A DNA stretch of 62,545 nt from Chloroflexota bacterium (GTDB lineage: Bacteria > Chloroflexota > Dehalococcoidia > Lucifugimonadales > UBA3495). Shown piece by piece: positions 1-62,545 of this stretch. The position numbers were made by a program, and so were the translations under genes. Numbering within the stretch: the first letter of the stretch is position 1; every line of letters starts with the position of its first letter. The stretch is taken from positions 1 to 62,545 of the forward strand of contig JAQBXL010000002.1 of assembly GCA_027624135.1 (NCBI GenBank), given 5' to 3'. The notes beneath the pieces are model-generated. The model was not told the DNA's origin and ran no database searches. It was given only the letters and a program-made list of their open reading frames with translations.

Positions 1-148
1 GTAACCCTTCTGCTGAAGGGTGCCAACGAGGTCTTTCCTTATCTAGCCTAATTTAGGCGGTGGATCTGGGTTTGTGCAACGCAGGGAATAACGACCGTAT
101 CTGATACAATGATTCCACTGCCTCAACGGTCCACTTATCGATCGATAT

Positions 149-1531
149 ATGCATCATAGATTACCTTCTGTCCACCACCTCTTCGTCATCGTCGCGGTCC
201 TTGCCGTTATTCCCGTCCTCCTAGCCTGCTCCTCGTCGTCGGACTCCGATGATCGGAGCGATGATGGACTGAGGCTGGTCTGGGAAGCCTGGGAACAGAT
301 CGACCAAAGTTACGTAAGTTCGGGCTCGTTAGATGCAGACCTGTCCGTTTCTGGCGCCATGCGCCGGGTTCTGGGGTTGGTGGACGTAGATCCGTATCCA
401 TTCCTCACCGAGATTGGCCGGATGCGCGGGCAGCCCCCGTCCTATGTTCCCAGCGAATTGGTCAATCTATGGCGTGCGGTAGCCAAATATCAGGCGGCAA
501 ATCCGGACTTCGACACAGCAACGGTTGCTGAGGGTGCCATTGCAGGGCTTCTGGAAGGCTTGGGCGGTTCATCGGCGATATTCCTGACGGCCGAGCAATA
601 CCCCTTGGCCAAAGAGAATCTGGAAGAGAGCCAAGAAGGCACCTACCTGGGCATCGGCGCCAGTGTTGTCTCCCAGAACGGCCAGATCGTGATGTACCCG
701 TTCCCCAACTCGCCCGCTACGGGCGCAGGTATCGAATCGGGTGACATTCTTTTGTTAGTGGCGGGCGAATCGATTCTTGGGAAGGGAGTCCAGGAGGTGG
801 TTGCGCAGGTTGCGGGGCCGGAAGGGACCAAAGTAACCCTGGAGATTCTGCGGTTTGGAGAAACTGAACCGCTTGAGTTGGAAGTGTTTCGTGGTCCGGT
901 CGACCTGCCATCGGTGTCTAGCCAGCTCATCCCGGGCGGCGTCGCCTATATGCGGATCTCCCAGTTCCGCGACAACACAGGAGAGCAGGTGTTCAGCTCG
1001 TTGGAGGACCTGAACCGGTTCGACCTGCTGGCCCTCATCATAGATCTCAGGGCCAATCCCGGAGGCTCTTCGGAAACGGCGAAGGAGACGGCTGGGCAAT
1101 TTTTGCCTGACGGCGCAGTTTTTGGGTATCTTGAAGGCCAAGACGGAGAGCGCACTGAAGAGACGATAAGCCCAAATGAGAATCGTCTGAACCTGGACGA
1201 TCTGCTTATTGCGGTGCTGGTCAACGAGAATACGATCGGCGAAGCCGAAACACTGGCCGGGGCCTTGCAGGACTCTGGGCGCGCGACCCTGTTTGGAGTG
1301 CCGACATTCGGGGACGCGTCAGCCTACGATTTTGTGGAACTAAGCAATGGGGCGGCTATGTATCTTCCGGTGTCGCGTTGGTATACGCCCTCGGGAAATC
1401 TCCTGAGCGCTTCTGGATTGAAGCCTGATTTCGAAGTCTTATCCGAGCCTGAAACTGGCGGCTTTGGTGGCGAAAGCCAATTCAACCGTGCCTATGAATT
1501 TCTGGACGGTCAGTTGCCGCCATTCCGTTAG
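149..1531 (+). CDS. S41 (C-terminal processing / tail-specific) peptidase homologue with PDZ domain and lipoprotein-type signal; catalytic Ser/Lys dyad apparently substituted
   Basis: 460-aa ORF. N-terminal hydrophobic helix ends in LLAC-SSS (lipobox-like). PDZ-like GIGASV...GDILLLVAG. S41 signature IDLRANPGG. However, VLVNENTIGEAETLAGALQD and PTFGDAS stand where VNxGSASASE and TFGKG are expected. Confidence 0.8.
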   Translation: MHHRLPSVHHLFVIVAVLAVIPVLLACSSSSDSDDRSDDGLRLVWEAWEQIDQSYVSSGSLDADLSVSGAMRRVLGLVDVDPYPFLTEIGRMRGQPPSYVPSELVNLWRAVAKYQAANPDFDTATVAEGAIAGLLEGLGGSSAIFLTAEQYPLAKENLEESQEGTYLGIGASVVSQNGQIVMYPFPNSPATGAGIESGDILLLVAGESILGKGVQEVVAQVAGPEGTKVTLEILRFGETEPLELEVFRGPVDLPSVSSQLIPGGVAYMRISQFRDNTGEQVFSSLEDLNRFDLLALIIDLRANPGGSSETAKETAGQFLPDGAVFGYLEGQDGERTEETISPNENRLNLDDLLIAVLVNENTIGEAETLAGALQDSGRATLFGVPTFGDASAYDFVELSNGAAMYLPVSRWYTPSGNLLSASGLKPDFEVLSEPETGGFGGESQFNRAYEFLDGQLPPFR

Positions 1532-1554
1532 ATCCACAACCATGCCTGACTGAT

Positions 1555-1595
1555 AACTCAAAAGGCCTCTCCAATCTGAGGGGCCTTTTTGAGTT
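1555..1595. terminator. Bidirectional intrinsic terminator between convergent genes
   Basis: Near-perfect inverted repeat AACTCAAAAGGCC...GGCCTTTTTGAGTT with A/T runs on both sides. Confidence 0.6.
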
Positions 1596-1622
1596 ATGAC
1601 TATAGATCTGGCGAATTAGGCG

Positions 1623-1868
1623 TTAGGTCGGTAATTCAGGATCATCGTCTGCGTCACTTTGACATTGTAGGCATACGTAGGAACTGACATCGTCTGGGAT
1701 GCTGTCTGAGGCCACGTTTCGTTTGCGTTGGCATACTGAGCACACCACGGTCTCCGTGGCTACCGGCGCTGCCCGGGGGGTGACCACGGTGTCGTTACCG
1801 CGGAACCCAACGTATTCAGGATTAGCTCCCTGTAATCTCAGGAAGCGCTCCCGGTCTTTGCGGCCCAA
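1623..1868 (-). CDS. Small zinc-ribbon-like protein (two CxxC pairs), function unknown
   Basis: 81-aa ORF with a TTG start preceded by AGGAGG. Contains CSVC...CLQC and an acidic C-terminus. Lies directly downstream of rplL. Confidence 0.5.
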   Translation of the reverse strand: MGRKDRERFLRLQGANPEYVGFRGNDTVVTPRAAPVATETVVCSVCQRKRNVASDSIPDDVSSYVCLQCQSDADDDPELPT

Positions 1869-1902
1869 TCGTTCCTCCTAGCCGATGGCGCTGGGGAGGC
1901 GG

Positions 1903-2289
1903 TTACTTGATCTCGACCGCTGCCCCGGCCGCTTCTAGCTTGCCCTTGATCTCGTCGGCTTCTGCCTTGGGCACGCCTTGCTTGATGGCGGTGGGCGCGG
2001 CCTCCACCAACTCTTTGGCTTCGCGCAACCCGAGCGAAGTAACCTCACGCACGGCCTTAATGACGTTGATCTTGTTGGGGCCGATCTCTTTGAGGTTGAC
2101 GTCAAAATCTGACTTTTCTTCTTCGGCGGCTGCACCACCGTCGGTTGCTCCAGCGCCTGCTGGCGCTGCGGCAACGGCCACAGGGGCTGCGGCGCTGATG
2201 CCGAACTCTTCTTCCAGGGCCTTCACCATGTCGGCCAGGTCCATGACATTCATCTGTTTGATTGCTTCTAGAATCTCTTCCTTGCTCAA
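1903..2289 (-). CDS. rplL: 50S ribosomal protein L7/L12
   Basis: [29 protein letters not shown], an Ala/Pro hinge, and C-terminal [11 protein letters not shown]...[20 protein letters not shown] moved the start to TTG at 2289 (GGAGG 4 nt upstream). The ORF-track start at 2352 adds 21 non-conserved residues. Confidence 0.93.
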
Positions 2290-2382
2290 AACGCCTCCTC
2301 TATTTCCACCAGAGTTTATTTGGTCTTTTAGATATCGGTTAACGATTGCCAAGAATCACTTACGGGTTGATTCACAGCAGAT

Positions 2383-3213
2383 TTATTCCGATTCAGATTC
2401 CTCGTCGGCTTCTGCTTCATCTTCCGGATCATCGGCAGCCGGTTCTTCAGCGGCTGGCTCCGAATCGGCCTCCGGTTCAGCGGCCTCTTCAGGTCCTGCT
2501 GAGGGTTCCTCGTCTGCTGCGGCCTCATCAGAAGAAGTTTCAAGAGAAGCATCAGGAGAAGCTTCGTCCGTAGGGGGCGCTTCTTCTGATGCTTCTGCTT
2601 CTGCTTCTGCTTCTGCTGTTGCTGGGGGTTCACTGGAAGCTTCAGTAGTTGAGGCCTCGGCCTCAGGCTCTGGGGCTGGCGCCGGTCCAGCTTCTTCCAG
2701 TTGGCGCACCCGCCCTTGCAGTACGTTGTCAAGACTTTGCAACGGGCCATTCAGTATGGTCAACAGCTGGGCGATAGGCGCCTGCATCTGTCCCAGCAGC
2801 ATGGCAATCAGTTGATCTTTGGGTGGCAATGAGGCCAATCTGGTGACTTCATCGGTAAACATGGGAGTGCCGTCGCCCATGATTGCGCCCTGAATCGTCA
2901 GGGTTGATAGTCTGGTCCGGATGTAATCGGCTAAGGTCTTTGCGGCTTCGGCGGGGTCGCCGTACCCCACAGCAATCGCAGTTGGGCCATTGATGATTTC
3001 TTTTAACTGGGGTTTTTGGGCTTCATCGGCCGCCAGAGAAAGCAGGGTGTTCTTGACGACGGTGAAATCCACGCCGCCGCCCCGCATGGCACGGCGCAAT
3101 TCGGTCATCTCGTTAACTGAGATGCCAGCATAACTGGTTGTCATCGCGATAGTGCTGCGCTCCAGCCGATCCTTGATGTCCTTGACCCGGTCTCTTTTTT
3201 GCTGGGTGGGCAA
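2383..3213 (-). CDS. rplJ: 50S ribosomal protein L10 with a roughly 100-aa acidic low-complexity C-terminal extension
   Basis: L10 core KDRVKDIKDRLERS...VVKNTLL...GPTAIAVGYGDP. TTG start at 3213 preceded by GGAGG plus 6 nt. The tail from about residue 173 is E/A/P/S/D-rich. Confidence 0.9.
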   Translation of the reverse strand: MPTQQKRDRVKDIKDRLERSTIAMTTSYAGISVNEMTELRRAMRGGGVDFTVVKNTLLSLAADEAQKPQLKEIINGPTAIAVGYGDPAEAAKTLADYIRTRLSTLTIQGAIMGDGTPMFTDEVTRLASLPPKDQLIAMLLGQMQAPIAQLLTILNGPLQSLDNVLQGRVRQLEEAGPAPAPEPEAEASTTEASSEPPATAEAEAEAEASEEAPPTDEASPDASLETSSDEAAADEEPSAGPEEAAEPEADSEPAAEEPAADDPEDEAEADEESESE

Positions 3214-3425
3214 ATTAATCCTCCAAAATCTTTCGCCTATCTTTCGCCTCGATGCCAGGGCCAGGGGCATAAAAAATCCCTGCACCAAAGACACGCGGCA
3301 CAGGGAGTCAATCACTCCAAGTTTCTTTCCGTCGCGCCTGGGCGGGCGGCTTGCGCCTTTATCCCCTATGGGGACCCACTTTCTTTGGCGTATTACTTAT
3401 TAAGTTGTGAAACCGTGCTGTTAAT

Positions 3426-4145
3426 TTATTCCGGTGATTCGAGGGCCTGTAGGGCCGACAATGACAACGGGACGCTGGGCCCCATAGTCGATGTGATATA
3501 GGCCGACCGGAAGAATGACGCCCCTTTGATCTTATCAGGGCGATCCCGAATTATAGCACTTGCCAGGGCAGCCAGGTTGTCCACCAGTTGATCGGCTTCG
3601 AAGCTCACTTTGCCGACAGATGAGTGTATGATCGCGGCGCGGTCGGTCCGATACTCGGTACGGCCGCCCTTGGCTTCTTGGATCGCCCGGGGTAGGTCCT
3701 GGGGTTGGACCATGGTGCCGGAACGCGGATTGGGCATGAGGCCTTTGCGTCCCAGTATCCGTCCCAGTTTACCGATCTTGGGCATCACCTGGGGAGTGGC
3801 AAGTCCGATGTCAAATTCGGTCCAGCCGCCTTCTATCTTTTCGATGAGATCGTCTTCACCAACGAAGTCGGCTCCGGCGGCCCGGGCTGCATCCGCTCCT
3901 TCTGAGCCTGCGAAAACCACCACTCGGACGGTCTTGCCCAAGCCATGAGGCAGGCTGCAAACGCCGCGGATCATCTGGTCGGCGTGCCTGGGATCAACGT
4001 TAGTTCGGATGTGAAGCTCAACGGTCTCGTCGAACTTGGCGGTGGATACCTCTTTGAGGAGTTCCATCGCCTCTTTGGGCTCGTAACCCTTCTCCGGTTC
4101 CACCTTCTCAGCGAGGGTGTTAAATCGTCGACTGTGTTTAACCAT
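3426..4145 (-). CDS. rplA: 50S ribosomal protein L1
   Basis: 239 aa. Matches L1 over its full length (FDETVELHIRTNVDPRHADQMIRG...). Confidence 0.95.
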   Translation of the reverse strand: MVKHSRRFNTLAEKVEPEKGYEPKEAMELLKEVSTAKFDETVELHIRTNVDPRHADQMIRGVCSLPHGLGKTVRVVVFAGSEGADAARAAGADFVGEDDLIEKIEGGWTEFDIGLATPQVMPKIGKLGRILGRKGLMPNPRSGTMVQPQDLPRAIQEAKGGRTEYRTDRAAIIHSSVGKVSFEADQLVDNLAALASAIIRDRPDKIKGASFFRSAYITSTMGPSVPLSLSALQALESPE

Positions 4146-4150
4146 GAATC

Positions 4151-4576
4151 CTATTCTCCTACAGCTATGCCCATGCTGCGGGCGGTGCCTGCTATGATGG
4201 CCATCGCCTCATCGACGGTACCGGCGTTAAGGTCGGCCATCTTTGATTCAGCAATATCTCGGAGCTGTTTCCGGCTGATATTGCCAACGCCGCCCGAACG
4301 GGCTTCTGAAGCCCCTTTCTCTATTCCCGCCGCTTTGCGCAACATGTCCGAGGCGGGTGGAGTGCGGGTCACAAATGTGAAAGACCGATCTTCGTAGACG
4401 GTCAGATGCACGGGAATGATAGTGCCTGCTTGGTTGGCAGTTTTGGCGTTGTATTCCTTGACGAAGCCCATGATATTGACGCCGTGTTGACCAAGCGCCG
4501 GACCCACGGGAGGGGCTGGCGTTGCCTTCCCGGCTTGCAACTGCAATTTGATGATGGCTCTAACTTTCTTCGCCAA
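4151..4576 (-). CDS. rplK: 50S ribosomal protein L11
   Basis: 141 aa. [30 protein letters not shown] is the L11 signature. Confidence 0.96.
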
Positions 4577-4664
4577 TGGGGGGGCTCCTTCGAATGCTCT
4601 CTTGGTTAATTACGGACTGAATCTTATACATCGAACCGTTCTGTGAACCGTTCTGTCAGTCCGC

Positions 4665-5243
4665 CTAGATACGTTCTACTTGAAGAAAATCCAACTCGAC
4701 GGGCGTATCGCGCCCGAAGAAGGATACCATAACTCGGACCTTGCCTTTGCCTTCGTCCACATCGTGGATTGAGCCGATGAAGTCTACGAATGGGCCTTCG
4801 GTGATGCGAACGGTCTCGCCGCGCTCCAGACCGATGGTCACGCGAGTGGCATCAGAGCCCACTTGTTTAAGTATGTCTTCAATCTGTTTGTCTTCCAGCG
4901 GAACCGGCTTTGGCCGCTTGTCGTGTTCGTCCTCGGTGGAGACAAACCCGGTGACGCCAGGGGTGTTCCGAACGGCGTACCAGCTTTCATCATCCATGGT
5001 CATCTGAACCAGGATATAACCGGGGAACAGTTTCTTACGTTCCGAGCGTCGCTCCCCGTCCTTGAAGACCACCTCTTCTTCTGTAGGGACCAAAACTTCG
5101 TTGATGCGGTCCTGCATATCCAGGCTTTGGATGCGCAGCCGAAGGTTCTTTTCCACCAGATCTTCTTGTCCAGAGTAAGTGTGGACGATATACCAACGAG
5201 GGTCTTGCGACTCTTGAGCTTCAGGTGTGTTTTGTGTCGTCAT
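4665..5243 (-). CDS. nusG: Transcription termination/antitermination factor NusG
   Basis: 192 aa. WYIVHTYSGQE NGN domain and a C-terminal KOW region (GETVRITEGPF). Sits in the conserved secE-nusG-rplK position. Confidence 0.93.
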   Translation of the reverse strand: MTTQNTPEAQESQDPRWYIVHTYSGQEDLVEKNLRLRIQSLDMQDRINEVLVPTEEEVVFKDGERRSERKKLFPGYILVQMTMDDESWYAVRNTPGVTGFVSTEDEHDKRPKPVPLEDKQIEDILKQVGSDATRVTIGLERGETVRITEGPFVDFIGSIHDVDEGKGKVRVMVSFFGRDTPVELDFLQVERI

Positions 5244-5345
5244 GATGCAATATCCGGTGCAGAGTCAAACAGAAAGGGGCGGCTCTGTGACGCGCCCCGT
5301 TTTACTCTGAAAGATGGACTCCTACGGATGAGTCCGGTGGTTTAT

Positions 5346-5582
5346 TTAGAAAATAACCCGGGTAAATAACTCGGAGAAAACACGGTCTAGTCCGCCCAAG
5401 AAGAATCCTGCGGCAATGGCCAAAACGATGACCACCATGGTCAGCCGCGCTGTTTCTTCCCGGCTGGGCCAGACTGACTTGCGCAATTCTCCGTAGGTCT
5501 CGATAAGGAAACCGACAGGATTGACGCGCCCGCCGCCAGCAGGGGCGACGGTTCTTTGACCACGCGTTGATGCTCTAGCCAT
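5346..5582 (-). CDS. secE: Preprotein translocase subunit SecE
   Basis: 78 aa with a single C-terminal TM helix. ELRKSVWPSREE motif. Synteny rpmG-secE-nusG. Confidence 0.85.
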   Translation of the reverse strand: MARASTRGQRTVAPAGGGRVNPVGFLIETYGELRKSVWPSREETARLTMVVIVLAIAAGFFLGGLDRVFSELFTRVIF

Positions 5583-5588
5583 CTGAAG

Positions 5589-5759
5589 TTACCTTACTTC
5601 GCGGTGGGTCTTGTGACCACGGCACCTAGAGCAGAACTTCCGCAGCTCGATCCGGTTCGGGTCGTTCCGGCGGTTTTTGTTTGTCGTGTAGTTGCGTTCC
5701 CGGCAATCACCGCACTGCAGGGTGATGATCTGCCGAACGTCGCCTGGCTTTCTGGCCAT
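5589..5759 (-). CDS. rpmG: 50S ribosomal protein L33
   Basis: Not in the ORF track because it is under 60 aa. My translation: [56 protein letters not shown] (56 aa, CxxC...CxxC). Confidence 0.9.
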
Positions 5760-5762
5760 GAT

Positions 5763-6947
5763 TTATGACACCACCTTGGTGATTACTCCGGAACCCACGG
5801 TGCGTCCACCTTCGCGGATGGCGAAACGCATCTGTTCTTCGATCGGCACCGGGCTCATTAACTCAATTTCCATCTTCACGTTGTCCCCAGGCATAACCAT
5901 CTCGACGCCCTCGGGCAAAGTGCACTCGCCGGTGATGTCGCTGGTCCGGATGTAGAACTGGGGCTTGTAGCCGGAGAAGAACGGTGTATGGCGTCCGCCT
6001 TCCTCGCGGCTCAGGATGTAAACCTCGGCTTCAGCCTTGGTGTAGGGCTTCATCGATCCGGGAGCGACGAGGACCTGTCCGCGCTCGACTTCTTCCCGGT
6101 CTACGCCACGGAGCAGGATTCCTACTGCGTCTCCGGCTGTAGTTGTGTCTAGGTTCTTGTGGAACATCTCCAGGCCGGTGGCCACGGTTTCGCGAACATC
6201 GCCCCACCGGATGATTTCGACCGGTGTGCCAACGTTCAATGTGCCTCTCTCGACCCTGCCAGTTACAACGGTACCGCGGCCCTTGATCCCGAACACGTCT
6301 TCGATGGGCATCAGGAACGGCCGGTCAGTCACGCGCTCCGGGATGTCGATGTATTCATCCATGACATCAATGAGCTTCAGGACCTGTGCTACTGCATCCG
6401 GGTCGCCCTCCAGGGCCTTTAACCCGCTGACGCGGACGATCGGCGTGTCGTCGCCGGGGAAGCCGTAGCGGTTCAAGAGGTCGCGGACTTCAAGCTCCAC
6501 CAACTCCAAAAGTTCCTCGTCGTCCATCATGTCGCACTTGTTCAGCGCCACTACGATCTTGGGCACCTCAACCTGGCGGGCCAGAAGGATGTGTTCCCGG
6601 GTCTGAGGCATGGGGCCGTCGGGAGCGCTAACTACCAGCACAGCGCCATCCATCTGGGCGGCCCCGGTGATCATGTTCTTGATGTAGTCGGCGTGGCCAG
6701 GGCAGTCTACGTGAGCGTAGTGGCGGGTTTCCGACTCGTATTCCACGTGGGCGATGGCGATTGTCACGCCACGGGCTTTTTCTTCAGGGGCGTTGTCGAT
6801 GCTGTCCATGTCCAAGAAATGGGCCAGGCCTTTATCGGAAAGAACCTTGGTAATGGCTGAAGTCAAAGTGGTTTTGCCGTGATCCACGTGGCCAATCGTG
6901 CCTACATTCAAGTGGGGCTTTGACCGGTCAAATTTCTGTTTCGCCAT
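5763..6947 (-). CDS. tuf: Elongation factor Tu
   Basis: 394 aa. [18 protein letters not shown] and NKCD GTPase motifs. Confidence 0.98.
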
Positions 6948-7005
6948 TTCTAGATGTCCTCCCTACTACTCTTACTCGGGCCCTTATGTGTGGGCCGATT
7001 CTTGC

Positions 7006-7080
7006 TGGAGCCCAGTGGCGGAATTGAACCGCCGACCCCGTTCTTACCAAGAACGTGCTCTACCTCTGAGCTAACTGGGC
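7006..7080 (-). tRNA. tRNA-Thr (anticodon GGU), CCA encoded
   Basis: I folded the reverse complement by hand into a cloverleaf: acceptor GCCCAGT/ACTGGGC, anticodon stem CGTTC/GAACG, loop TTGGTAA, T-arm GGCGG-TTCAATT-CCGCC. Confidence 0.9.
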
Positions 7081-7164
7081 TGATTGCTAAATGGTTGCTA
7101 GTTTTTTATGCCGTTGCGTATTCGTGCTTTCGTTTTTTCGGGCATTGTCCGGAATATTCTAGGT

Positions 7165-7252
7165 TGGTGGAGGGGGCAGGATTCGAACCTGCGAAGCCCT
7201 TCCGGACGCCAGATTTACAGTCTGGTGGCTTTAACCACTCACCCACCCCTCC
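7165..7252 (-). tRNA. tRNA-Tyr (anticodon GUA), long variable arm, CCA encoded
   Basis: Acceptor GGAGGGG/CCCCTCC, anticodon loop CTGTAAA, long variable arm, T-arm GCAGG-TTCGAAT-CCTGC. Confidence 0.9.
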
Positions 7253-7373
7253 AGGCATATAAATCTTCGCACATCTAACGGTCTCGACGCAATCGAGGGA
7301 GACGATTAGATTCTCACCAGATCTGATCGAGATTGCTCCGCCAGAACCCATGCCAGCGAGACTGATTCTCAAG

Positions 7374-7445
7374 AGCCCCAGAGGGGATTCGAACCCCTAA
7401 CCTGTCAATTACAAATCGACTGCGCTACCATTGCGCCACCGGGGC
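7374..7445 (-). tRNA. tRNA-Thr (anticodon UGU), no encoded CCA
   Basis: Acceptor GCCCCGG/CTGGGGC, anticodon loop TTTGTAA, T-arm AGGGG-TTCGAAT-CCCCT. The order Thr-Tyr-Thr-tuf resembles E. coli thrU-tyrU-glyT-thrT-tufB. Confidence 0.9.
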
Positions 7446-7490
7446 ATCGATGACCCTGGCGACGGACTCAGCGAAAATCCGCCTGACACT

Positions 7491-7518
7491 AAAAAATAGC
7501 CCCTTCATGTGATGGGGC
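7491..7518 (-). terminator. Terminator-like hairpin plus U-tract between a consensus promoter and the tRNA cluster
   Basis: The minus strand reads GCCCC-ATCACATGAA-GGGGC-TA-TTTTTT. Confidence 0.4.
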
Positions 7519-7557
7519 CATTAGAGAGGGCCATTTCGTAACCAAGAATCTTACAGA

Positions 7558-7586
7558 ATTATATAAATTAGCCCTGGGAAAGTCAA
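7558..7586 (-). promoter_or_regulatory. Sigma-70-type promoter (TTGACT-N17-TATAAT) facing the tRNA-tuf block
   Basis: The reverse complement of 7581-7586 is TTGACT and of 7558-7563 is TATAAT. The spacer is exactly 17 nt. Confidence 0.55.
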
Positions 7587-7785
7587 TCAGATTTACGCCC
7601 CGGTTTACGAATTTCGGCGCGTTTGCCGCAGGCGCCAGCCGCCTTGACGGCGCCAGTGCCATAATCTACACTTCCAGGCACGGCCCAGTATGTTGCGACA
7701 CCTCCATTTTGCGCGAAAACTCCTGTGTGCGCGAAAACCCCCCAATTTCCAGTTTCGGTCAACGGGTGCGAGCAGTGCAAACCAT

Positions 7786-8298
7786 ATGGACTTAAGAGAA
7801 TACATCAGAGACGTGCCCGATTTTCCGGAACCGGGGATATTCTTCAAAGACATTACCCCCTTGTTGGGCGACGTTAAGGCCTTCGACTACGCGATCACTC
7901 AGTTGGCGAATCATTATCGGGACGCTGATTTCGATGTCATAGTTCCTGTCGAGTCTCGGGGATTCCTATTCGGCGCGCCCTTGGCCCAGGCATTGGGCAA
8001 GTCCATCGTGCCAGTTCGGAAGCCGGGCAAGCTGCCCTCAAAGACCTATTCTGCGGAATATACCCTGGAATACGGCACCAATACCTTGGAGATACACGTG
8101 GACGGGGTGGAGAATGGTCGGAAGGTCTTGATTATGGACGATCTTCTTGCCACCGGCGGTACCCTGGCCGCCGCCGCCCGGTTGGTGGAGAAGGCTGGAG
8201 GTACGGTCATTGGCGTAGGCGTAATCATCGAACTGACCTTTCTGGAAGGCCGAAAATTGCTGTCTGAGTACGATCTCTACTCGATGATTCAATATTGA
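7786..8298 (+). CDS. apt: Adenine phosphoribosyltransferase
   Basis: MDLREYIRDVPDFPEPGIFFKDITPLL and the PRPP motif VLIMDDLLATGGT. Start set at ATG 7786; the upstream part of the ORF-track call is not conserved. Confidence 0.92.
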   Translation: MDLREYIRDVPDFPEPGIFFKDITPLLGDVKAFDYAITQLANHYRDADFDVIVPVESRGFLFGAPLAQALGKSIVPVRKPGKLPSKTYSAEYTLEYGTNTLEIHVDGVENGRKVLIMDDLLATGGTLAAAARLVEKAGGTVIGVGVIIELTFLEGRKLLSEYDLYSMIQY

Positions 8299-8354
8299 TC
8301 GACATAACCGATACCCGATTGTTATCAGAGAGTCCCTCTCCCCTATAAGAGACA

Positions 8355-8402
8355 TTAGGTAATGGAAGTTAGGTAATGGAAGTTAGGTAAGGGAAGTTAG
8401 GA
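8355..8402. repeat. Tandem repeat, 14-nt unit TTAGGTAATGGAAG, about 3.4 copies
   Basis: Read directly: two perfect copies, one copy with a single mismatch, and a partial copy. Confidence 0.9.
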
Positions 8403-8487
8403 CGGGGCCTCGCCCTGCCGGCAATTTGTATGTGCCCAATTCAAATTCTATCGGACTGAACCTATCGCACTGAACAAGGAGTGATTC

Positions 8488-9327
8488 ATGGCCAACCAAA
8501 TTACGGTAGGCAACGTTGAAATCAAATTCGTCTTGGATATGCTCCCGCCGCCCCGGGACCCAACGATGATGTTTCCCACCACTGATACCCATGACTGGGA
8601 GCCGTATCAAGACGCCTTAGAAGATTGCCAATTGCAGCTTTACTACGGCCATTTCTACCTGCGGACGCAGGGCAAGACCATCATGGTCGACACCGGTATG
8701 GGCCCTGGACCGCACCCGTCTCGTGACAACCGAACGGGCGACATGCTGAATCAACTGAAGATCTCCGGGGTCAATCCCGAAGACGTGGACCTAGTTCTGA
8801 TCACCCATATGCATATCGACCACGTCGGCTGGAACGTTGATTACACCAGTGGGCAGCCCAAACCCTATTTCCCCAACGCCCGGTACATGGCCCCCAGTTT
8901 GGACTGGGACCATTTCCTAAAGCCCGAGTTTGCGGCCAACGCTCCCTGGGTGGCCCATAGCGTGATACCGCTGCAAGAGATGGGCCTGCTTGACCTGTTG
9001 GATGACGGCCAAGTGATCACAGATGAGATCACGGCCATCTCCACGCCCGGCCACACGCCTGGTCACATGGTCTTCGACATCACCTCCCAGGGCAAGAAGG
9101 CCATGGTGGTCGGTGACTTGTTGCACAGCAAAGTCCAGATCGAACGGCCCGAATGGACTGCCGGGGTCGATACCGACAAAGATGCCAGCCAACGCAACCG
9201 TAAGATGATCTTGGACCGGGCCGAGTCAGAAGACATCGTGGTTGCCGCGGGCCACTTCCATCCCGACGACCACATCGGCAAGGTGGTCATGCAGGAAGGC
9301 AAGAGGTACTGGCAGGTGATCAAGTAG
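8488..9327 (+). CDS. MBL-fold metallo-hydrolase (lactonase-like)
   Basis: 279 aa. HxHxDH motif THMHIDHVG, downstream TPGHTPGH and a distal His. RBS AAGGAG. Confidence 0.85.
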   Translation: MANQITVGNVEIKFVLDMLPPPRDPTMMFPTTDTHDWEPYQDALEDCQLQLYYGHFYLRTQGKTIMVDTGMGPGPHPSRDNRTGDMLNQLKISGVNPEDVDLVLITHMHIDHVGWNVDYTSGQPKPYFPNARYMAPSLDWDHFLKPEFAANAPWVAHSVIPLQEMGLLDLLDDGQVITDEITAISTPGHTPGHMVFDITSQGKKAMVVGDLLHSKVQIERPEWTAGVDTDKDASQRNRKMILDRAESEDIVVAAGHFHPDDHIGKVVMQEGKRYWQVIK

Positions 9328-9361
9328 CTTTCAGCCGTCAACGCATAAACCTGGAGACATT

Positions 9362-10306
9362 TTGAGTCCGGAAGACATTCCCCAAAACAATCTGGAAGAA
9401 AACCGAAAAGACCTGGACCAAGCCGCCATCGACTTCCGTCAGCGCTACTACGGTCCAGATAACAACCCGGTGCCGCCCCCGGCCATGGCCGAATTGGCGC
9501 CTGAAGTGATGCGCCTGGTGGATTCGGTGATCTATGGCGAGATATACAACCGCCCCGCTGTAGATCTGAAGACACGCAGTCTCTGCACCATCGCAGCGCT
9601 CGTGGTGTTGGGCCATAGTCCTCAGATGATCAAACGCCATATCTCTGGCGCATTGCACATCGGAGTCACCCGTGAAGAGATATCGGAGATCATCGCCCAG
9701 ATGGTCTTCTATGGTGGCATGCCGGCGGCGGTGAACGCCTTCCGCATGGCCAAGGAAGCCTTCGACGAGTCGCCCGACGGCCAGCCAGGGACCGCGAAAC
9801 CACGTTCAACGGTTCACTATAAAGAGGAACCTGAGGACTCGGTCTACGGCGTCGCTCCGCCACCAGAACCGGCGGAGGAGTCGCCAGAGGAGGAGTCGCC
9901 AGCGGAGGCATCACCAGAGAAGGCATCAAGAGAAAATACTTCTGAATCTGAGTCCCGCATTAGGGCGCCGGAGCAGCCTCCGATGAAGGCCCAGCGGCCT
10001 CCGGGTCCAGCGGAAAGACCTCCATCTGATAGAAGTAGGAGAGAACGCGATGAAGTTAGGTTTCATCGGGACCGGCAACATGGGGAATCCAATGGCCGCC
10101 AATCTGATCAAAGCAGGCCATCAGCTAACCGTTCACGACCTTCGGCGGGAGGCGGCAACAAATCTTCTGGAGATGGGCGCAAATTGGGTGGACAGCCCAA
10201 AGGAGGCCGTCCAGGGAAACGAAGTGGTGTTCACGTCCCTTCCGGTGCCCCGGGACGTGGAGGCAGTGGTCCTGGGCGAAAACGGAATCCTGGAAGGGGC
10301 AAGTAA
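9362..10306 (+). CDS. Carboxymuconolactone decarboxylase (CMD/AhpD-fold) family protein with a long low-complexity C-terminal tail
   Basis: The N-terminal roughly 140 aa fit the CMD family (GEIYNRPAVDLKTRSLCTIAALVVLG...EISEIIAQMVFYGG). TTG start with GGAG 5 nt upstream. There is no stop until 10306, so the tail overlaps the next gene by 257 nt. Confidence 0.7.
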   Translation: MSPEDIPQNNLEENRKDLDQAAIDFRQRYYGPDNNPVPPPAMAELAPEVMRLVDSVIYGEIYNRPAVDLKTRSLCTIAALVVLGHSPQMIKRHISGALHIGVTREEISEIIAQMVFYGGMPAAVNAFRMAKEAFDESPDGQPGTAKPRSTVHYKEEPEDSVYGVAPPPEPAEESPEEESPAEASPEKASRENTSESESRIRAPEQPPMKAQRPPGPAERPPSDRSRRERDEVRFHRDRQHGESNGRQSDQSRPSANRSRPSAGGGNKSSGDGRKLGGQPKGGRPGKRSGVHVPSGAPGRGGSGPGRKRNPGRGK

Positions 10307-10943
10307 CGGCGCGGTCTTCTTCGATCTTTCCACCAACTCTCCAACCATGATCCGTCGGCTCCACGAGACCTGCGCTGCCAAGGGAGTCACACTTTTGGAT
10401 TCCCCGGTAAGCGGCGGGACCTACGGAGCAGCAGCAGGAACACTTGCGGTGATGGTCGGTGGCGACAAAGCTACGTTTGACCGATATAAGCCGATACTGG
10501 GGGCGATCGGCACGCACGTCGTCTACTGCGGCGATATCGGCAATGGCTCAGTTTGCAAGATCTGCAACAACCTGATGAGCATGGGCACCGGAGTCCTTTT
10601 GGCCGAGGCGTTGACCCTGGGCGTAAAGGCCGGGGTAGACCTGGGGATACTGGCCGACGTCATCAACAATAGCACCGGTGGGTCCAAGCGCCTGGCCGAC
10701 AAATTCCCCCGGTTCCTTTTTAAGGGCAATTTCGAGCCCGGTTTCGCCACCGCCCTCGCTGCCAAGGATGTACGTTTAGCAACCGACCTGGGCCGGGAAT
10801 ATGGGATACCGATGGAGCTTTCCAACCTGGTTGACCAGCGCCACGTGGAGGCACTGTTCCGAGGCTGGGGCGCAGAGGACTCCGACGCCGTAGCCAAGAT
10901 TCAAGAAGAGAAGTCCGGAATTCAGCTTCGCTTGCACGACTGA
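10050..10943 (+). CDS. NAD(P)-dependent 3-hydroxyisobutyrate / beta-hydroxyacid dehydrogenase family oxidoreductase
   Basis: 297 aa. MKLGFIGTGNMGNPMAANL Rossmann motif and HIBADH-like SPVSGG. Confidence 0.88.
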   Translation: MKLGFIGTGNMGNPMAANLIKAGHQLTVHDLRREAATNLLEMGANWVDSPKEAVQGNEVVFTSLPVPRDVEAVVLGENGILEGASNGAVFFDLSTNSPTMIRRLHETCAAKGVTLLDSPVSGGTYGAAAGTLAVMVGGDKATFDRYKPILGAIGTHVVYCGDIGNGSVCKICNNLMSMGTGVLLAEALTLGVKAGVDLGILADVINNSTGGSKRLADKFPRFLFKGNFEPGFATALAAKDVRLATDLGREYGIPMELSNLVDQRHVEALFRGWGAEDSDAVAKIQEEKSGIQLRLHD

Positions 10944-11005
10944 TCGGCAAACCCTTTTTCATTGAGTCCGGTTGTATCCAGTAAACCCTTAGATCGGAGG
11001 AAAGA

Positions 11006-12049
11006 ATGACTACTAATGAAATGGAACGGTCCAAGATTGTGGAATCCAGTGACACAGTCGAGGCCATCGAAGAGTGTTACAGGATGGGGTGGAGCGACGG
11101 TCTGCCGGTGGTGCCGCCTGTCGACTACAAGGTCAGAGAGATGCTGGAAATGTCCGGGTTCACCGGCGAAGAGGAGATAATCTCCTTGGAGATGCGGAAC
11201 CGGGTGTTGACGTCGGAGAATGTGGCGGCCAACGCTGTGATGGCGGGTTGCCTCCCCGAGTATTTCCCGGTCCTGATCACCACCCTAAAGACATTGGAAG
11301 AAGAGAAGAACTTCGTTCACATGGCTTCGGCCTCCACCAGTTCTCCGGCCATCTTGATGGTGCTGAATGGACCGATCCGGGACCAGATAAGCGCCAACTA
11401 TAAAGACGGTCTACTTGGGCCGGGCAACCGGGCCAACGCCAGCTTGGGTCGTGCTATCCGCCTCTGTTTCATCAATGGCTTCGACGCCCGGCCTGGCACG
11501 CTCGACCGGGGAACTCTAGGCAATCCCAGCAAATACACCCTGTGCTTCGCCGAGAACGAGGAAGACTCCCCCTGGGAGCCGATGCACGTCGCACGGGGAT
11601 TCAAAAAGGAAGACAGCACCGTTACTGTTGCGGTCGCCTACAACCCAATCACCGTCAACAACTCCTACGGCCACACCGGTGAGTCAATCCTGGCAGCCAT
11701 CGCCGACACCCTCAAATCGGCCGCCATGTCCTTTCGGTTCCCGTCCCAGTGGGTGCTGGTCATCGGCCCGGAACATGCGATCACATTGAACGACGACGGG
11801 TGGACCAGAAAGGGGATCCAGGAATACATGATGGAGAACGCGGCCCGGCCCCAGAGTGAACTCATCCGATTGGGAATCGCCCAAGGACCGGAACGCCAAG
11901 GCGACGACAAGATCATCCGCCGCTGTGCCCAGGACCCTGAAGATATCCTAGTGCTCATGGGCGGCGGCACCGGCGGGCGAAACAGCGCCATCATCGACAC
12001 CACCCGGTTCAAGATCAGGACCACCAAGATCGGAGTCCCCAAGGAATAA
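11006..12049 (+). CDS. Conserved protein of unknown function (GWSDGLPVVPP motif)
   Basis: 347-aa ORF with RBS GGAGG and coding-like composition. I recognise no catalytic motif. Lies 136 nt upstream of the UGSC selenoprotein gene. Confidence 0.75.
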   Translation: MTTNEMERSKIVESSDTVEAIEECYRMGWSDGLPVVPPVDYKVREMLEMSGFTGEEEIISLEMRNRVLTSENVAANAVMAGCLPEYFPVLITTLKTLEEEKNFVHMASASTSSPAILMVLNGPIRDQISANYKDGLLGPGNRANASLGRAIRLCFINGFDARPGTLDRGTLGNPSKYTLCFAENEEDSPWEPMHVARGFKKEDSTVTVAVAYNPITVNNSYGHTGESILAAIADTLKSAAMSFRFPSQWVLVIGPEHAITLNDDGWTRKGIQEYMMENAARPQSELIRLGIAQGPERQGDDKIIRRCAQDPEDILVLMGGGTGGRNSAIIDTTRFKIRTTKIGVPKE

Positions 12050-12185
12050 CCGCCATCATTATTGGCAGGCAAGAAGACCGCCAGAGCCTTGCTTAATGCA
12101 GGCTCCAGTGTATGATTAGGGGAATCCAATCTTCTGGCTATCCAAACCGCCTGGAGCGGAGATAATCGTAAGTCTGGGAGGAATC

Positions 12186-12755
12186 ATGGCTGAGACCGTA
12201 ACAGTAAGAAACATGAGACTCGTTAACCCCACCGGAACGTCGTTGTCCTCGGGTGATTTCCAATTGAACGACCGTCCTAACTCCCTTTCGGGGATGACCT
12301 TGGGCCTGCTGGAGAATTCCAAGGCCAACTCGGATAAGGTTCTTTACGAACTGGGCCAGATGTTGAAAGAGAAGTACGACCTGAAAGACATCGTCTACTT
12401 CAACAAGCATTCAGCGTCCTTGCCCACCAAGCCCGAAGTGGTACAGGACATGGTGAACAAGATTGACGTCTTGATTACCGGGATCGGTGATTGAGGCTCT
12501 TGCAGTTCGTGCAGTGTGCACGACGGGATCGAGATGGAGCGCCTAGGTTTGCCGACCGCTTCGATTATCACCCATGTATTCAACAACACGGCCAAGGCCA
12601 TGACGCGCATGATGGGCGTGCCTGACTTCGAGTACATCGTCGCTGAGCACCCTCTATCTAGTTTGACCGACGAGCAGTGCCGGGAACGGGCTGAGACTCT
12701 CCTGCCCGACGTTGAGCGAATCCTCCTTGGGAGCGCAGTCGCCAACACCATCTAG
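12186..12755 (+). CDS. UGSC-family selenoprotein (Sec at codon 103; UxxCxxC motif)
   Basis: ORF-track fragments 12186..12494 and 12516..12755 share a frame and are joined by TGA 12492-12494. The read-through gives ...VLITGIGD-U-GSCSSCSVHDGIEMERLGLP.... RBS GGGAGG sits only before 12186. A SECIS-like hairpin follows the TGA, and the terminator comes after 12755. Confidence 0.8.
12507..12523 (+). promoter_or_regulatory. Candidate bacterial SECIS hairpin for the UGSC gene
   Basis: UCGUGCA-GUG-UGCACGA (7 bp, or 6 bp with loop AGUGU). Begins 12 nt after the UGA, with G/U in the apical loop. Confidence 0.6.
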
Positions 12756-12781
12756 GAGCGCAAACCCTACTGAGCAGCTAA

Positions 12782-12820
12782 CGGGATGCCCCGATGTAAT
12801 CAGGGCATCCCGTGTTTCGT
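12782..12820 (+). terminator. Intrinsic terminator after the UGSC gene
   Basis: Perfect 10-bp stem CGGGATGCCC/GGGCATCCCG with an 11-nt loop, followed by TGTTTCGT. Confidence 0.55.
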
Positions 12821-13023
12821 ATCTGGGACCTTCGGCTCAGGAGTCGAAGTCATGTATCGAGGGCCAGGTTTTTGGTTGAATCACCCCTGGCCCTGTGGTA
12901 CGATTCCGCGTGGATTGTTACCAATTTCACGAACTATTATTCCTTATTGTTTCGGATCGTTTCGTTGAAATTCTCCACCCCTAAATTCCCCATCCCAAGC
13001 CCGATATTTCAGGAGCCCAACTC

Positions 13024-13503
13024 ATGAGTGGGCTAGAACAGCGGATCCACGCAGCAGTCCATGGTCAGGCCCAACCGACCGTCACCGTATTGTCGTCCCT
13101 GCTCGCCGTCGAAGATGAGTTGGGGTACCTCCCTAAAGAGGCAGTCGAGTTCGTCGCAAACTTCTCTGACACTACGGTCAACGACGTTTGGGCGGTGGCC
13201 TCGTTCTATCCCAACTTCCGGTTCGTTCCCCCTACCGAACACGTCGTGGAAGTCTGCTGGGGCGCTTCCTGCCACGTCGTCGGGGCCATGGCAGCGTTCA
13301 GATCCGTTCTGGAAGCCGCCGGTATGGAAGCGGAGGGCGACCGGCCTGATAACCGGGTCGCCGTGAAGCTCAACACCTGTCTTGGGGCCTGCTCCCAAGC
13401 TCCTGTGATGTCGATGGATCACCACTTGGCTGGAAGAATCACCCCCGAATCAGCCGCAAAGAACGTCGCCCGCCTTCTCGAGCAGGACGGCCATGGCGCC
13501 TAG
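13024..13503 (+). CDS. NuoE-like [2Fe-2S] thioredoxin-fold subunit (FdsG/HoxE-like)
   Basis: 159 aa. VCWGASC...C..GACSQAP cysteine pattern. RBS AGGAG. Confidence 0.85.
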   Translation: MSGLEQRIHAAVHGQAQPTVTVLSSLLAVEDELGYLPKEAVEFVANFSDTTVNDVWAVASFYPNFRFVPPTEHVVEVCWGASCHVVGAMAAFRSVLEAAGMEAEGDRPDNRVAVKLNTCLGACSQAPVMSMDHHLAGRITPESAAKNVARLLEQDGHGA

Positions 13504-15220
13504 TTTCTTAGAGATTGGGATAGAGGCTGATCGCCGTTGGCAAGGACTTATCGCCGGTGAGCGTCCTTGGATCCGGATCGGAACCGCCCTCTGCGGTGAA
13601 GCCGCTGGGGCTTTTGAAGTGGCCGCTGCCACCGAATCAGCACTGGAGAGTCAGGGTGTCGCCGCGGAGGTAAGCCGCGTCGGCTGTCTGGGTCTTTGTT
13701 TTGCCGAGCCGCTCCTGGACGTGCAACTTCCTGGGGGGCACCGCATCTTCTATAGCAATGTAGACGCCGAGAAAGTTGGCGAGATAGTTTCCTCCCATGT
13801 TGCCGGTGGCACTCCCGTTAAATCTTTGGCCCTTGGGTACTTGCCTCAAGAAGGCAGCGACGAACCGCTTCCCGAAGGCATCCCCGACCTGAACCAACAC
13901 CCGATGCGGGTTTGGGAGAATCGAATCGCCCTCAGGAACGCCGGTAACATCGACCCGTTGGACATCTATCAATACGTGGCCAACGGCGGTTATCAGGCAC
14001 TGCACAAGACACTGACCAACCTGAGCCGGGCAGAGACCCTTGAAGAAGTAAAAGCGTCGGGACTCAGGGGCCGGGGCGGCGCTGCCTTCCCCACCGCCAC
14101 TAAGTGGAGTTTCTTGGCTGGGAATCCGGCGCCGGAGAAATACGTCCTCTGCAACTGCGAAGAGGGCGACCCGGGGGCGTTCAACGACAAAAACATCCTT
14201 GAGAGCGATCCAAACACCCTGCTGGAAGGGGTCATCATTGCCGGGTATGCCACCGGCGCCAGCAAGGGATACATCTTCATCCGCCACGGCCACGACGGAC
14301 CCATCGAGCGCTGCCGGGCCGCCGTTCGCCAAGCTAAGGAATTGGGCTTGCTGGGCGAGAACATCATGGGCTCGGACTTCAGCTACGATGTTGAAGTCGC
14401 TCTGACCGGCGATTCCTACGTGGCCGGCGAAGAAACGGCGCTTATGGAGGCAATCGAAGGCAAAAGAGCCATGCCCCGCTTCCGCCCTCCATTTCCCGCG
14501 CAAGTGGGCCTCTTCGGCAAACCAACCAACATCAACAACGTCAAAACACTGGCTTACGTCCCAGAGATCGTCTCCAAGGGAGGTAAGTGGTTCGCCGACA
14601 TCGGCCATGACACCAGCACCGGCACGGCCATCCTCTGCCTCTCTGGCTCCTTGAATTACACCGGAATGGTGGAAGTTCCCTTGGGCATCAATCTGAAAGA
14701 CGTGATCTTTGAGGCCGCCGGGGGGATGCGGAATGGCAAGGCCCTGAAGCTGCTCCAGACAGGCGGTCCGCTGGGAGGCGTGCTGGGCGCAGACAGCGTG
14801 GACATATTGCTGGACTTCGAAGTGCTGAGAGCCGCCGGGGCCATCATGGGCTCAGGAGGTATCATTGCTGCAGACGAGACTGCCTGTGTGGTGGACCTGA
14901 CCCGGTCGCTGATCGCCTTCTGCCAATACGAATCCTGCGGGAAATGCTTCCCCTGCCGTATGGGCATGAGCCATCTTCTGGAGGTTCTGGAGCGGATCTG
15001 CCGCCTGGAAGGCACCGATGAAGACCTAAGCCTGATGCGAACCATTGGCGAAAACATGCAGGCCGGTTCCCTCTGCGGTCACGGACAGTTGGGCTTCAAC
15101 CCTGTGTCCTCGGCACTGCGCTACTTCGGGTCCGAATTTGAAACGCACATCGTGGACCGGACGTGCCCCACCGGGACCTGCTCCCTGCCACGATACTCCC
15201 CTGTGGCCTCGCGCCGCTAA
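13493..15220 (+). CDS. NuoF-like NAD(H)/FMN-binding [4Fe-4S] subunit with an N-terminal thioredoxin-like domain (FdsB-like)
   Basis: 575 aa. GLRGRGGAAFPTATKW, CNCEEGDPGAF and ESCGKCFPCRMG motifs. The start overlaps the preceding gene by 11 nt. Confidence 0.88.
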   Translation: MAPSFLEIGIEADRRWQGLIAGERPWIRIGTALCGEAAGAFEVAAATESALESQGVAAEVSRVGCLGLCFAEPLLDVQLPGGHRIFYSNVDAEKVGEIVSSHVAGGTPVKSLALGYLPQEGSDEPLPEGIPDLNQHPMRVWENRIALRNAGNIDPLDIYQYVANGGYQALHKTLTNLSRAETLEEVKASGLRGRGGAAFPTATKWSFLAGNPAPEKYVLCNCEEGDPGAFNDKNILESDPNTLLEGVIIAGYATGASKGYIFIRHGHDGPIERCRAAVRQAKELGLLGENIMGSDFSYDVEVALTGDSYVAGEETALMEAIEGKRAMPRFRPPFPAQVGLFGKPTNINNVKTLAYVPEIVSKGGKWFADIGHDTSTGTAILCLSGSLNYTGMVEVPLGINLKDVIFEAAGGMRNGKALKLLQTGGPLGGVLGADSVDILLDFEVLRAAGAIMGSGGIIAADETACVVDLTRSLIAFCQYESCGKCFPCRMGMSHLLEVLERICRLEGTDEDLSLMRTIGENMQAGSLCGHGQLGFNPVSSALRYFGSEFETHIVDRTCPTGTCSLPRYSPVASRR

Positions 15221-15285
15221 CCCAATCCGACTAATGACCGGTCTGGCTGTTGAAAGCTGGTCCGGCGAGAGATAGAGGCTGATAA

Positions 15286-18108
15286 TTGGCCGACGACATC
15301 ACCATCAGCTTTGATGGCCAAGAGTTCAAGACCCAGGCGGGCAAGATGGTCCTGGAAGCAGCCATCCAAGCCGGTGTCTACATTCCCTACCTTTGTTACC
15401 ACCCCGGAATGGAGTCCTACGGCGCCTGCCGGATGTGCGTGGTCAGCGTGGAAGGAGGGCGCGGCTTTCCCGCCTCCTGCACCCTGCCCGCCGCCGACGG
15501 CATGAAGGTCCAGACCGCTTCAGCCGAGGTCAATGACCTGCGCAAGTCGGTCATGGAGATGCTGATCGCTGAACATCCCAGCGGCTGCCTGACCTGCCAC
15601 CGGGTCGACATCTGCGGCCCCACCGATGTGTGTCTGCGCCACGTTTCGGTCAACGACCGCTGCGTCACCTGCCCCAAGAACGAACGGTGCGAACTCAAGG
15701 ACACTGTTCGTTATCTGGGTATGAACCTGGAATCTCCGCTGAATTACAAATACCGGCAGATACCATTGGAAGTGGCCGATCCATTTTATGACCGCGACTA
15801 CAACCTGTGCATCGTTTGCGGACGCTGTGTCCGTGCCTGCGAGGAACTTCGGGGCGACGATGCCATCGGGTTCACCATGCGCAGCGGACAGGCGTTGGTG
15901 GGCACTTCGTTCGGCACATCCCTGCTGGAGTCGGGCTGCGAATTCTGCGGAGCCTGCATCGATGTCTGTCCCGTGGGCGCTTTGGTCGAGAGGGACAATA
16001 AATGGGATAAACCCCGGACCGTCGAGCGAACCATCTGCCCGCTCTGCCCGGTGGGCTGCCAGTTGAACGTGGAGTACGACAACGAGGGTAAGCTGACCCG
16101 GGTCGTGCCTGAGATCAACTCACCAGCCAACCATGGCCAGGCCTGCTTCAAGGGCAAGTTCGGACTGCAATTCGTGAACGATGCCAGCCGCTTGCACTCG
16201 CCATTGGTGCGCCGGGACGGCCAACTGACCGAAGCGACTTGGGACGAGGCTTTGGAGGTGGTCGCCACTCGTTTTGCCGAGTATTCCGGTGAAGAGTTTG
16301 CTTTTCTCACCTCGCCCAACAGCACCAACGAAGAGCACTACCTGGCCCAGAAATTCGCCCGCTCGGCCATGAAGTCCAACAACATCGATCAGACCTCCAA
16401 TGTTCAGCCTGATCTGACCCGAGCTTTAGAGCAATCCCTGGGCTATGCCGGAGCCACTAACCCCATCTGGGACCTGGAAAAATCGGGGTGCATCTTAGTT
16501 TTCTGCAGCAACGTTACCGAAGAACATAACGTGGTCGGAGTGCCCATAAAACGGGCAGCGCGGAAGAACGCCAAACTGGTGGTTATCGACTCCAGAGAAG
16601 TGGAGTTGACCCGCTACGCGCATCTCTGGTTGCGTCCGGCGCCCGGCACGGAACAATTGCTACTGGGCGGGCTGCTCAAATCAGTGATTGATCAAGGGCT
16701 TCAAGATGATGAATGGCTGGCGGAGAATTGTGAGAGTCCAGCCACGCTCTATTACGCCCTCAGCGCCCTTGATCTGGAAGAAGTTTCGAAAGTAACCCAG
16801 GTCACTGTCGCGGACATCGCCGAAGCCGCCCGTCTGTACGGAGAAGCCGAAACGAGCGCTCTGGTCTACGCTCTAGACAATATTCAGCCCCGATTGGCCA
16901 GGGACACCGTTCTGTCCCTAGTGAATCTGGTTCTGGTGACGGGAAACCTGGGCAAGCCAAATGCCGGCATCTACCCGATGCGCTCTGGCGCAAATGAGCA
17001 AGGCGCCTGGGATGTGGGCTGCGTGCCCGACCGGCTGCCAGGCTACCGCCGCGTATCAGACTCACAGGACCGGCAGGAAGTAGAGGTGATCTGGGGCACT
17101 ACCATCCCCGAGACCCCTGGATTGGGTCTGACCCAGATGATTGATGGCTTTAGGGACGGCCAGGTCAAAGCGGCCTTTATCATCGGGGACAGTCCTAATT
17201 TCAGCAACGGCAAGCTGGGGGACGGGCTGGCCGCCTTAGACAATCTGGATTTTCTAGTGGTCTGCGACACGTTCTTGACCGACGCCGCCCAACGGGCCGA
17301 TGTTGTATTGCCGAGAGCAACCTTCGCCGAGAAAGATGGCACATACACAAATCTGGAGCGGCGTATTCAGCGTCTGAAACCAGGCAGGGAATTGCCTGAA
17401 GGAGGCGCGCGTTCGGATTGGCGGGTGATTCGCGATGTCGCCCACAAGATGGGAGTTCCCGGCTTTCAACTTGCATCGCCCTCTGAGACAATGGACGAGA
17501 TTGCCCGCGTGGCGCCAATTTATGCCGGGATATCTTACCGGACTCTAGCAAACCAGGGTGGTTTGGTATTCAAGACCGATCTGACCAGCCCACAGCCAAC
17601 GCAAGTGCTGTACGCCAGTCGCGAAGACCGGGGGCTACAGTGGCCGGTTCTGAGCGATGGCAAGGGAACGCCAATCTTGTACGAAGGTGGCTTCAACGAC
17701 CGGAAAGCAGAGCCCATCACACCGGCATTCGTGGCGGCGGAGGATCGAGCAGACCCTGATTTCCCACTCTGGTTCGTTCCCGGCAGGGTTCTGCTGCAGC
17801 AAGAACGGGATATCGAGATAGTCAAAGGACGCCGAAATACCATCCGCAGGGATGAATTCGTGGAATTGAATCCCGCTGATGCGGCCTCTTGGTCTATCAC
17901 GGAAGGCGCTAGGGTGGAAGTGGATATGCTTATTGGGCGGCTTGCTGGATTGGCTCGAATCAACGAATCAATCCCTGTCGGTGTCGTCGCTTCCACGTCC
18001 CTCTTCGGGCAATTGGCGGTCGACCTGCAAGGCTCCGAAGAGATGGAGGCCGCAACCAGAGTGCCAGGTTTGGACATCCGCCGGGCACGGATCAACAAGA
18101 TCGGTTAG
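15286..18108 (+). CDS. NuoG / NAD-dependent formate-dehydrogenase alpha-like Fe-S molybdopterin-fold subunit lacking the catalytic Sec/Cys-His pair
   Basis: 940 aa with a TTG start after GAGG. N-terminal 2Fe-2S and multiple 4Fe-4S motifs, and CPLCPVGC...CFKGK. The FdhF-like segments align (TGNLGKPNAGIYPMRSGANEQG). The ...ARVUHGPS... position reads SNVQPDLT. Confidence 0.85.
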   Translation: MADDITISFDGQEFKTQAGKMVLEAAIQAGVYIPYLCYHPGMESYGACRMCVVSVEGGRGFPASCTLPAADGMKVQTASAEVNDLRKSVMEMLIAEHPSGCLTCHRVDICGPTDVCLRHVSVNDRCVTCPKNERCELKDTVRYLGMNLESPLNYKYRQIPLEVADPFYDRDYNLCIVCGRCVRACEELRGDDAIGFTMRSGQALVGTSFGTSLLESGCEFCGACIDVCPVGALVERDNKWDKPRTVERTICPLCPVGCQLNVEYDNEGKLTRVVPEINSPANHGQACFKGKFGLQFVNDASRLHSPLVRRDGQLTEATWDEALEVVATRFAEYSGEEFAFLTSPNSTNEEHYLAQKFARSAMKSNNIDQTSNVQPDLTRALEQSLGYAGATNPIWDLEKSGCILVFCSNVTEEHNVVGVPIKRAARKNAKLVVIDSREVELTRYAHLWLRPAPGTEQLLLGGLLKSVIDQGLQDDEWLAENCESPATLYYALSALDLEEVSKVTQVTVADIAEAARLYGEAETSALVYALDNIQPRLARDTVLSLVNLVLVTGNLGKPNAGIYPMRSGANEQGAWDVGCVPDRLPGYRRVSDSQDRQEVEVIWGTTIPETPGLGLTQMIDGFRDGQVKAAFIIGDSPNFSNGKLGDGLAALDNLDFLVVCDTFLTDAAQRADVVLPRATFAEKDGTYTNLERRIQRLKPGRELPEGGARSDWRVIRDVAHKMGVPGFQLASPSETMDEIARVAPIYAGISYRTLANQGGLVFKTDLTSPQPTQVLYASREDRGLQWPVLSDGKGTPILYEGGFNDRKAEPITPAFVAAEDRADPDFPLWFVPGRVLLQQERDIEIVKGRRNTIRRDEFVELNPADAASWSITEGARVEVDMLIGRLAGLARINESIPVGVVASTSLFGQLAVDLQGSEEMEAATRVPGLDIRRARINKIG

Positions 18109-18184
18109 ACGAAGCTAGATATTGACTGCCACTGGGCCAAAAGGCCAAGTTGCGATAATCATGGCACGAATCCAAGGAGTAAGA

Positions 18185-18952
18185 ATGGCAGAGGTAACAA
18201 CCACGAGGCAGGCCGGCGCTCCGGACCTGACCCCCAACCAAGCGTTCCCAACGGCCAAACTGGTGGAACGCCGGGACGTAACCGAAGACCTGATGGTCAT
18301 CAAGCTGGAACCGTCGGAGCAGTTCAACTTCAAGCCTGGCCAGTACTGCACCTTGGGACTGGGCAAGATTGAACGGGCCTATTCAATAGTCTCGGCACCA
18401 TATGAGAAGAACCTTGAAATCTTCGTGGAACTGGTGCCAGATGGAGAATTGACCCCCCGCATGTGGGATCTGAAGGTCGGTGATCGCATGTCGGTCCGGC
18501 CCAGGGCCAAGGGTATCTTTACGCTTGACCGAAAGATGCACCACCACTTCATGCTATCAACAGTCACCGGAGTGGCCCCGTCGGTAAGCATGGTTCGCCA
18601 GTACCTGCACGACGGCGCCGATGAGAACCACGTTTTCTACATCATGTACGGCGCCAGCTACATCGACGAATTGACCTACGACGTTGAGTTCAATCAACTG
18701 GCCAAAGAGCATCCCGAGACCGTAAAGTTCGTCCCTACGATCAGCCGCCCAACTGAGGCTAAAAACGCCGGTTGGAAGGGTGTCACTGGGCGGGTTAACA
18801 CAATTGCCGAGGAATACTTGGCGAAGTTTAATCTCCCCAAGGACGATACCAAGGTGTACGCTTGCGGCCACCCTGGAATGATCGAAGAGATGAAAGAGAA
18901 GCTTCCACCCCAGGGTTGGAACTTCATCGAAGAGCGCTTCTGGAAACCCTAA
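18185..18952 (+). CDS. Ferredoxin-NADP+ reductase (FNR/Fpr family)
   Basis: RAYSIVS FAD motif and TVTGVAP NADP motif. Start set at ATG 18185, 5 nt after AGGAG. Confidence 0.85.
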   Translation: MAEVTTTRQAGAPDLTPNQAFPTAKLVERRDVTEDLMVIKLEPSEQFNFKPGQYCTLGLGKIERAYSIVSAPYEKNLEIFVELVPDGELTPRMWDLKVGDRMSVRPRAKGIFTLDRKMHHHFMLSTVTGVAPSVSMVRQYLHDGADENHVFYIMYGASYIDELTYDVEFNQLAKEHPETVKFVPTISRPTEAKNAGWKGVTGRVNTIAEEYLAKFNLPKDDTKVYACGHPGMIEEMKEKLPPQGWNFIEERFWKP

Positions 18953-19071
18953 CCCTCACGTAATAAAGCAATTCCGCCGTTCACGGTTCGAAACACGTGA
19001 CCCGCAGATGCTCCCATCGGGCAGGATTGGGAGTAGAATGGCCGGTGTAATCAACAGGGCATGGTTGGGTT

Positions 19072-21657
19072 GTGACGCCGATTCGCCGCCAATATCTCGA
19101 GATCAAGAGCGCCCATCCGGATGCGATACTGCTATTCCGGATGGGCGACTTTTACGAAACCTTTGACGAGGATGCAGAGCTAGCCGCCAAAGAGCTTGAG
19201 ATCACCCTCACCTCCCGAAGTATGGGCCAAGGTCTCCGCGTGCCTCTGGCAGGAGTGCCCGCCCACTCCCTGGACTCCTACCTGGCCCGCCTGGTCAAGA
19301 AGGGCCACAAAGTGGCCATCTGCGAGCAGCTTTCCGACCCGGCTGCTTCGAAGGGATTGGTCGACCGTGGCGTGGTACGGGTGATCACCCCCGGCACCGT
19401 TCTCGAGTCGTCAATCTTGGACCAGAAGACCAATAATTACCTGGCCGCCGTGGCCGAAGGCGACGGCAAGGTTGGCCTGGCCTATGTGGACATCTCCACC
19501 GGCGAGTTCTCGGCCACCGAATTGTCGGCCCATGAATTGCCCCTGGAACTGGAACGCATCGACGCCGCAGAAGTGCTGGTTTCAGAATCAGGTGAACGTC
19601 CATCTTGGGTGCAATCAGGAAATAGCGGGGCCAGGCTCAACTACGAACTGACCTCGGTGGAGTCCAGGTCTTTCCATCCTGACGAAGCACGTCAGGCTTT
19701 GCTGGCCCACTTCGGGATCCTCACGTTGGAGTCCTTCGGCTGCGAAGGTATGGACCTGGCCGTTTCCGCTGCCGGGGCCATCGTGGGATACCTGTCGCGG
19801 ACCCAAAAAGCCGCTAAACTTCAGCTCTCCAACCTCGCCATCTACTCCACCGGCAGCTTCATGGCTCTGGACGCCCAGACACGCCGAAACCTTGAGTTGT
19901 TCACCGCGGGACGTAACGAGAGCAAAGAGCTTTCCCTGTTGACTGCTCTAGACCGCACTAAGACCCCCATGGGCGGCCGGATGCTGCGCCAGTGGCTGGG
20001 CCAACCCTTGCTTGATCTTCCGGAGCTTGAGCAGCGCCTCGATGCGGTTGACTTCTTTTATCAGGATGGCCTTAAACGGGCGTCTACGATCTCGTCCCTG
20101 GCCAAGGTTGCCGACCTGGAACGCGTCGCCGGGCGGATTGTCTCCGGCACGGTTGCTCCCAGGGAACTGGTCGCATTGAAGGACGGCTTGGCTGCGGTGC
20201 CCAGCCTGCGGGATTCGCTGGACGACTCAGGTCTGAACTGGCTGCGGGCCCAACTTACTCCCCTGCCCGATGTCTGCACACTGATTCACGAATCCATTGC
20301 GCCAGACCCTGCTGGTTTGGTGGGCGATGGAAACGTTATACGACCTGGGTTCTCCCCGGAGATTGACGAGCTGAAAAGCGCATCCTCCAACGCCCGGCAG
20401 TTCATCGCTGGTCTGGAACAAAGGGAACGGGAACGCACCGATATCAAGGGCTTGAAGGTGGGGTACAACCAGGTCTTTGGGTACTACATCGAAGTCAGCA
20501 AGTCCAACATGGACAAGGTTCCTGAAGATTACATCCGCCGTCAAACCCTGGTCAACGCTGAGCGGTACATCGTCCCCGAGTTGGAGGAATACGAGTCTCT
20601 GGTGCTGAACGCCCGGGAACGGCTTGAGGAGGCTGAACGGGCTGTCTACCGCAGGGTCTGCGCCCAACTGGCCGAATCAGCGGCTGCCATCAGCCGCGTC
20701 GCCGGTGCCATCGCCAGAGTCGATGTATTCTCCGGCCTAGGCAGCGCGGCGGTGGAGAACGGCTACGTTCGGCCCTCCCTGGACCTGGGCGCTGCCATTC
20801 AGATCAAGAACGGCCGCCACCCGGTCGTTGAACGGGTGCTGGACACCGGGGCTTACGTGCCCAACGATGTAGAGCTATCCAACGGCGACGCTAGGGTAAT
20901 AGTGCTCACCGGACCGAACATGGCTGGCAAGTCCACCTACATCCGGCAGGTCGCAATCATCACCTTGATGGCCCAGGTTGGCAGCTTCGTGCCAGCATCG
21001 GAGGCTAGGATCGGCCTGGTGGACCGGATATTCACAAGAGTGGGGCTGCAAGACGACCTGGCCACTGGGCAGTCCACATTCATGGTCGAGATGGTCGAAA
21101 CCGCGGCCATCTTGAACCAAGCCACGCCTCGTTCTCTCGTGATCTTGGACGAGATTGGCCGGGGCACCAGCACCTATGACGGACTGTCCATCGCCCGCTC
21201 GGTGATCGAACATATCCACAACGACCCAAGACTGGGCTGCAAGACCTTGTTCGCCACCCATTACCACGAACTCACCCGCCTGTCGGCCAGTCTGCCCGGC
21301 GTGCGGAACTTCAGCGTGGCGGTGACGGAAGAAGGCAGCAAAGTCGTGTTCTTGCACAAGATTGTTCCCGGGGGCGCCGATAAGAGTTACGGCGTTCACG
21401 TGGCGCAACTGGCTGGATTGCCCCAGGGTGTGATCAACCGCGCCTGGGAGGTCCTGGCAGAATTGGAGGACCAGAGCACGAAAAACGGGCGAAGGCACGC
21501 TAGGTCAAGATCAGAGCCGGCGCAGCAGATGGCGCTATTCAACGGCGACAGGAAACTGGAAAGCTTGCTCCAAGAGTTGGACATCCCAAACCTGACACCT
21601 ATCGAGGCCATCAATAAGCTCTATGAACTTCAGAAAGAAGCCCGAGAAGGAGCCTGA
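19072..21657 (+). CDS. mutS: DNA mismatch repair protein MutS
   Basis: 861 aa. TPIRRQYLEIK...FRMGDFYE N-terminus and Walker A GPNMAGKST. Confidence 0.97.
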   Translation: MTPIRRQYLEIKSAHPDAILLFRMGDFYETFDEDAELAAKELEITLTSRSMGQGLRVPLAGVPAHSLDSYLARLVKKGHKVAICEQLSDPAASKGLVDRGVVRVITPGTVLESSILDQKTNNYLAAVAEGDGKVGLAYVDISTGEFSATELSAHELPLELERIDAAEVLVSESGERPSWVQSGNSGARLNYELTSVESRSFHPDEARQALLAHFGILTLESFGCEGMDLAVSAAGAIVGYLSRTQKAAKLQLSNLAIYSTGSFMALDAQTRRNLELFTAGRNESKELSLLTALDRTKTPMGGRMLRQWLGQPLLDLPELEQRLDAVDFFYQDGLKRASTISSLAKVADLERVAGRIVSGTVAPRELVALKDGLAAVPSLRDSLDDSGLNWLRAQLTPLPDVCTLIHESIAPDPAGLVGDGNVIRPGFSPEIDELKSASSNARQFIAGLEQRERERTDIKGLKVGYNQVFGYYIEVSKSNMDKVPEDYIRRQTLVNAERYIVPELEEYESLVLNARERLEEAERAVYRRVCAQLAESAAAISRVAGAIARVDVFSGLGSAAVENGYVRPSLDLGAAIQIKNGRHPVVERVLDTGAYVPNDVELSNGDARVIVLTGPNMAGKSTYIRQVAIITLMAQVGSFVPASEARIGLVDRIFTRVGLQDDLATGQSTFMVEMVETAAILNQATPRSLVILDEIGRGTSTYDGLSIARSVIEHIHNDPRLGCKTLFATHYHELTRLSASLPGVRNFSVAVTEEGSKVVFLHKIVPGGADKSYGVHVAQLAGLPQGVINRAWEVLAELEDQSTKNGRRHARSRSEPAQQMALFNGDRKLESLLQELDIPNLTPIEAINKLYELQKEAREGA

Positions 21658-21806
21658 CTCCTGTGTATTTAGCCTCTTGAATCAGCCCCTTTTCTCGGGA
21701 CAAACTTGGGTATAAGATTCGCCAGGGATTTTGACAACCGGTTCTGGTTGGATAGATCATTGGCGGCAGTCGCTCCCAGATTCTTCCAGAGAAGTCGGAG
21801 GATAGA

Positions 21807-22166
21807 TTGAGTCAGACAATCGAATTCTACTGGTGGCCCCGTTGATCGAGCTGCCGTAAAGTAAGAGAGTTGCTCTTACAGAAGGGACTCGAAGTATCGG
21901 ACCGTGACTTCTTCAAAGACGCTTTAAGTGAGGACGAGGTCCAGGAGTTGGCTGCCATGGCCGGCGCTGAGAATATCTTCGCCCGGCGCAGTCCCAGTCT
22001 CAAGAAGTTGGGCCTGGCTGACAAAGTCCTCTCGGACGACGAGATGATTAATCTGATGCTGCAAGAACCCAAGTTGATGCGCCGTCCGCTGCTCAAAGTG
22101 GGTGACAAGATAATGGTCGGGGCTGGGAACGCTGCGGTAGAAGAGGCCATTGCCGAAGCTGGCTAG
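21807..22166 (+). CDS. ArsC/Spx/YffB-family thioredoxin-fold selenoprotein (Sec at codon 13; UxxC)
   Basis: TTG 21807 lies 5 nt after GGAGG. My translation is MSQTIEFYWWPR-U-SSCRKVRELLLQKGLEV..., which continues in frame into ORF 21870..22166. TGA 21843-21845 sits at the family's first CxxC cysteine. MRRPLL motif is present. Confidence 0.78.
21861..21879 (+). promoter_or_regulatory. Candidate bacterial SECIS hairpin for the ArsC-like gene
   Basis: Perfect 7-bp stem GUAAGAG/CUCUUAC with loop AGUUG. Starts 15 nt after the UGA. Confidence 0.6.
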
Positions 22167-22313
22167 CGGCTGTAGACACAGAATGCCCTCGACGATTGTT
22201 TGAATTAACCGGTGAAGTTCAGCAACAGTTCCAGGGGCTGGCCCATCTATAATAGTGATCGGTAAACATTAATCGCTAAAGAAATCTAGAACGAAAAGGC
22301 CCGATACCCACCA

Positions 22314-22751
22314 ATGAAGATATTCTTCGATGTGGACTACACCATCCTTGGGTTGGATAATAGCCTGAGGCCGGACACCAAGGAAACTTTCCAGGCGTTG
22401 TTGGACGAGAATCACGAGATCTATATCTGGTCAGGGATGGGTGAACGTTGGGAAGTCGTCAACAAATTCGAATTGAACCCCTTTGTCAGCGGCGTGTACG
22501 AAAAGCCGACACACCACTTCCACGAACGATTGGAAGAGTTGGGCGTGCCCTTCGAGCCCGACTTTGTCATCGACGACTATCCGGAGGTGGTTGCGGCCTT
22601 CGGCGGAGTGTGGGTCCCACCGTATTTCTTCAATCGCTCAGTGGACCAAGAGATGCAGCGCATCTACAGGATCGCCTGCGATTTTGCCGCCACCGGGACC
22701 TCCGAAGACAAGCAATACCGCAAGAAAGGCACCATAGTTCCCCTCTTCTAA
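22314..22751 (+). CDS. HAD-superfamily hydrolase-like protein
   Basis: 145 aa. N-terminal FFDVDYTI (DxDxT motif I). Confidence 0.6.
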   Translation: MKIFFDVDYTILGLDNSLRPDTKETFQALLDENHEIYIWSGMGERWEVVNKFELNPFVSGVYEKPTHHFHERLEELGVPFEPDFVIDDYPEVVAAFGGVWVPPYFFNRSVDQEMQRIYRIACDFAATGTSEDKQYRKKGTIVPLF

Positions 22752-22790
22752 CCATCTTATTGCCCGTGGTCTACTGGCTGGTGGTGCATC

Positions 22791-24548
22791 ATGCCCATTA
22801 AAGTCCTTACCCGGGACCTGGCCGCCAAGATCGCCGCCGGCGAGGTGGTGGAGCGCCCAGCTTCGGTGGTCAAAGAACTCGTCGAGAATTCCATAGACGC
22901 CGGGGCCAGCCAGATCACGGTGGAGATTAACTCTGGCGGGGTGGAACAGATCAAGGTGGTTGACGACGGCCACGGCATCCCCGCCGAGGAAGTGGCCATC
23001 GCCTTCGAACGGCATGCCACCAGCAAGATAGACAGCCAAGAGCAGTTGTACGCCATCGCCACATTGGGATTCCGCGGCGAAGCCCTACCCAGTATCGCTG
23101 CCGTCTCACGCACGATTTTGACCTCCCGCCAACCCCTAAACACCGGCGGATTCCGTATCGAGCTCCACTGGGGAGAACCAGTGTCTTCCGGCAGCCAAGG
23201 AGGCTCTCCGGGGACCACCGTTGAGGTATCCGACCTGTTTGGGAACCTCCCCGCCCGGCGCAAATTCCTGCGTTCCTCTTCGGCAGAGACCTCTCGTATC
23301 CAGGAACTGGTCAGCCGCTACGCCCTGGTATTTCCAGGGATACGGTTTCAATTGGCAGTGGATGGTCGTGTCTCGTTCACCAGCCCTGGCAACGGCCATC
23401 CCAGAGAAGCCCTGTTGGCGGTTTATGGGCCTCAGGCGGCGACGGCCATGCTGGAGGTCCACGGTGAGGACCAAGAGAGCGGCTACCAGGTGGACGGCTT
23501 CACGGGCGCGCCCAGTTTAACCAGAGCCAACCGCACCTACATGACCTTTTTCATCAACCGGCGCTGGGTCCAGAGCAGGATGCTGTCCTTCGCTGTGGAA
23601 GAGGCCTATATGGGGCTGCTTCAGGTGAAACGCTACCCGCTGTCCTCGTTGAATATCAGCATCCCCTACGAGCATGTGGACGTAAACGCCCACCCCTCCA
23701 AACGAGAGGTGCGCTTCCAGGACGAGAGCCGGGTGTTCTCCACGGTGCAACGCGCGGTGCGGGCAGTGCTGGTGGCCGATTCGCCCGTGCCATCTCTATC
23801 TCCTCCCCCAGGGTCAGACTACCCAGCGGCCGTGGCATCGTCGTTCTTCCCCAGAAGCGCGTTCGGCGGCGTCCGGAACGGCGGCGGTCGTGACAGCGTC
23901 GAGATGCTGGAGCGCACCGGAGGCAGTTTGAGTGGACCGGTTGGCCTCGATCCGGGTATGCCAGCTTCCCGCCAACCTGCGCCGCCCCTTAAAGTGGTAG
24001 GTCAGCTCAAGCTGACCTACATCGTTGCGGAGGGCAGTGAAGGCATGTTCCTGGTGGACCAACATGCGGCCCACGAGCGGGTGCTGTTCGACCGTATCTG
24101 CCAGAAGATGTCGGAGCAAGAGCCCCAAGCGCAGACTCTCTTGGAACCGGTGCCGGTGGAGTTGAGTCCCGCTCAGGGGGACACCCTTAGGGTCAATCGA
24201 GAAGCGTTGGAGAACTACGGATTCCAGTTCGAACCCTTCGGAGACGGCAGTTACCTGTTACGCGCCGTTCCGGCCATCTTCGGGGATAGCGGTCCAGCCA
24301 AGTCTCTGTTGGACGTGCTGGACACGACGGCCTTCGAGGGCTTGGTGCGCCGGAAAGAGGATGTGGTCGCGGCGTCAATCTCATGCCACGGGGCAATACG
24401 GGCGGGGAAACAACTGACTGAGCCGGAGATGGCTGCGCTCTTGGAGCAACTGGAGGCCACTCCAAACCCCCATACCTGCCCCCACGGACGCCCGACCATG
24501 GTCCATTTCAGTTCCAATCACATGGAGAGGGAGTTCGGGCGGCGCTAG
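22791..24548 (+). CDS. mutL: DNA mismatch repair endonuclease MutL
   Basis: 585 aa. AAGEVVERPASVVKELVENSIDAG GHKL ATPase domain and C-terminal DQHAAHERVLFD endonuclease motif. Confidence 0.96.
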   Translation: MPIKVLTRDLAAKIAAGEVVERPASVVKELVENSIDAGASQITVEINSGGVEQIKVVDDGHGIPAEEVAIAFERHATSKIDSQEQLYAIATLGFRGEALPSIAAVSRTILTSRQPLNTGGFRIELHWGEPVSSGSQGGSPGTTVEVSDLFGNLPARRKFLRSSSAETSRIQELVSRYALVFPGIRFQLAVDGRVSFTSPGNGHPREALLAVYGPQAATAMLEVHGEDQESGYQVDGFTGAPSLTRANRTYMTFFINRRWVQSRMLSFAVEEAYMGLLQVKRYPLSSLNISIPYEHVDVNAHPSKREVRFQDESRVFSTVQRAVRAVLVADSPVPSLSPPPGSDYPAAVASSFFPRSAFGGVRNGGGRDSVEMLERTGGSLSGPVGLDPGMPASRQPAPPLKVVGQLKLTYIVAEGSEGMFLVDQHAAHERVLFDRICQKMSEQEPQAQTLLEPVPVELSPAQGDTLRVNREALENYGFQFEPFGDGSYLLRAVPAIFGDSGPAKSLLDVLDTTAFEGLVRRKEDVVAASISCHGAIRAGKQLTEPEMAALLEQLEATPNPHTCPHGRPTMVHFSSNHMEREFGRR

Positions 24549-24781
24549 CAATGACCAAGCATGGTGGCCGCGCGCTGGAATCTGCGGTCCATTCCCTAAT
24601 ATCTGTCATTCTGAGGCGTCAGCCGAAGAATCTGGTGCCTTCTGAAGCGACATTTGCCAAGAACAAAAAGACCCCTCACTACGTTCGGGGTGACAATGGC
24701 GGTCGAAACGGGGCAACGCGTCAATAAGGGCAATCACCGTTTGCGAGGACCAAACCCGGTTGGAAGAGGTGAATCAGGGTG

Positions 24782-25009
24782 TTAGCCGTTGCGGCGTGAA
24801 TCCTGGCGAGGGTCTGAAGCCGGATGGAAGATGGAGTCTTCACCGGGGAAGCCTTGGGAAGCAGTTTCGTCTGGGCTATTGCGGAAACGGCCCAGCATTC
24901 CCAACGGTCCGCCGACAATCGCCAGTGCGGCCGCGCCCAAACCCATCTTGGCTAGAAAACTGCGGCGGGTCTGGCCGGGTTTTTGTTCGGGTTCGCTCTT
25001 CTTGGCCAA
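24782..25009 (-). CDS. Small secreted protein with a twin-arginine (Tat) signal, function unknown
   Basis: 75 aa with a TTG start 6 nt after AGGAG. TRRSFLAKMGLGAAALA Tat motif. TAA stop. Confidence 0.55.
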   Translation of the reverse strand: MAKKSEPEQKPGQTRRSFLAKMGLGAAALAIVGGPLGMLGRFRNSPDETASQGFPGEDSIFHPASDPRQDSRRNG

Positions 25010-25117
25010 GTTATTCTCCTATGGCGTCCGCTCTTGCGAACGTGTGTTGCCCCAGGTTGTCCTTGGGACAGCTAGATTGTACAAGACAGGCCGGGATTTG
25101 CAACAGCAGGTTCGGCG

Positions 25118-26458
25118 TCATTTGGCCGGACTTATGCCAGAACCGGCATCATCCAACACCATCTGCGCCACCTGCTTTCCCATGCGAACCGAGTAGTTCG
25201 TGCCCCGGTCTTCGGGGTATATCTGGGTGGTGTTAGCTAGGTACAGACCAGTGAGCGGCGTGCGGTGGTCCGGGATTCCGGCGCCGTAATTGATTCCGAC
25301 GATGGGCTGAGCGCCGTCAACCCGGTGATGATGGTGCTCGATCACCCAGGACCGGTCGAAGTCCGGGTTAATCTTCTGCAGATGGGGCACGAACAGGTCC
25401 ATCAGTTCTTCGGCCGGCATCTTGTAAAGTTCGCTGTCCCGGCTGGGATAATTGCTGATGTATAGGATGTGCTTCCCGCCGTATAGCTTCCGGTCGATCA
25501 GGTTTGTGTGCTCGATCAAGGCGACGAATGGCATATCCGGGTCTGCGATGTTAAGCCAGTATTTGTTGGTGAACTGCCGGTCCAAAACCAGCACCATTAG
25601 AACCGCAGACAGATAGCTGATACCTTCTAACTTGTCCTGGTACTCCTTGGGCATGGGAGGAGCTAACCGCGTGAACACGTAAGACGGCGTGGTGGCAATC
25701 ACAGCGTCGTATCCTCGCCGCTCGGTTTCGGAGCCATCAAGTTGCACTTCCAGAGATGTGGCCGTTCCGTCCGACTCCACGATCTTGCTCACGGAGGCGG
25801 AAGTATGGACGGCGCCGCCCTGCTGGATGATCCGCTGTTCCAGGACATCGATCACCTCGCCGAAGCTGCCCATCGGGTACCCTAGGTGCTCCACCTGCCC
25901 GGCCCCCTTTCTGGATGCCACTCGCAGCGTCACCTTATTCCAGATCCAGGTCATGCCGATCTTGTCGTGGAAATCTCCGAACTTTCCCCGCAGCAGCGGC
26001 TCCCAGATGACCTCGAATCCCTTCTTCCCCATGCGCTTGCTCAGCCAGTCTTTTGCCGTTACGGTCTCGTATTTCCGGTAGTGGCCGGTCTTCTGTAATT
26101 TCAGGGTCCAGAGGCCAACTCTGATGCGCTGAAGGAAGGACAATGGTTTGAACCTCAGAAGGTCCATCGGGCTGGCGAAATCCCAGACTCTGCCGCCGTG
26201 ATAGAAACCGACGCTGGATTCGAGCCATTCAAGCTTGCCGCCCAAGCCTAGTTCGTGGATCAACTCGGTGATGTCGGTATCGCTGACGAAGAGGTGATGG
26301 TAGCCCCGCTCCAACCGTCCGCCAAATACGTCGAAGGTGGACGCCTGTCCTCCCAGGAAGGGAGCTTGCTCGAACACCTCGGCGAAATGCCCTTCTTTGG
26401 TCAGATGATAGGCGGCGGCCAGCCCGGCTACGCCCCCGCCGATGATGCCCACGCGCAT
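25118..26458 (-). CDS. NAD(P)/FAD-dependent oxidoreductase (amine oxidase / phytoene desaturase superfamily)
   Basis: 446 aa. MRVGIIGGGVAGLAAAYHL dinucleotide-binding motif. ATGA start/stop overlap with the upstream gene. Confidence 0.8.
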   Translation of the reverse strand: MRVGIIGGGVAGLAAAYHLTKEGHFAEVFEQAPFLGGQASTFDVFGGRLERGYHHLFVSDTDITELIHELGLGGKLEWLESSVGFYHGGRVWDFASPMDLLRFKPLSFLQRIRVGLWTLKLQKTGHYRKYETVTAKDWLSKRMGKKGFEVIWEPLLRGKFGDFHDKIGMTWIWNKVTLRVASRKGAGQVEHLGYPMGSFGEVIDVLEQRIIQQGGAVHTSASVSKIVESDGTATSLEVQLDGSETERRGYDAVIATTPSYVFTRLAPPMPKEYQDKLEGISYLSAVLMVLVLDRQFTNKYWLNIADPDMPFVALIEHTNLIDRKLYGGKHILYISNYPSRDSELYKMPAEELMDLFVPHLQKINPDFDRSWVIEHHHHRVDGAQPIVGINYGAGIPDHRTPLTGLYLANTTQIYPEDRGTNYSVRMGKQVAQMVLDDAGSGISPAK

Positions 26459-27531
26459 CAGCTAAGTTCCCCTGTCGGTTCAATGGCTCGACCGCTGGTC
26501 CCGCGGCTGGCCGTTATCTCCCGGAGTGACAGGTCGTTTTTCCATAGGAGGGCCAGGCCGACCAGGTTGACCGGCAGCCAAAGGGCGATCAGGTGGACGA
26601 ACCCGCTATAAGCCAGCGCCAGCTCTCCGCCCACGCCCAGGGCAATCAGTGTCTTCTGGGCGACAACCTCGAAGGGGCCGATGCCGCCGATGGCGCTTGG
26701 TATGGACGTTGCCAGGTTGGACGTTGCAGTCAACAGCAGTACCACCAGGATTAAGACCCACACCGAATCGAAGTGTTCATCGATGCCAAAGGAGTAGGCC
26801 AGCATGAAATACATGGAGCCTTCGAGCAACCAGACAGGCAGCGAGTAGATGAATAGCGCCAGGTGTTTGCCGGGTGAATTCAACACCGCTAGCCCAGCCA
26901 CGAACGTCCTGAAGAGTTCCTTTACCTTGGGCCGGAGGCCTGGAGGAACGATGTTTAAGCAGCCTTCGAGCCGGTTGGCGAAGGACGCGGAGCTTCCGAG
27001 CAGGGTGAACAGCGCCAAGAATACGGAAAACGCAAATACGGTCCCGGCCAGAATCAACAGCCCGGTGGTGCGCGAAACATCGACTGTGCCGTCAAATTCT
27101 CCCAGTAGCAGCAACCAAGGCGCGGATAATGCGGCGAAAGCCAGCAGGGTTATCCCATCGTAGATACGTTCTACGGCGATGGTCGCCAGGGCCGAACCGG
27201 TGTTTATATTCTCCTGGCGGGCCAGAAAGTAGGAGCGGACGACCTCGCCCAACCGGACGGGCAGGAGATTGTTGGCCATGTAACCGATGATCACCACCGG
27301 GTAGAGCCGCCGCACCGGGATGCTCCCCATGGGCGCGAGCAGGTAACGCCACCTAGTGGCGCGGAACCAAACGGCAACGAAATAGATGGCGATAGACGGC
27401 GCCAACAGAGAGTAATTGGCGTCCTGAAGGGCGTTTTTAAGCTCTCCCAGGTCCACCTGGTACAACAGTAGAAGCAGCAAAGCGACACTGACAGCGCCGC
27501 CCAACCAGAACTGCCATTTCTTGGTGATCAA
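26458..27531 (-). CDS. UPF0104 / lysylphosphatidylglycerol-synthase-TM-region (flippase-like) membrane protein
   Basis: 357 aa, polytopic. WRYLL...MANNLLPVRLGEVVR motif typical of the family. Confidence 0.7.
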   Translation of the reverse strand: MITKKWQFWLGGAVSVALLLLLLYQVDLGELKNALQDANYSLLAPSIAIYFVAVWFRATRWRYLLAPMGSIPVRRLYPVVIIGYMANNLLPVRLGEVVRSYFLARQENINTGSALATIAVERIYDGITLLAFAALSAPWLLLLGEFDGTVDVSRTTGLLILAGTVFAFSVFLALFTLLGSSASFANRLEGCLNIVPPGLRPKVKELFRTFVAGLAVLNSPGKHLALFIYSLPVWLLEGSMYFMLAYSFGIDEHFDSVWVLILVVLLLTATSNLATSIPSAIGGIGPFEVVAQKTLIALGVGGELALAYSGFVHLIALWLPVNLVGLALLWKNDLSLREITASRGTSGRAIEPTGELS

Positions 27532-27607
27532 CTACCGTGTCCTTCTGATCCTTGTTCCCTGACTTGGAGACTATTCTGGCTTAATACGAGACCAGCCGCA
27601 AACCCAC

Positions 27608-30304
27608 TCATTCTGTTCGCTGTGTAAAGGTATAGTAGTTACCGTTGTACCAGTCCGGCTTCAGGTCCCGGAATATCCAATAATCCAAGACGTTGCGCCA
27701 GGTTTCCCTGCTGCCCGCCACGTCTTTGAAGAATCCCCAGTCCTGTTTTAGCTCATCCTTCCATGGTTCGTCTTGGCGACCTTCACCAGGTCGGCGGTAG
27801 GTCTCGGGAAACCAGAGCAAACTACGCAGCGCCTCGCTCTTCTCGTATCCTGCCAACTCAGCGCCGTTCCGGTCGGCGTGGGCTGAGGTCAGCAGCAGAG
27901 CCGCTGGTTTGTACGCGTCATCGGCCGGTGATTCAGCCAGAGAATTACAGCCGTCGTTCCAGCCGTCGTCGGACTCAGCTTTGAAGCAGGTAAATCGCAG
28001 GAGTCCACCTGATTCGGCGTTCCGCACGTACCACTGGAACGGGTACCAGATATCATAGTCCACCTCCACCGCGCGACGCTGTCCGTCCGGGTCCTCTTGC
28101 TGTCCTACGGAAAACACCTCAGCGTCCAGGGAGGCAAAAGTCTCCTTCAGGTCGGAACCGCCTTGGGCATAGACGAGTATCTCGCGGTTCGAATCATCGA
28201 AGGTGTAGCCGGCTCGGAATGCGCTCCAGGTTCCGAACCCCAACAGCAGAGCAGCCAGACCCAACGCGGCAAGAGCCTCGCCCCTGGCAGGAGACGTTAG
28301 ACGTATCAGATAAGCAGTGGCGGCCAAAATTACCGCCGAACATGCCAGCACCGTCCAGTGCCCGGAGGTCAGACTGCCCTCTCCACCGGTGTAGGCGTAC
28401 AGGAAGAATAATCCTCCGAGGACTGACACGGGCGCTAGGAAGAACGGCACCGCTGCCCCCATTGGCAGCGCTTGCTTCCAGCGTACCGACTCGGCCAACT
28501 CCCCGAGGAATTTGGCCGACACGAAGATCAAAGGCAGGGTGATGTTCACCAGCAGCCAGGGCATCTTCTCGCTGGCCACGGTGTAGGCCAAGAAGGTTAT
28601 TGCGGCCCACAGGGTCAGAAACAGGCCCAAAACATCGCCCCGTTTGAGGAAATAGGCCGCCCCTGCGATGCCGAAGACCAGCGGGAGCAACTCGTAGACC
28701 GGCAGGCCCACGAAATAGTAGTACCAAGGCTGATTGCCCCTGGCGACGTCCTGCTGGGCGACCCAGTAGCCCATGCCCTGCCAGGAACCGCTGAACACTC
28801 CAGCGAGATTGGTGAAGAGAGTCGTGTACAGGGCAGCCCAGATGAAGTAGAAGATACCGGCGCAGATCAACCAGGCGTTGCCCAGCCAGCGCAATCCCAG
28901 GACGACAGACAGGATGATAGCGCCGGATAGGACACCCAAGGCAACCACGTAATTCACGGGCAGGCCAGCTGAGGCGGCTCCGACCGTCACCCCGCTCGGC
29001 AGTATCCCGTTCACCACTGCCTCTAGGTCCAGCGCCGGTGTGAACAGGATCGCGTACAGAGCCGTCACAAAGGCCGGAAGAAACAACAACAGGCCGTTAC
29101 GCTGGAGGGAATAGCGATGGTACACCAGTGCGGATATCCCCCCGACTATCAGGAGGATCGCCAGCGTCAGGTCGATTACCGGCACCCGTCCCGTCTGGAC
29201 CGCGTCTGCGATCGGGCGGTAGAGCAGAAAAGCGATTCCTGCGGCCATCGCCAACGGAACTCCGGCGAGGCAGATGATCCGCTTCGGCGTTATGGGACCC
29301 TTCGAGAGCAGCCAGGCCAATATTGCCAGGCCCAAGACAACCGCTAAGACATGTATACCAAGGGGAAGGTCCTGCACCGGCAGCAGCAGAGTGCTACCCT
29401 CCCAGGCCGGGGCGCCCACCAGTCCATCCGAGCCGTCCACGTTCGGCACGTTCCGGCCAGTCTGCGGGTCCGGGTTGGCCAATGTCAGCCCCAAAGGCTC
29501 TAGAAACAAAGCTGAGAGAGCCGACCATTGGGGCAAACTGATGGTCGTCAGCAGGAGGAAGAACCCGGCGGGGCGTCCCACCTGAGACAGCTTGATACGG
29601 CCCAGCGCCCAAGGAGCCACATCGCTTACGGACAGCACCAATAGAAGCAGTCCGAACACCGCCACCACCAAGTACGCTGTTTCTTTGGTGGCGAACATCA
29701 GGGCCAAGAGCGCGGATGCCAGGTAGAGGTACCGGCGATGTCCCTCATTTATGTAGCGCCACATCACCACCAGTAAGGACGCCGCGAAGAAAGCCATTAT
29801 GATGTCGTTGCGCCCGAAACGGCTGAAGTATAGGAGTGTCGGTGACAAGGTCAGCATCACGGCCGCCAGGAAGGCCCCGTAGCGGCCCAGGTAGTCTCTG
29901 AAGAAGTAGGGAACTGCGACTAACGCCGTGCCAAAGAGCACGTAACCCAGTCGGGCGGTCACCTCGGTGTCGCCGAAGATGCGGAACATCACAGCGGTGA
30001 ACTCGATCTGGAACGGGCCGTGCATCCAGGGTGAATGCAGGTAGTCGCTGCCAAATATCCAGGGCCAGCCCAGGTAGCCGCCGCTACTCTCCGACAGACG
30101 CCAGGCGAAGTGCAGGTGGATGGCCTCGTCGTAGTGCATGGTGCGGCCGCCCAACTCCCAAAGACGCATGACCAATGCCACTATGATTACGGCTAAAAAC
30201 CCGGCTTCGAACCAACCAAAGGTGCGGACGGTCCATAGCCCAGTTATGACTGCTTTAGGTGAGGGGGCCGTTTTTATCCAGCCCGGCGTTCTCTTGCTGA
30301 TCAA
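27608..30304 (-). CDS. TIGR03663-type GT-C (PMT/ArnT-like) membrane glycosyltransferase family protein
   Basis: 898 aa, highly hydrophobic. MHYDEAIHLHFAW first-loop DE motif. TTGA overlap with the upstream YYY-domain gene. Confidence 0.7.
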   Translation of the reverse strand: MISKRTPGWIKTAPSPKAVITGLWTVRTFGWFEAGFLAVIIVALVMRLWELGGRTMHYDEAIHLHFAWRLSESSGGYLGWPWIFGSDYLHSPWMHGPFQIEFTAVMFRIFGDTEVTARLGYVLFGTALVAVPYFFRDYLGRYGAFLAAVMLTLSPTLLYFSRFGRNDIIMAFFAASLLVVMWRYINEGHRRYLYLASALLALMFATKETAYLVVAVFGLLLLVLSVSDVAPWALGRIKLSQVGRPAGFFLLLTTISLPQWSALSALFLEPLGLTLANPDPQTGRNVPNVDGSDGLVGAPAWEGSTLLLPVQDLPLGIHVLAVVLGLAILAWLLSKGPITPKRIICLAGVPLAMAAGIAFLLYRPIADAVQTGRVPVIDLTLAILLIVGGISALVYHRYSLQRNGLLLFLPAFVTALYAILFTPALDLEAVVNGILPSGVTVGAASAGLPVNYVVALGVLSGAIILSVVLGLRWLGNAWLICAGIFYFIWAALYTTLFTNLAGVFSGSWQGMGYWVAQQDVARGNQPWYYYFVGLPVYELLPLVFGIAGAAYFLKRGDVLGLFLTLWAAITFLAYTVASEKMPWLLVNITLPLIFVSAKFLGELAESVRWKQALPMGAAVPFFLAPVSVLGGLFFLYAYTGGEGSLTSGHWTVLACSAVILAATAYLIRLTSPARGEALAALGLAALLLGFGTWSAFRAGYTFDDSNREILVYAQGGSDLKETFASLDAEVFSVGQQEDPDGQRRAVEVDYDIWYPFQWYVRNAESGGLLRFTCFKAESDDGWNDGCNSLAESPADDAYKPAALLLTSAHADRNGAELAGYEKSEALRSLLWFPETYRRPGEGRQDEPWKDELKQDWGFFKDVAGSRETWRNVLDYWIFRDLKPDWYNGNYYTFTQRTE

Positions 30305-32721
30305 TTGTTCTCGGCCGGTGATTCGATCATCTCGTAGATTATTACGCCGTCCTGCTGAAAGGCGGTTCTCAGGAACTCACTGAAGTCCGTGAAGTCCGTC
30401 AGTTTTTCAGCCCCGTAGGTACTTCGTTCCCTGGAGCCCAGGTAAACGTAGCGCACATCGTAGGCGTTCAGCAACCGGCGCACTTCCTGGGGGTCGCCGC
30501 TGTTGTAGATGGCCTTCACGTCATCTTCCCGGCCCTGGAAGGATGCGCTTGAACTGCGCCACTGAAGTTCGTGACCCTTCCAACCCAAGATGGTCGGCAG
30601 TCCGGTGCTGGATGATATCCGGGCAAATTCAGAGTAATCGTTGCCCACTGCCTCCACCATCCTGCCCCAGGGGGCCTCGTCCCTCAACCATTGGATGGCA
30701 GCGTATTCTCCCGGCGCTGACGGTTGTAGAAAGGCCAACCCGTCCAGAGTGTTGTCAGACACCGTGTGACCCTCACGAAGTATTCCGGTGCGGTCGAGTA
30801 CCGCTCCTACTGGGTAATAGAGAGACGCCACCAGCAACACAACTGCGGTCCCGGCCCATATAAACCGGCCTGCACGCAAGAACCGGTCCAGACGCAGGGA
30901 GTGTTGGAGGGAGTGTTGGATCGAAGAACGGACCGACCATAGGTAATACAAGCCGTAAGCGCCGACGATTCCCAGTAGGAACCAGGCTTGATAGTAAGTT
31001 TTGAAGACTGTGTTCATACGCCGGAAGCCGCCGCCGAACTGGTCGGCCACGTAAAATAGCTCGGCCCCTACCAACAATAAGATGGCCAACGCTGCCAGCA
31101 GCAGGGGGAATACCGCTACTGGCTCCAGTTTTAGCCTGGCGCGTTGCATGGCGCTGAACCCGGCCAGAGCCACCAAAGCCAGCCCGGGTATAACCAGTAT
31201 TGCCCGCCCGCCAATCTCCCCAAAGGCGGCTCCGGCGCCGTCATCGATCCAGGTTACGATGAACGCCACCCCGATCCAGACCAAGAACGGCGTTGATGTT
31301 ACGACCATCATCAAGATTGCCGCCGAATTATCGACATCAGATGGTCGAACGAGACTCGGGAGCTGGCGGAACAAGAACGAGACGGCCAGGAAGATCAATG
31401 GCCCCATGACCAAGAACAACAAGAAGGGTCTGGTGTTCACTTCCCGCAGCGGCAAAATGCCCGACGTCTGCGCTTCGAAACCGCTGTAGAACGGCAGGAA
31501 CATGGCCACGGCCAGCACCAAGATGGGCACGATTGTCATGGCGGCGTCCAGGGCCGCTCTTGTCAGGTTTCCGCCCTGGTCCCCGTAGGCTTTGACCAGC
31601 GCCACCGCGACCAGCATCGCCGCGATCACAGGCAGGTCCCAGAGGTTGATGAAGGCCAAAGAACCGATGAACAGTGCGATGGCCGCCGATTCCACCGGGT
31701 TGTCTTTCAACCAGTTCAGACCCAGCCTTCCCGTGGACAGGTAGATATTTAGGCACAGGCCCAGGCCCAAAATGACGAATGGCAGGCTCATCACGTGGGG
31801 GTGCAAGTCGCCAAGGATGTAGCTGAATATGGGAAATTCGGTGATGGTGTAATCCAGGCTCTGGCCGCCGGACAGAGTGTCGATCAAGCGGCTGGCCCGG
31901 AACCACCACCACTGACCGTCAGGGAAGGCCCCAGAGCCGGTATTCGCACCCTCCAAGCCTTTGATGCCGACCCATTCCCAGAATCCGCTGCCGGCCCATC
32001 CTCGGAGATGGACGAACTCCATCGCGCCTTCCAGATTTCCGGCTAGGATTATCAACAGGGGGGCCGTTCCGCCGAATATGATGCCGGCTCTTAAGCTCCC
32101 TCCTGACAGGCGGACCAGGTTGTAGACCAGCCCGAAGGCGCCCATAGCCACCAACGCTGGAACCAAAGCAACGCTCAAGTTGTAGCCCACGCTGGACGCG
32201 ACGCCGGTGAATTGGGTCAGGAAAGCCATCATGAAATGGCCGAAATAGTAATAGCTGATGGAGTATCCTGACAGCCAAGGGTCTTCAGGGGGGAAGAATC
32301 GGCTCTGGAGCACCGCGTTCATGAATCCGAAATCCATGGGCTTTTCGGTGTGGTTGATCGCGGGAACCTCGGAGATTATCCCCAGCCACATCAAGAAGAA
32401 TCCGATGAACAGGACCTCGGCGGCCACCAACATCGGCCAACTTTGGCGTACGAAGCCCTTGATCTCCGCGAGGAACCGGCGCAGCAGAAAGCCGCTGGGG
32501 ATGGCGGCGACGACTAGAATGATAACGATGGTTAACTGAGTGTTGGGTGCGATGTGGGTCAGGCCCAAGACCCAGAGGATGTAGGAGAAAAACACCATGG
32601 CCGCCGGCATGGCCAGGGTGAAACCGCGGTCGGGCAGCCGCCTAAACAGCACGAAGGCTGCGGGAAGGGCCAGTACACCCATACCCTTGACGGCGGCAAA
32701 CCAGATCAGCGAGTCTAGCAA
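30301..32721 (-). CDS. DUF2298 / Chlor_Arch_YYY-domain (TIGR03662) integral membrane protein
   Basis: 806 aa, polytopic. Diagnostic SISYYYFGHFMMAF motif. Confidence 0.75.
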   Translation of the reverse strand: MLDSLIWFAAVKGMGVLALPAAFVLFRRLPDRGFTLAMPAAMVFFSYILWVLGLTHIAPNTQLTIVIILVVAAIPSGFLLRRFLAEIKGFVRQSWPMLVAAEVLFIGFFLMWLGIISEVPAINHTEKPMDFGFMNAVLQSRFFPPEDPWLSGYSISYYYFGHFMMAFLTQFTGVASSVGYNLSVALVPALVAMGAFGLVYNLVRLSGGSLRAGIIFGGTAPLLIILAGNLEGAMEFVHLRGWAGSGFWEWVGIKGLEGANTGSGAFPDGQWWWFRASRLIDTLSGGQSLDYTITEFPIFSYILGDLHPHVMSLPFVILGLGLCLNIYLSTGRLGLNWLKDNPVESAAIALFIGSLAFINLWDLPVIAAMLVAVALVKAYGDQGGNLTRAALDAAMTIVPILVLAVAMFLPFYSGFEAQTSGILPLREVNTRPFLLFLVMGPLIFLAVSFLFRQLPSLVRPSDVDNSAAILMMVVTSTPFLVWIGVAFIVTWIDDGAGAAFGEIGGRAILVIPGLALVALAGFSAMQRARLKLEPVAVFPLLLAALAILLLVGAELFYVADQFGGGFRRMNTVFKTYYQAWFLLGIVGAYGLYYLWSVRSSIQHSLQHSLRLDRFLRAGRFIWAGTAVVLLVASLYYPVGAVLDRTGILREGHTVSDNTLDGLAFLQPSAPGEYAAIQWLRDEAPWGRMVEAVGNDYSEFARISSSTGLPTILGWKGHELQWRSSSASFQGREDDVKAIYNSGDPQEVRRLLNAYDVRYVYLGSRERSTYGAEKLTDFTDFSEFLRTAFQQDGVIIYEMIESPAENN

Positions 32722-32734
32722 GGGTTACCTGATC

Positions 32735-32764
32735 GGGCTTGGGCTTGGGCTTGGGCTTGGGCTT
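32735..32764. repeat. Hexanucleotide microsatellite (GGGCTT)x5
   Basis: Five perfect tandem copies, 14 nt upstream of the YYY-domain gene start (minus strand). Confidence 0.95.
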
Positions 32765-32806
32765 GAAATGAAGAAGTCCTGGCTGGAGCTGATCGGGTTA
32801 AATCGC

Positions 32807-33763
32807 TTAGGAAACGGGCGCCAGCAGAGATTCCACGAAGTCCCGAGAGTCGAATGGCGCCAGGTCGGTCACGGTTTCGCCGGTGCCAATGAACAGGATC
32901 GGCATCTGAAGTTCCTGCTGGATGGCAAGAACGATGCCGCCCCGGGCTGTTCCGTCCAATTTGGCGAGGAAAATGCCGGTACAATTTACTGCTTCCTTGA
33001 AAGCTTTGGCTTGGGCCAAGCCGTTGAGGCCGGTCGTGGCGTCTAGGGTCAAGATCACCTGATGGGGCGCCTTGGGTTCCAGCCGGGCCAAAACCCGGTG
33101 GACCTTGCGCAATTCCTCCATCAGGTTGGACTTGGTATGGAGCCTGCCGGCAGTGTCGACGATCAACACGTCCGCGCCTCTGGCCTTGGCCGCCATGTAG
33201 GCGTCGTAGGCGACTGCACCGGGGTCGGCCCCCGATTCGTGTCTAATAACATCTACGCCGATCTGTTTCCCCAGAATCTCCAATTGCTCGGCGGCAGCGG
33301 CCCTGAACGTGTCTGCCGCGCCCAGCATCACCTTCTTCCCCTCTGCGGTGAAATGGTGGGCCAGCTTGGCGATGCTGGTGGTTTTGCCCACTCCATTGAC
33401 GCCCACCATCAGTATCACATACGGCCCGTTCACCGCAGTCTCATCCATCCAGAGAGATTCGGCGTTTTCAGACTCCATGCTGGACATCAAGTTCTCTTTC
33501 AACGACTCGAATACCTCATCGCCCGACTCTAGCCGCCGTTCCTTAACGGTGGCTTTCAAGTCTTCGATGATGCGCAGAGATGTTTCCACTCCAACGTCAG
33601 AGGAGATCAATATCTCTTCCAACTCCTCCCAGAGCGAGTCGTCCAGCTTGGAAGAGCGGAGCACATTGAGGATACGTCCGAACCACCGCTCACGGCTGGG
33701 TTTCACGGCGTCCTGGGTGTGTTCCAGGTTCTCCTGGCGGTTACGTTTGAAAAATCGGAGCAT
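32807..33763 (-). CDS. ftsY: Signal recognition particle receptor FtsY
   Basis: 318 aa. GVNGVGKTTSIAKLA and DTAGR SRP-GTPase motifs. Confidence 0.95.
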   Translation of the reverse strand: MLRFFKRNRQENLEHTQDAVKPSRERWFGRILNVLRSSKLDDSLWEELEEILISSDVGVETSLRIIEDLKATVKERRLESGDEVFESLKENLMSSMESENAESLWMDETAVNGPYVILMVGVNGVGKTTSIAKLAHHFTAEGKKVMLGAADTFRAAAAEQLEILGKQIGVDVIRHESGADPGAVAYDAYMAAKARGADVLIVDTAGRLHTKSNLMEELRKVHRVLARLEPKAPHQVILTLDATTGLNGLAQAKAFKEAVNCTGIFLAKLDGTARGGIVLAIQQELQMPILFIGTGETVTDLAPFDSRDFVESLLAPVS

Positions 33764-33876
33764 CTATCGTCCTATGACGTCCTGAGACCGAATAATACCA
33801 GGCCGGATTAAGCCGGCAGGAGGGCCAAGTCTTGATGATCATCTTGTATCTTGGAGGCGGCGCGATCGGATGGAAT

Positions 33877-34548
33877 CTACGGGTTTCCAGACAATGCGGT
33901 CAAAGCAGCCTCGGCTGCGGCGCCTTCGGCATCAGATTTCTTGCCGCCAATGCCTGAGCCAACAACCTCGCCGTCTACCATGACCTCTACCGTAAACACG
34001 GGCCCGTGATCTGGTCCTTCACTGCTAACCAAGCGGTATACGGGCGGATTCAACCCTCGTCCTTGGACAATCTCTTGGAGCGTGGATTTGGGGTTCTCCG
34101 GTGGTCTGCCGGTCCTCTCGACTTGGGTTAGTTCCGCATCGAATAGACCGATTATGAACCGGCGGGTGAACTCGTTGCCCTGGTCCAAATAAACCGCTGC
34201 GACAAGAGCCTCAAAGGCGGCAGCCAAAATCGAGTCCTGGTGTCGTCCATTAGTGGAATCGACACCCTTACCCACTAGTAGTCGATTCCCCAGGTCAATA
34301 CGGCGGGCGATCCGCGCTAGGGTTTCACCCCGGACCAAAGAGGAACGGCTCTTGGTCAAATCGCCTTCGGCGGCGTCGGGAAGACGGCGGTAGAGCTCTG
34401 TGGAGATGGCAAGTTCCAACACAGCGTCGCCCAGGAATTCTAGCCGTTCGTATGACTCAGATGGGTCCAGGTCGTTCTCGTTGCAATAGGAACTGTGCAC
34501 TAATGCCAGACGCAACAGGCTGGGGTCTTTGAAGGAGAACCCCAGCAC
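33877..34548 (-). CDS. rnc: Ribonuclease III
   Basis: 223 aa. ERLEFLGDAVLEL signature and a C-terminal dsRBD. The GTG start is uncertain: upstream in-frame residues look conserved, but no canonical start is present. Confidence 0.92.
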   Translation of the reverse strand: MLGFSFKDPSLLRLALVHSSYCNENDLDPSESYERLEFLGDAVLELAISTELYRRLPDAAEGDLTKSRSSLVRGETLARIARRIDLGNRLLVGKGVDSTNGRHQDSILAAAFEALVAAVYLDQGNEFTRRFIIGLFDAELTQVERTGRPPENPKSTLQEIVQGRGLNPPVYRLVSSEGPDHGPVFTVEVMVDGEVVGSGIGGKKSDAEGAAAEAALTALSGNP

Positions 34549-34600
34549 TGTTTGAAGAGCTTTGACCGAATCTTGGGAATTTATGGCGGCGACGATGTCC

Positions 34601-35233
34601 CTAGATTACCCCGTGAGGCCAGGGGGGCTGAGGACGCTTGAACTCGCCGACGTGATTAAATTCACTCATGGCCTTGGTCAGGGTGTCGTAGATCTCCACT
34701 GCCTGTTCATCCGGAGGAATGAACATCTTCAGGAAGGTGGCGTTGTTTTCGCCAAACACGAAGGTCGGGACACCGAAGGCGCCGTACTCTTCCACTGCTA
34801 TGGTGTGGGACTTACCGATGTCTTCCAGTAAGTCCGGGTCTTTCTGGTCTTCTCGGAAACGGGCCATATCCAGACCGGCGGCGACCGCGGCTTCTTCCAT
34901 GACTGCCGGGTCGGTCAGGTCCTTCTTATCTTCGTGGCGGGCCCGGAGCAGAGTCATGAAGAATGACTTGAACGCTTCATCGCCCTGGCGTTTGGCGGCG
35001 AGGCCCGACATATGTGCCAGGAAGGTATTGTCGGTTCCGTCCAACACCCCAGGCTGCTCCCAGAGCTTGACGTCGTTTTCTCTGTCGCTGTTCACCTGGG
35101 CCAGTGAGAACGGTTGCCAATCTACAGTAACTGTCTTTCCGGTAGACTCTTCAACTTTCGACAGCCACACGGCTGCGTTGTACACGAAGGGTCAACGAAA
35201 GTCATAGAAAGTAGTGAAATCTGCATCGGCCAT
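34601..35233 (-). CDS. DsbA-like thioredoxin-fold selenoprotein (Sec at codon 14; U-P-F-V in place of C-P-x-C/S)
   Basis: ATG 35233 follows GGGAGG. My translation is MADADFTTFYDFR-U-PFVYNAAVWLSK..., in frame with ORF 34601..35185. TGA at 35192-35194 (minus strand) occupies the DxxCPxxY active-site position of DsbA/HCCA-isomerase-like proteins. Confidence 0.78.
35161..35176 (-). promoter_or_regulatory. Candidate bacterial SECIS hairpin for the DsbA-like gene
   Basis: The minus strand reads G-CAGCC-GUGU-GGCUG-U. Starts 15 nt after the UGA, with G/U in the loop. Confidence 0.55.
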
Positions 35234-35389
35234 TGTCTTTCCTCCCAATCGTCTGCGGTTCCCGCGGACGTACGAACCTTTAGTAAGTACGCACGATTGG
35301 ATTGTATCCACCTAACTTTGTGTTGTCAAAGCGAAGTAAACAGAGTTTTGTGGGTTTTAGAAAGCGCCCTACAGGGTCTGGAATCACGC

Positions 35390-35416
35390 TTGGCCTATTA
35401 GGCTCCATGATATAAT
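35390..35416 (+). promoter_or_regulatory. Possible extended -10 promoter upstream of cca
   Basis: TTGGCC-N15-TGATATAAT (perfect TATAAT at 35411-35416 with an upstream TG). The spacer is short. Confidence 0.3.
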
Positions 35417-35528
35417 CTGAGCTTCCGTTCCTGCCCCGAAAAGGAGGCATTTCACGCCTGATTCTCCCGCGATTCGCATATCTCTAGACAAGGTTGCTGA
35501 CGGCGTCAGCGCCGGGCAACTGGCCGTA

Positions 35529-36746
35529 TTGCGATCCCTGCGCCGCCGCGCCGAGTCGAATGATCTCCCGGTCTATCTTGTTGGGGGGCCAGTCCGGGAC
35601 GCCATCTTGGGCATTCCGTCTAAAGACCTGGACTTTGTTGTTTTGGGTGATGCGCCAACCCTGGCAGCCGATTTGGCCCACGAGCTTGGCTGCGGCGTAA
35701 CCGTGCATCCCAGATTTGGCACTGCCACGGTGGAGATGGAAGATGACCGGGTCGATGTGGTCACCGCAAGAAAGGAGACCTATCCGTATCCGGGTTCCCT
35801 CCCGCAGGTGACCGCCGGCAGCCTCGACGATGATCTGGCTCGGCGAGATTTTGCCATAAACGCCATGGCGCTGCCGTTGGCCGGAGATTCTCCCGAAGTT
35901 ATCGACCCCCACGGCGGGATCCACGACCTGCGCATCAAACTCGTCCGTACCTTGCACCCCGGCAGTTTCGTGGATGACCCGACCAGGATGCTGCGGGCCA
36001 TTCGTTATGAGCAAAGACTGGGCTTTCAGATCGCTGAGAGCAGCTTGTCCGAACTGCAGAGATCGTTGGGGGAAGGCCACGCCTCGGCGGTCACCGGAGA
36101 CCGGTGGCGGCAGGAGCTGCAAAAGATATTCGAAGAAGACTGGGCGGCTGATATGCTGCTTCGATCCATCGAACTGGGAGTGCTGACCGCGGTTCACCCT
36201 GCCCTGTCTGACGGTCAAGGACTGGCCCGCCTGGCTGGCCTGGCTGGCCAGGCTGGTGAAAACGATTTGGAACTGCAGGGTTTGGGTCCCTTGGGTGCGA
36301 TGGATTATCTGGCCGCGCTGGTCGCTTCATTAAAACCCGGCGATGGAGATTCGGTGAAGCGCAGGCTGAATCTGCCTGCTGCCTGGGCGCGGGTTGTCCG
36401 TGATACTATTGCACTGAGAGAATTGGCCCCGGCCCTTTCCGGACCGTCTGTCAGGCCCTCGGTGGTCTGTCAGGCTTTGGATGGCCTCGACCCCGACGCC
36501 ATTACGGCATCGGCTCGGCTCTTCCGAGACTCCCAGCTTGCTGGGCGGCTTCGCAGTTACCTTGCTGAGTGGCGGCTGATTACGCCGGAATTGACTGGCG
36601 ACGATCTGATGGCGATAGGCGTAACGGCCGGCCCTGATGTCGGTCAGGTCCTTAGAGAACTGAATTCGGCGAAACAAGATGGCCTGGTCAACAGCGAAGA
36701 TGAGGAACGGGCCTTGGTGAATAAAATTATCTCGAGAGGGAGTTGA
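35529..36746 (+). CDS. cca: CCA-adding enzyme / tRNA nucleotidyltransferase (poly(A) polymerase family)
   Basis: VYLVGGPVRDAILG...KDLDFVV motif. The start is uncertain: TTG 35529 is the ORF-track call, CTG 35520 is possible, and upstream in-frame residues look conserved. Confidence 0.85.
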   Translation: MRSLRRRAESNDLPVYLVGGPVRDAILGIPSKDLDFVVLGDAPTLAADLAHELGCGVTVHPRFGTATVEMEDDRVDVVTARKETYPYPGSLPQVTAGSLDDDLARRDFAINAMALPLAGDSPEVIDPHGGIHDLRIKLVRTLHPGSFVDDPTRMLRAIRYEQRLGFQIAESSLSELQRSLGEGHASAVTGDRWRQELQKIFEEDWAADMLLRSIELGVLTAVHPALSDGQGLARLAGLAGQAGENDLELQGLGPLGAMDYLAALVASLKPGDGDSVKRRLNLPAAWARVVRDTIALRELAPALSGPSVRPSVVCQALDGLDPDAITASARLFRDSQLAGRLRSYLAEWRLITPELTGDDLMAIGVTAGPDVGQVLRELNSAKQDGLVNSEDEERALVNKIISRGS

Positions 36747-36756
36747 TCTCCAGATA

Positions 36757-37002
36757 ATGGCAGAACAGATGGGTATCCCCGAGAACCCGGAATCTCCTGA
36801 TAGCGAATTGGAGTCTTGCGTCATCTGTGACGAGGCTTTGGACGGCATCCAAGAGACTTCCTGTCAGCAATGCGGTGGGAAGTTCCACCAGCCGTGGAGC
36901 CAAGACAGCACAGTTCCCCAATGCGGCCGCATCGGCAGCCATGAAGACGCACTGGCCATCGTGTTCCTTTGCGACGATTGCTACTATGGACGCCGCCCCT
37001 AG
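36757..37002 (+). CDS. Small Cys-rich zinc-ribbon-like protein
   Basis: 81 aa. CVIC...CQQC...C...CDDC. Confidence 0.45.
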   Translation: MAEQMGIPENPESPDSELESCVICDEALDGIQETSCQQCGGKFHQPWSQDSTVPQCGRIGSHEDALAIVFLCDDCYYGRRP

Positions 37003-37099
37003 TTAACCCCCCGCGCTTGCACCTATTTGAATTCCTGAAAGCCGACAGCCGATGATTGAAGGCTGCTGCCTAAGGAAAACTTGGCAGGAGAACTTGTCC

Positions 37100-38140
37100 A
37101 TGAAAGCAGTGTATATCGAAGCCCACGGAGGTCCCGAGGCTCTGATCTATGGCGACCGTCCCGAACCCCAAGTCCAGGCTGGCGAGGTCAAGATCAGGGT
37201 TAGGGCCACCGCCCTGAACCGGTTAGACCTTTACACCAGAGATGGGGGCCGTGGATTGGAACGGGAGTTTCCCCCGCCCTTGATCCTGGGCGGAGACTGC
37301 GCCGGTGAGATAGTGGAATGCGGCGACGGTGTGTCCGGTCTGAAACCCGGCGACCGGGTTGTGGTCAACCCAAGGCTCACCTGCATGCAGTGCGCGCCCT
37401 GTCTGGCGGGTCAGGATGACCTGTGCCGCCGTCCCCGGTTTCTGGGCAGCGCCATCGACGGCAGCTACGCCGAGTTCATCTCCATCCCTGCCGCCAATGC
37501 GCATCTACTCGCCGACAGCGTGTCGTTTGAGCTTGCCGCTGCGGCCCCGACCACATACCTGCCGATGTGGAACATGCTGGTGCGGCGGCTGCAATTGAAG
37601 CCGTGGCAGACGGTTCTGGTGCTTTCCGCATCAGCAGGTGTGGGCACCGCCGCGATACAGATGGCCAAGGACGTCATCGGCGCCAAGGTCATCGCCACCA
37701 CCAGCAGTCCGGAGAAAGCCGCCAAGGCATCGGAGTTGGGCGCCGACGTGGTGATCAACTATAACGAGGAAGATATCAGAGAGAGAGTGCGGGAGATCAC
37801 CGGAGGAGCGGGCGTCGACTGTGTGGTTGACCATGTTGGCGCAGACTTCTTCGCGCCGGCCTTTGCCTCGCTTCGGATGGGCGGCCGATACGGCATCTGC
37901 GGCGCGACCACGGGGCTTCGGACCGAACTGCACCTGGGCCAGTTGTTCAGCCAGCAGAAAGAGATCTACGGCGTGTTCATGGGGACCAAAGAGGACATGC
38001 GGGAGATAGTGGAGATGCTGAACCGGGGCGTGGTCAAACCGTCGGTCGACCGGACCTTCCCGCTGGCCGAAGCCGCCGCCGCCCACCAGGCTATGGAGGC
38101 GACCAGCTTCTTCGGCAAGCTGATTCTGACGCAAGCTTAG
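37100..38140 (+). CDS. Zinc-type alcohol dehydrogenase / quinone oxidoreductase (MDR superfamily)
   Basis: MKAVYIEAHGGPEAL..., GDRVVV, and the ASAGVGTAAIQ nucleotide-binding motif. Start set at ATG 37100 after AGGAG. Confidence 0.85.
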   Translation: MKAVYIEAHGGPEALIYGDRPEPQVQAGEVKIRVRATALNRLDLYTRDGGRGLEREFPPPLILGGDCAGEIVECGDGVSGLKPGDRVVVNPRLTCMQCAPCLAGQDDLCRRPRFLGSAIDGSYAEFISIPAANAHLLADSVSFELAAAAPTTYLPMWNMLVRRLQLKPWQTVLVLSASAGVGTAAIQMAKDVIGAKVIATTSSPEKAAKASELGADVVINYNEEDIRERVREITGGAGVDCVVDHVGADFFAPAFASLRMGGRYGICGATTGLRTELHLGQLFSQQKEIYGVFMGTKEDMREIVEMLNRGVVKPSVDRTFPLAEAAAAHQAMEATSFFGKLILTQA

Positions 38141-38143
38141 CGA

Positions 38144-39061
38144 TCAGCTTTCAGATTTCTTCCTTAGGCGTTGGCCGTGGAAGAGGTATTGCTGGGAGTA
38201 GCCGCCGTAACGGCCAAAGTGTTCTTGGGCCCATTCCAGCAGCACCCGGTCCGGCGGAGTCTTCTGTCCGGGGAAGTACCACTCACTCAGCGCCCGGCGA
38301 ATCCACACGTCGATGGGGAACGCCTCCAGCTTCTCCAGAGAGAATACCGCGACGCAGTCGGCGATCTTTGAGCCGATCCCCTTGATCTCCATCAAGGCCG
38401 CTTTGGCCTCCGGATAGGGCATACGCACCAGCGCCGCCAGGTCCAACTTTCCTTCCAGAACGGCGCTTGCTGCTTGGTCCACGTAGGGGGCGCGGAAGCC
38501 CAACCCCAGCCGCCTCAACTCGCTTTCTCCGGCCTCGACTAGATCGGCGGGACTGGGAAAGGTGTAACGGGTCTGACCGTTGAGCGATAGTGGACGGCCA
38601 AGCTCCTCAGACATCCGCTCCATCAACTGGTGGATGCGGGCGATGTTGTTGTTGGCTGAGCAGATGAAGGCCACCAAGCATTCCCAAGGCTCTGTGCGCA
38701 GTATTCGAAGCCCTGGATATTTGTTGACCATCGCTGCCACACGGTCGTCGCGGACGATGTCCGAGTAGATGGCGTCCAGATCGTCGTCGAAACGGAAGTA
38801 ATCCCGCAGCATAGCCGCAGCCGTTGCTTCTGGTGACGGTCCCGAAGAAAATTCCACCACCTTATCTCTCTGACGGATCTGTATGAACTCTTCGCGGACG
38901 ACGCCGTAATACCAACCGTCCACCTTTTCCCACCGGTGGGCCTGGCCGCTCTCCAAGCTCGATCCAAGATCAAAGGGTTGGTCAATCGTCAGTTCCACAG
39001 TCTTCTCCGGGCGTGTTGATTGGGCAGAGGGGTTTTCGGGAAAATAGTTTAGGCGATCCAT
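38144..39061 (-). CDS. ogg: 8-oxoguanine DNA glycosylase (OGG1 family, HhH-GPD)
   Basis: EPWECLVAFICSANNNIARIHQLMERMSEELG closely resembles the OGG1 ICSSNNNIARI block. The start is taken at ATG 39061, which overlaps the upstream stop by 13 nt, and is uncertain. Confidence 0.85.
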   Translation of the reverse strand: MDRLNYFPENPSAQSTRPEKTVELTIDQPFDLGSSLESGQAHRWEKVDGWYYGVVREEFIQIRQRDKVVEFSSGPSPEATAAAMLRDYFRFDDDLDAIYSDIVRDDRVAAMVNKYPGLRILRTEPWECLVAFICSANNNIARIHQLMERMSEELGRPLSLNGQTRYTFPSPADLVEAGESELRRLGLGFRAPYVDQAASAVLEGKLDLAALVRMPYPEAKAALMEIKGIGSKIADCVAVFSLEKLEAFPIDVWIRRALSEWYFPGQKTPPDRVLLEWAQEHFGRYGGYSQQYLFHGQRLRKKSES

Positions 39062-41868
39062 TGGGCGGCCAGTTGGCCAACGCTGGCCAAGCTGCTTGGT
39101 TTTAGGGTGCAAGGCGGGATCGACCGCAAGAAGGAATTGCCATAGGACCGGCCGGTGATCCGGTTGTCCATGATGACAATGGTGCCTTTGTCCTCTTTGT
39201 TGCGGATGATGCGGCCGAAGCCCTGGCGGAACCGGAGCACAGCTTGGGGGACGGTGAACTCGTTGAAGGGTTCTTGATATTGTTCGGAGCGGGCTCTTAC
39301 CACCGGGTCGGTGGGCACATGAAAGGGCAACCGGGTCAGGACCAGGCCTTTCAGCATTCCAGATGGCAGGTCCACCCCTTCCCAGAAGCTGCTGGTGCCC
39401 AGGAGCACGCTGTTTGGTTCCTCCCCGAATCGGGTCATCAGTTGCTGGGCCGAGCCATCGATGCTCTGGGCCAGAACTTGGATCCCTTCGCCCATCAGGG
39501 GCGCGCGGAGCCGCTGGGCTACTGCCCTGAGCGAGGCGTAGGAGGTGAACAGGGCCATGGTTCGTCCATTCAAGGAGGTCCCGAGATCGGTCAAGACTTT
39601 GACCATGGAATCCACGTACCGGTCCGAATTGGGCGCAGGCATGTCTTCTGGAATCAGGAGCAGGGCCGCCTTCTGATAGTCGAAGGGAGAACCCACCAAC
39701 AGTTCTTGGGCGTCGCTGCCAACCCCGACCCGGCCTTTGAAGTAATCGAAACTGCCTTCGGTGCTGAGGGTGGCGCTGGTCAGGACTACGCTGTCTTTAT
39801 GCTGGAACAGATTGGCCGAGAGGGTACTGCTGATGTCCAATGGCGCCGAGTTGAGGGCGATTATGGAGTTGCCCCGCACCTGGTCGTTGCTGATCCAGTG
39901 GATGTCGGCGTCCTGCGGGTTGCCCAATATCGATCCCAAGTTTCCCCGTAGAGATTCCACATCGTCCATCAAGCTGGCGGTTTCCATCACCAGGGCAGGC
40001 TGGTCCCCGGCACCGGGTAGTTGGGTTGATTCTAGGAAGCGGTGCAGACGGCCCACAGTCTGGGCGGCCTGTTGCAGGCCGACATCCAGGTTCTCCCAGG
40101 CCAGGTGCAGGTCGCCCCAACTCTTGGTGCCCCTGATATCAGATGTGATCAACAGTTGCGGGCCATTGTCTCGGGAATCGGGTTTTTGGTTAGCCTGGAA
40201 ACGCTCCACCTCCGCCCAAAGACGGACCCAGATCTGCCGTACCCTGGCCGACTCGCCTTCCACCGCGGATACGGCGGTCTCCGCATCTTGCCGCACCGTT
40301 GATGCCAGATCTTGGCCAGCCATCGCTTGGCGTAGCTGGGTGGTCAGACGTGCCTGTGGCTCCCAAACCTCGTCCAGTTTGTCCTGGGACACGTTGAAAC
40401 CCAACTGCCTCGTGGCTTCGTCCTCCAGATTGTGGGCTTCGTCGATCACCAGGTGCTGATACTCCGGGATCAGGCCGCCCCCCCGGGCCAGGTCTGACAA
40501 CAGCAAGGCGTGGTTGACGACCAGGATATGAGCCTGGTCAGCCCGTTCTCTGGCCGCGCGCAGGAAACAGGGCGAGCCGTCCCTCAATCCAGGGCAGAAT
40601 CCTTTTTCGCCAGCCGATACGTGGTTCCATGAAGCGGAGTCCCGTCCCGCCAGGTTGATCTCCGCCCGGTCGCCGCTCAGGGTGTTTTGCATCCAGACCG
40701 AGGTCTTGGACAAAAGACGGGCGTCATCCACTGTCGGCGAGTCGCTGCGGGCCAGATGGTTCCAACGCCGCAGACAAAGGTAATTAGCCCGGCCTTTCAG
40801 CAGCGCCGCCTTAAGGACGCCTGGTTCGACCAGACCCGATTTCTCCAACACTTCGGTCAGCGCAGGGATGTCTTTGTTCATCAGCTGCTCTTGCAGGTTG
40901 ATGGTGTTGGTTGAGATCACCACCCGCTGTCCCTTGGAGATGGCGAAGAGCGCCGAGGGCAGCAGGTAGGCCATGGATTTGCCCACCCCGGTTCCCCCCT
41001 CAACCACCAGATGTTGATTGTGGTATGTGGCTTTGGTTACTCCGGTCAGCATCTGTTCTTGTTCGGCGCGGTGCTCGAATCCGGCAAACACCTTGGAGAA
41101 TGGGCCATTCGCGGCCAATAGCCCGGCCACTTTGTCTTCGGTGAGGTCGTTCAGCGATGGGTCGGCGCGGCGTTTCTCCGGGGAACCCAGCCGGACGGCC
41201 AACTGCTCAAGGTCGAGACCGGTCAGACCAACCGACGAAGTTTGGCTGCTGCCAACCCCCTCAAGACCGGCCAGTATCCCGCTGATGGACCACCGGCTGC
41301 GGGCTGCCAGGTTGGAAAGATAGGCCAGCAACCCGGAGTCCTGCTCGGCCGCCAGACGCAGCAACTTGATGTACACGTTCTTGGTCGCCATGGCGTCGGC
41401 CAAGGCCCGGTGGGCGTCGGTATGCTCCACTCCAAAGTGGGTGGTCAGGTACTTCAGGGAGTACTGCCGCGACCGGGGCATGAAGACCGAGGCCAAGTCC
41501 CAAGTGTCGTAGGATGGGTTGCTCAGATTGACGCCACTGCTGGCCAGGAAGCCGATGTCGAACTGGATATTGTGGCCGATGATGGGATCCGCCCCGAGAA
41601 AGTCTTCGATCTCTGCTGCGATCGAAGAGAAAAATGGCGCGCGCTTCACCTGTTGGGGCGAGATGTGGGTGAGCCGCTGGATGAATTCGGGTATGGGCTG
41701 GCCGGGGTTGACGAACGTCTGGTAGGTCTCGATGACCTCGTCTCCGCGAAACCTAACGGCGCCGATCTCCATGATGGCGTGGCGGTCTTTGTCCAGGCCG
41801 GTGGTCTCCAGGTCGAGGGCGACGTTGACCTGCTCAAAGGGGGAAATGTCTGTATCGAAAAGAACCAT
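39049..41868 (-). CDS. dinG: Bifunctional DnaQ-like 3'-5' exonuclease / DinG-family ATP-dependent DNA helicase
   Basis: 939 aa. N-terminal VALDLETTGLD Exo I motif, Walker A GTGVGKS and DEAH box VIDEAHNLED. Confidence 0.88.
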   Translation of the reverse strand: MVLFDTDISPFEQVNVALDLETTGLDKDRHAIMEIGAVRFRGDEVIETYQTFVNPGQPIPEFIQRLTHISPQQVKRAPFFSSIAAEIEDFLGADPIIGHNIQFDIGFLASSGVNLSNPSYDTWDLASVFMPRSRQYSLKYLTTHFGVEHTDAHRALADAMATKNVYIKLLRLAAEQDSGLLAYLSNLAARSRWSISGILAGLEGVGSSQTSSVGLTGLDLEQLAVRLGSPEKRRADPSLNDLTEDKVAGLLAANGPFSKVFAGFEHRAEQEQMLTGVTKATYHNQHLVVEGGTGVGKSMAYLLPSALFAISKGQRVVISTNTINLQEQLMNKDIPALTEVLEKSGLVEPGVLKAALLKGRANYLCLRRWNHLARSDSPTVDDARLLSKTSVWMQNTLSGDRAEINLAGRDSASWNHVSAGEKGFCPGLRDGSPCFLRAARERADQAHILVVNHALLLSDLARGGGLIPEYQHLVIDEAHNLEDEATRQLGFNVSQDKLDEVWEPQARLTTQLRQAMAGQDLASTVRQDAETAVSAVEGESARVRQIWVRLWAEVERFQANQKPDSRDNGPQLLITSDIRGTKSWGDLHLAWENLDVGLQQAAQTVGRLHRFLESTQLPGAGDQPALVMETASLMDDVESLRGNLGSILGNPQDADIHWISNDQVRGNSIIALNSAPLDISSTLSANLFQHKDSVVLTSATLSTEGSFDYFKGRVGVGSDAQELLVGSPFDYQKAALLLIPEDMPAPNSDRYVDSMVKVLTDLGTSLNGRTMALFTSYASLRAVAQRLRAPLMGEGIQVLAQSIDGSAQQLMTRFGEEPNSVLLGTSSFWEGVDLPSGMLKGLVLTRLPFHVPTDPVVRARSEQYQEPFNEFTVPQAVLRFRQGFGRIIRNKEDKGTIVIMDNRITGRSYGNSFLRSIPPCTLKPSSLASVGQLAAQWIA

Positions 41869-42256
41869 TGGTGTCCCGTCCCAACCTCACGCATTGATTG
41901 TCATAACTTAGTATCGGCCCGATGCCGTGCCGAGGCAGTTTAGCACGCTTGGGACGCGGGTTCGACCCCAAAGTTACAGCTTTAGGCCGTGAATAGGGCA
42001 ATTCCACGGGCACGTTGTCGAATTACCGTGCAACCTGATGGGCCTTTTGCGGTAATCAAATTTCATTATGTGGACCGTCATCTAGGGGCATCTTGGCCGG
42101 GAAATGACAGGCCGTTCGGATATTATCAGGCCAAGTTGGGGTGCGCGATAATTTTCACGTGCTGATCTTGCAACCTTTCTCTGCGAGTGAATCAGGCTAC
42201 GGGAAGCTGAAAAGGCTTCCCGATTTTATGTGATCGACCAAACTGGAGGAATATAG

Positions 42257-43255
42257 ATGGCGAGAAATCTTGGGCGAAGGGTTCTGATTCTAGCGTTGTT
42301 CTCCTTGGCCGCGATCTTGGCTGTAGCATGCAGCGGGACATCTGATGCGACGGACATTGGCGAGACTGCAGAGCCAAGTAATCCGGGGCCCGCGCAAATC
42401 ACCCTTGGCGACGGGCCTGCAGGCGTCGCGGGCAGCCGGTTCACTGACCCTGACGTGGAGATCAACCTCACCGCAGATGTGATCCAGTGGCAGATATTGG
42501 ACGGAGAAACAGTTGAGCTCTGGGGCTATAACGGACAATACCCAGGTCCCGCTATTCGGGCCACGGAAGGAGATAAGGTCAGGGTCAATCTCACCAATAA
42601 CCTACCCGAGGCAACGACCATCCACTGGCACGGGATGGAGGTGCCAAATGATCAAGACGGTGTTCCGGGAATAACCCAAGCCGACATTCAGCCCGGCGAT
42701 TCCTGGACCTATGAGTTTATCGCTCCCAAATCTGGCACCTCGATGTACCATACCCACTCGAACACGATGGTTCAGCTATCCAGAGGACTATTTGGGGCAT
42801 TCGTGGTGGAGCCTCGTGGCGGTCTGCCACAGTACGACCGGGAGTACACGTTGCTGCTTCACGAAACGGCAGGGTTGTACACCATCAACGGACACGCTTT
42901 CCCGAAAACGCTTGAAGACGACCTTCTCAAGATCAAGACAGGGGAACGGATACTGATCCGAATGATAAACGTCGGGCAGCTCCACCACCCAATGCATCTT
43001 CATGGCCATCAATTCAAGGTAGTTCAGCTAGATGGCAATCCTCTGACATCACCGTTAGTGATGAATACCCAGGATATCGCCCCTGGGCAGACGGTGGATG
43101 TGGAAGTGAACGGTACCAATCCTGGGACCTGGGTTTTTCACTGCCATGTAATTGGGCACGTCACCAATAGAGGGGTATACCCAGGTGGCATGCTGATCGC
43201 CCTTGATTACGAAGACCACACTTCCTACATGGAAGAGCAGGCAGCGGCGAACTGA
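42257..43255 (+). CDS. Two-domain multicopper oxidase (lipoprotein signal)
   Basis: 332 aa. LAVAC-SG lipobox. Four Cu motifs: HWHG, HTHS, HPMHLHGH and HCHVIGH...M. Confidence 0.85.
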   Translation: MARNLGRRVLILALFSLAAILAVACSGTSDATDIGETAEPSNPGPAQITLGDGPAGVAGSRFTDPDVEINLTADVIQWQILDGETVELWGYNGQYPGPAIRATEGDKVRVNLTNNLPEATTIHWHGMEVPNDQDGVPGITQADIQPGDSWTYEFIAPKSGTSMYHTHSNTMVQLSRGLFGAFVVEPRGGLPQYDREYTLLLHETAGLYTINGHAFPKTLEDDLLKIKTGERILIRMINVGQLHHPMHLHGHQFKVVQLDGNPLTSPLVMNTQDIAPGQTVDVEVNGTNPGTWVFHCHVIGHVTNRGVYPGGMLIALDYEDHTSYMEEQAAAN

Positions 43256-43274
43256 GCTTAACGACAGGCGGGCA

Positions 43275-43302
43275 GTAGGATTTAAGCGGTAGGATTTAAG
43301 AG
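43275..43302. repeat. Tandem duplication of a 14-nt unit (GTAGGATTTAAGNG x2)
   Basis: The 12-nt core GTAGGATTTAAG occurs at 43275-43286 and 43289-43300. Confidence 0.85.
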
Positions 43303-43305
43303 AAC

Positions 43306-43348
43306 TGACGGGCACTTCTACTTGAGTAGGGTGCCCGTCACGGTTTTT
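43306..43348 (+). terminator. Intrinsic terminator after the multicopper oxidase gene
   Basis: Perfect 10-bp stem TGACGGGCAC/GTGCCCGTCA with an inner CTAC/GTAG extension, followed by CGGTTTTT. Confidence 0.7.
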
Positions 43349-43387
43349 GCAGTGACAGGGTTGAGCGGGTAGAACTGACTTGCCTGC

Positions 43388-44083
43388 CTAGATGGTGTAG
43401 GGTTTCAAGTTGCCGGTGCGGAGCCCTACGACTGGGTGGAAGTTCTTGGAATGGAGGGCCTTCAGGAATTCGGCTCCGTCTTTTATCTCGTCGGGGAACT
43501 CGGTCAGGAACTTTCCCAACCCGTGGACCGAATGGGCGTCGCTGCCCCCGGTGACCGGCAGGTCCAACAGCCCGGCGACCGCCATGGCGAAATCGTTTTC
43601 CCGGTCGATGGTGCCGCCGTTGGCAACCTCCACCGCATCGGCCAGCTTGAACAATGGGTGTCCCACCGCGTCCTCGGGCGACTCCGGAAGTGGATCGGGT
43701 ATGGACTGATAGATGAGCGCGCGGCTCCGACCGTGACCGCTGAGCACACCCCGGAATGGGTGGGCCGAGACAACGAACCCACCAACTGCTGTGGCGGCCT
43801 TGCGGAGTTCCGCAGCCTTATTGAAACCGGCTTGGTATTTATCCATGCCGAAGGCCAGCATATGACCAAAGTCAGTCTCCACTTCCATCGCGCGGATCAG
43901 CACTACGTTGTGGAGGGCGGCGAACTTCTGAAACTCGTGCCGGTCCCAGGGGCCGGAGTGTTCGGTGAGACAGAGGCCGCGCAATCCCAGTCGGTCCGCT
44001 TCCAAAATCATGTCTTCGGGGGTTAGGCTGCTATCGCTGCTGCCTTTGGTCGTGTGGATATGAAGGTCAAATAATCGGGCCAT
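43388..44083 (-). CDS. PHP-domain metal-dependent phosphoesterase
   Basis: 231 aa. FDLHIHTTKGSSDS N-terminal PHP motif. Confidence 0.8.
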   Translation of the reverse strand: MARLFDLHIHTTKGSSDSSLTPEDMILEADRLGLRGLCLTEHSGPWDRHEFQKFAALHNVVLIRAMEVETDFGHMLAFGMDKYQAGFNKAAELRKAATAVGGFVVSAHPFRGVLSGHGRSRALIYQSIPDPLPESPEDAVGHPLFKLADAVEVANGGTIDRENDFAMAVAGLLDLPVTGGSDAHSVHGLGKFLTEFPDEIKDGAEFLKALHSKNFHPVVGLRTGNLKPYTI

Positions 44084-44181
44084 TGGTGGAGGTCAACTCT
44101 CGGCGATCGGCTCATGCCCACCGCATTCGGGGTGCTTTAAGTCTAGCCAGGGCTACGGATTTCGTCAACGTATTAAAGCCG

Positions 44182-44673
44182 TTACCGCCGGCCGTAATTG
44201 GTTGCCTTGGCCAGTTCCGGAAACTGGTCTATGGGAAGGACTTCGCCGGTTTCTTCATAATGGGTGACCAACCGGCGTATGTCGTCGGGCACCGGTCTAC
44301 TGGACTCGGTCGCGGCGTCGTACCCGACGTAGACGGTCTCGATCGATGTTAGCAAACGGTCGCTGCCTTCCGGATAGATCTCCATGTTCAGGGTCAGGCT
44401 GGTGTTGCCGATCTCGGACACCCGGACGTGGAGTTCGATTATCTCGTCAACCCTGGCGGGCGCTTTGAACTCCAAAGTCGTCCTGACCACCGCGAAATCA
44501 AAGTAGCCGCTCTGGGGGATGATATAGATGGCAAAACCCAGGTTTCGGTAGTACTCCGCCTGGCCGATCTCCAGGTAGCCCAGATAGGCACCGTTGTAGA
44601 CGATGCCCTGCGCGTCGCACTCCATCCAACGGACGCGCACCGGTGTCTTGAATCTGAAGTCTGATCTGGCCAT
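44182..44673 (-). CDS. Acyl-CoA thioesterase (4HBT/YbgC hot-dog fold)
   Basis: 163 aa. VRVRWMECDAQGIVYNGAYLGY motif. Confidence 0.8.
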   Translation of the reverse strand: MARSDFRFKTPVRVRWMECDAQGIVYNGAYLGYLEIGQAEYYRNLGFAIYIIPQSGYFDFAVVRTTLEFKAPARVDEIIELHVRVSEIGNTSLTLNMEIYPEGSDRLLTSIETVYVGYDAATESSRPVPDDIRRLVTHYEETGEVLPIDQFPELAKATNYGRR

Positions 44674-44684
44674 AGGTTTTGAAT

Positions 44685-45446
44685 CTACTCCGGTTGTTTG
44701 GGGTTTTTGTACCCCAGAGACTCAAGGTACTTCAGGTCGTCAGAACTAAGATCGGCGGTCAAGAGAAGGTCAGGCCGGCGCTCCAAAGTTCGGCTCAGCG
44801 ATTGCTGCCGCCGCCACTTATCGATGTTGGCGTGGTGGCCCGACAGGAGTATCTCCGGCGTCGCCATGCCGCGATATTCCGCCGGGCGGGTATATAGAGG
44901 ATGTTGCAGCAGTCCGGAGGATATGGAGTCCTCGGCCACGTTCTCCGGGGAGCCGATGACTCCTGGAACGAGCCTGGATACGGCGTCGATCAAGGCCATG
45001 GCCGGAAGTTCTCCTCCGGTCAGGACGAAATCGCCCAGGCTGATCTCTCGGGTCGCCAAGTATTCGGGGACTCTATTGTCGATGCCCGCGTAATGGGCGC
45101 AGATCATGGCCAAGGCCGGCGCTTGGGCCAACTCCTCGACCATGCGTTGAGTCAGCGTCTCGCCTTGGGGAGTGAACAGGATTATCGGGATAGCGTCCCG
45201 CTCTGATTCGCTATAGCCGGACAGGGCCGCTTCGGTGGCTTCAAAGACTGGCTCGGGCTTCAGGACCATGCCGTGACCGCCGCCGAACTGGTAGTCGTCG
45301 GCGGTGCGATGAGCGTCGTGGGTATAGTCTCGGATGTCGGTGACATCGATGGAGACCAGGCCGCCCTTCAAGGCCAGGGCCAGCATGCTATATTCCAGCG
45401 GATCGCGAAAGGCATCCGGGAACAGAGTCAGGACATGAAATCGCAT
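44685..45446 (-). CDS. trmD: tRNA (guanine37-N1)-methyltransferase
   Basis: 253 aa. MRFHVLTLFPDAF..., SLGDFVLTGGELPAMALIDA. Confidence 0.95.
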   Translation of the reverse strand: MRFHVLTLFPDAFRDPLEYSMLALALKGGLVSIDVTDIRDYTHDAHRTADDYQFGGGHGMVLKPEPVFEATEAALSGYSESERDAIPIILFTPQGETLTQRMVEELAQAPALAMICAHYAGIDNRVPEYLATREISLGDFVLTGGELPAMALIDAVSRLVPGVIGSPENVAEDSISSGLLQHPLYTRPAEYRGMATPEILLSGHHANIDKWRRQQSLSRTLERRPDLLLTADLSSDDLKYLESLGYKNPKQPE

Positions 45447-45530
45447 CGGTCAATGATACAAGAAAATCAGCCAAGACCCCGTAAGGTCTTGGCTGACAGC
45501 GATGCACTTTTGCCGATTCCCCTTGAATGA

Positions 45531-46787
45531 CTAATCACCAACGGGCTGAGGTTCACCTACGGGCAGGTTGTCGATGAATGCGACGCCACCTTTCATCACC
45601 ATCATGATTCGGTCTTTGTTCCTTATGACACCGATGTCCGTTAGCGGGTCGCCGTCCACCACCAGGAAGTCGGCGTATCTGCCGGCTTGGACGGTGCCGA
45701 TGTTCTTTTCCTCGCCGATGCACTCAGCGGCCCAACCGGTGGCGGACTGGATGGCCTGCATGTTCGTCAGACCCCTCTCGACCATCAGTTCAATCTCGCG
45801 GGCGTTATCGCCATGGACGAAGCCCCCGGCGTCGGTCCCTGAGACCACTTTCACTCCGGCGCTCAAGGCTAGGTGAGTGCTTTCCTGGTGGACCTGCATC
45901 AGTTTCTTGGAACGTTCTTGAATGTGGGGAGCGCTGACGGCGGAATGGAACTCGTAGACCAGGAACGTTGGGGTGAAAAAGGTGTTCTTGTCCGCCATCA
46001 TCTTGAGCAGGTCGGGGTCGTCGGCTAGATAGCAACCGTGTTCCACCGAGCCAACACCGGCTTCGATGCACATGCGCAGCCCAGGGCCGCCGACCGCGTG
46101 GCACATGGTTAACTTCTCTTGGGAACGAGCTTCATCGACCAACGCCTTCACCTCGTCGGATCCGAAGGCGATGTCCATGGGGCCGTGGCCCTGGCGTGAA
46201 CTGGCCCCGCCGGTGGTGGCGAACTTGATCACATCAGCGCCCACCCGCACTATCTCTCGCACTACGGCGCGGACAGCCTCCGGGCCGTTGGCCACCCCGG
46301 ATGGAGACATCGGGTCGTGGCCGAACGGGCTCCTATGGCCGGAGGGCGCTACCCGGTCGCCGATTCCACCCGTGGGCGAGATGATATTGACGGCGGTCAA
46401 CAGCCTCGGACCGTTGATCAAACCCTGTTCGACGGCATACTTGAATCCAGCGTCCAGGCCTCCCGCATCACGGATGCAGGTGTAGCCGGCGGCCAGGGAT
46501 TCTTCGATGGCAATTGCGGTCCTGAGGTGCCTCATCGAGGTCGGCTCCTCGATCTCCCACCGGCTGACCATCGTGTAATTCTTGCTGGAAAGGTGGTCGT
46601 GGGTGTCGATCAAACCAGGAAGCAGGGTAAATCCGCTCAGATCGATCTCCTCCGTGCCGGGTGGCAGAGTGACCGCCGCCCGTGGGCCCACCTCCCGGAT
46701 CCGTTCTCCGTCGATCAAGATGGTCGAGTCTTTGAGCAACGGGCTTCCGGTGCCGTCGATCAGGTCGGCGCCTATTAACGCTTTCAT
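45531..46787 (-). CDS. Amidohydrolase-superfamily metal-dependent hydrolase
   Basis: 418 aa. GLIDTHDHL HxH metal motif. Confidence 0.8.
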   Translation of the reverse strand: MKALIGADLIDGTGSPLLKDSTILIDGERIREVGPRAAVTLPPGTEEIDLSGFTLLPGLIDTHDHLSSKNYTMVSRWEIEEPTSMRHLRTAIAIEESLAAGYTCIRDAGGLDAGFKYAVEQGLINGPRLLTAVNIISPTGGIGDRVAPSGHRSPFGHDPMSPSGVANGPEAVRAVVREIVRVGADVIKFATTGGASSRQGHGPMDIAFGSDEVKALVDEARSQEKLTMCHAVGGPGLRMCIEAGVGSVEHGCYLADDPDLLKMMADKNTFFTPTFLVYEFHSAVSAPHIQERSKKLMQVHQESTHLALSAGVKVVSGTDAGGFVHGDNAREIELMVERGLTNMQAIQSATGWAAECIGEEKNIGTVQAGRYADFLVVDGDPLTDIGVIRNKDRIMMVMKGGVAFIDNLPVGEPQPVGD

Positions 46788-46970
46788 GGCGTACCTCGTT
46801 AGTGTCTTATATCGGTGTCTGATATTGATGGGGTGTTTCCGCAGGTTGGGCAGATGCTAGTTAAGGCGTGGTCGGGTGTCAAGAGGACTGATGGCTCGAC
46901 TGGTGGCCCGCCGTTGAGGGTGCTACACTCCGAGCCGAGAATAGACTGGAGCGTGTCCGGAAAGAACACG

Positions 46971-47552
46971 ATGGACTATGCTGAAATAGCCCCGATCATG
47001 GGCAGGCTCTGGTCTCCCATCGCGGCGGTGACCAGTCGCTGGCAGGGCCGGGACAACGTGCAGATCGCGGTGGCCATCGCCGCGGCGTCCATCGTTCCCG
47101 ACCGCCCCAGGGTCGCCGTTCAGCTATACAAGACCAACCTCAGTCACGATATGGTCCTGGCTGCGGGCGCCTTTGCGTTGAACTTCCTTCGGCCGGATCA
47201 GCTGGACTTGATCGGCGATTTTGGTCTGGTGTCGGGCCGGGACCGGGATAAACTGGCGGATGTAGGCAAGACCGGCGGAGAGTTGGGCAGCCCGTTGCTC
47301 ACCGAATGTTTCGGTTATCTTGATTGCAAGGTTGTTAATGCCATGGACGGCGGCGACATGACCTGTTTCCTGGCTGACGTGATCGCCGGCAAGACCCTGG
47401 CCGAGGGAGAACCATTGCGGTGGCGGGATGCCCGCAGTCAACTGCCCCCCGAATTGATGGCCCGCTGGGAACAGAAACAGTCGTCAGAGATAGAGATATC
47501 CAGGGCAACCATGGGCAACATCAACCATACCTTCTGGCGACCGAATAAATAA
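46971..47552 (+). CDS. Flavin reductase-like (FMN-binding split-barrel) protein
   Basis: About 193 aa from ATG 46971. The upstream part of the ORF-track call looks non-coding. Confidence 0.55.
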   Translation: MDYAEIAPIMGRLWSPIAAVTSRWQGRDNVQIAVAIAAASIVPDRPRVAVQLYKTNLSHDMVLAAGAFALNFLRPDQLDLIGDFGLVSGRDRDKLADVGKTGGELGSPLLTECFGYLDCKVVNAMDGGDMTCFLADVIAGKTLAEGEPLRWRDARSQLPPELMARWEQKQSSEIEISRATMGNINHTFWRPNK

Positions 47553-47625
47553 AAGCAAAGTCCCTTCTCCACCCTCCTTCCGCGGAAGGAGGGAAGGTTA
47601 GGATGGGGGCACCCCAACAAACAAC

Positions 47626-48765
47626 ATGGATGAACTCCGCCCACATATAGAGAAGATTCACGCCACTCCCCACAAGGCGGTGGTGGCCGTTTCTGGGGCC
47701 GGCACCCAGGCGGTGGCTTGGCTATTGGGAGTGGCTGGGGCATCCCGGACCATACTCGAGGCGCTGGTGCCCTATGGCCAGGAATCCATGATCTCCTTTT
47801 TGGGCTTCGAGCCGGAACAATCGGCGTCGGCTCAGACAGCCAGGGACATGGCCAAAGCCGCCTTTCGTAAGGCCAAGTCTCAACTTGAAGACGACTCGCC
47901 CCCGGTGGGGTTGGCCTGCGCCGCCACCATCGCGACCGACCGGCCCAAGAGGGGTGAACATCGGGCGTTCGTTTCCGCTTGGGACCAAACCTCCAATACT
48001 CTGTACTCGCTGCATCTGCACAAAGGTCTTCGGGACCGGGCCGGCGAAGAGGAAGTGGTCAGCCGTCTCTTGATTCACGCCCTGATGCAGCTTTCAGGCC
48101 TGGAATCTGATGTGGAGTTGGGGCTGACCGATGGCGATTCCCTTGAGGTAGACCGGACGAATCACCCATCCCCGTTGGCTCAACTGCTCTCCGGAGAAGC
48201 AGCCTGGGTGGTCGCCCGCGACAGCCAGACACTGGAAGTTGAGGGCGTAGCCCCATCGGCTTTGCTTCCCGGATCATTCAGTCCGGTGCATCAGGGTCAC
48301 CGGGGTTTGGCGCTAGCGGCGGAAAGGATATTAGAGACCCAAGTTGGCTTCGAACTGTCTGTCACCAACGTGGACAAACCGGATCTGGAAGAATCAGAGA
48401 TACTAAAAAGGCTGGCCCAGTTCACCGAAGGCGAGACCGTGGTGCTGACCAGAGCTGAGACTTTCTACAAGAAAGCGCGGCTCTTTCCGGGCCGGACATT
48501 TGTGGTTGGCTGGGACACGGCAGTCAGGCTGGTAGCCCCTCGCTACTATGACGACGACAGCGACACGATGCTGGGCGCGCTGGCGGAGATGTGGACCGGT
48601 GGGACCAGATTCCTGGTGGCCGGAAGACAAGACCAGGGGACGTTCAGGACTCTAAGGGACGTAGCGGTCCCACAGGGATTTGAGCCGCTGTTCACCGACC
48701 TGCCTGAAAGCAAATTTCGAGAGGACGTCTCATCGACCCAGATCAGGGCCGCCGAGGGTAACTGA
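47626..48765 (+). CDS. Two-domain protein: CinA/PncC-like N-terminal domain plus a cytidylyltransferase-fold (NMNAT-like) nucleotidyltransferase domain
   Basis: 379 aa. SGAGTQAVAWLLGVAGASRTILEALVPY (CinA-C-like) and GSFSPVHQGH (HxGH nucleotidyltransferase motif). Confidence 0.55.
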   Translation: MDELRPHIEKIHATPHKAVVAVSGAGTQAVAWLLGVAGASRTILEALVPYGQESMISFLGFEPEQSASAQTARDMAKAAFRKAKSQLEDDSPPVGLACAATIATDRPKRGEHRAFVSAWDQTSNTLYSLHLHKGLRDRAGEEEVVSRLLIHALMQLSGLESDVELGLTDGDSLEVDRTNHPSPLAQLLSGEAAWVVARDSQTLEVEGVAPSALLPGSFSPVHQGHRGLALAAERILETQVGFELSVTNVDKPDLEESEILKRLAQFTEGETVVLTRAETFYKKARLFPGRTFVVGWDTAVRLVAPRYYDDDSDTMLGALAEMWTGGTRFLVAGRQDQGTFRTLRDVAVPQGFEPLFTDLPESKFREDVSSTQIRAAEGN

Positions 48766-48902
48766 TTTCCGCTTTGTCAGGCGTCGAATTCCGTTGACAC
48801 CCAACAGAGCGAGATGTATCATCTTGAGCACGAAACGAGTCTGATTTAGCTATTAGGCTTACAGTGCCCGCGTGCCGTAGCCTTATGTTTCTTCCCACGA
48901 TA

Positions 48903-49304
48903 ATGGTCTCAGCATTTAACCCCGAAGTCTTCACGCAGAACTGGACCGCGGTAGCTATTTCCGCGGTTGTCGCCACTATGGCTATCGGTGGCATGTTCAG
49001 CGCTTCGCGCATGCTCTCGTCCAGGCGTCACTCGGACGCTAAACTGACCACCTACGAATGCGGCATCCCTCCTACTCCCTACGCCTGGTCCAACATCAAC
49101 GTCCGGTTCTATATCTTTGCCATACTGTTCTTGATCTTTGATGTTGAAGCGGTATTCCTGTTTCCCTGGGCAGTAATCTTCATGCAGGAAAAGATAAACG
49201 AGGCCAATTCAATGCCCTTCTACGCCATGATGATGTTCCTGGGAGTGCTGGGCTTCGCCATCGTTTACGCCTGGAAAAAGGGAGTCCTCGAATGGCAGAG
49301 ATAA
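48903..49304 (+). CDS. nuoA: NADH-quinone oxidoreductase subunit A
   Basis: YECGIPP...[23 protein letters not shown]. The start is ambiguous (GTG 48864, ATG 48885 or ATG 48903). Confidence 0.9.
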
Positions 49305-49825
49305 TCATCGGACCAGAGGGATCCGGAAACCAGCCCGGCCCCAGTTTGTACGATCAAAACATCGCTGGGAAGATGCCTGGCATCATCACCACGTCCACCG
49401 ACCAACTCTTCGCGATGGCCCGCAAGTCCTCCCTCTGGACACTCTCCTTCGGGTTGGCCTGCTGCGCCATCGAGATGATGTCCACCTACATGGCCCACTA
49501 CGACTTCGACCGCTTCGGAGTTGTCACTTGGCCTTCGCCACGGCAGGCGGATGTCATGATTGTGTCGGGCACGGTGGTCAAGAAGATGGCCGACCCCATC
49601 CGGCTGCTCTACGAACAGATGCCCGAGCCCAAGTGGGTGATCGCCATGGGTAGTTGCGCCACCAACGGAGGGCCTTACTACCGGTCCTATTCAGTCGTCA
49701 TGGGTGTCGACCACATCATTCCAGTTGACGTCTACGTTCCCGGCTGTCCGCCCCGCCCTGAGGCGCTGCTTTATGGGATCCTGAAGCTGCAAGAAAAGAT
49801 CATGCGGGACGCCGGGAAAAAATAG
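49292..49825 (+). CDS. nuoB: NADH-quinone oxidoreductase subunit B
   Basis: [15 protein letters not shown] and GCPPRPE N2-cluster motifs. Confidence 0.96.
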
Positions 49826-50436
49826 TGGCTGCAGACGAAGAGAACGTCGAGGAAACCCAGACCGAAGAAAGCACGGCGTCACCCAAAAAGCCTGCTGCGG
49901 CGCCGGCTCCGGCTGGCCATGGCACTGCTGGCCACGGGGCGGAACAGCCCCCTGCCGACCCACTGGCGGCTCTGACTGCTGCGGGGAGGGAGTTGCTGGA
50001 CGTATATCTGGAGGTTCTTGATGAATTTGATCCCCAGGCAGGCGCTTTGGATGACATCCCCCAGGTCAGCATCGAGAAGCAGCACGTTCTTAGAGCGTGC
50101 CAATTGATCAAAGAAGACCCACGCATCGCAGCTAAGATGCTACTCTGCTTGTCCTGCGTCGACTACACTGAATACTTCCAGGTGGTCTACATTCTCCAGT
50201 CGCTGGAGCCGGAGCGCACGTTGGCCCTGCGGATCGACGTCCCCTACAGCGATGCGAGCGTCCCATCGGTGACGCCGGTGTGGCGGGCGGCGAATTGGTA
50301 TGAGAGAGAAGCCCATGACCTGTTCGGAGTGGACTTCGACGGCCACTCGGACCTGACACCCCTCATTCTCTACGAAGGGTTTGAGGGATTCCCCGGCCGG
50401 AGAGAATTTCCGTTTAACGAGTATCAGGAGTTTTAG
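49825..50436 (+). CDS. nuoC: NADH-quinone oxidoreductase subunit C (with an Ala/Pro-rich N-terminal extension)
   Basis: WRAANWYEREAHDLFGVDFDGH signature. Confidence 0.9.
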   Translation: MAADEENVEETQTEESTASPKKPAAAPAPAGHGTAGHGAEQPPADPLAALTAAGRELLDVYLEVLDEFDPQAGALDDIPQVSIEKQHVLRACQLIKEDPRIAAKMLLCLSCVDYTEYFQVVYILQSLEPERTLALRIDVPYSDASVPSVTPVWRAANWYEREAHDLFGVDFDGHSDLTPLILYEGFEGFPGRREFPFNEYQEF

Positions 50437-50439
50437 AGA

Positions 50440-50691
50440 TTGATGGATGCTTTGGTCCTAACGGCAAAGATTAATCATGATGAGGCCCGGTACGTGGCCC
50501 GAATCGAGGATTTGGACTTGGAAGGTGAAGGCGAGTCATTGGAAGCCGCTCAAGACGAATTGATTCAGGTGATGCGGGCGTGGATCGAGACCCATGACGG
50601 AACCGATACATTGGCAGAGGCTCTTGCCGCTGCCGGGTACCTGGGTGTTGATGAGGAGACCGAGCTTCAGCTGGAGTTTGCCGAGGCTTAA
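50440..50691 (+). CDS. Small HicB/UPF0150-like protein inserted in the nuo operon
   Basis: 83 aa. ...RYVARIEDLDLEGEGESLEAAQDELIQVMRAWIE fits the HicB-like pattern (Y.A....L...G.G.T.EEA...L.....WIE). Confidence 0.45.
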   Translation: MMDALVLTAKINHDEARYVARIEDLDLEGEGESLEAAQDELIQVMRAWIETHDGTDTLAEALAAAGYLGVDEETELQLEFAEA

Positions 50692-50714
50692 ACCAGGCTA
50701 AACAGTGAGTAACC

Positions 50715-51101
50715 TTGCCCAAGAATCTCAGATCCGGGGCTAAAAAATTTCGATTCGGGAAGAAGTCCTTTGACCGCATCGTCTATCAGATCGAAGAATC
50801 TGGAGACGGGACCGATCATCAGGCGGTATGTCCCGAATTGGTGATTACCGGATTCGGTGACACCGCCGAGGAAGCCAAAGATGCGCTGCGCCAGCAGGTA
50901 TCCGAATACCTGCAAGATTGTGAAAAATTAGGAGTGCTGGACGAAACTCTGATCGAAGCGGGCTTCTACTTCAATGACGAAGTCTGGATGAGTAACGAGG
51001 TTGTGCCGGCTCCGGATCCCAAGATACGATTCATCGGCCGACCGTCCGACACTTCCGCCGACACTCTCGCCGAGACTTCTGGCGATATCACGCCTGAATA
51101 A
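50715..51101 (+). CDS. Second small HicB/UPF0150-like protein inserted in the nuo operon
   Basis: 128 aa with a TTG start. ...HQAVCPELVITGFGDTAEEAKDALRQQVSEYLQ fits the HicB-like pattern. Confidence 0.45.
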   Translation: MPKNLRSGAKKFRFGKKSFDRIVYQIEESGDGTDHQAVCPELVITGFGDTAEEAKDALRQQVSEYLQDCEKLGVLDETLIEAGFYFNDEVWMSNEVVPAPDPKIRFIGRPSDTSADTLAETSGDITPE

Positions 51102-51103
51102 AT

Positions 51104-52234
51104 ATGACGCAGATTTCCGAGAATAGAACGCCCGACGCCGAACCCGTCGAGATGCTGCTCAACATGGGGCCGCAGCATCCCTCGACTCATGGCGTTTTCC
51201 GCATGGTGCTGTGGGTTGACGGCGAGAAAGTCGTGGACGTCGAACCTCACATAGGCTACCTCCACCGGGGCTCGGAGAAGCTATGCGAGGGTGAGCAATA
51301 TCATCAGGTCATCACCCTGTTCGACCGCTTGGACTACCTCGCCAATTTCAACAACGAACAGGTCTATTGCCGCGCAGTGGAAAAGCTCATGGGGTTGGAG
51401 GTATCCGAACGAAGCGAGTACATCCGGGTCATCCTGTGCGAACTGAATCGGATCGCCAGTCACATGCTTTTCCTAGCTACGATGGGACTGGATGCCGGGG
51501 CCATGACTCCATCGATGATCTGCTTCCGGGGGAGAGAGCGCATCCAGGCGCTGTTCGAGTCCGTCTCCGGCGCTCGCATGATGCACAACTATTTCCGCAT
51601 CGGTGGCCTGAAAGAGGACGTGCCCGACGACTTCGTTCCCCAGGTTAGGGATCTATTGAAGCTGATCAAAGAGGATACCGATGAGTCGGATCGGCTACTC
51701 AGTTTCAACGAGATATTCCTGGCCAGGCTGAAGAACATCGCGGCGATCTCAGCAGAGGACGCCATCGATTTCGGACTGACCGGACCGTGCCTTCGGGCGT
51801 CGGGCGTGGATTACGACGTTCGGAAGGCGGCGCCTTATTCGGTCTACGACCGTTTCGACTTCGATATTCCTGTGGGATTGGATGGGGATTGCTGGGACCG
51901 GTATTACCTGAGGGTTCAAGAGATCTATCAGTCGGTGAGAATAGTCGAACAGGCATTGGATCAACTGCCCGATGGCGAGGTTGCTTCTTCTCTGGGACGC
52001 CGCCTGATCCGCCCACCCGCTGGCGAGGTCTACGTACGGGCAGAGAACCCCAGAGGCGAGATCGGCGTCTACCTGATCAGCGACGGCTCAGACCGGCCCT
52101 ACCGGATCAAGGTTCGGCCTCCATCGTTCTGTAATCTGTCGGCGTTGAAGCTCATGATGAAAGATTGCTGGATCGCCGACGCCGTGGTGATCTTGGGCGC
52201 GCTGGACATCGTTCTGGGTGAGGTGGACCGCTGA
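51104..52234 (+). CDS. nuoD: NADH-quinone oxidoreductase subunit D
   Basis: 376 aa. LNMGPQHPSTHGVFR and HIGYLHRG motifs. Confidence 0.96.
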   Translation: MTQISENRTPDAEPVEMLLNMGPQHPSTHGVFRMVLWVDGEKVVDVEPHIGYLHRGSEKLCEGEQYHQVITLFDRLDYLANFNNEQVYCRAVEKLMGLEVSERSEYIRVILCELNRIASHMLFLATMGLDAGAMTPSMICFRGRERIQALFESVSGARMMHNYFRIGGLKEDVPDDFVPQVRDLLKLIKEDTDESDRLLSFNEIFLARLKNIAAISAEDAIDFGLTGPCLRASGVDYDVRKAAPYSVYDRFDFDIPVGLDGDCWDRYYLRVQEIYQSVRIVEQALDQLPDGEVASSLGRRLIRPPAGEVYVRAENPRGEIGVYLISDGSDRPYRIKVRPPSFCNLSALKLMMKDCWIADAVVILGALDIVLGEVDR

Positions 52235-53400
52235 TGCCAGCCACCATTCTGCTCACCGTCGGCTTGGCCGACTTCATCTGGATCGTGGTCGGGCTGTTCA
52301 TAATGTTCACTGTCCTGTCCGTGGTGGTGCTGTCGTTGACTCTGTTGGAGCGGAAACTCCTGGCGCGGCTCCAATTGCGCTTGGGGCCCACGCGCACCGG
52401 ACCCATGGGAGTGATGCAGCCGATCGCCGACGCCTTCAAGCTGATCCTCAAAGAGGACATCATCCCGGCCTCGTCAGAGAAAGCCATCTTCTGGGTCGCT
52501 CCCATAATCGTCGTGGTCTCCGCATTCATGATATGGGTGACCATTCCAGGCACCCAGAACGCCGTGATACAGAACCTCGATCTGGGTCTTTTCTACATCA
52601 TTGCCTTTTCTGTGATTGGTATCCTGGGTTTGGTTTTGGCGGGCTGGGGCTCGGCCAACAAGTACGGTACCCTTGGCGGATTGCGGGCGGCGGCTCAATT
52701 GATCAGCTACGAGATACCCATAATTATGGTGGCCATCTCGGTAGGCATGCTCGCCCAATCGCTGGACATGAGAGAGATTGTCAACGCGCAGGGCAGCTAT
52801 ATCTTCTTCTTGGTGCAACCCCTGGGATTGGTCCTGTTCTTCATCGCCGGATTGGCCGAGGTTGGCCGGACCCCCTTCGATATCTACTTCGCCGAATCAG
52901 AGATCGTCGGCGGGCCCTTCGTCGAGTACAGCGGCGCCCACTGGTCCGTCTTTTTCCTGGCCGAATATATCAACACCTTCGCCATCGCAGCTCTAACTGT
53001 GATACTTTTCTTCGGCGGCTGGTCTGGCCCAGGATTGTCGGGTGATTGGGGAATCATCTGGTTCCTGCCAAAGGTCTACTTGGTCATCATGGTAATCTTC
53101 TGGATACGCGGAACCTTCCCAAGGCTGCGCATCGACCAACTGATGGCATTCGCCTGGAAGGTCATGGTGCCGATGTCTTTCTTGTCAGTTGTGATGACCG
53201 CCGTGTATCTGTTCTACGGCTGGCCGGCGTGGTCCCTCACGCTGATGTCGTCAGCCGGTCTGTTCGTGGTCGGATACCTGATCTACAAGCGAATGACCGG
53301 CCCAACTAAGCTTGTGTCCCAGACACGGATCAGGCAGCAAGCCTTGCAGGATCAGCGCCGCGCCGCGAGCCAGGCCCCGGCTGAGGCCGGAGGAGATTAA
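52234..53400 (+). CDS. nuoH: NADH-quinone oxidoreductase subunit H
   Basis: 388 aa. LERKLLARLQLRLGP and GRTPFDI..AESE motifs. Confidence 0.95.
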   Translation: MPATILLTVGLADFIWIVVGLFIMFTVLSVVVLSLTLLERKLLARLQLRLGPTRTGPMGVMQPIADAFKLILKEDIIPASSEKAIFWVAPIIVVVSAFMIWVTIPGTQNAVIQNLDLGLFYIIAFSVIGILGLVLAGWGSANKYGTLGGLRAAAQLISYEIPIIMVAISVGMLAQSLDMREIVNAQGSYIFFLVQPLGLVLFFIAGLAEVGRTPFDIYFAESEIVGGPFVEYSGAHWSVFFLAEYINTFAIAALTVILFFGGWSGPGLSGDWGIIWFLPKVYLVIMVIFWIRGTFPRLRIDQLMAFAWKVMVPMSFLSVVMTAVYLFYGWPAWSLTLMSSAGLFVVGYLIYKRMTGPTKLVSQTRIRQQALQDQRRAASQAPAEAGGD

Positions 53401-53403
53401 GGG

Positions 53404-53967
53404 ATGTTCAATTGCCTAAAAGGGATGCTCGTTACGCTGGTGTCCACCATGCACGGCTTGAGGCAACCGGTGACCCGGCAATACCCGGATAGCGGAAACC
53501 TTTTGGGACACCATCCCGAACCGACCCCTGTGAAGGACCGGTTCATGGGTTTTCCGGCCCTTACTTGGGATGAAGACGTGCAGGAGCCCTTTTGCACCAG
53601 TTGCATGGTCTGCATCCGCCAATGCCCGACCCAATGCATGTCGTCCGTGATGAAGGATAACCCTCTTCACGAAGAGGGGAAAAGTTCCCGTAGAAAGATC
53701 GTTGATAGCTTCGAGATCAATCTCAACCGGTGTATACTCTGTGGCATCTGCGTTGAGGTGTGTAACTTCGATGCGATTGTGATGACCCATGAACATGAGA
53801 TGAGCGATTTCAGCCGCAACGCGATTCGGGTGGACTTGCCCATTCTGTTAGAGAACGGGCTCAAGTTCCAGAAGGAAACCGGCTGGATTCCGCCGACACA
53901 ACGGGCCAAGGTCCAGAAAGGCGGAGATGCAGCGGCTGAAACGACCGCCGCAGGGACCGAAACTTAA
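53404..53967 (+). CDS. nuoI: NADH-quinone oxidoreductase subunit I
   Basis: Two CxxCxxCxxxCP ferredoxin motifs (CTSCMVCIRQCP, CILCGICVEVC). Confidence 0.92.
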   Translation: MFNCLKGMLVTLVSTMHGLRQPVTRQYPDSGNLLGHHPEPTPVKDRFMGFPALTWDEDVQEPFCTSCMVCIRQCPTQCMSSVMKDNPLHEEGKSSRRKIVDSFEINLNRCILCGICVEVCNFDAIVMTHEHEMSDFSRNAIRVDLPILLENGLKFQKETGWIPPTQRAKVQKGGDAAAETTAAGTET

Positions 53968-54014
53968 CAACCGTCCTGATTCAACCGGCCCGATTCAGTG
54001 GGAAGACCCAATGG

Positions 54015-54299
54015 GTGCTTTGCATGCCTAAACGAGAAGACGAACGGCAAAGGAACTTGAGGGGGCGTCACGTTGAGGCCTGCACCTGTCAGGACTGCAC
54101 TGACCGGTTCCTTAAGAAAAAGAAGATAACACCCAGCCGGAACAAACCGGGAATCACGCGGACTGGCGGTGAGAAGATCGCCAAGCACCCGCGCGACTGC
54201 GAGTGCGCGAGTTGCGCTCTGTTGCGGACCATGGGGAACCTGCCGCAGTTGGACAAAGGACCGGGTGGATTCCTAAAGAGACTGTTTCGCAAGAAATAA
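54015..54299 (+). CDS. Small, very basic protein with a duplicated HxxxCxCxxC motif (hypothetical)
   Basis: 94-aa ORF (GTG 54015 or ATG 54024) in the 465-nt nuoI-nuoJ gap. HVEACTCQDC and HPRDCECASC have identical spacing. No strong RBS. Confidence 0.4.
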   Translation: MLCMPKREDERQRNLRGRHVEACTCQDCTDRFLKKKKITPSRNKPGITRTGGEKIAKHPRDCECASCALLRTMGNLPQLDKGPGGFLKRLFRKK

Positions 54300-54348
54300 A
54301 GTCTTAGCCGGGCCTAGATAAACGCCCGGACAATCGAATAGAGATCAA

Positions 54349-54376
54349 GAGCCGCCGATCTGGTGGCTCGTATTTT
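54349..54376 (+). terminator. Terminator-like hairpin inside the nuo cluster (between nuoI and nuoJ)
   Basis: GAGCCGCC-GATCT-GGTGGCTC (8 bp including one G-U) followed by GTATTTT. Confidence 0.4.
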
Positions 54377-54432
54377 GGGGGGGACAAAATATGGCTGGTA
54401 ATTCACCTGACAGGCAGGGTCCAACCGCCTAG

Positions 54433-54921
54433 ATGGCCTGGTTCGTTTTCATATTGGTGGCGGCGCTGACCATCGGCGGCGGGCTGGGAGTTGTGCTATC
54501 CCGCAACGTGGTTCACGCGGCGCTGGCGTTGTTGGTCTCCCTGATCGCGGTGGCCGGAGTTTATCTGGTCCTGTTTGCCGAGTTCCTGGCCCTGGTGCAG
54601 GTGTTGATTTACGGCGGCGCAATCATCATCGTGCTTCTGTTTGCTGTCATGCTAACCCGGAGCTCCGATTACCCACGAATCTCTGACAATAAACAGTGGC
54701 CCCTGGCCGCAGTCGCCGCTTTAGCGCTTCTGGGGGTTTTGGTCCCCGCCTTCGTAATAAACAATGTGGCAGGGACGCAAGCTCAGAACGCCTCTTTTAC
54801 CGGCATCGGCGAGTCGCTTTTCACCACCTGGGCTGTTCCATTTGAGATTGCATCCCTAGTGTTATTGGTTGCTTTGATCGGCGCCATCATCATCGCGCGC
54901 TCCGGCCCGGGAGAGAACTAA
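54433..54921 (+). CDS. nuoJ: NADH-quinone oxidoreductase subunit J
   Basis: 162 aa. Hydrophobic NuoJ pattern (VHAALALLVSL...VLIYGGAIIIVLLFAVML). Confidence 0.9.
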   Translation: MAWFVFILVAALTIGGGLGVVLSRNVVHAALALLVSLIAVAGVYLVLFAEFLALVQVLIYGGAIIIVLLFAVMLTRSSDYPRISDNKQWPLAAVAALALLGVLVPAFVINNVAGTQAQNASFTGIGESLFTTWAVPFEIASLVLLVALIGAIIIARSGPGEN

Positions 54922-54924
54922 GAC

Positions 54925-55245
54925 ATGGTTGATCTGGTCTGGTTCCAACTCCTCAGCGCCGCCCTGTTTGTCATCGGCCTTTATGGCGTGATGGCTCGCC
55001 GTTCCGCGGTGCTCATCGTGATGTCCATCGAATTGATGTTGAACGCGGTGAACATCAACCTCATTGCCGCCGCTTCTCACATGGAGGGCACCGGCAGCTT
55101 CGCCAATTTCGACGGTCAATTGATCGCCATATTTATCATCACCGTGGCCGCAGCAGAGGTCGGCCTGGCTCTGGCTATCATCCTGCGTATGTTCCGGAAC
55201 CGGTCCACGGTCAACGTTGATGAGATCGACTTGATGAAATGGTGA
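54925..55245 (+). CDS. nuoK: NADH-quinone oxidoreductase subunit K
   Basis: 106 aa. MSIELMLNAVNINL and AAAEVGLALAII motifs. Confidence 0.93.
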   Translation: MVDLVWFQLLSAALFVIGLYGVMARRSAVLIVMSIELMLNAVNINLIAAASHMEGTGSFANFDGQLIAIFIITVAAAEVGLALAIILRMFRNRSTVNVDEIDLMKW

Positions 55246-55269
55246 TTGCCACGACGCAGATGCTATCTG

Positions 55270-55305
55270 CCTGGGTGACTGCCAGTGTGACTACCTGGGT
55301 GACTG
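55270..55305. repeat. 12-nt periodic triple GTGACT motif in the nuoK-nuoL spacer
   Basis: GTGACT at 55275, 55287 and 55299. CCTGGGTGACTG repeated at 55270 and 55294. Confidence 0.8.
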
Positions 55306-55309
55306 TCTG

Positions 55310-57229
55310 ATGCAGTGGGCCTGGCTAATACCTGTGTTCTGCTTCGCCGCTGCGCCGGTGATTGTGATCTTCGGGAAATTCCTCCCGACTAAAGGCGCAT
55401 TCTTATCGATCCTGGCCATCGCCGGCGGGTTCGTGGTTTTCTGGTTCGTGTTCGGTTCTTGGCTGGACGCCGATGCCGCCACCAAAGGCTGCTTCACCAG
55501 CGCGAATACAGGGATGCTCTCCTGCGATTACGAGCGGAGTTGGTTCAACGCCGGGGTAATCGGGGCCGTCGGCAGTGTCAGCCTACACTGGGGCATCCTG
55601 ATCGATCCGCTGACCATCGCCATGCTGGGCCTGGTGACCTTCGTGGCCCTCATGGTCCAGATATACTCCATGGCCTACATGATGGGCGACCCGCGTTTCG
55701 GCTGGTATTTCGCGGTCCATTCCCTATTCGCGGCGTCCATGCTGACCTTGGTACTGGCCGACAACTTCTTGCTGCTCTACGTCGCTTGGGAGTTGGTCGG
55801 GATCTGCTCTTATCTGCTGATTGGGTTCTGGCACGAGCGGCCAGCAGCTAGAGAAGCGGCCAAGAAGGCCTTTATCGTCACCCGGATCGGCGATGTTGGA
55901 CTGCTGGTGGGCATACTGCTCATCTGGCGTGATGTGGGCAGCTTCAGCATGCTGGATGCTTTCGAGGCGGTACGCACCGGCGCGATGAGCGAGGGAGTGG
56001 CGACGGCGTCGGCGATTCTGCTATTCCTTGGAGCTATGGGCAAGTCCGCTCAGGTCCCCTTCCACGTTTGGCTGCCCGACGCGATGGAAGGCCCGACCCC
56101 GGTCAGCGCCCTGATCCACGCCGCGACTATGGTAATCGCGGGCGTCTATCTGGTGGCCCGCGCCTTCCCCCTATTCGAGGCCTACGATGCCGTCCCGCTC
56201 CTGATAGTGGCCATAGTCGGCCTGACCACGGCGCTGATGGCCGCGACCATTGCTTTGGTGTCCACCGACCTCAAGCGCATACTCGCCTATTCGACGATCA
56301 GTCACCTGGGACTGATGATGCTGTCCCTTGGCGCGTTTGGTTATACAGCGGCCATCTTTCACTTGATGGCTCACGGCTTCTCCAAGGCGCTGCTGTTCCT
56401 GGGGGCGGGCAGCGTTCTCCACAGCACTGAGTTTCAGGAGACCGGGGAGATGGGTGGCCTCAGGAAGGTGATGCCCCTAACCGCCATCGTCTTCTCCATC
56501 GGGGCATTGTCTCTGGGTGGCATCCCGGTCTTGGCGGGATTCTGGAGCAAGGACGAGATCTTGGTGGCGGTGAACGACAACCGGAACGCTGCGTTCATCA
56601 TCTTGACCCTGTTCACAGCCTTGCTGAGCGCGTTATATATGGGCCGGGCGATGTTCTTGGTGTTCTTTGGTGAATTGAAAGACCAGAATAGCCACGTCCA
56701 CGACGCGCCTCTGGCCATGGCGATCCCGATGGCCCTACTAGGTGTCTTGGCGCTAGGGTTCGGCTTCATCACCTTCAATTGGCCCGGCAGCTTTAACGGA
56801 TTGGGCGACTTTGTCTTCTTCGGTCACGCCGAGGAGTTCCACTTCGAGGTCTGGCTGGGAGCGGTCTCGATAGTGTTGGCGGTGGCGGCCTTCATGTTCG
56901 CCTATCTGGCCTACGCGAAGAGAAGCATCTCGATGGAGGCGACGCGGTCGCGGTTCTCTGGAGTCTTGAAGGTTATAGAAAACAAGTATTACTTCGATGA
57001 GGTCTACCAGTGGGTCGTAGATAAAGTGGTGTTGGTATTCTCCAGGGCAGTGGCGTTCTTCGATAGAGCGATAGTCAACGACATCATCGTTAATGGACCG
57101 GCGGACATCACGCGAAAATTCGGCATCGCGTTACGGCTACATGTGACCGGCCACGTTTATACCTACACCCTGGCCATGGCTCTCGGGACCGTCGGTCTCG
57201 GTATCTTCGTCTGGGTGCGGTCGGTATAG
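55310..57229 (+). CDS. nuoL: NADH-quinone oxidoreductase subunit L
   Basis: 639 aa, Mrp-antiporter-like. WELVGICSYLLIGFW motif. Confidence 0.95.
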   Translation: MQWAWLIPVFCFAAAPVIVIFGKFLPTKGAFLSILAIAGGFVVFWFVFGSWLDADAATKGCFTSANTGMLSCDYERSWFNAGVIGAVGSVSLHWGILIDPLTIAMLGLVTFVALMVQIYSMAYMMGDPRFGWYFAVHSLFAASMLTLVLADNFLLLYVAWELVGICSYLLIGFWHERPAAREAAKKAFIVTRIGDVGLLVGILLIWRDVGSFSMLDAFEAVRTGAMSEGVATASAILLFLGAMGKSAQVPFHVWLPDAMEGPTPVSALIHAATMVIAGVYLVARAFPLFEAYDAVPLLIVAIVGLTTALMAATIALVSTDLKRILAYSTISHLGLMMLSLGAFGYTAAIFHLMAHGFSKALLFLGAGSVLHSTEFQETGEMGGLRKVMPLTAIVFSIGALSLGGIPVLAGFWSKDEILVAVNDNRNAAFIILTLFTALLSALYMGRAMFLVFFGELKDQNSHVHDAPLAMAIPMALLGVLALGFGFITFNWPGSFNGLGDFVFFGHAEEFHFEVWLGAVSIVLAVAAFMFAYLAYAKRSISMEATRSRFSGVLKVIENKYYFDEVYQWVVDKVVLVFSRAVAFFDRAIVNDIIVNGPADITRKFGIALRLHVTGHVYTYTLAMALGTVGLGIFVWVRSV

Positions 57230-57321
57230 ATGACCACAGTCCGCCTAATTACCGCTTCTAGCCGCCGATTCCATTCCAATTTCCATTTCAATCACCTGGG
57301 CTGCCTTGGCGGTGGCCGGGC

Positions 57322-58836
57322 ATGATGAACGATTTCGATCAAGTAGCGCTGCTGCTTCTGATCTTGGTGCCTTTAGCCGGGTCGCTGATGATGATGTTCA
57401 TGCCCGGCGATCAGAGCAAAGAGTCATGGTACTTCGCCATATTCGTCGCCGGAATATCTCTGATCCTTTCTTTGCTCGTGTTCTTCCGGTACGACTATGA
57501 CGCCGGCGGGTTTCAGTTCATTCGCACTTACGAATGGCTGCCCGGACCGCTGGATATAAATCTAGCCCTGGGGATCGACGGCATCTCCGCCCCGTTGGTG
57601 CTTCTAAACGGCGTCGTGTTGTTTGGTGGCGTGCTTATCTCCCAGACGATTACCCATCGCATCCGAGACTTCTTCGTGCTGTTGTTGGCCCTATCGGCTG
57701 GTGTTTTCGGCACCTTTGCCGTGCGCGACCTGTTCTTCTTGTTCTTCTTCTATGAGCTGGCCGTGCTGCCCATGTATCTGCTGATCGGAGTCTGGGGCAG
57801 CAGCACCGATTTCGGAACGTTCCTACGCACCAAGGAATACGGGGCGATGAAACTGATCCTATTCCTGGTCGCCGGGAGCATCCTGGTCTGGATCGGTATC
57901 CTGGCGTTGTACGTCGAGGCCTCGGACAACTCAGCGGCGACGTTCTCACTCCAGGGTTTGGCCCAACTTTCTGAATCAGGCCAGTTCGACGAGACATTCC
58001 AGACCTGGGTGTTCCCGCTGTTCATGGTGGGATTCGGTGTCTTGGCCGGCCTTTGGCCCTTCCACACCTGGTCGCCCGACGGTCACGTGGCGGCGCCCAC
58101 GGCAGTGAGCATGCTCCACGCCGGGGTGCTGATGAAACTGGGGGCTTACGGCATCATCCGGGTCGGCATGTTCCTGCTGCCCGAGGGAGCGGAGAACTGG
58201 ATGCCGGTGCTGATCAGCCTGGGCACCGTGAACGTCCTCTACGGCGCGGTCTCGGCCATGTCCCAGAACGACCTTAAATACATCATTGGCTATTCCAGCG
58301 TCAGCCACATGGGTTATGTGCTGATGGGCATAGCCACTCTGGATAACGTCGGAGTTGGCGGCGCGGTCCTCCAGATGGTGTCCCACGGCCTGATGACAGC
58401 CCTGATGTTCCTTCTGGTTGGCTCCGTCTACCATCGCACCCACACCAGAGACATTACGGTTCTGAACGGGTTGGCCAGCCGGATGCCAGTGAACACTTTC
58501 TTCTTCGCCATCGCGGGTCTGGCGTCCTTGGGATTACCAGGACTAAGCGGGTTCATCGCCGAGTTTATGGTGTTTACCGGGGCGTTCCGTACCTATCTGC
58601 CTTTGGCCATCTTGGCTGTTATCGGCGCGGCGCTGACGGCGGTCTATATATTGCGGCTATTGGCCCGGACCTTCATGGGCGAAGCGGATGAACGGTGGGC
58701 CGATCTCACCGACGCCAGTCCGATGGAGATGTCCGTCGGTGGCGCCTTCGTGGCGATCATTATCTTCATCGGAGTCTGGCCGGCCCCTTTGATGCGGGTG
58801 ATTAACGTCGGCGTTCAGACGATACCAGGGGTATAA
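57322..58836 (+). CDS. nuoM: NADH-quinone oxidoreductase subunit M
   Basis: 504 aa. FFFFYELAVLPMYLLIGVWG and HTWSPDGHVAAPTAVSMLHAGVLMKLG. Confidence 0.95.
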   Translation: MMNDFDQVALLLLILVPLAGSLMMMFMPGDQSKESWYFAIFVAGISLILSLLVFFRYDYDAGGFQFIRTYEWLPGPLDINLALGIDGISAPLVLLNGVVLFGGVLISQTITHRIRDFFVLLLALSAGVFGTFAVRDLFFLFFFYELAVLPMYLLIGVWGSSTDFGTFLRTKEYGAMKLILFLVAGSILVWIGILALYVEASDNSAATFSLQGLAQLSESGQFDETFQTWVFPLFMVGFGVLAGLWPFHTWSPDGHVAAPTAVSMLHAGVLMKLGAYGIIRVGMFLLPEGAENWMPVLISLGTVNVLYGAVSAMSQNDLKYIIGYSSVSHMGYVLMGIATLDNVGVGGAVLQMVSHGLMTALMFLLVGSVYHRTHTRDITVLNGLASRMPVNTFFFAIAGLASLGLPGLSGFIAEFMVFTGAFRTYLPLAILAVIGAALTAVYILRLLARTFMGEADERWADLTDASPMEMSVGGAFVAIIIFIGVWPAPLMRVINVGVQTIPGV

Positions 58837-58842
58837 GAGGCA

Positions 58843-60342
58843 GTGACTAGTCTTTCCGACAATCTTCACCTGCTAACTCCGGAGTTCGCTCTGGCGGTCC
58901 TGGCGTTCTTGGTGTTCGCGATCGACCTGTTCCTTCCCGAAGACCGCAAGGGATACCTGGGCTGGGTTTCCATCGCCGGTCTGTTGGCCTTGATCGTCGT
59001 GTCTCTGGTCATGTTGTGGGGTGAAGAAGAGAGCCTCTACGACGGTCTTTTGGCGGTGGACGACTTTGCTCTGTTCTTCAAGGTCTTTTTCATGGGGATG
59101 GGAGTGTTCATCATCCTCACCTCCATGGATTTCGTTGAAGACCGATTGGAGCATCGAGGGGAATTCTACGGACTGCTCCTGTTCTCGATCTTGGGCATGA
59201 ACCTGATGGCCCAGTCGCGGGAATTGCTGACGGCCTACATCGCCCTGGAACTGCTGAGCTTCAGCCTCTACGTGCTGGCCGCTTACGCCAAGGACGACGC
59301 CAAGTCCAACGAGAGCGCCTTGAAATACATCATCGTCGGTGCGGTGTCCTCGGCGATCCTGCTCTACGGAGTGAGCATGGTCTACGGTGTGCTGGGCGTG
59401 ACCAAATTCGAAGATATCGCCGCCGGGCTGGCCGTGGCCTCCGAGGTGAGCCCGGCGCTTTGGGTTGGCGTTGGCTTGATCTTGGTTGGGCTGATGTTCA
59501 AGATCTCCGCGGTGCCTTTCCACATGTGGGCGCCCGACGTTTACGAAGGCGCTCCCTATCCCGTTACCGCATATCTGGCCATCGGGTCCAAGGCGGCGGC
59601 ATTCGCCCTGGTGTTGCGATTGGCCGCAGAGGGGTTCGTCCCGGCAGCCGACCGTTGGGAACAGTGGCAGATCATTCTGGCGGTATTGGCGGCTCTGACC
59701 ATGCTGCTGGGAAACCTGGTGGCGCTTGCGCAGAAAAACTTGAAGCGTCTGATGGCCTATTCCAGCATCGGGCATGCCGGGTTCATCCTGGCCGGTATCG
59801 CCGCGCTGTCTCTGGACTCGGACCTGGCCTCCAACGGCGTGATGTTCTATCTGGTCGGTTACTCGATCACCAACCTGGTCGTTTTTGCCGCATTGATCTC
59901 GTTCTTCAACATGACCGGCAAAGAGACCATTACCGACCTGGGCGGCCTGGCCGACCACCAACCGTTCCTGGCGGCCGCTCTTGCGATGGGATTGTTCTCG
60001 CTGGCAGGACTACCCATCTTCGCCGGGTTCACCATGAAGTTCTATCTCTTCACGGCCGTAGCGAACGAGGGATTCCTCTGGTTGGCGGGACTGGCGGTCT
60101 TCAGCAGCCTGATCTCCTTGTACTACTACCTGCAGATACTGCGCCAGGTATATATCGAACCCACTCCGGCCTCCGATGGTGGCGGCGACTTGTTGGAAGA
60201 CTACCCAGCTCTGACGAAACGGACTTCACTGACGTTGTTGACCGTGCTTGGTTCCGGGATGGCGGGCATCATCTGGCTCGGCATCTATCCCAAGCCCTTG
60301 ATCGACGCCATTGAAGCCGCCAGCCGTGCGGTCATGTCTTAG
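58843..60342 (+). CDS. nuoN: NADH-quinone oxidoreductase subunit N
   Basis: 499 aa. FKISAVPFHMWAPDVYEGAP motif. GTG start. Confidence 0.95.
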   Translation: MTSLSDNLHLLTPEFALAVLAFLVFAIDLFLPEDRKGYLGWVSIAGLLALIVVSLVMLWGEEESLYDGLLAVDDFALFFKVFFMGMGVFIILTSMDFVEDRLEHRGEFYGLLLFSILGMNLMAQSRELLTAYIALELLSFSLYVLAAYAKDDAKSNESALKYIIVGAVSSAILLYGVSMVYGVLGVTKFEDIAAGLAVASEVSPALWVGVGLILVGLMFKISAVPFHMWAPDVYEGAPYPVTAYLAIGSKAAAFALVLRLAAEGFVPAADRWEQWQIILAVLAALTMLLGNLVALAQKNLKRLMAYSSIGHAGFILAGIAALSLDSDLASNGVMFYLVGYSITNLVVFAALISFFNMTGKETITDLGGLADHQPFLAAALAMGLFSLAGLPIFAGFTMKFYLFTAVANEGFLWLAGLAVFSSLISLYYYLQILRQVYIEPTPASDGGGDLLEDYPALTKRTSLTLLTVLGSGMAGIIWLGIYPKPLIDAIEAASRAVMS

Positions 60343-60445
60343 TTCGAGGGTCGTGGTTCCTCGATCGGGGAACGGCATCTAAGTTGGAGGAGTGCAGTCC
60401 GATATGATAGTCTCCCACTCAGTTCGAAAAAAACGGCAGCGAATT

Positions 60446-60479
60446 CCCGTGCGTCCGTGGGTCCCGCGCGTCCGTGGGT
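60446..60479. repeat. Tandem duplication of a 17-nt unit (CCCGYGCGTCCGTGGGT x2)
   Basis: 60446-60462 and 60463-60479 match at 16 of 17 positions. The repeat ends 14 nt before the next gene's start. Confidence 0.9.
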
Positions 60480-60493
60480 AAGGTAAACAGTAG

Positions 60494-60988
60494 ATGATAA
60501 TTGCGGTGATCGGTAGCAGTAATCCAGCCACCCGCGAACACGTGGAACTGGCGGAAGGGGTTGGCCGTGAGTTGGCTCGCAGGGACATCATGGTTGTCTG
60601 CGGCGGGCTCAGCGGCATAATGGAGGCCGTCTGCCGAGGGGCCAAAGCTGAAGGCGGCACCACGATTGGGATACTTCCCGGACGGGCCGCTGCCGAAGCC
60701 AACAGCTACGTGGACATTCCCATCGTCACCAGCATGGGTTATTCCCGGAACGTGATCGTGGTCCACACAGGCCAAGCGGTGATCGCAGTTGGCGGGGCCT
60801 TTGGAACTCTGTCCGAGATTGGCCATGCCTTGAGCGACGGTATACCGGTGGTCGGCCTCAAGACTTGGCCTCTGACGGCCAACGGCGACGGCGTGGACAT
60901 GAACGGCGCCATCATACAAGCGACTGATCCCTTGGACGCCGTGGAGAAGGCCCTGGTCGCCGTGGCGGCACGCAACCACCACCGCTAA
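60494..60988 (+). CDS. TIGR00725-family (LOG/DprA-like Rossmann) protein
   Basis: 164 aa. IAVIGSS...[30 protein letters not shown]. Confidence 0.75.
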
Positions 60989-61023
60989 GATCCCGGAATT
61001 ATCTTCGCCAGAAAAAGGTTTTT

Positions 61024-62343
61024 ATGACCAGCGTTAGTAACGGCGTGACTATCACTTCGGTCCGGGGGCGCGAGACTCTGGACTCCCGTGGCAACCCCAC
61101 CGTCGAAGCCGAGATCGTTCTGTCCACGGGGCTGGCCGCCCATGCCATCGTTCCGTCGGGGGCGAGCACTGGCAGTTACGAAGCTCTCGAACTTCGAGAC
61201 GGTGATTCCTCTCGTTACGGCGGCAAGGGAGTCTTGAAGGCCGTGGCCAACGTGGACGGCGCCATCTCCTCCTGGCTGGTTGGGCGATCTCCCATGGATC
61301 AGGCGGCTATCGACGCAGGGCTGATCGAACTTGACGGCACCGACGACAAGCGCAATTTGGGCGCAAACGCCATATTGGCTGTGTCGCTGGCCGTGGCGAG
61401 GGCCGCTGCGGCTGCGAGCAGTCAGAACGGTTCGCTGTGGAGATACCTGGCCGGCGGCGGGCAAGTCAGCCTGCCCGTTCCCATGTTCAACATCCTGAAC
61501 GGTGGGAAGCACGCCTCAAATTCGGCCGATATCCAAGAATTCATGGTGATGCCGATGGGGGTAAAGGCTTTCTCTGACGCTCTACGTGCTGGCGCCGAGA
61601 TCTACCAAGCTCTGAAGACACTCTTGGCTGATGGTGGACATAACACCAACGTGGGTGACGAGGGCGGGTTCGCCCCCAGTCTGCCGTCCAACCGCGACGC
61701 TCTGGAAATGGTGCTTAAGGCCGTGGAAAAGGCGGGCTATACCCCCGGCATAGATGTGCACATCGCTCTGGACGTGGCAGCCAGCGAATTATTTAACGAA
61801 GACCAAGGCCTGTACGTGTTGGAGCGGGACGGGGCCAGTCTGACTTGCACAGAGTTGGTGAAGCTGTACGAAGAATGGGCTAGCCAGTACCCCATCATTT
61901 CCATCGAGGACGGTCTTTTCGAAGACGATTGGAGAGGCTGGTCCAGTCTTCTTGAAAGCCTGGGCGGTTCGATACAAATACTGGGCGATGACCTGCTGGT
62001 GACCAACATCAACCGCATCAAGAAGAGCATCGACGTGAAGGCCAGCAACGCGATACTGTTGAAGCCCAACCAGATCGGCACCCTCTCGGAGACCCACGCG
62101 GCTTTGACCATGGCCAGGGACGCAGGATGGGGCGCGGTCATGAGTCACCGCTCCGGGGAGACCGAAGACACAACGATCGCCGACCTGGCGGTGGCCTGGG
62201 ACGTGCGGCAGATCAAGACCGGAGCGCCTGCCCGGTCGGAGAGAGTGGCCAAGTATAACCGGCTCCTGCGTATTGAATCCGAACTGGGCGACAAAGCCCA
62301 TTACGCCGGCGAGTCGGCCTTCGATTACTTGGGCCGTTCCTAG
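61024..62343 (+). CDS. eno: Enolase (phosphopyruvate hydratase)
   Basis: 439 aa. [16 protein letters not shown] and [14 protein letters not shown] motifs. Confidence 0.97.
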
Positions 62344-62486
62344 GCAGTTTCCACTCTGGGCCAGACGTGACTCCCTCGCTGGCCGATGTATCTCCGCGAA
62401 GCGTCAGACCAGGGCAATCGCATCTGATTTGAGGCGAGATGGCAATGGTAGGATTAGAGTCATCTTAGGGGTGGGGAGGATGACTC

Positions 62487-62545
62487 ATGGAGGAAAGATT
62501 AGCGCCTTCAATTACTGGCTATTTTAGCAGCCTGGAAGACCCTCG
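62487..62545 (+). mobile_element. 5' end of a possible ISAs1-family transposase gene (truncated by the window edge)
   Basis: ATG lies 7 nt after GGAGG. MEERLAPSITGYFSSLEDPR matches the N-terminal F..L.DPR motif of ISAs1 / H-repeat transposases. Only 19 codons are visible. Confidence 0.35.

Follow-up and report, generated by a model that had tools for sequence, protein, structure and literature searches.

Among described systems, those resembling the locus analysed here in their general working include GrdB with GrdE (glycine/sarcosine/betaine reductase protein B) and PrdB with PrdA (D-proline reductase), in which a selenocysteine (Sec) subunit bearing a U-x-x-C motif is combined with a second subunit that handles the substrate, and electrons arrive from thioredoxin (Trx) and thioredoxin reductase (TrxR). 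In grd operons, trxB-trxA is placed in front. Since the mid-2000s, UGSC has been listed with the commonest prokaryotic selenoproteins of marine and freshwater metagenomes; the family catalogued as PF24696/NF041046 is Zhang and Gladyshev's 'UGSC-containing protein'. In the GOS metagenomes, 255 Sec forms of UGSC compare with 21 Cys forms, and the protein was guessed to be thioredoxin-like (PMC2398784). The same 2008 study reported from these metagenomes a UGSC/Unknown_1 fusion (PMC2398784, Fig. S1A), while a 2026 review still lists UGSC as uncharacterised (PMC13188914).

We analysed a 62,545-nt stretch of DNA from a Chloroflexota bacterium (contig JAQBXL010000002.1; hereafter, the window) in which a gene for a 347-aa protein is followed on the same strand by a UGSC selenoprotein gene (Table 1). 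The initial annotation had described this pair, with an intergenic gap of 136 nt, and the ORFs, the motif GWSDGLPVVPP (residues 28–38 of the translated 347-aa ORF), and the readthrough translation bear it out, as do Shine-Dalgarno-like sequences ahead of both genes. Its statement that neither protein had an assigned function was correct in that the literature searched gave no published function for the pair, but UGSC is a catalogued family and its fusion to Unknown_1 was on record. The single terminator placed after the pair was confirmed in part: a strong hairpin is present (centroid −24.5 kcal/mol; z = −3.3 for a 61-nt stretch), but its U-tract is weak and a consensus terminator scan made no call there. 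Consensus promoter and terminator scanning gave no useful signal. Domain searches returned the same identities as described earlier for the neighbouring genes: MBL hydrolase, CMD, and HIBADH-like proteins upstream, and 2Fe-2S_thioredx, Nuo51, molybdopterin oxidoreductase, and FNR-like proteins downstream.

Table 1. Features of the locus in the window.
Feature	Positions	Strand	Remarks
Shine-Dalgarno-like GGAGG	10996..11000	+	5 nt ahead of the 347-aa ATG; sequence read directly
347-aa protein, proposed catalytic subunit	11006..12049	+	Belongs to a very large family that lacks annotation
Shine-Dalgarno-like GGGAGG	12176..12181	+	4 nt ahead of the UGSC ATG; sequence read directly
UGSC-family selenoprotein, 189 aa	12186..12755	+	Sec103 and Cys106 in D-U-G-S-C-S-S-C
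In-frame UGA, selenocysteine	12492..12494	+	Readthrough ORF translation; comparison with family loci
SECIS-like hairpin UCGUGCA-GUG-UGCACGA	12507..12523	+	Begins 15 nt past the U of UGA
Strong terminator-like hairpin, weak U-tract	12781..12813	+	3' of the UGSC stop codon

Reading the UGSC ORF through its TGA yields the segment GIGD-U-GSCSSC, and the protein matched PF24696 (E = 7.5e-55, 186 bits against a cut-off of 25) and NF041046 (141.4 bits against a cut-off of 125) as a typical full-length member, with no difference from the family. TGA occupied the Sec position in all readable UGSC genes of the genome loci described below, the sole exception being a Cys form (L080), and all 120 metagenome loci chosen by a TGA-containing pattern were true UGSC genes. 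Of 186 unique UGSC genes, 168 have a hairpin loop at +21/+22; the stems listed vary at one position with pairing kept (U-A, G-U, A-U). On its own, the SECIS region folded with no better energy than shuffles; the hairpin is taken as real because its position is conserved. The window protein has the U-x-x-C-x-x-C pattern noted in the initial annotation. Across the family, U-x-x-C seems to be the constant part: of 141 paired members, 68 have the third Cys, whose codon belongs to the SECIS stem.

The 347-aa ORF had been recorded as carrying no nameable catalytic signature, in agreement with our searches. The window protein matched nothing in Pfam or NCBIfam, and a lax search of 57 family members against Pfam (E ≤ 5) and NCBIfam returned scattered single matches and no family. 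PDB sequence and profile searches with both the 347-aa and UGSC families found no relative. The 347-aa family comprises approximately 4,400 clusters at 50% identity, with the hallmark G-W-[TS]-D-G-L-P-V-V-P-P-T and the conserved residues D31, C82, R142, N144, R149, N157, C180, and E183. Among 153 sequences, C82 is kept in 146, and D31, R142, N144, R149, N157, and E183 are each present in at least 98%. Motifs for binding nucleotides or metals were not apparent in the family. The AF2 model of the 347-aa protein (pLDDT 93.2, pTM 0.92) places C82 between two helices, just ahead of one of them. A Foldseek search of the PDB with this model disclosed no credible structural relative (best E 0.01, TM 0.24), and the class I fumarate hydratase, cyanuric acid hydrolase, and PurM-like candidates were dismissed as noise at these values. 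Judged from the model, the family has a fold without a solved relative.

To evaluate the coupling of the two families, loci were sampled in both directions. In the 80 genome loci retrieved via the 347-aa family, which span at least 8 phyla with identities of 34–91%, a UGSC gene was present in 69 and lay on the same strand within 1 kb in 66, mostly 0–200 nt downstream. Conversely, a 347-aa family gene adjoined UGSC on the same strand in 104 of 120 metagenome loci retrieved only via a G-D-U-G-x-C DNA pattern; 12 of the 16 exceptions did not have enough flanking sequence, leaving 104 of 108 informative loci. Among 149 family representatives, roughly one in four joins the two parts in one polypeptide, 32 in the order UGSC–347 and 4 in the order 347–UGSC, the latter four ending exactly at the Sec codon. 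Since this adjacency recurs in independently sampled loci and as fusions, it goes far beyond chance. The proposal of a conserved module, with a GWxDGLPVVPP protein as the regular neighbour of UGSC, therefore holds in both search directions. The 347-aa family is the near-universal, near-obligate partner of UGSC in bacteria and archaea, and the two form one functional module.

In the genome sample, roughly 10% of the 347-aa family lacks a nearby UGSC gene, and the U/C-x-x-C motif is lost in fusions from Vibrio europaeus and Sporomusa termitida (ALADMGTS, ALGDMGTS) and in a further fusion, P0176, so the 347-aa domain can exist without a redox-active UGSC. All UGSC-containing fusions examined carry the 347-aa family, and for this reason Unknown_1 is very probably the same family. 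The UGSC/Unknown_1 fusion shares with ours a conserved domain with a conserved Cys; the part of the 2008 report that concerns it (PMC2398784) describes neither an obligate two-gene module nor the thioredoxin-system links found here.

The structure of the joined subunits was modelled on a natural fusion (P0149) standing in for the window pair, and it was predicted as one compact body (pLDDT 93.6, pTM 0.93). Its UGSC domain matched only flavodoxin-like or Rossmann-like alpha/beta domains, namely the GH3 C-terminal domain, lumazine synthase, the flavodiiron flavodoxin domain, and azoreductase. This fusion model suggests a flavodoxin-like fold for UGSC with the Sec position at the N-terminus of a helix, and the thioredoxin fold once guessed for the protein was not found among the matches.

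Several members link the pair to disulfide reductases. One protein fuses the 347-aa domain to a thioredoxin reductase with a CAVC motif and has a Sec-UGSC gene directly upstream (P0210), and another combines Sec-UGSC, the 347-aa domain, and FeThRed_B, the catalytic chain of ferredoxin-thioredoxin reductase (P0208). In P0211, P0245, P0246, P0252, and an L051 ORF, an AhpC-TSA/Redoxin domain precedes the 347-aa domain and UGSC is absent by Pfam; P0253 has a CPTC N-terminus like these fusions and no Pfam match. Gene orders are trxB-trxA-347fam-UGSC in Arthrobacter, 347fam-UGSC-trxB in Roseovarius, and UGSC-347fam-TrxR-like in Haloterrigena, and in Variovorax trxB lies within the same cluster as the pair. 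Among about 200 environmental loci, a TrxR-like gene adjoins UGSC in only three (L035, L093, L065), implying that most systems would need the housekeeping thioredoxin system. The best reading of these fusions and adjacencies to TrxR, Trx, FTR-B, and AhpC/TSA redoxin domains is that they point to a reductase with a selenol/thiol relay.

Clustering of neighbouring ORFs across the ~200 loci revealed no third conserved gene; the commonest neighbour cluster, an SDR, occurred in 13 loci. The MBL/CMD/HIBADH run and the NuoE/F/Fdh/FNR block, which the initial annotation took as the context of the pair, are kept in 7–10 of the ~200 loci, close relatives only, and were excluded as parts of the module. 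Elsewhere the neighbours are diverse genes for the catabolism of organic acids (TRAP/TTT transporters, family III CoA-transferases, SDRs, LysR). Hosts are mainly aerobic heterotrophs and haloarchaea, and genomes of SAR202-type Chloroflexota carry several paralogous pairs each.

We favour, with a probability of roughly 60%, the reading that the pair constitutes the subunits of one thioredoxin-fed two-electron reductase, encoded by two genes or often by one fused gene. The 347-aa protein would be the catalytic, substrate-binding subunit, with the conserved polar residues D31, N76, R142, N144, R149, N157, and E183 beside the nearly invariant Cys82, and UGSC would be the flavodoxin-like redox subunit, presenting Sec103-x-x-Cys106 at a helix start. 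The Sec103 selenolate could attack the substrate, or an enzyme–substrate adduct on the partner, after which a selenenylsulfide would form, either Sec103-Cys106 or Sec103-Cys82. Its re-reduction by the thioredoxin–thioredoxin reductase couple, or by a counterpart that depends on ferredoxin, would complete a two-electron reduction of a small organic substrate, probably carboxylated or anionic. In this scheme, which way electrons flow, what C82 and C180 do, and what kind of substrate is used are inferred. A thiol or selenol relay recycled by the thioredoxin system, as proposed here, is also a feature of MsrA/MsrB, ArsC, PAPS reductase, and the peroxiredoxins, and in some 347-aa family members an AhpC/TSA-type redoxin domain takes the place of UGSC; the 347-aa subunit nevertheless lies outside all these families and folds.

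Among the alternatives, an improbable but still appreciable one is that the 347-aa protein is redox-neutral, an isomerase, hydratase, or lyase using its Cys as a nucleophile or in acid-base catalysis, with UGSC as a structural or regulatory part that acts as a Sec/Cys switch or keeper of Cys82. The redox-dead UGSC-like fusions of Vibrio, Sporomusa, and P0176 fit this idea in retaining both C82 and C180, the first two adjoin aconitase X/DUF126 dehydratase genes, and the family's lack of visible nucleotide- or metal-binding motifs is also in keeping with it. A mere switch, however, would be unusual in using Sec over Cys almost universally, and the fusions and operons with TrxR, Trx, FTR-B, and redoxin imply a continuous supply of electrons, which is typical of stoichiometric reductases. 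A decidedly more doubtful alternative is a module for sulfur or selenium trafficking, or one related to Fe-S clusters, that transfers persulfide or selenide and reduces no organic substrate. Fusions to small NifU-like CxxC domains occur in P0136, P0137, P0155, L037, and Arthrobacter, and in Paracoccus ferrooxidans the pair has genes for TusA, DsrE, and cysteine desulfurase nearby; yet such associations are rare, the NifU matches are weak (Pfam E ~0.008) and below threshold, and in Paracoccus the sulfur genes run divergently. The overall setting of organic-acid catabolism and the multiple pairs per genome also speak against trafficking. That the two genes merely happen to be adjacent in the window and act independently has a negligible chance: their 136-nt gap and separate ribosome-binding sites are all that favours it, and it is refuted by synteny that is conserved whichever family starts the search, by fusions in either order, and by the compact fusion model.

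The analogy with GrdB/GrdE and PrdB/PrdA drawn in the initial annotation requires separate comment. Taken literally, it would make UGSC a miniature GrdB/PrdB and cast the 347-aa protein as a GrdE/PrdA-like proprotein, cleaving itself to a pyruvoyl form and binding an amine substrate as a Schiff base whose C-N bond is cleaved by Sec. The pairing of a Sec subunit with a larger partner, the U-x-x-C-x-x-C of the window protein, and the position of trxB-trxA ahead of the pair in Arthrobacter, like that in grd operons, agree with this, but we regard it as quite unlikely, since homology was not detected by sequence or profile for either subunit. Fifteen UGSC proteins gave no match to PF07355 even at E ≤ 5, and when 105 UGSC sequences were compared by hhalign with marine GrdB/PrdB-like selenoproteins the probability was 0.1% (0.1–0.3% across comparisons), with a GrdB-side profile that is thin around Sec; a GOS GrdB-like read had retrieved only N-terminal fragments ending at Sec, and full-length sequences were rebuilt from contigs. 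The 347-aa family likewise found no family match in Pfam-A, where the GrdE/PrdA family would be expected, including with the 57 members searched at E ≤ 5. The third Cys is kept in only about half of the UGSC family, and C82 lies at a helix–helix junction in the model; to our knowledge, pyruvoyl cleavage sites do not resemble this setting. No GrdA/C/D or PrdC-like genes were found among the neighbours in the ~200 loci clustered, and the hosts are mostly aerobes. Thus, of the redox module with a small reductase originally envisaged, the conserved pair stands and a reductase is favoured, but homology to Grd/Prd and the flanking genes as components do not.

The thioredoxin-fed reductase reading recasts UGSC as half of a near-obligate, two-part putative enzyme whose partner family is very large and has neither annotation nor a solved structure. 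Wired to the thioredoxin system, the pair turns an orphan selenoprotein into a testable hypothesis, for which cultured hosts are at hand: Paracoccus versutus and P. ferrooxidans (the latter with the Sec form), Roseovarius sp. THAF8, Arthrobacter sp. ERGS1:01, and Variovorax sp. SRS16 (Cys form), and the archaea Haloterrigena turkmenica and Halalkalicoccus jeotgali. The multiple paralogous pairs suggest a substrate-diversified catabolic enzyme family that may bear on how dissolved organic matter is turned over. More tentatively, at a little under even odds, the 347-aa family could supply the catalytic subunit for a widespread class of reductases, so far unrecognised, that depend on selenium, are fed by thioredoxin, and act on a common environmental small molecule. 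If so, this new reductase class would at last give a function to UGSC, among the most abundant orphan selenoproteins of ocean metagenomes.

The 347-aa protein and the UGSC selenoprotein are encoded 136 nt apart, with GGAGG ahead of the first start codon and GGGAGG ahead of the second. The selenoprotein is a full-length family match (PF24696, E=7.5e-55; NF041046, 141 bits, cut-off 125 bits) and belongs to the UGSC family on all criteria tested. The 347-aa protein had no matches in Pfam or NCBIfam, nor in the PDB by single-sequence and profile searches; a Chloroflexota MAG is the nearest genome, with 91% identity across this protein. The hairpin following the UGSC stop codon is strong, but its U-tract is weak. 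No tRNA-Sec was seen across the whole window (ARAGORN and Rfam), and no sel genes were seen among the ORFs read (7.7-21.7 kb). Elsewhere, the window holds a tRNA cluster and a ribosomal leader.

Features of the window around the 347-aa/UGSC pair and elsewhere
Feature	Position	Strand	Details
Ribosomal protein L10 leader	3262-3406	-	
tRNA-Thr/Tyr/Thr cluster	7006-7445	-	
CMD/PcaC-like ORF	9362-10306	+	Pfam domain confined to residues 47-132
HIBADH-like gene	10050-10943	+	
347-aa protein gene	11006-12049	+	GWSDGLPVVPP at residues 28-38
UGSC-family selenoprotein gene, 189 aa	12186-12755	+	TGA read through; GIGD-U-GSCSSC
In-frame TGA of UGSC gene	12492-12494	+	Sec codon
SECIS hairpin UCGUGCA-GUG-UGCACGA	12507-12523	+	starts 15 nt after U of UGA
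Hairpin 3' of UGSC stop codon	12781-12813	+	centroid -24.5 kcal/mol; z=-3.3 for 61-nt stretch

Scanning one genome per species with a family alignment turned up 80 loci, with identities of 34-91%, in Chloroflexota, Methylomirabilota, Acidobacteriota, Binatia, Burkholderiales, Pseudomonadales, SAR324, Actinomycetota, and Poribacteria. A UGSC gene, detected by HMM with TGA read through, was found at 69 of them, and at 66 it lies on the same strand within 1 kb, mostly 0-200 nt downstream of the 347-aa gene; three of the 11 negative loci run out at a contig edge. Wherever the motif was readable, the U position was TGA, the sole exception being a Cys form (L080). In the reverse, partner-blind direction, we scanned metagenome contigs with a DNA pattern encoding G-D-U-G-x-C...D-G. 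The 120 loci retrieved were all true UGSC genes, and the 347-aa family adjoins on the same strand at 104 (83 upstream, as in the window, and 21 downstream); of the 16 exceptions, 12 are flanked on one side by <500 nt, giving 104/108 informative loci. Conserved synteny in both directions confirmed the pairing noticed in the initial annotation, with the GWxDGLPVVPP protein as the conserved neighbour of UGSC. The module formed by the two genes is genuine and almost obligate.

The 347-aa family has >7,700 close matches, all of them lacking a recorded Pfam domain and any name other than "hypothetical protein"; at 50% identity the family counts 4,402 cluster representatives. In one Dehalococcoidia clade (L004, L005, L007; about 7017-7912) the intergenic gap is ~895 nt rather than <200 nt, and several genomes carry at least two paralogous pairs (e.g., L043 and L070, L013 and L058, L009 and L044). 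One UGSC-less member lies directly 3' of nitrile hydratase beta and alpha genes with a VCTLCSC motif (L064, 4641-7023).

The neighbours named previously are present on both sides of the pair: upstream are APRT, MBL-fold lactonase-like, CMD/PcaC-like, and HIBADH-like proteins; downstream are a thioredoxin-like 2Fe-2S ferredoxin, a Nuo51-type flavoprotein, a molybdopterin oxidoreductase, and an FNR-like reductase. Their inclusion in the module is unsupported. The HIBADH-like gene recurs at 10 loci and the NuoF-like gene at seven, in close relatives only, no other gene family lies beside the pair in >13 of ~200 loci, and at L001 intervening genes set the pair apart from the NuoE/F block; conservation is thus limited to the pair. 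Beyond its Pfam domain, the CMD/PcaC-like ORF runs on into a low-complexity stretch of ~180 aa rich in Pro/Arg/Gly/Ser, which overlaps the HIBADH-like gene start by 257 nt in a different frame. This stretch may be a genuine disordered tail, or the ORF may be overextended in GC-rich DNA.

The two proteins also occur as fusions. UGSC precedes the 347-aa domain in 32 of 149 family representatives, ~13 of them full-length and mostly Cys forms, while ~19 begin right after the Sec codon and represent Sec forms cut short in gene calling. The opposite order occurs in 4/149, ending exactly at the Sec codon, and Sec-type fusions are directly visible at L021, L029, L034, and L061. Nine of the 149 carry a tandem duplication of the 347-aa domain. 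Such duplications are seen within a single ~713-aa polypeptide or as back-to-back copies (L074, 5-2150; P0123, P0124, P0126, P0129, P0138, P0140).

The 347-aa protein alone gave a confident predicted model (pLDDT 93.2, pTM 0.92) with no significant structural neighbour in the PDB (best E=0.01, TM 0.24). In the model of P0149, a natural fusion of 561 residues (pLDDT 93.6, pTM 0.93), low confidence is confined to the linker, and the prediction is accordingly of two domains packed into a single body. In that model the UGSC domain forms an alpha/beta sandwich of flavodoxin-like type; the Sec-equivalent residue lies two positions past a strand and immediately ahead of a helix. The modelled fold is not the thioredoxin fold guessed earlier (PMC2398784).

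Among 153 full-length 347-aa family members, D31, G32, P34, G81, G122, G148, N157, and G198 are invariant, and R142, N144, R149, and E183 are present in ≥98%. C82, just ahead of helix 84-98 in the model, is found in 95% and C180 in 80%. A glycine-rich segment, G-P-G-x-R-A-N-A-T-I-G-R, leads into the start of modelled helix 142-159 and is a putative anion-binding site. Conservation in UGSC is restricted to U-x-x-C (D-U-G-S-C); the third Cys of U-x-x-C-x-x-C, present in about half of the members, co-occurs with partner C180 (65:3 versus 46:27, Fisher p=1e-6, uncorrected for phylogeny). The SECIS hairpin lies at a constant distance from the UGA in 168/186 unique UGSC genes. The third-Cys codon falls in its stem, where U-A, G-U, and A-U variants preserve pairing, opposite the His/Leu codon three codons further on, so the choice of amino acids at these positions may be partly shaped by RNA pairing.

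Several fusions link the 347-aa domain to thioredoxin-system and redoxin partners. P0210 joins it to a thioredoxin-reductase-type flavoprotein (CAVC), on contigs where a Sec-UGSC gene abuts upstream, and P0208 is a triple fusion of Sec-UGSC, 347-aa domain, and ferredoxin-thioredoxin-reductase catalytic chain. An AhpC-TSA/Redoxin domain replaces UGSC in P0211, P0245, P0246, P0252, and an L051 ORF (5506-7068); P0253 has a similar CPTC N-terminus without a Pfam match. These six carry CPTC, CPTS, CPTT, or CATC and share a linker motif, P-G-C-[GA]-[SA]-[KR], which lies ~50 residues ahead of the DGLP motif and is reminiscent of D-U-G-S-C. A few members have small NifU-like CxxC domains (weak matches).

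Gene order points the same way: TrxR-like genes flank UGSC at L035, L065, and L093, and the arrangement is trxB-trxA-347-UGSC in Arthrobacter sp. ERGS1:01, LysR-347-UGSC-trxB in Roseovarius sp. THAF8, and UGSC(Cys)-347-TrxR-like in Haloterrigena turkmenica, with trxB in the same cluster as the pair in Variovorax sp. SRS16. Natrinema and Halalkalicoccus have UGSC-347. Paracoccus ferrooxidans has Sec-UGSC-347 with selB 3.3 kb downstream (pFER4, L211; 1646-3792 and 10404-12179) and TusA, DsrE, and cysteine desulfurase genes just upstream. Taken together, the fusions and operons outline a path in which electrons would start from NAD(P)H or ferredoxin and pass to a disulfide reductase, then (via thioredoxin) to the UGSC selenol/thiol, and on to the 347-aa subunit.

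A reductase with a 347-aa catalytic subunit and a UGSC redox subunit, fed by the thioredoxin system, is thus the best-supported reading (probability about 0.6). The small reductase proposed initially stands on these fusions and operons, whereas its analogy to Grd/Prd fails as homology: UGSC did not match PF07355 at lax thresholds, an hhalign comparison between 105 UGSC sequences and reconstructed full-length marine GrdB/PrdB-like selenoproteins gave a probability of 0.1%, and the 347-aa family matched no Pfam family. The likeness lies in functional outline, a Sec subunit and a partner fed by thioredoxin, and that outline resembles Trx-dependent Cys/Sec reductases (Msr, ArsC, PAPS reductase) equally well. 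A redox-neutral role is kept alive by fusions with redox-dead UGSC-like domains (Vibrio, Sporomusa, P0176). Those of Vibrio europaeus pVEu (L214, 4323-6008) and Sporomusa termitida pSPTER (L215, 4317-6041) have lost both UGSC redox residues (ALADMGTS, ALGDMGTS), retain C82 and C180, and adjoin aconitase X and DUF126 genes.

Stand-alone 239-aa GrdB/PrdB-like (PF07355) selenoproteins with U-P-M-C, on marine Marinimicrobia and related metagenome contigs (L205, 2501-3220; L207, 2405-3124), have no Grd or Prd partner genes nearby and are another orphan marine selenoprotein.

Genomic context hints loosely at small organic acids as the substrate class. Context genes include TRAP/TTT transporters, family III CoA-transferases, SDRs, and LysR regulators, with phosphosulfolactate synthase and an ABC transporter in one Arthrobacter operon. 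That co-directional plasmid run (L209, 1-7836) comprises the ABC transporter, a CocE/NonD hydrolase, phosphosulfolactate synthase, trxB, trxA, the 347-aa gene, and a UGSC(Cys) gene whose product ends in a NifU-like CxxC tail; the run may hint at organosulfonate or sulfite chemistry.

In the literature searched, UGSC is described as no more than an abundant selenoprotein whose function is unknown (PMC2398784, PMC1976440, PMC9312934, PMC13188914); a "UGSC/Unknown_1" fusion is noted in PMC2398784 but not analysed further. The window pair is an ordinary member of this widespread, functionally orphan system, and its value is that it renders a long-standing orphan testable.

What the first reader, a model, noticed from the sequence alone, without database searches (positions are those of the whole stretch)
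12186..12755. In-frame UGA fuses two ORF-track fragments into a UGSC-type selenoprotein with a UxxCxxC motif
ORFs 12186..12494 and 12516..12755 are in the same frame (offset 330 nt). Only TGA 12492-12494 and seven sense codons separate them.

Reading the TGA as Sec gives one 189-aa protein: ...KIDVLITGIGD-U-GSCSSCSVHDGIEMERLGLPTASIITHVF....

Supporting context:
- The only Shine-Dalgarno sequence (GGGAGG) precedes 12186. There is none before the GTG at 12516.
- The only terminator follows 12755.
- A 7-bp hairpin with a G/U apical loop starts 12 nt after the UGA (12507-12523), which is bacterial SECIS geometry.

'UGSC-containing protein' is, from memory, a selenoprotein family of unknown function reported from marine metagenomes. 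U-GS-C-SS-C is a UxxCxxC arrangement. As I recall, that is the Sec motif of the substrate-specific B selenoproteins of glycine/sarcosine/betaine and proline reductases (GrdB/GrdF/GrdH/PrdB). The following IEMERLGLP resembles their ...KEIER.GIP... segment. This would be a short, stand-alone version of that redox domain.
Basis: partly seen in the sequence, partly recalled or inferred. Interest (0 to 1): 0.85.

Follow-up and report, generated by a model that had tools for sequence, protein, structure and literature searches.

The report
UGSC selenoprotein gene with SECIS
The two short ORFs are one gene for a selenocysteine-containing protein of the already catalogued UGSC family, so the finding is real but ordinary; what is less well known is that the gene almost always sits beside an uncharacterised partner gene.

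Summary
ORFs 12186-12494 and 12516-12755 are one 189-aa gene with an in-frame TGA (12492-12494). The fused protein matches Pfam PF24696 (UGSC; E 7.5e-55, whole model, across the junction) and clears the curated cut-off of NCBIfam NF041046. Cys-form homologues span the junction with Cys at the U column. 120 other metagenome loci carry the same in-frame TGA followed by about 80-90 in-frame codons. The hairpin at 12507-12523 is a genuine SECIS-type element: it is paired in 92% of cells, shows compensatory changes that even alter the encoded amino acids, has a GUN loop, and is absent from Cys forms. TGA is a normal stop elsewhere in the window, and a second selenoprotein gene (ArsC-like, TGA 21843-21845) lies 9 kb away. 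UGSC is a known family of unknown function. The predicted fold is flavodoxin-like, not thioredoxin-like. UGSC is adjacent to an orphan 347-aa gene (11006-12049) in 171 of 172 loci and is sometimes fused to it, which suggests a two-subunit redox enzyme.

The parts
12176..12181 (+). Shine-Dalgarno sequence GGGAGG, 4 nt upstream of the ATG
   Evidence: Read directly from the sequence.
12186..12755 (+). UGSC-family selenoprotein gene, 189 aa, Sec at residue 103. The public record calls it as two genes.
   Evidence: PF24696 E 7.5e-55 over model positions 2-171 of 172. NF041046 scores 141.4 bits against a cut-off of 125. The ENA gene calls are split into 102 aa and 68 aa, both hitting PF24696.
12492..12494 (+). 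In-frame UGA read as selenocysteine (U of the UGSC motif)
   Evidence: Cys occupies this column in full-length homologues. The same TGA is found in 120 other loci. TGA is an ordinary stop in 9 of 38 window genes.
12507..12523 (+). Bacterial-type SECIS hairpin. Stem 12507-12513 pairs with 12517-12523 (conserved core 12508-12512 with 12518-12522). Apical loop GUG at 12514-12516.
   Evidence: 92% of cells are paired, against 19-55% for slid controls. 88 cells have changes on both sides and 0 of 500 shuffles reach the observed score. RNAalifold predicts the same helix. The hairpin and its GUN loop are present in 110 of 115 Sec forms and largely absent in 82 Cys forms.
12781..12813 (+). 11-bp G+C-rich hairpin after the TAG stop, followed by GUUUCG; terminator-like but weak
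   Evidence: dG -30.1 kcal/mol for the folded 12756-12830 segment, z -3.3. Not reported by the strict terminator scan.
11006..12049 (+). Conserved partner gene: 347-aa orphan protein with invariant DGLP and AGC (Cys82) motifs, 136 nt upstream of UGSC
   Evidence: Adjacent to UGSC on the same strand in 171 of 172 loci. Fused to UGSC in L080 and in P0189, P0198, P0205, P0213 and P0247. No Pfam, NCBIfam or PDB match.

Best explanation
Positions 12186-12755 are a single gene for a UGSC-family selenoprotein. Shown: translation can start at ATG 12186 behind a GGGAGG Shine-Dalgarno sequence; the reading frame and the homology both run straight through UGA 12492-12494; a covariation-supported hairpin with a GU-starting apical loop begins 12 nt downstream. 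Inferred from established bacterial Sec decoding: SelB carrying Sec-tRNA(Sec) binds that hairpin while the ribosome sits on the UGA and inserts Sec as residue 103, and translation ends at TAG 12753-12755. Modelled on a Cys-form homologue: the protein is a five-stranded flavodoxin-like alpha/beta domain in which Sec103 sits at the end of strand 3 and the start of helix 3, with invariant Cys106 one turn later. This is the geometry of a redox-active selenenylsulfide pair. Inferred, at about 40% confidence for this step: UGSC is the small redox subunit of a two-subunit enzyme whose large subunit is the adjacent 347-aa orphan protein. Sec attacks a substrate or an oxidised Cys held by the partner (invariant Cys82), Cys106 resolves the adduct to a Se-S bond, and a thioredoxin-type or NAD(P)H-linked system re-reduces it. 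That is analogous to PrdB with PrdA and GrdB with GrdE. UGSC shares a roughly 60-residue Sec-site module with PrdB/GrdB, but it is not a member of that family.
For: Identity: PF24696 E 7.5e-55 across the junction; NF041046 above its curated cut-off. Junction: Cys-form homologues read GDCGSCS, while the closest relatives are cut at GIGD or restart at MERLG. Recoding: 120 further loci carry the in-frame TGA, all 121 including the window hit a UGSC HMM, and 107 span the junction. The genetic code is standard. A second selenoprotein gene is in the window. SECIS. Fold: AF2 pLDDT 89, pTM 0.84, five beta-alpha units; best PDB matches are flavodoxin, WrbA and FMN-reductase type folds. Partner: adjacent in 171 of 172 loci in either gene order; top neighbour cluster in 110 of 125 loci; natural fusions. 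Redox supply: trxB-trxA-partner-UGSC on an Arthrobacter plasmid with a 4-nt overlap between trxA and the partner; TrxR adjacent in L012 and in the Sec-form locus L095; recurrent C-terminal NifU-like CxxC fusions. PrdB/GrdB link: 35, 18, 13, 11 and 2 of 73 UGSC members weakly hit PrdB, GrdB, GrdF, TIGR01918 and GrdH models; hhalign aligns the Sec columns over 62 columns with score 27.6, against a shuffled mean of 11.7, sd 2.2 and maximum 18.2.
Against: No experiment exists for any UGSC protein. No selA, selB, selC or selD gene and no tRNA-Sec lie in the 62-kb window. No Rfam model matches the hairpin. The hhalign probability is only 6%, and a generic Rossmann-type model (geranylgeranyl reductase) is also hit weakly by 25 of 73 members, so part of the PrdB signal may be a generic strand-Gly-loop-helix resemblance. 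The partner shows no similarity to PrdA or GrdE. A thioredoxin system is adjacent in only 3 of about 100 long loci. The structure was modelled on a 41%-identical Cys form, not on the window protein, from only 11 sequences. The Cys-form control loci are mostly high-GC Actinomycetota, so the SECIS control is not phylogenetically matched.
Confidence: 0.85

Rival explanations
1. UGSC is a stand-alone thioredoxin-fold thiol/selenol oxidoreductase with a UxxC motif that works alone as a general antioxidant or disulfide reductant. This is the default view in the selenoproteome literature.
For: [quoted passage not shown] The UxxC placement at a helix N-terminus is the same kind of motif as in thioredoxins.
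Against: The AF2 model is an all-parallel five beta-alpha flavodoxin-like domain, and no thioredoxin appears among the listed top 50 PDB matches. Near-obligate adjacency and fusion with a 347-aa partner argue against a free-standing generalist.
Confidence: 0.15
2. UGSC is a true miniature member of the GrdB/PrdB family, that is, the selenoprotein B subunit of an unrecognised glycine- or proline-type reductase with a pyruvoyl partner.
For: There are recurrent weak hits to five GrdB/PrdB models. The Sec columns align with a collinear E..G[IL]PT motif. A trxB-trxA neighbourhood resembling grd operons occurs in one record.
Against: Scores are far below curated cut-offs (13.6 against 602 bits). Similarity is confined to about 60 residues. 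The third Cys of UxxCxxC is not conserved. The partner has no detectable similarity to GrdE or PrdA, or to any other family. The hosts are mostly aerobes (SAR202-like Chloroflexota, Actinomycetota, haloarchaea), not Stickland fermenters.
Confidence: 0.1
3. The TGA is a genuine stop, a sequencing error or a pseudogene lesion, and the two ORFs are separate or dead.
For: The public gene calls treat them as two genes. No Sec machinery is visible in the window.
Against: The same TGA at the same column occurs in 120 independent contigs with an intact downstream frame. Cys occupies that column in homologues. There is no SD before GTG 12516. A covarying SECIS hairpin is found only in the TGA forms. 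The identical sequence occurs on contigs of two samples.
Confidence: 0.02

Closest known systems
UGSC family (seleno)protein (NCBIfam NF041046; Pfam PF24696); 'UGSC-containing protein' of Zhang and Gladyshev (PMC1976440, PMC2398784)
   Same: Full-length HMM match above curated cut-offs. Invariant U/C-G-S-C motif. Both Sec and Cys forms exist. SECIS lies immediately downstream. Found in environmental aquatic and soil bacteria.
   Different: Nothing essential: this is an ordinary member, apparently from a SAR202/Dehalococcoidia-like Chloroflexota contig. The public record mis-calls it as two genes.
PrdB / GrdB / GrdF / GrdH selenoprotein B subunits of D-proline and glycine/sarcosine/betaine reductases (TIGR04483, TIGR01917, PF07355)
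   Same: There is a hydrophobic strand, then U-x-x-C at a helix start, then E at U+15 and G/K-[IL]-P-T at U+18 to U+21, aligned without gaps. Both pair with a larger partner subunit. A thioredoxin system is occasionally adjacent.
   Different: Similarity is limited to about 60 residues, and scores are far below family cut-offs. UGSC is 180 aa, against about 240 for PrdB and about 430 for GrdB. The UxxCxxC third Cys is not conserved. The partner is unrelated to the pyruvoyl proenzymes PrdA and GrdE. The hosts are largely aerobic.
Escherichia coli fdhF-type bacterial SECIS
   Same: Hairpin inside the coding sequence, about 11-13 nt 3' of the UGA, with G/U at the start of a small apical loop. The spacing and loop rule for fdhF are from established knowledge, not tested here.
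   Different: The stem is short, with a 5-6-bp conserved core and a 3-nt loop. No bulged U is evident. No Rfam model covers it.
Flavodoxin-like fold redox proteins (flavodoxin, WrbA, FMN reductases)
   Same: Five parallel beta-alpha units. These are the best Foldseek matches.
   Different: TM is at most 0.49, and there is no flavin-binding motif. The active site is a Sec/Cys pair.

Membership tests
UGSC family (PF24696 / NF041046) | Whole-protein HMM score above the curated cut-off, covering the whole model | tested here: met
   PF24696 scores 186.1 bits against a cut-off of 25, over model positions 2-171 of 172. NF041046 (equivalog) scores 141.4 bits against 125.
UGSC family (PF24696 / NF041046) | U or C followed by G-S-C at the conserved column after the strand ...[GS]xGD | tested here: met
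   GIGD-U-GSC here. G101, D102, S105 and S107 are invariant, and C103, G104 and C106 are at least 90% conserved in 73 members. Cys forms read GDCGSCS.
UGSC family (PF24696 / NF041046) | Selenium actually incorporated at residue 103 | not testable with these tools
   Needs 75Se labelling or mass spectrometry.
Bacterial SECIS element | Stem-loop starting about 11-13 nt 3' of the UGA, within the ORF | tested here: met
   The stem runs 12507-12523, 12 nt after the UGA. It is at the same position in 110 of 115 unique Sec-form sequences.
Bacterial SECIS element | G (usually GU) at the start of the apical loop | tested here: met
   The loop is GUG here and GUN in 110 of 115 Sec forms. It is CCG or CGG in 69 of 82 Cys forms.
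Bacterial SECIS element | Base pairing maintained by compensatory substitutions | tested here: met
   Four pairs have changes on both sides (for example UA:56, GU:37, GC:18; GC:91, CG:23). 0 of 500 shuffles reach the observed score. RNAalifold agrees. The covarying columns lie outside the bases fixed by the search pattern.
Bacterial SECIS element | Host encodes selA, selB, selC and selD | tested here: inconclusive
   None is in the 62-kb window and the genome is incomplete. Indirect support comes from a second in-frame-TGA ArsC-family gene with its own hairpin.
GrdB/PrdB selenoprotein B (TIGR01917, TIGR04483, PF07355) | HMM score above the curated cut-off | tested here: not met
   TIGR01917 scores 13.6 bits against 602.2. 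The best E among 73 members is 3.4e-5. PF07355 is not hit, but that model ends just before Sec.
GrdB/PrdB selenoprotein B (TIGR01917, TIGR04483, PF07355) | Sec in a U-x-x-C motif that aligns with the family's Sec | tested here: met
   hhalign places GDCGSC on PxCPxC over 62 columns with score 27.6, 7 SD above column shuffles.
GrdB/PrdB selenoprotein B (TIGR01917, TIGR04483, PF07355) | Conserved UxxCxxC (the GrdB motif according to PMC13188914) | tested here: not met
   The third position is C in about half of 115 unique Sec forms, G in 35, A in about 20, S in 5 and W in 2. It is mostly A or S in Cys forms.
GrdB/PrdB selenoprotein B (TIGR01917, TIGR04483, PF07355) | Partnered with a pyruvoyl proenzyme (GrdE or PrdA) | tested here: not met
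   The conserved partner has no recurrent hit to any Pfam or NCBIfam model, nor to any PDB sequence.
Thioredoxin fold (literature suggestion) | Mixed sheet beta-alpha-beta-alpha-beta-beta-alpha with CxxC after strand 1; structural matches to thioredoxins | tested here: not met
   The AF2 model has five alternating strand-helix units with the motif after strand 3. The listed Foldseek matches are flavodoxin-like folds and none is a thioredoxin.

The most novel reading that the evidence does not exclude
UGSC and its obligate 347-aa orphan partner form a previously unrecognised, very widespread two-subunit Sec/Cys-dependent reductase. About 4,700 UGSC clusters at 50% identity and more than 7,700 partner homologues are found, in Chloroflexota/SAR202, Actinomycetota, Proteobacteria and haloarchaea. 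The Sec-site module would share ancestry with PrdB/GrdB, while the substrate-binding subunit is a new fold. This would be an aerobic-world counterpart of the Stickland reductases, acting on a still unknown small molecule.
Probability: 0.3. Interest if true: 0.65.

Novelty: new member of a known kind. Interest (0 to 1): 0.3.

Why it matters
For annotation, the public record splits this gene in two, and the ArsC-like gene 9 kb away is also cut at its TGA, so the contig's selenoproteome is under-called. For biology, UGSC is one of the most abundant environmental selenoprotein families and still has no function.
- a near-obligate, sometimes fused, uncurated partner family;
- a flavodoxin-like rather than thioredoxin-like fold;
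- a Sec-site module shared locally with PrdB/GrdB;
- occasional linkage to thioredoxin-system genes and fusion to NifU-like CxxC domains.

The locus also shows clearly how an RNA structure constrains protein sequence: residues 108-113 change in concert (C/H, G/L, A/A, W/H) to keep the SECIS stem paired.

Tried and rejected
- **Rfam:** the gathering scan of the window and a permissive scan of 12440-12600 gave no SECIS family match, so no curated model applies.
- **PDB sequence searches:** UGSC gave only a marginal ArsA P-loop match at E 0.005, which I judged to be a generic Gly-loop resemblance. The partner gave nothing.
- **Genome-collection scan:** it used the pattern GDCGSCS and returned only Cys forms. 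Sec forms needed a separate TGA-containing DNA pattern, and the first attempt had too few specified bases.
- **Formate-dehydrogenase link:** functional linkage to the downstream NuoE/NuoF/FdsA-like genes is rejected as a family feature, because they follow UGSC only in close relatives (L148, L194, L104, L131, L186).
- **Catabolic cluster:** the Zn-ADH, SDR, amidohydrolase-2, ALDH and ABC-transporter neighbourhood is common in Actinomycetota Cys-form loci but not in Sec-form loci, so I did not use it for the mechanism.
- **Neighbour clustering:** single linkage collapsed into one spurious component and was redone with stricter edges.
- **Long upstream ORFs in Sec-form loci:** these are not fusions, apart from a partial case in L129.
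- **Extended hhalign:** the alignment beyond the roughly 62-column core is not confident.
- **Partner fold search:** only TM of about 0.2 to Toblerone-fold hydrolases, PrpD and chorismatase, which is not interpretable.
- **CMD ORF at 9362:** I considered it as a third selenoprotein and rejected it, because it has no in-frame TGA.

Full report
**1. Observation**

- ATG 12186 is preceded by GGGAGG (12176-12181).
- The frame runs to TGA 12492-12494, continues for seven sense codons to GTG 12516, and ends at TAG 12753-12755.
- Reading the TGA through gives 189 aa with U at residue 103: ...KIDVLITGIGD-U-GSCSSCSVHDGIEMERLGLP....
- The 7-bp hairpin UCGUGCA-GUG-UGCACGA lies at 12507-12523, 12 nt after the UGA, and is part of the MFE structure.
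- One point is only partly confirmed. The hairpin after the stop (12781-12813) is strong (z -3.3 for the folded 12756-12830 segment), but it lacks a proper U-tract and is not found by the strict terminator scan.

**2. Identity**

With U replaced by C, the fused protein matches Pfam PF24696 'UGSC family' at E 7.5e-55 over model positions 2-171 of 172, so the match crosses the junction. It also scores 141.4 bits against the NCBIfam equivalog NF041046 'UGSC family (seleno)protein', whose cut-off is 125.

A search of 5.8 billion proteins returned two classes of relatives.
- Full-length proteins of 175-195 aa read GDCGSCS, with Cys at the U column. P0005 is named 'UGSC family (seleno)protein' by NCBI.
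- Fragments of the closest relatives (59-94% identity) either stop exactly at ...GIGD or begin at MERLG. These are Sec forms cut by gene callers.
- P0002 reads GDWGSCSSCS, which is a TGA translated as Trp.

The window's own public record (ENA ERZ23495043, scaffold_1026) calls the gene as 102-aa and 68-aa pieces, both hitting PF24696.

**3. Is the UGA really recoded?**

All 121 fused translations, including the window's, hit a UGSC HMM with median E 8e-58, and 107 span the junction. The remainder are cut by contig ends. The frame after the TGA stays open for about 80-90 codons in nearly all of them.

TGA terminates 9 of 38 Pfam-supported genes in the window, so the genetic code is standard.

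A second gene in the window has the same signature. It is an ArsC/Spx-family ORF (TTG 21808 to TAG 22166) with an in-frame TGA at 21843-21845 in ...FYWWPR-U-SSC-RKV.... It has a GGAGGA SD and a 7-bp hairpin, GUAAGAG-AGUUG-CUCUUAC, at 21861-21879. The fused protein hits PF03960 at E 2.2e-18 across the U.

No sel genes or tRNA-Sec lie on this 62-kb contig, so the machinery itself could not be checked.

**4. SECIS**

The 115 unique Sec-form sequences were compared with 82 Cys-form genes, taken from the 80 genome loci L001-L080.

| | 6-7 of 7 stem pairs at TGA+15 to +31 | Loop |
|---|---|---|
| Sec forms (115 unique) | 110 | GUN in 110 |
| Cys forms (82) | 12 (most have 3-5) | CCG or CGG in 69 |

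On the 119-sequence alignment A3, 92% of cells are paired, against 19-55% when the 3' arm is slid. 88 cells carry changes on both sides, and none of 500 shuffles reaches the observed covariation. RNAalifold independently predicts the same helix, with 4 of 5 pairs compensatory. The covarying columns (24-28 and 32-36) lie in the free N{16} part of the search pattern, so the pattern did not impose them.

The compensatory changes rewrite the protein. S-C-S-V-H-D, S-G-S-V-L-D, A-A-S-L-A-D and S-W-S-V-H-D are alternative peptides that all keep the stem.

Rfam has no matching model.

**5. What is known**

'UGSC-containing protein' has been listed as a prokaryotic selenoprotein of unknown function since 2007 (PMC1976440). 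In the GOS data it was one of the most abundant families, with 255 Sec forms against 21 Cys forms. It was enriched in non-marine aquatic samples, was said to 'likely' have a Trx-like fold, and was seen fused to a domain called 'Unknown_1' (PMC2398784). A 2026 review still lists it, under NF041046, among the selenoproteins whose functions 'remain largely uncharacterized' (PMC13188914). The finding is therefore a new member of a known kind.

**6. Fold**

The model is confident: pLDDT 89.3 and pTM 0.84. It has five strand-helix units, and the Cys pair (Cys98 and Cys101 in P0005 numbering) sits between strand E90-96 and helix H99-114.

The best PDB matches are flavodoxin-like folds: the catalase C-terminal domain, TIR, flavodoxin, WrbA, FMN reductases and MttC. 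TM is at most 0.49, and no thioredoxin appears among the listed matches. The 'Trx-like fold' suggestion is not supported.

**7. The GrdB/PrdB idea**

The window protein weakly hits TIGR01917 (GrdB), E 0.022, residues 89-144 against model positions 333-387. Scanning 73 diverse UGSC members one by one, the most recurrent weak hits after UGSC itself are these.

| NCBIfam model | Members hit (of 73) | Best E |
|---|---|---|
| PrdB (TIGR04483) | 35 | 3.8e-4 |
| GrdB (TIGR01917) | 18 | 3.4e-5 |
| GrdF (NF040794) | 13 | 2e-4 |
| TIGR01918 | 11 | 9.5e-4 |
| GrdH (NF040795) | 2 | 4.1e-3 |
| Geranylgeranyl reductase (generic Rossmann type) | 25 | 1.4e-4 |

Pfam GRDB is never hit, but that model ends just before the Sec residue.

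I built a profile from 22 PrdB-like and GrdB sequences in the GOS supplementary dataset; all four that I tested hit Pfam GRDB. hhalign aligns the two Sec columns over 62 columns, with E at U+15 and [IL]-P-T at U+19 to U+21 coinciding without gaps. The scores compare as follows.

| Comparison | hhalign score |
|---|---|
| UGSC vs PrdB-like/GrdB (real) | 27.6 |
| UGSC vs 150 column-shuffled PrdB alignments | mean 11.7, sd 2.2, max 18.2 |
| UGSC vs reversed PrdB | 11.6 |
| Unrelated partner family vs UGSC / vs PrdB | 17.6 / 14.7 |

The HH probability is only 6%, and the alignment is not confident beyond this core. My conclusion is that UGSC shares a Sec-site module with PrdB/GrdB, through either local homology or strong convergence, but it is not a member of that family.

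**8. Context and likely mechanism**

Of the window's neighbours, only the upstream 347-aa ORF (11006-12049) is conserved elsewhere.
- It is found in 78 of 80 Cys-form and 96 of 120 Sec-form loci.
- It is adjacent on the same strand in 171 of 172 loci where both genes are detected, upstream in 76 and downstream in 95.
- It is the top neighbour cluster, in 110 of 125 loci.
- It is fused to UGSC in a single ORF in L080 (565 aa) and in five of the 150 listed family representatives (P0189, P0198, P0205, P0213, P0247). It is very probably the 'Unknown_1' domain of the 2008 paper, but that figure is held only as an image.

This partner has more than 7,700 homologues, all 'hypothetical'. RefSeq plasmid records, including haloarchaeal ones, also call it hypothetical. 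It has no Pfam, NCBIfam or PDB match, even when 34 diverse members are scanned, and no significant structural neighbour. Invariant residues include DGLP and A-G-C82. The conserved loops 30-39 and 158-172 are the low-confidence parts of the model, which is consistent with interface or active-site loops.

Hints about the electron supply:
- trxB-trxA-partner-UGSC on an Arthrobacter plasmid, with trxA overlapping the partner's start by 4 nt;
- a TrxR gene adjacent to the pair in L012 and in the Sec-form locus L095;
- recurrent C-terminal NifU-like CxxC fusions.

The formate-dehydrogenase-like genes downstream in the window follow UGSC only in close relatives.

I therefore propose that UGSC is the small Sec/Cys redox subunit of a two-subunit enzyme with the orphan partner. 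Sec103 would be the nucleophile, Cys106 the resolving residue, and a thioredoxin-type system would recycle the pair. The recoding and the identity are shown. The enzymology is inference, at roughly 40% confidence.

**9. Organism and family size**

The closest named partner homologues (75-77% identity) are from SAR202 cluster, Dehalococcoidia and Chloroflexi MAGs. The window is 57.8% G+C. An exhaustive profile search finds 4,699 UGSC representatives at the 50%-identity cluster level with E up to 0.001.

**10. Verdict**

The finding is real, correctly interpreted in its main claim, and already known as a kind. Its interest lies in the side results on the family's partner, fold and relationship to the selenoprotein B reductases.

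Noticed in passing
window 21797-22166 (+): A second selenoprotein gene. It is an ArsC/Spx-family ORF with SD GGAGGA 21797-21802, TTG start 21808 and TAG 22164-22166, and an in-frame TGA at 21843-21845 in FYWWPR-U-SSC-RKV. A 7-bp hairpin GUAAGAG-AGUUG-CUCUUAC lies at 21861-21879. The public record calls only the C-terminal 69 aa. The fused protein hits PF03960 at E 2.2e-18.
   Followed up: partly
window 11006-12049 (+); loci L001-L202: A 347-aa orphan protein with more than 7,700 homologues and no Pfam, NCBIfam or PDB match. It is almost always adjacent to UGSC, in either order, and is sometimes fused to it (L080:7974-9668; P0189, P0198, P0205, P0213, P0247). It is also present with UGSC in haloarchaeal megaplasmids (Natrinema; L206).
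   Followed up: yes
window 12507-12523 and alignment A3: The SECIS stem dictates protein sequence. Residues at U+5 to U+10 switch between S-C-S-V-H-D, S-G-S-V-L-D, A-A-S-L-A-D and S-W-S-V-H-D so that the stem stays paired. Cys forms are freed from this constraint and are mostly A-A-A-V-A-D.
   Followed up: yes
window 9362-10306 (+): A carboxymuconolactone-decarboxylase (PF02627) ORF has a long Pro/Glu-rich tail that overlaps the next gene (10050-10943, 3-hydroxyisobutyrate-dehydrogenase-like) by 256 nt in another frame. No gene is called over this stretch in the public record. There is no in-frame TGA.
   Followed up: no
window 13024-18952 (+): A NuoE-like 2Fe-2S protein, a NuoF-like protein, a 940-aa molybdopterin oxidoreductase (formate-dehydrogenase alpha type, uninterrupted ORF, so presumably a Cys form) and an FNR-like FAD/NAD oxidoreductase lie directly downstream of UGSC. 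This arrangement is conserved only in close relatives (L148, L194, L104, L131, L186).
   Followed up: partly
window about 48864-60342 (+): The nuo operon runs A, B, C, two small unannotated ORFs, D, H, I, J, K, L, M, N, with no nuoE, F or G inside it. The only NuoE/F-like genes on the contig sit next to the formate-dehydrogenase-like gene.
   Followed up: no
L205 (Arthrobacter sp. ERGS1:01 plasmid NZ_CP012477.1) 4662-7836: trxB-trxA-partner-UGSC form an apparent operon, with trxA overlapping the partner by 4 nt. This UGSC carries a C-terminal NifU-like CxxC domain (P0018). Similar fusions of about 270-285 aa recur among family representatives (P0154, P0155, P0163, P0169, P0221, P0242, P0268).
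   Followed up: partly
Pfam PF07355 (GRDB) versus GOS PrdB-like sequences: The Pfam GRDB model (347 positions) ends just before the selenocysteine. The Sec-site module and everything C-terminal to it are therefore invisible to Pfam searches, probably a legacy of seed sequences truncated at TGA.
   Followed up: partly
L001-L080 (Cys-form loci, mostly Actinomycetota): The UGSC-partner pair often sits among Zn-dependent alcohol dehydrogenase (61 loci), SDR (57), amidohydrolase-2 (43), family-5 ABC substrate-binding protein (36) and aldehyde dehydrogenase (36) genes. This is a catabolic-island signature that is not seen around the Sec forms. L012 and L064 carry two UGSC copies.
   Followed up: partly
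P0002: A database protein reads GDWGSCSSCS, a Sec-form UGSC whose TGA was translated as Trp, apparently by a code-4 gene call. It shows how such genes enter protein databases with a wrong residue.
   Followed up: no

Follow-up and report, generated by a model that had tools for sequence, protein, structure and literature searches.

A 62.5-kb stretch of DNA (62,545 nucleotides, hereafter the window) from a marine Chloroflexota of the SAR202-type Dehalococcoidia, represented by a single metagenome scaffold, carries three genes whose reading frames are each crossed by a TGA codon. Do these codons end translation, are they sequence errors, or do they specify Sec? Comparison with related sequences indicates that the window very probably holds three genuine selenoprotein genes: a UGSC-family gene (c1), an ArsC/Spx-like gene with a UxxC motif (c2) and a DsbA-like gene with a DxxUPxV motif and a single redox residue (c3). 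The view that these are three SECIS-directed UGA-to-Sec events, truncated by standard ORF calling, is strongly supported by the comparative evidence.

Three in-frame TGA codons at redox-active Cys positions

The candidate genes and their elements are as follows.

12186..12755, + strand: c1, putative UGSC-family selenoprotein gene, 189 codons including Sec103, motif D-U-G-S-C-S-S-C
12176..12182, + strand: c1 Shine-Dalgarno (SD) sequence GGGAGGA, read directly, 3 nt before ATG 12186
12492..12494, + strand: c1 candidate Sec codon TGA, present as TGA in 11/11 orthologous metagenome loci covering the site
12507..12523, + strand: c1 SECIS-like hairpin, 7 bp (TCGTGCA/TGCACGA), loop GUG, -8.9 kcal/mol (33-nt segment)
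21807..22166, + strand: c2, putative ArsC/Spx-family selenoprotein gene, TTG start, 119 codons, Sec13, motif U-S-S-C
21797..21802, + strand: c2 SD sequence GGAGGA, before TTG 21807
21843..21845, + strand: c2 candidate Sec codon TGA, present as TGA in about 62 of 65 related metagenome loci
21861..21879, + strand: c2 SECIS-like hairpin, 7 bp (GUAAGAG/CUCUUAC), loop AGUUG, -8.1 kcal/mol (33-nt segment)
34601..35233, - strand: c3, putative DsbA-like (Rv2466c-like) selenoprotein gene, 210 codons, Sec14, motif D-F-R-U-P-F-V, no resolving Cys
35240..35246, - strand: c3 SD sequence GGGAGGA, before ATG 35233
35192..35194, - strand: c3 candidate Sec codon TGA, present as TGA in 80/80 Dehalococcoidia/SAR202 species genomes
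35159..35177, - strand: c3 SECIS-like hairpin, 6 bp (GCAGCC/GGCUGU), loop GUGU, -11.1 kcal/mol (33-nt segment)

A first-pass annotation of this DNA had reported the three in-frame TGAs, and each was found again at its place (12492-12494 and 21843-21845 on the plus strand, 35192-35194 on the minus strand); positions 12186 and 35233, with which it delimited the region, are the start codons of the extended c1 and c3 ORFs. It had also placed every TGA at a redox-active Cys position. The comparison of the UGA flanks with Cys homologues that it proposed bears this out, since every TGA aligns with a Cys in full-length homologues and each of the three proteins forms a Cys/Sec pair with a homologue.

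The c1 product scores 141.4 bits against NCBIfam NF041046, above the curated cut-off of 125, and Pfam PF24696 (186 bits) covers residues 12-181 without a break at the TGA. Its segment GIGD-U-GSCSSC stands opposite GDCGSCS in 10 full-length Cys homologues. In motif (D-U-G-S-C) and length, c1 does not differ materially from the catalogued UGSC family (seleno)protein (NF041046/PF24696) and the 'UGSC-containing protein' of the GOS and Sargasso Sea data.

For c2, the match to Pfam PF03960 (66.8 bits) places the product in the ArsC/Spx superfamily, whereas the scores fall below the cut-offs of TIGR01617 (71.6 versus 75.05) and of the 'ArsC family (seleno)protein' model NF041106 (35 versus 85). As it is below the NF041106 cut-off, we filed c2 only under the PF03960 superfamily and the GOS class 'ArsC 2, UxxC', the motif of which it carries. 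Its WWPR-U-SSCRK aligns with WWPRCSSCRK of homologue P0179. The ArsC-family fold (PF03960) is common to c2, the GOS 'Arsenate reductase 2' (cd03032 ArsC_Spx, UxxC) and Spx/MgsR; Spx proteins are the closest structure neighbours, with U opposite Cys10, so that the UxxC of c2 occupies the site of the Spx CxxC redox switch, of which Cys10 is the first Cys. At 119 aa, c2 is shorter than Spx (131 aa).

The c3 product matches PF01323 (65.4 bits) and PF22234 (36 bits). Its YDFR-U-PFVYN is aligned opposite YDFRCPFVYN of P0036 and others, as well as FLCPYAW of PDB 7dk9, and the Cys homologues carry FYDFRCPFVYNA at the motif. With a pfam01323 domain, U as the first residue of the motif and Val rather than Cys at +3, it has the features of a DsbA-like selenoprotein; the motif fits both GOS 'DsbA 3' (pfam01323, UxxV) and 'DsbA-like protein form 2' (DxxUP, PMC13188914), the latter by description only. 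Within the Rv2466c-like DsbA subfamily (PDB 7dk9, 4wkw), c3 has a single-nucleophile active site like the CPYA of 7dk9.

The first-pass annotation had assigned all three motifs to thioredoxin-fold or reductase proteins. For UGSC, however, no thioredoxin fold is evident: the prediction is a flavodoxin-like sandwich of five beta-alpha units, and Foldseek searches with the model gave flavodoxin-like matches that were weak only (TM 0.4-0.5).

The TGA codons are conserved and follow sequence that evolves as if translated

If the TGAs were true stops, the short downstream ORFs would be functional or the genes decaying, and the upstream pieces would be untranslated leader. Gene callers yield exactly such truncated models: the source assembly annotates c3 as a 194-aa protein, and nearly all database relatives are fragments of 189-196 aa (c3) or 96-101 aa (c2), as expected from the claim that standard ORF calling mis-annotates these genes. 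However, the truncated products would be devoid of the catalytic residue. Upstream of the TGAs, the codons vary mostly at third positions, as in translated sequence, and the Pfam UGSC model runs through the c1 TGA without interruption. The translation signals point the same way. Shine-Dalgarno sequences precede the extended ORFs of c1, c2 and c3 but are missing at the truncated starts, as the first-pass annotation had stated, and 54/56 c2 orthologues have an upstream SD match. In c3, 80/80 orthologues carry an ATG or GTG at exactly 13 codons before the TGA, together with a 5-nt SD match, whereas the truncated start has an SD in 0/80. Decay does not account for a stop that all 80 species retain at the very codon of the Cys, and we regard termination at these sites as very improbable.

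For a window that is one metagenome scaffold, it might be suspected that faulty sequencing or assembly turned TGC or TGT into TGA. The same TGA, however, recurs in 80 (c3), about 62 (c2) and 11 (c1) independent assemblies from many projects, long-read closed chromosomes included, and this explanation, to which we give practically no weight, is effectively already refuted.

A further alternative is that UGA is decoded as something other than Sec, either by general reassignment to Trp or Gly or by SECIS/SelB-dependent insertion of Cys through a tRNA-Sec-like tRNA(Cys), a process described for a few bacteria. A few database relatives do have W at the site, because some pipelines read TGA as Trp. 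However, TGA terminates at least 6 of the 15 confident, well-defined genes of the window, ruling out a genome-wide reassignment of the codon. Site-specific Cys insertion is rare, and the three sites are exactly the known Sec/Cys exchange positions of catalogued selenoprotein families (PMC2398784). Non-Sec decoding is therefore unlikely, even if the Sec machinery was not observed in the window or in ~2 Mb of related loci (see below).

A conserved SECIS-like hairpin follows each TGA

The bacterial SECIS consensus (Zhang & Gladyshev; PMC13188914) comprises an apical loop of 3-9 nt on an upper stem of 4-16 bp, a G at loop position 1 or 2 (or both), mostly with G or U after it, a UGA-to-loop distance of 16-37 nt and an MFE at or below -7.5 kcal/mol. 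The hairpins after the c1, c2 and c3 TGAs agree with all four features (loops of 3, 5 and 4 nt, stems of 7, 7 and 6 bp, spacings of 19, 22 and 21 nt, and MFE within the limit). They begin 12, 15 and 15 nt past the UGA, in the 12-15 nt range given in the first-pass annotation, and their loops (GUG, AGUUG and GUGU) contain the G and U noted there. The loop G-U is kept in all orthologues of the three genes. Of the 1912 TGA triplets in the window, only 0.9% are followed by a comparable hairpin, and the frequency for in-frame codon positions is 0.65%, in line with the argument that the shared geometry is not a coincidence.

Total folding energy over the 45-60 nt past each UGA was not unusual against dinucleotide shuffles or synonymous recodings; as it did not discriminate, this test was dropped, and geometry and conservation were used. 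The signal at c1-c3 is thus the hairpin geometry and its conservation, not energy.

The c1 hairpin is kept in 11 orthologues, the sole change being a C to U that turns a G-C pair into G-U; 9% of synonymous recodings still produce a structure of this type, a point against the Sec reading of c1. Over 28 distinct c2 sequences, 99% of cells are paired, and pair 20-36 is UA in 14, CG in 12 and UG in 2, a compensatory pattern. In c3, two outer pairs are added across a bulged U, the outer pair 18-36 covaries (UA 15, CG 8) and is broken in none, and across 81 sequences third codon positions are invariant within the hairpin but variable (0.35-0.67) on its flanks. RNAalifold returned a different, poorly supported consensus for the c3 set, since three sub-lineages use different registers, and a hand-defined common core was tested in its place. 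Two Cys-type orthologues are informative. In the syntenic c3 orthologue L149, the site is TGT and the hairpin is lost; in the c2 orthologue L148, it is TGC and the hairpin is retained, so the hairpin alone is no proof of recoding. The L148 sequence fits a recent Sec-to-Cys switch.

Searches with Rfam found no SECIS family at the gathering threshold in the window, and none at E<=10 around c2. As in the SelB/SECIS-dependent recoding of E. coli fdhF, the c1-c3 hairpins lie within the coding sequence directly 3' of the UGA; in sequence they do not resemble the E. coli elements. By analogy with fdhF, the ribosome would start at the SD-preceded upstream start codon and then meet the UGA, and the hairpin would place its small G/U-containing apical loop 19-22 nt past that codon. 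SelB.GTP.Sec-tRNA(Sec) would bind the hairpin and deliver Sec to the UGA, and translation would continue, with Sec in place of the nucleophilic Cys.

The Sec machinery and the extent of the selenoproteome

Direct support at c1-c3 concerns the UGA codon, its position and conservation, the coding constraint upstream, the conservation of the hairpins with compensatory changes, and the ordinary use of TGA as a stop in other genes of the window. The insertion of Sec, rather than another residue, is inferred, and the lineage would accordingly possess selA, selB, selC and selD. As the first-pass annotation had noted, none of the four is present in the window, where Pfam (selA, selB, selD) and tRNA-Sec searches were negative. 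Neither selA, selB, selD nor tRNA-Sec was found in ~2 Mb of related loci; these are the neighbourhoods of c1-c3 only, so absence there says little. ARAGORN detected no tRNA-Sec in 60 loci and the metagenome loci, and tblastn with approximate E. coli SelA, SelB and SelD queries matched only EF-Tu and a TypA/BipA-like GTPase. Closed genomes of the clade turned up in our searches (OZ240213.1, OZ244707.1 and OY763929.1). Sec use and tRNA-Sec have been reported in some Chloroflexi (PMC1794560; PMC5389517); for SAR202, we found nothing relevant in the open literature linking it to Sec.

The proposal of a selenoproteome-rich organism proved to be an extrapolation, as neither the remainder of the window nor the ~2 Mb of related loci yielded a further candidate. 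In the latter, a screen for motif plus hairpin recovered the same three families only, plus the real stop of nuoF. Coding-score and GC3 screens for additional in-frame TGAs gave antisense or off-frame artefacts only.

Genes adjoining the UGSC gene

Two neighbours of c1 deserve description.

11006..12049, + strand: 347-aa gene directly upstream of c1, conserved beside UGSC genes at other loci as well
15286-18108: FdhA-like gene adjacent to the c1 region, molybdopterin subunit

The 347-aa protein has no match in Pfam, NCBIfam or PDB, and single-sequence AlphaFold gave no usable model (pLDDT 30). At three unrelated loci, Cys-type UGSC genes have one of its homologues as immediate neighbour (33-39% identity, E 3e-84 to 8e-60). 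In this lineage c1 adjoins a NuoE/NuoF/FdhA-like cluster; the three other, distant UGSC loci keep the ~350-aa partner without that cluster, which weakens a functional tie between UGSC and the cluster.

The FdhA-like protein was said to have neither Sec nor Cys, and indeed Gln374-Pro375 stand opposite the Mo-ligand Cys and adjacent His of R. capsulatus FdsA (6tg9_A). It scores below the cut-offs of TIGR01591 (509.6 versus 666) and of NuoG TIGR01973 (335 versus 470). By its lack of a Sec/Cys-His ligand and its TIGR01591 score, it does not qualify as a formate dehydrogenase alpha subunit.

A broader reading joins two proposals: that the SAR202/Dehalococcoidia clade uses Sec throughout, with selenoproteins truncated in essentially every public annotation, and that UGSC and the ~350-aa protein form a two-gene module, coupled in this lineage to the NuoE/NuoF/FdhA-like dehydrogenase, the selenoprotein serving as its redox partner. 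The basis cited for clade-wide Sec use is the DsbA-like TGA kept in 80/80 species genomes. We consider the two together unlikely. The molybdopterin subunit of the coupled dehydrogenase would, in such a scheme, have lost its own Cys/Sec-His pair.

Significance for SAR202 redox metabolism

The UGSC-containing, ArsC 2 UxxC and DsbA 3 UxxV proteins were already listed in the 2008 GOS marine-metagenome selenoproteome (PMC2398784), and UGSC and the DsbA-like 'DxxUP' form are catalogued as selenoproteins (PMC13188914). The three families having been known since 2008, the finding is correct but ordinary and contains no new biology; our understanding of Sec recoding is unchanged by c1-c3. It gives a taxonomic placement, Dehalococcoidia/SAR202, to selenoprotein families hitherto known mostly from unassigned marine reads. 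SAR202/Dehalococcoidia is one of the most abundant lineages of the dark ocean. A curated NCBIfam model exists for UGSC; NCBIfam has no curated selenoprotein HMM for the c3 family, and public annotations truncate c3 for this reason. In nearly all public gene calls of the clade, c2 and c3 are cut short and devoid of the catalytic residue. With these genes cut short or their TGA read as Trp, accounts of SAR202 redox metabolism drawn from MAG annotations will miss or misread them.

TGA codons at cysteine positions of three redox genes

A six-frame translation of the window, with TGA written as U, recovered at the implied positions all three motifs that the first-pass annotation had read as selenocysteine (Sec) recoding. 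These belong to a UGSC-family gene, an ArsC/Spx-like gene and a DsbA-like gene, and the coordinates that bound that annotation fall on start codons of extended open reading frames (ORFs), 12186 for UGSC and 35233 for the DsbA-like gene.

Extended ORFs and their candidate Sec codons
12186-12755, + strand: UGSC extended ORF, 189 codons
12492-12494, + strand: UGSC Sec codon TGA, context '...LITGIGD-U-GSCSSCSVHDG...'
21807-22166, + strand: ArsC/Spx-like extended ORF, TTG start, 119 codons
21843-21845, + strand: ArsC/Spx-like Sec codon TGA, context '...EFYWWPR-U-SSCRKVREL...'
35233-34601, - strand: DsbA-like extended ORF, 210 codons
35192-35194, - strand: DsbA-like Sec codon TGA, context 'MADADFTTFYDFR-U-PFVYNAAVWL...'

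With U replaced by C, the UGSC product matches NCBIfam NF041046 'UGSC family (seleno)protein' (141.4 bits, cut-off 125), and its match to Pfam PF24696 runs unbroken through the TGA. The second product belongs to the ArsC/Spx family according to PF03960, with scores under the cut-offs of TIGR01617 (71.6 versus 75.05) and of the curated ArsC selenoprotein model NF041106 (35 versus 85). The third has a DSBA domain and is Rv2466c-like (PF01323, PF22234); NCBIfam gave no match for it. Among solved structures, the nearest to the ArsC/Spx-like protein are Spx proteins, the U lying opposite the first Cys of their CxxC, and the nearest to the DsbA-like protein is 7dk9, which has a DsbA domain and one Cys in its 'CPYA' site; no close structure was found for UGSC. 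The AlphaFold model of a UGSC homologue (P0242, pLDDT 90.8) is a sandwich of five beta-alpha units, the third helix of which carries the U/C at its N-terminus. Foldseek matched this model only weakly, to flavodoxin-like structures (TM 0.4-0.5); a thioredoxin-like fold, as the literature assumes for UGSC, is therefore not evident.

In all three cases, full-length relatives carry Cys at the TGA position, as had been proposed: 'GDCGSCS' in UGSC, 'FYWWPRCSSCRKV' in the ArsC/Spx-like family and 'FYDFRCPFVYNA' in the DsbA-like family. The named relatives are SAR202 cluster or Dehalococcoidia metagenome-assembled genomes. The expected mis-annotation by standard ORF calling is also found: the DsbA-like gene appears in the source assembly's own gene call as a truncated 194-aa product, and most close database relatives are fragments beginning right past the TGA (189-196 aa for DsbA-like, 96-101 aa for ArsC/Spx-like proteins). 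A second type of mis-annotation is a Trp at the Sec position, present in P0109, P0121, P0122 and P0242. The DNA of P0121 (L151 134-508, a short contig) has TGA at the site, so the Trp there comes from a gene caller using a TGA=Trp code.

Conservation of the TGA and evidence for translation of the upstream codons

A one-genome-per-species scan yielded 80 Dehalococcoidia/SAR202 genomes with an orthologue of the DsbA-like gene, many of them closed chromosomes (such as OZ240213.1, OZ244707.1, OY763929.1, OZ244817.1, OZ253670.1 and OY762444.1), and the TGA was kept in 80 of 80. A metagenome scan found the ArsC/Spx-like TGA in about 62 of 65 loci; 11 of these loci share with the window a UGSC orthologue ∼9.4 kb upstream, and its TGA was kept in all 11. 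This conservation rules out both assembly errors and genes in decay.

The sequence ahead of the TGA varies as translated sequence does. Over the 13 codons preceding the DsbA-like TGA, variation among 81 sequences is mostly in the third position, and the start codon lies exactly 13 codons upstream (75 ATG, 5 GTG). For the ArsC/Spx-like upstream codons, mean variability at positions 1, 2 and 3 is 0.13, 0.14 and 0.31. The claim that the ribosome binding site belongs to the extended ORF and not to the truncated start also holds: a 5-nt Shine-Dalgarno match precedes the upstream DsbA-like start in 80 of 80 orthologues versus 0 of 80 at the truncated start, and a match precedes the ArsC/Spx-like upstream start in 54 of 56. 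A CGU (Arg) codon directly precedes the UGA in the ArsC/Spx-like (21840-21842, +) and DsbA-like (35195-35197, -) genes. Its third position is invariant in 81 DsbA-like sequences and has a variability of 0.04 in 51 ArsC/Spx-like sequences, which suggests that the sequence just 5' of the recoded UGA is constrained.

TGA terminates at least 6 of the 15 well-defined genes in the window, which excludes a genome-wide reassignment of UGA. Site-specific insertion of a residue other than Sec at these UGAs would be compatible with the sequence but finds no support.

Hairpins downstream of the UGA

The hairpin geometry described by the first-pass annotation holds at all three sites. A published bacterial SECIS model (PMC13188914) specifies a loop of 3-9 nt on a stem of 4-16 bp, a G at loop position 1 or 2, a UGA-to-loop distance of 16-37 nt and a minimum free energy at or below -7.5 kcal/mol. 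The UGSC, ArsC/Spx-like and DsbA-like hairpins agree with it in all four respects, with distances of 19, 22 and 21 nt and energies of -8.9, -8.1 and -11.1 kcal/mol, respectively. In the window, comparable hairpins are found downstream of just 0.9% of TGA triplets overall and of 0.65% of in-frame codon positions. Because the total folding energy of the post-UGA region is not unusual, and the UGSC hairpin still forms in 9% of synonymous recodings, the single-sequence signal alone is modest.

Comparison of orthologues adds to this signal. The ArsC/Spx-like helix is 99% paired over 28 distinct sequences, and its pair 20-36 is U-A in 14 and C-G in 12, with two U-G intermediates. The register of the DsbA-like hairpin differs slightly among three sub-lineages; the outer pair common to all, 18-36, covaries between U-A (15) and C-G (8) with no exceptions, and third codon positions are invariant within the hairpin versus a variability of 0.35-0.67 in the flanks. 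Among 11 UGSC orthologues, the sole change in the stem is G-C to G-U. As a control, the hairpin is lost in a syntenic Cys (TGT) orthologue of the DsbA-like gene (L149). In L148 (365-736), where the ArsC/Spx-like orthologue has Cys (TGC), a full 7-bp SECIS-like hairpin is retained, and the gene downstream (936-1373) is 78% identical to the window ORF at 22314-22751. The L148 gene appears to have exchanged Sec for Cys recently and to keep its SECIS as a remnant, a situation described previously (PMC1794560).

A partner gene of UGSC and other neighbours

Directly upstream of the UGSC gene lies a 347-aa gene (11006-12049, +) with no match in Pfam, NCBIfam or PDB. Homologues with 33-39% identity (E down to 3e-84) lie immediately beside UGSC genes of the Cys type at three unrelated loci, a Citricoccus genome among them:

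L153 6543-7667
L154 4931-6004
L155 3091-4185

Nuo-like genes are absent from these three loci, so the conserved unit is UGSC with the 347-aa protein, which looks like a two-gene module. The 347-aa protein is probably the 'UGSC/Unknown_1' fusion partner reported in the Global Ocean Sampling (GOS) selenoproteome (PMC2398784).

The window contains rplKAJL-nusG-tuf-tRNAs, the UGSC cluster, mutS, the ArsC/Spx-like gene, mutL, membrane proteins, ftsY, rnc, the DsbA-like gene, dinG, nuoABCDHIJKLMN and eno. The nuo operon (48828-60342: nuoA, B, C, D, H, I, J, K, L, M and N) is devoid of nuoE, nuoF and nuoG. A separate cluster adjoining the UGSC gene (13024-18952), in a position kept in 11 related metagenome loci, encodes NuoE-like, NuoF-like, FdhA/NuoG-like and FNR-like proteins and, given the missing nuoEFG, may be the NADH module of the nuo operon. 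Its FdhA-like molybdopterin protein (15286-18108, +) reads 'SNVQPDLT' at residues 371-378 and scores under the cut-offs of both the Fdh-alpha (509.6 versus 666) and NuoG (335 versus 470) models. Gln374-Pro375 aligns with the Mo ligand Cys and the catalytic His of Rhodobacter capsulatus FdsA, in keeping with the earlier remark that this gene has neither Sec nor Cys.

The 660-nt nuoC-nuoD gap (50440-51101, +) holds two small ORFs of 83 and 128 aa, an unusual insertion within a nuo operon. The 145-aa ORF that follows the ArsC/Spx-like gene (22314-22751, +) has no family match; in L151, too, the gene call places a gene of 145 aa after the ArsC/Spx-like one. An Rfam ribosomal protein L10 leader (3262-3406, -; 44.3 versus a gathering score of 44) lies upstream of rplJ-rplL.

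Sec machinery and known selenoprotein families

No selA, selB, selD or tRNA-Sec is present in the fully annotated window, as the first-pass annotation had noted, nor in ∼2 Mb of related loci, which cover only the neighbourhoods of the three genes. Sec use and tRNA-Sec have been reported for some Chloroflexi (PMC1794560, PMC5389517); no paper linking SAR202 to Sec was found. A selenoprotein-rich organism would be an extrapolation from the three genes: elsewhere in the window and among the related loci, no further credible in-frame TGA was detected.

The GOS table (PMC2398784) lists 'UGSC-containing, UxxC, 255 sequences', 'Arsenate reductase 2, cd03032, UxxC, 42' and 'DsbA 3, pfam01323, UxxV, 5'. 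A 2026 review (PMC13188914) includes UGSC (NF041046) and a DsbA-like 'form 2' with the motif DxxUP, with which D-F-R-U-P of the DsbA-like protein agrees. Neither the kind of event nor the families nor the mechanism is therefore new; novelty may lie solely in where the genes are placed taxonomically and in how widely the ArsC/Spx-like and DsbA-like genes are mis-annotated. Altogether, the initial observation is confirmed and its interpretation as Sec recoding is supported; it represents a correct recognition of catalogued selenoprotein families, useful to annotation rather than constituting a discovery.
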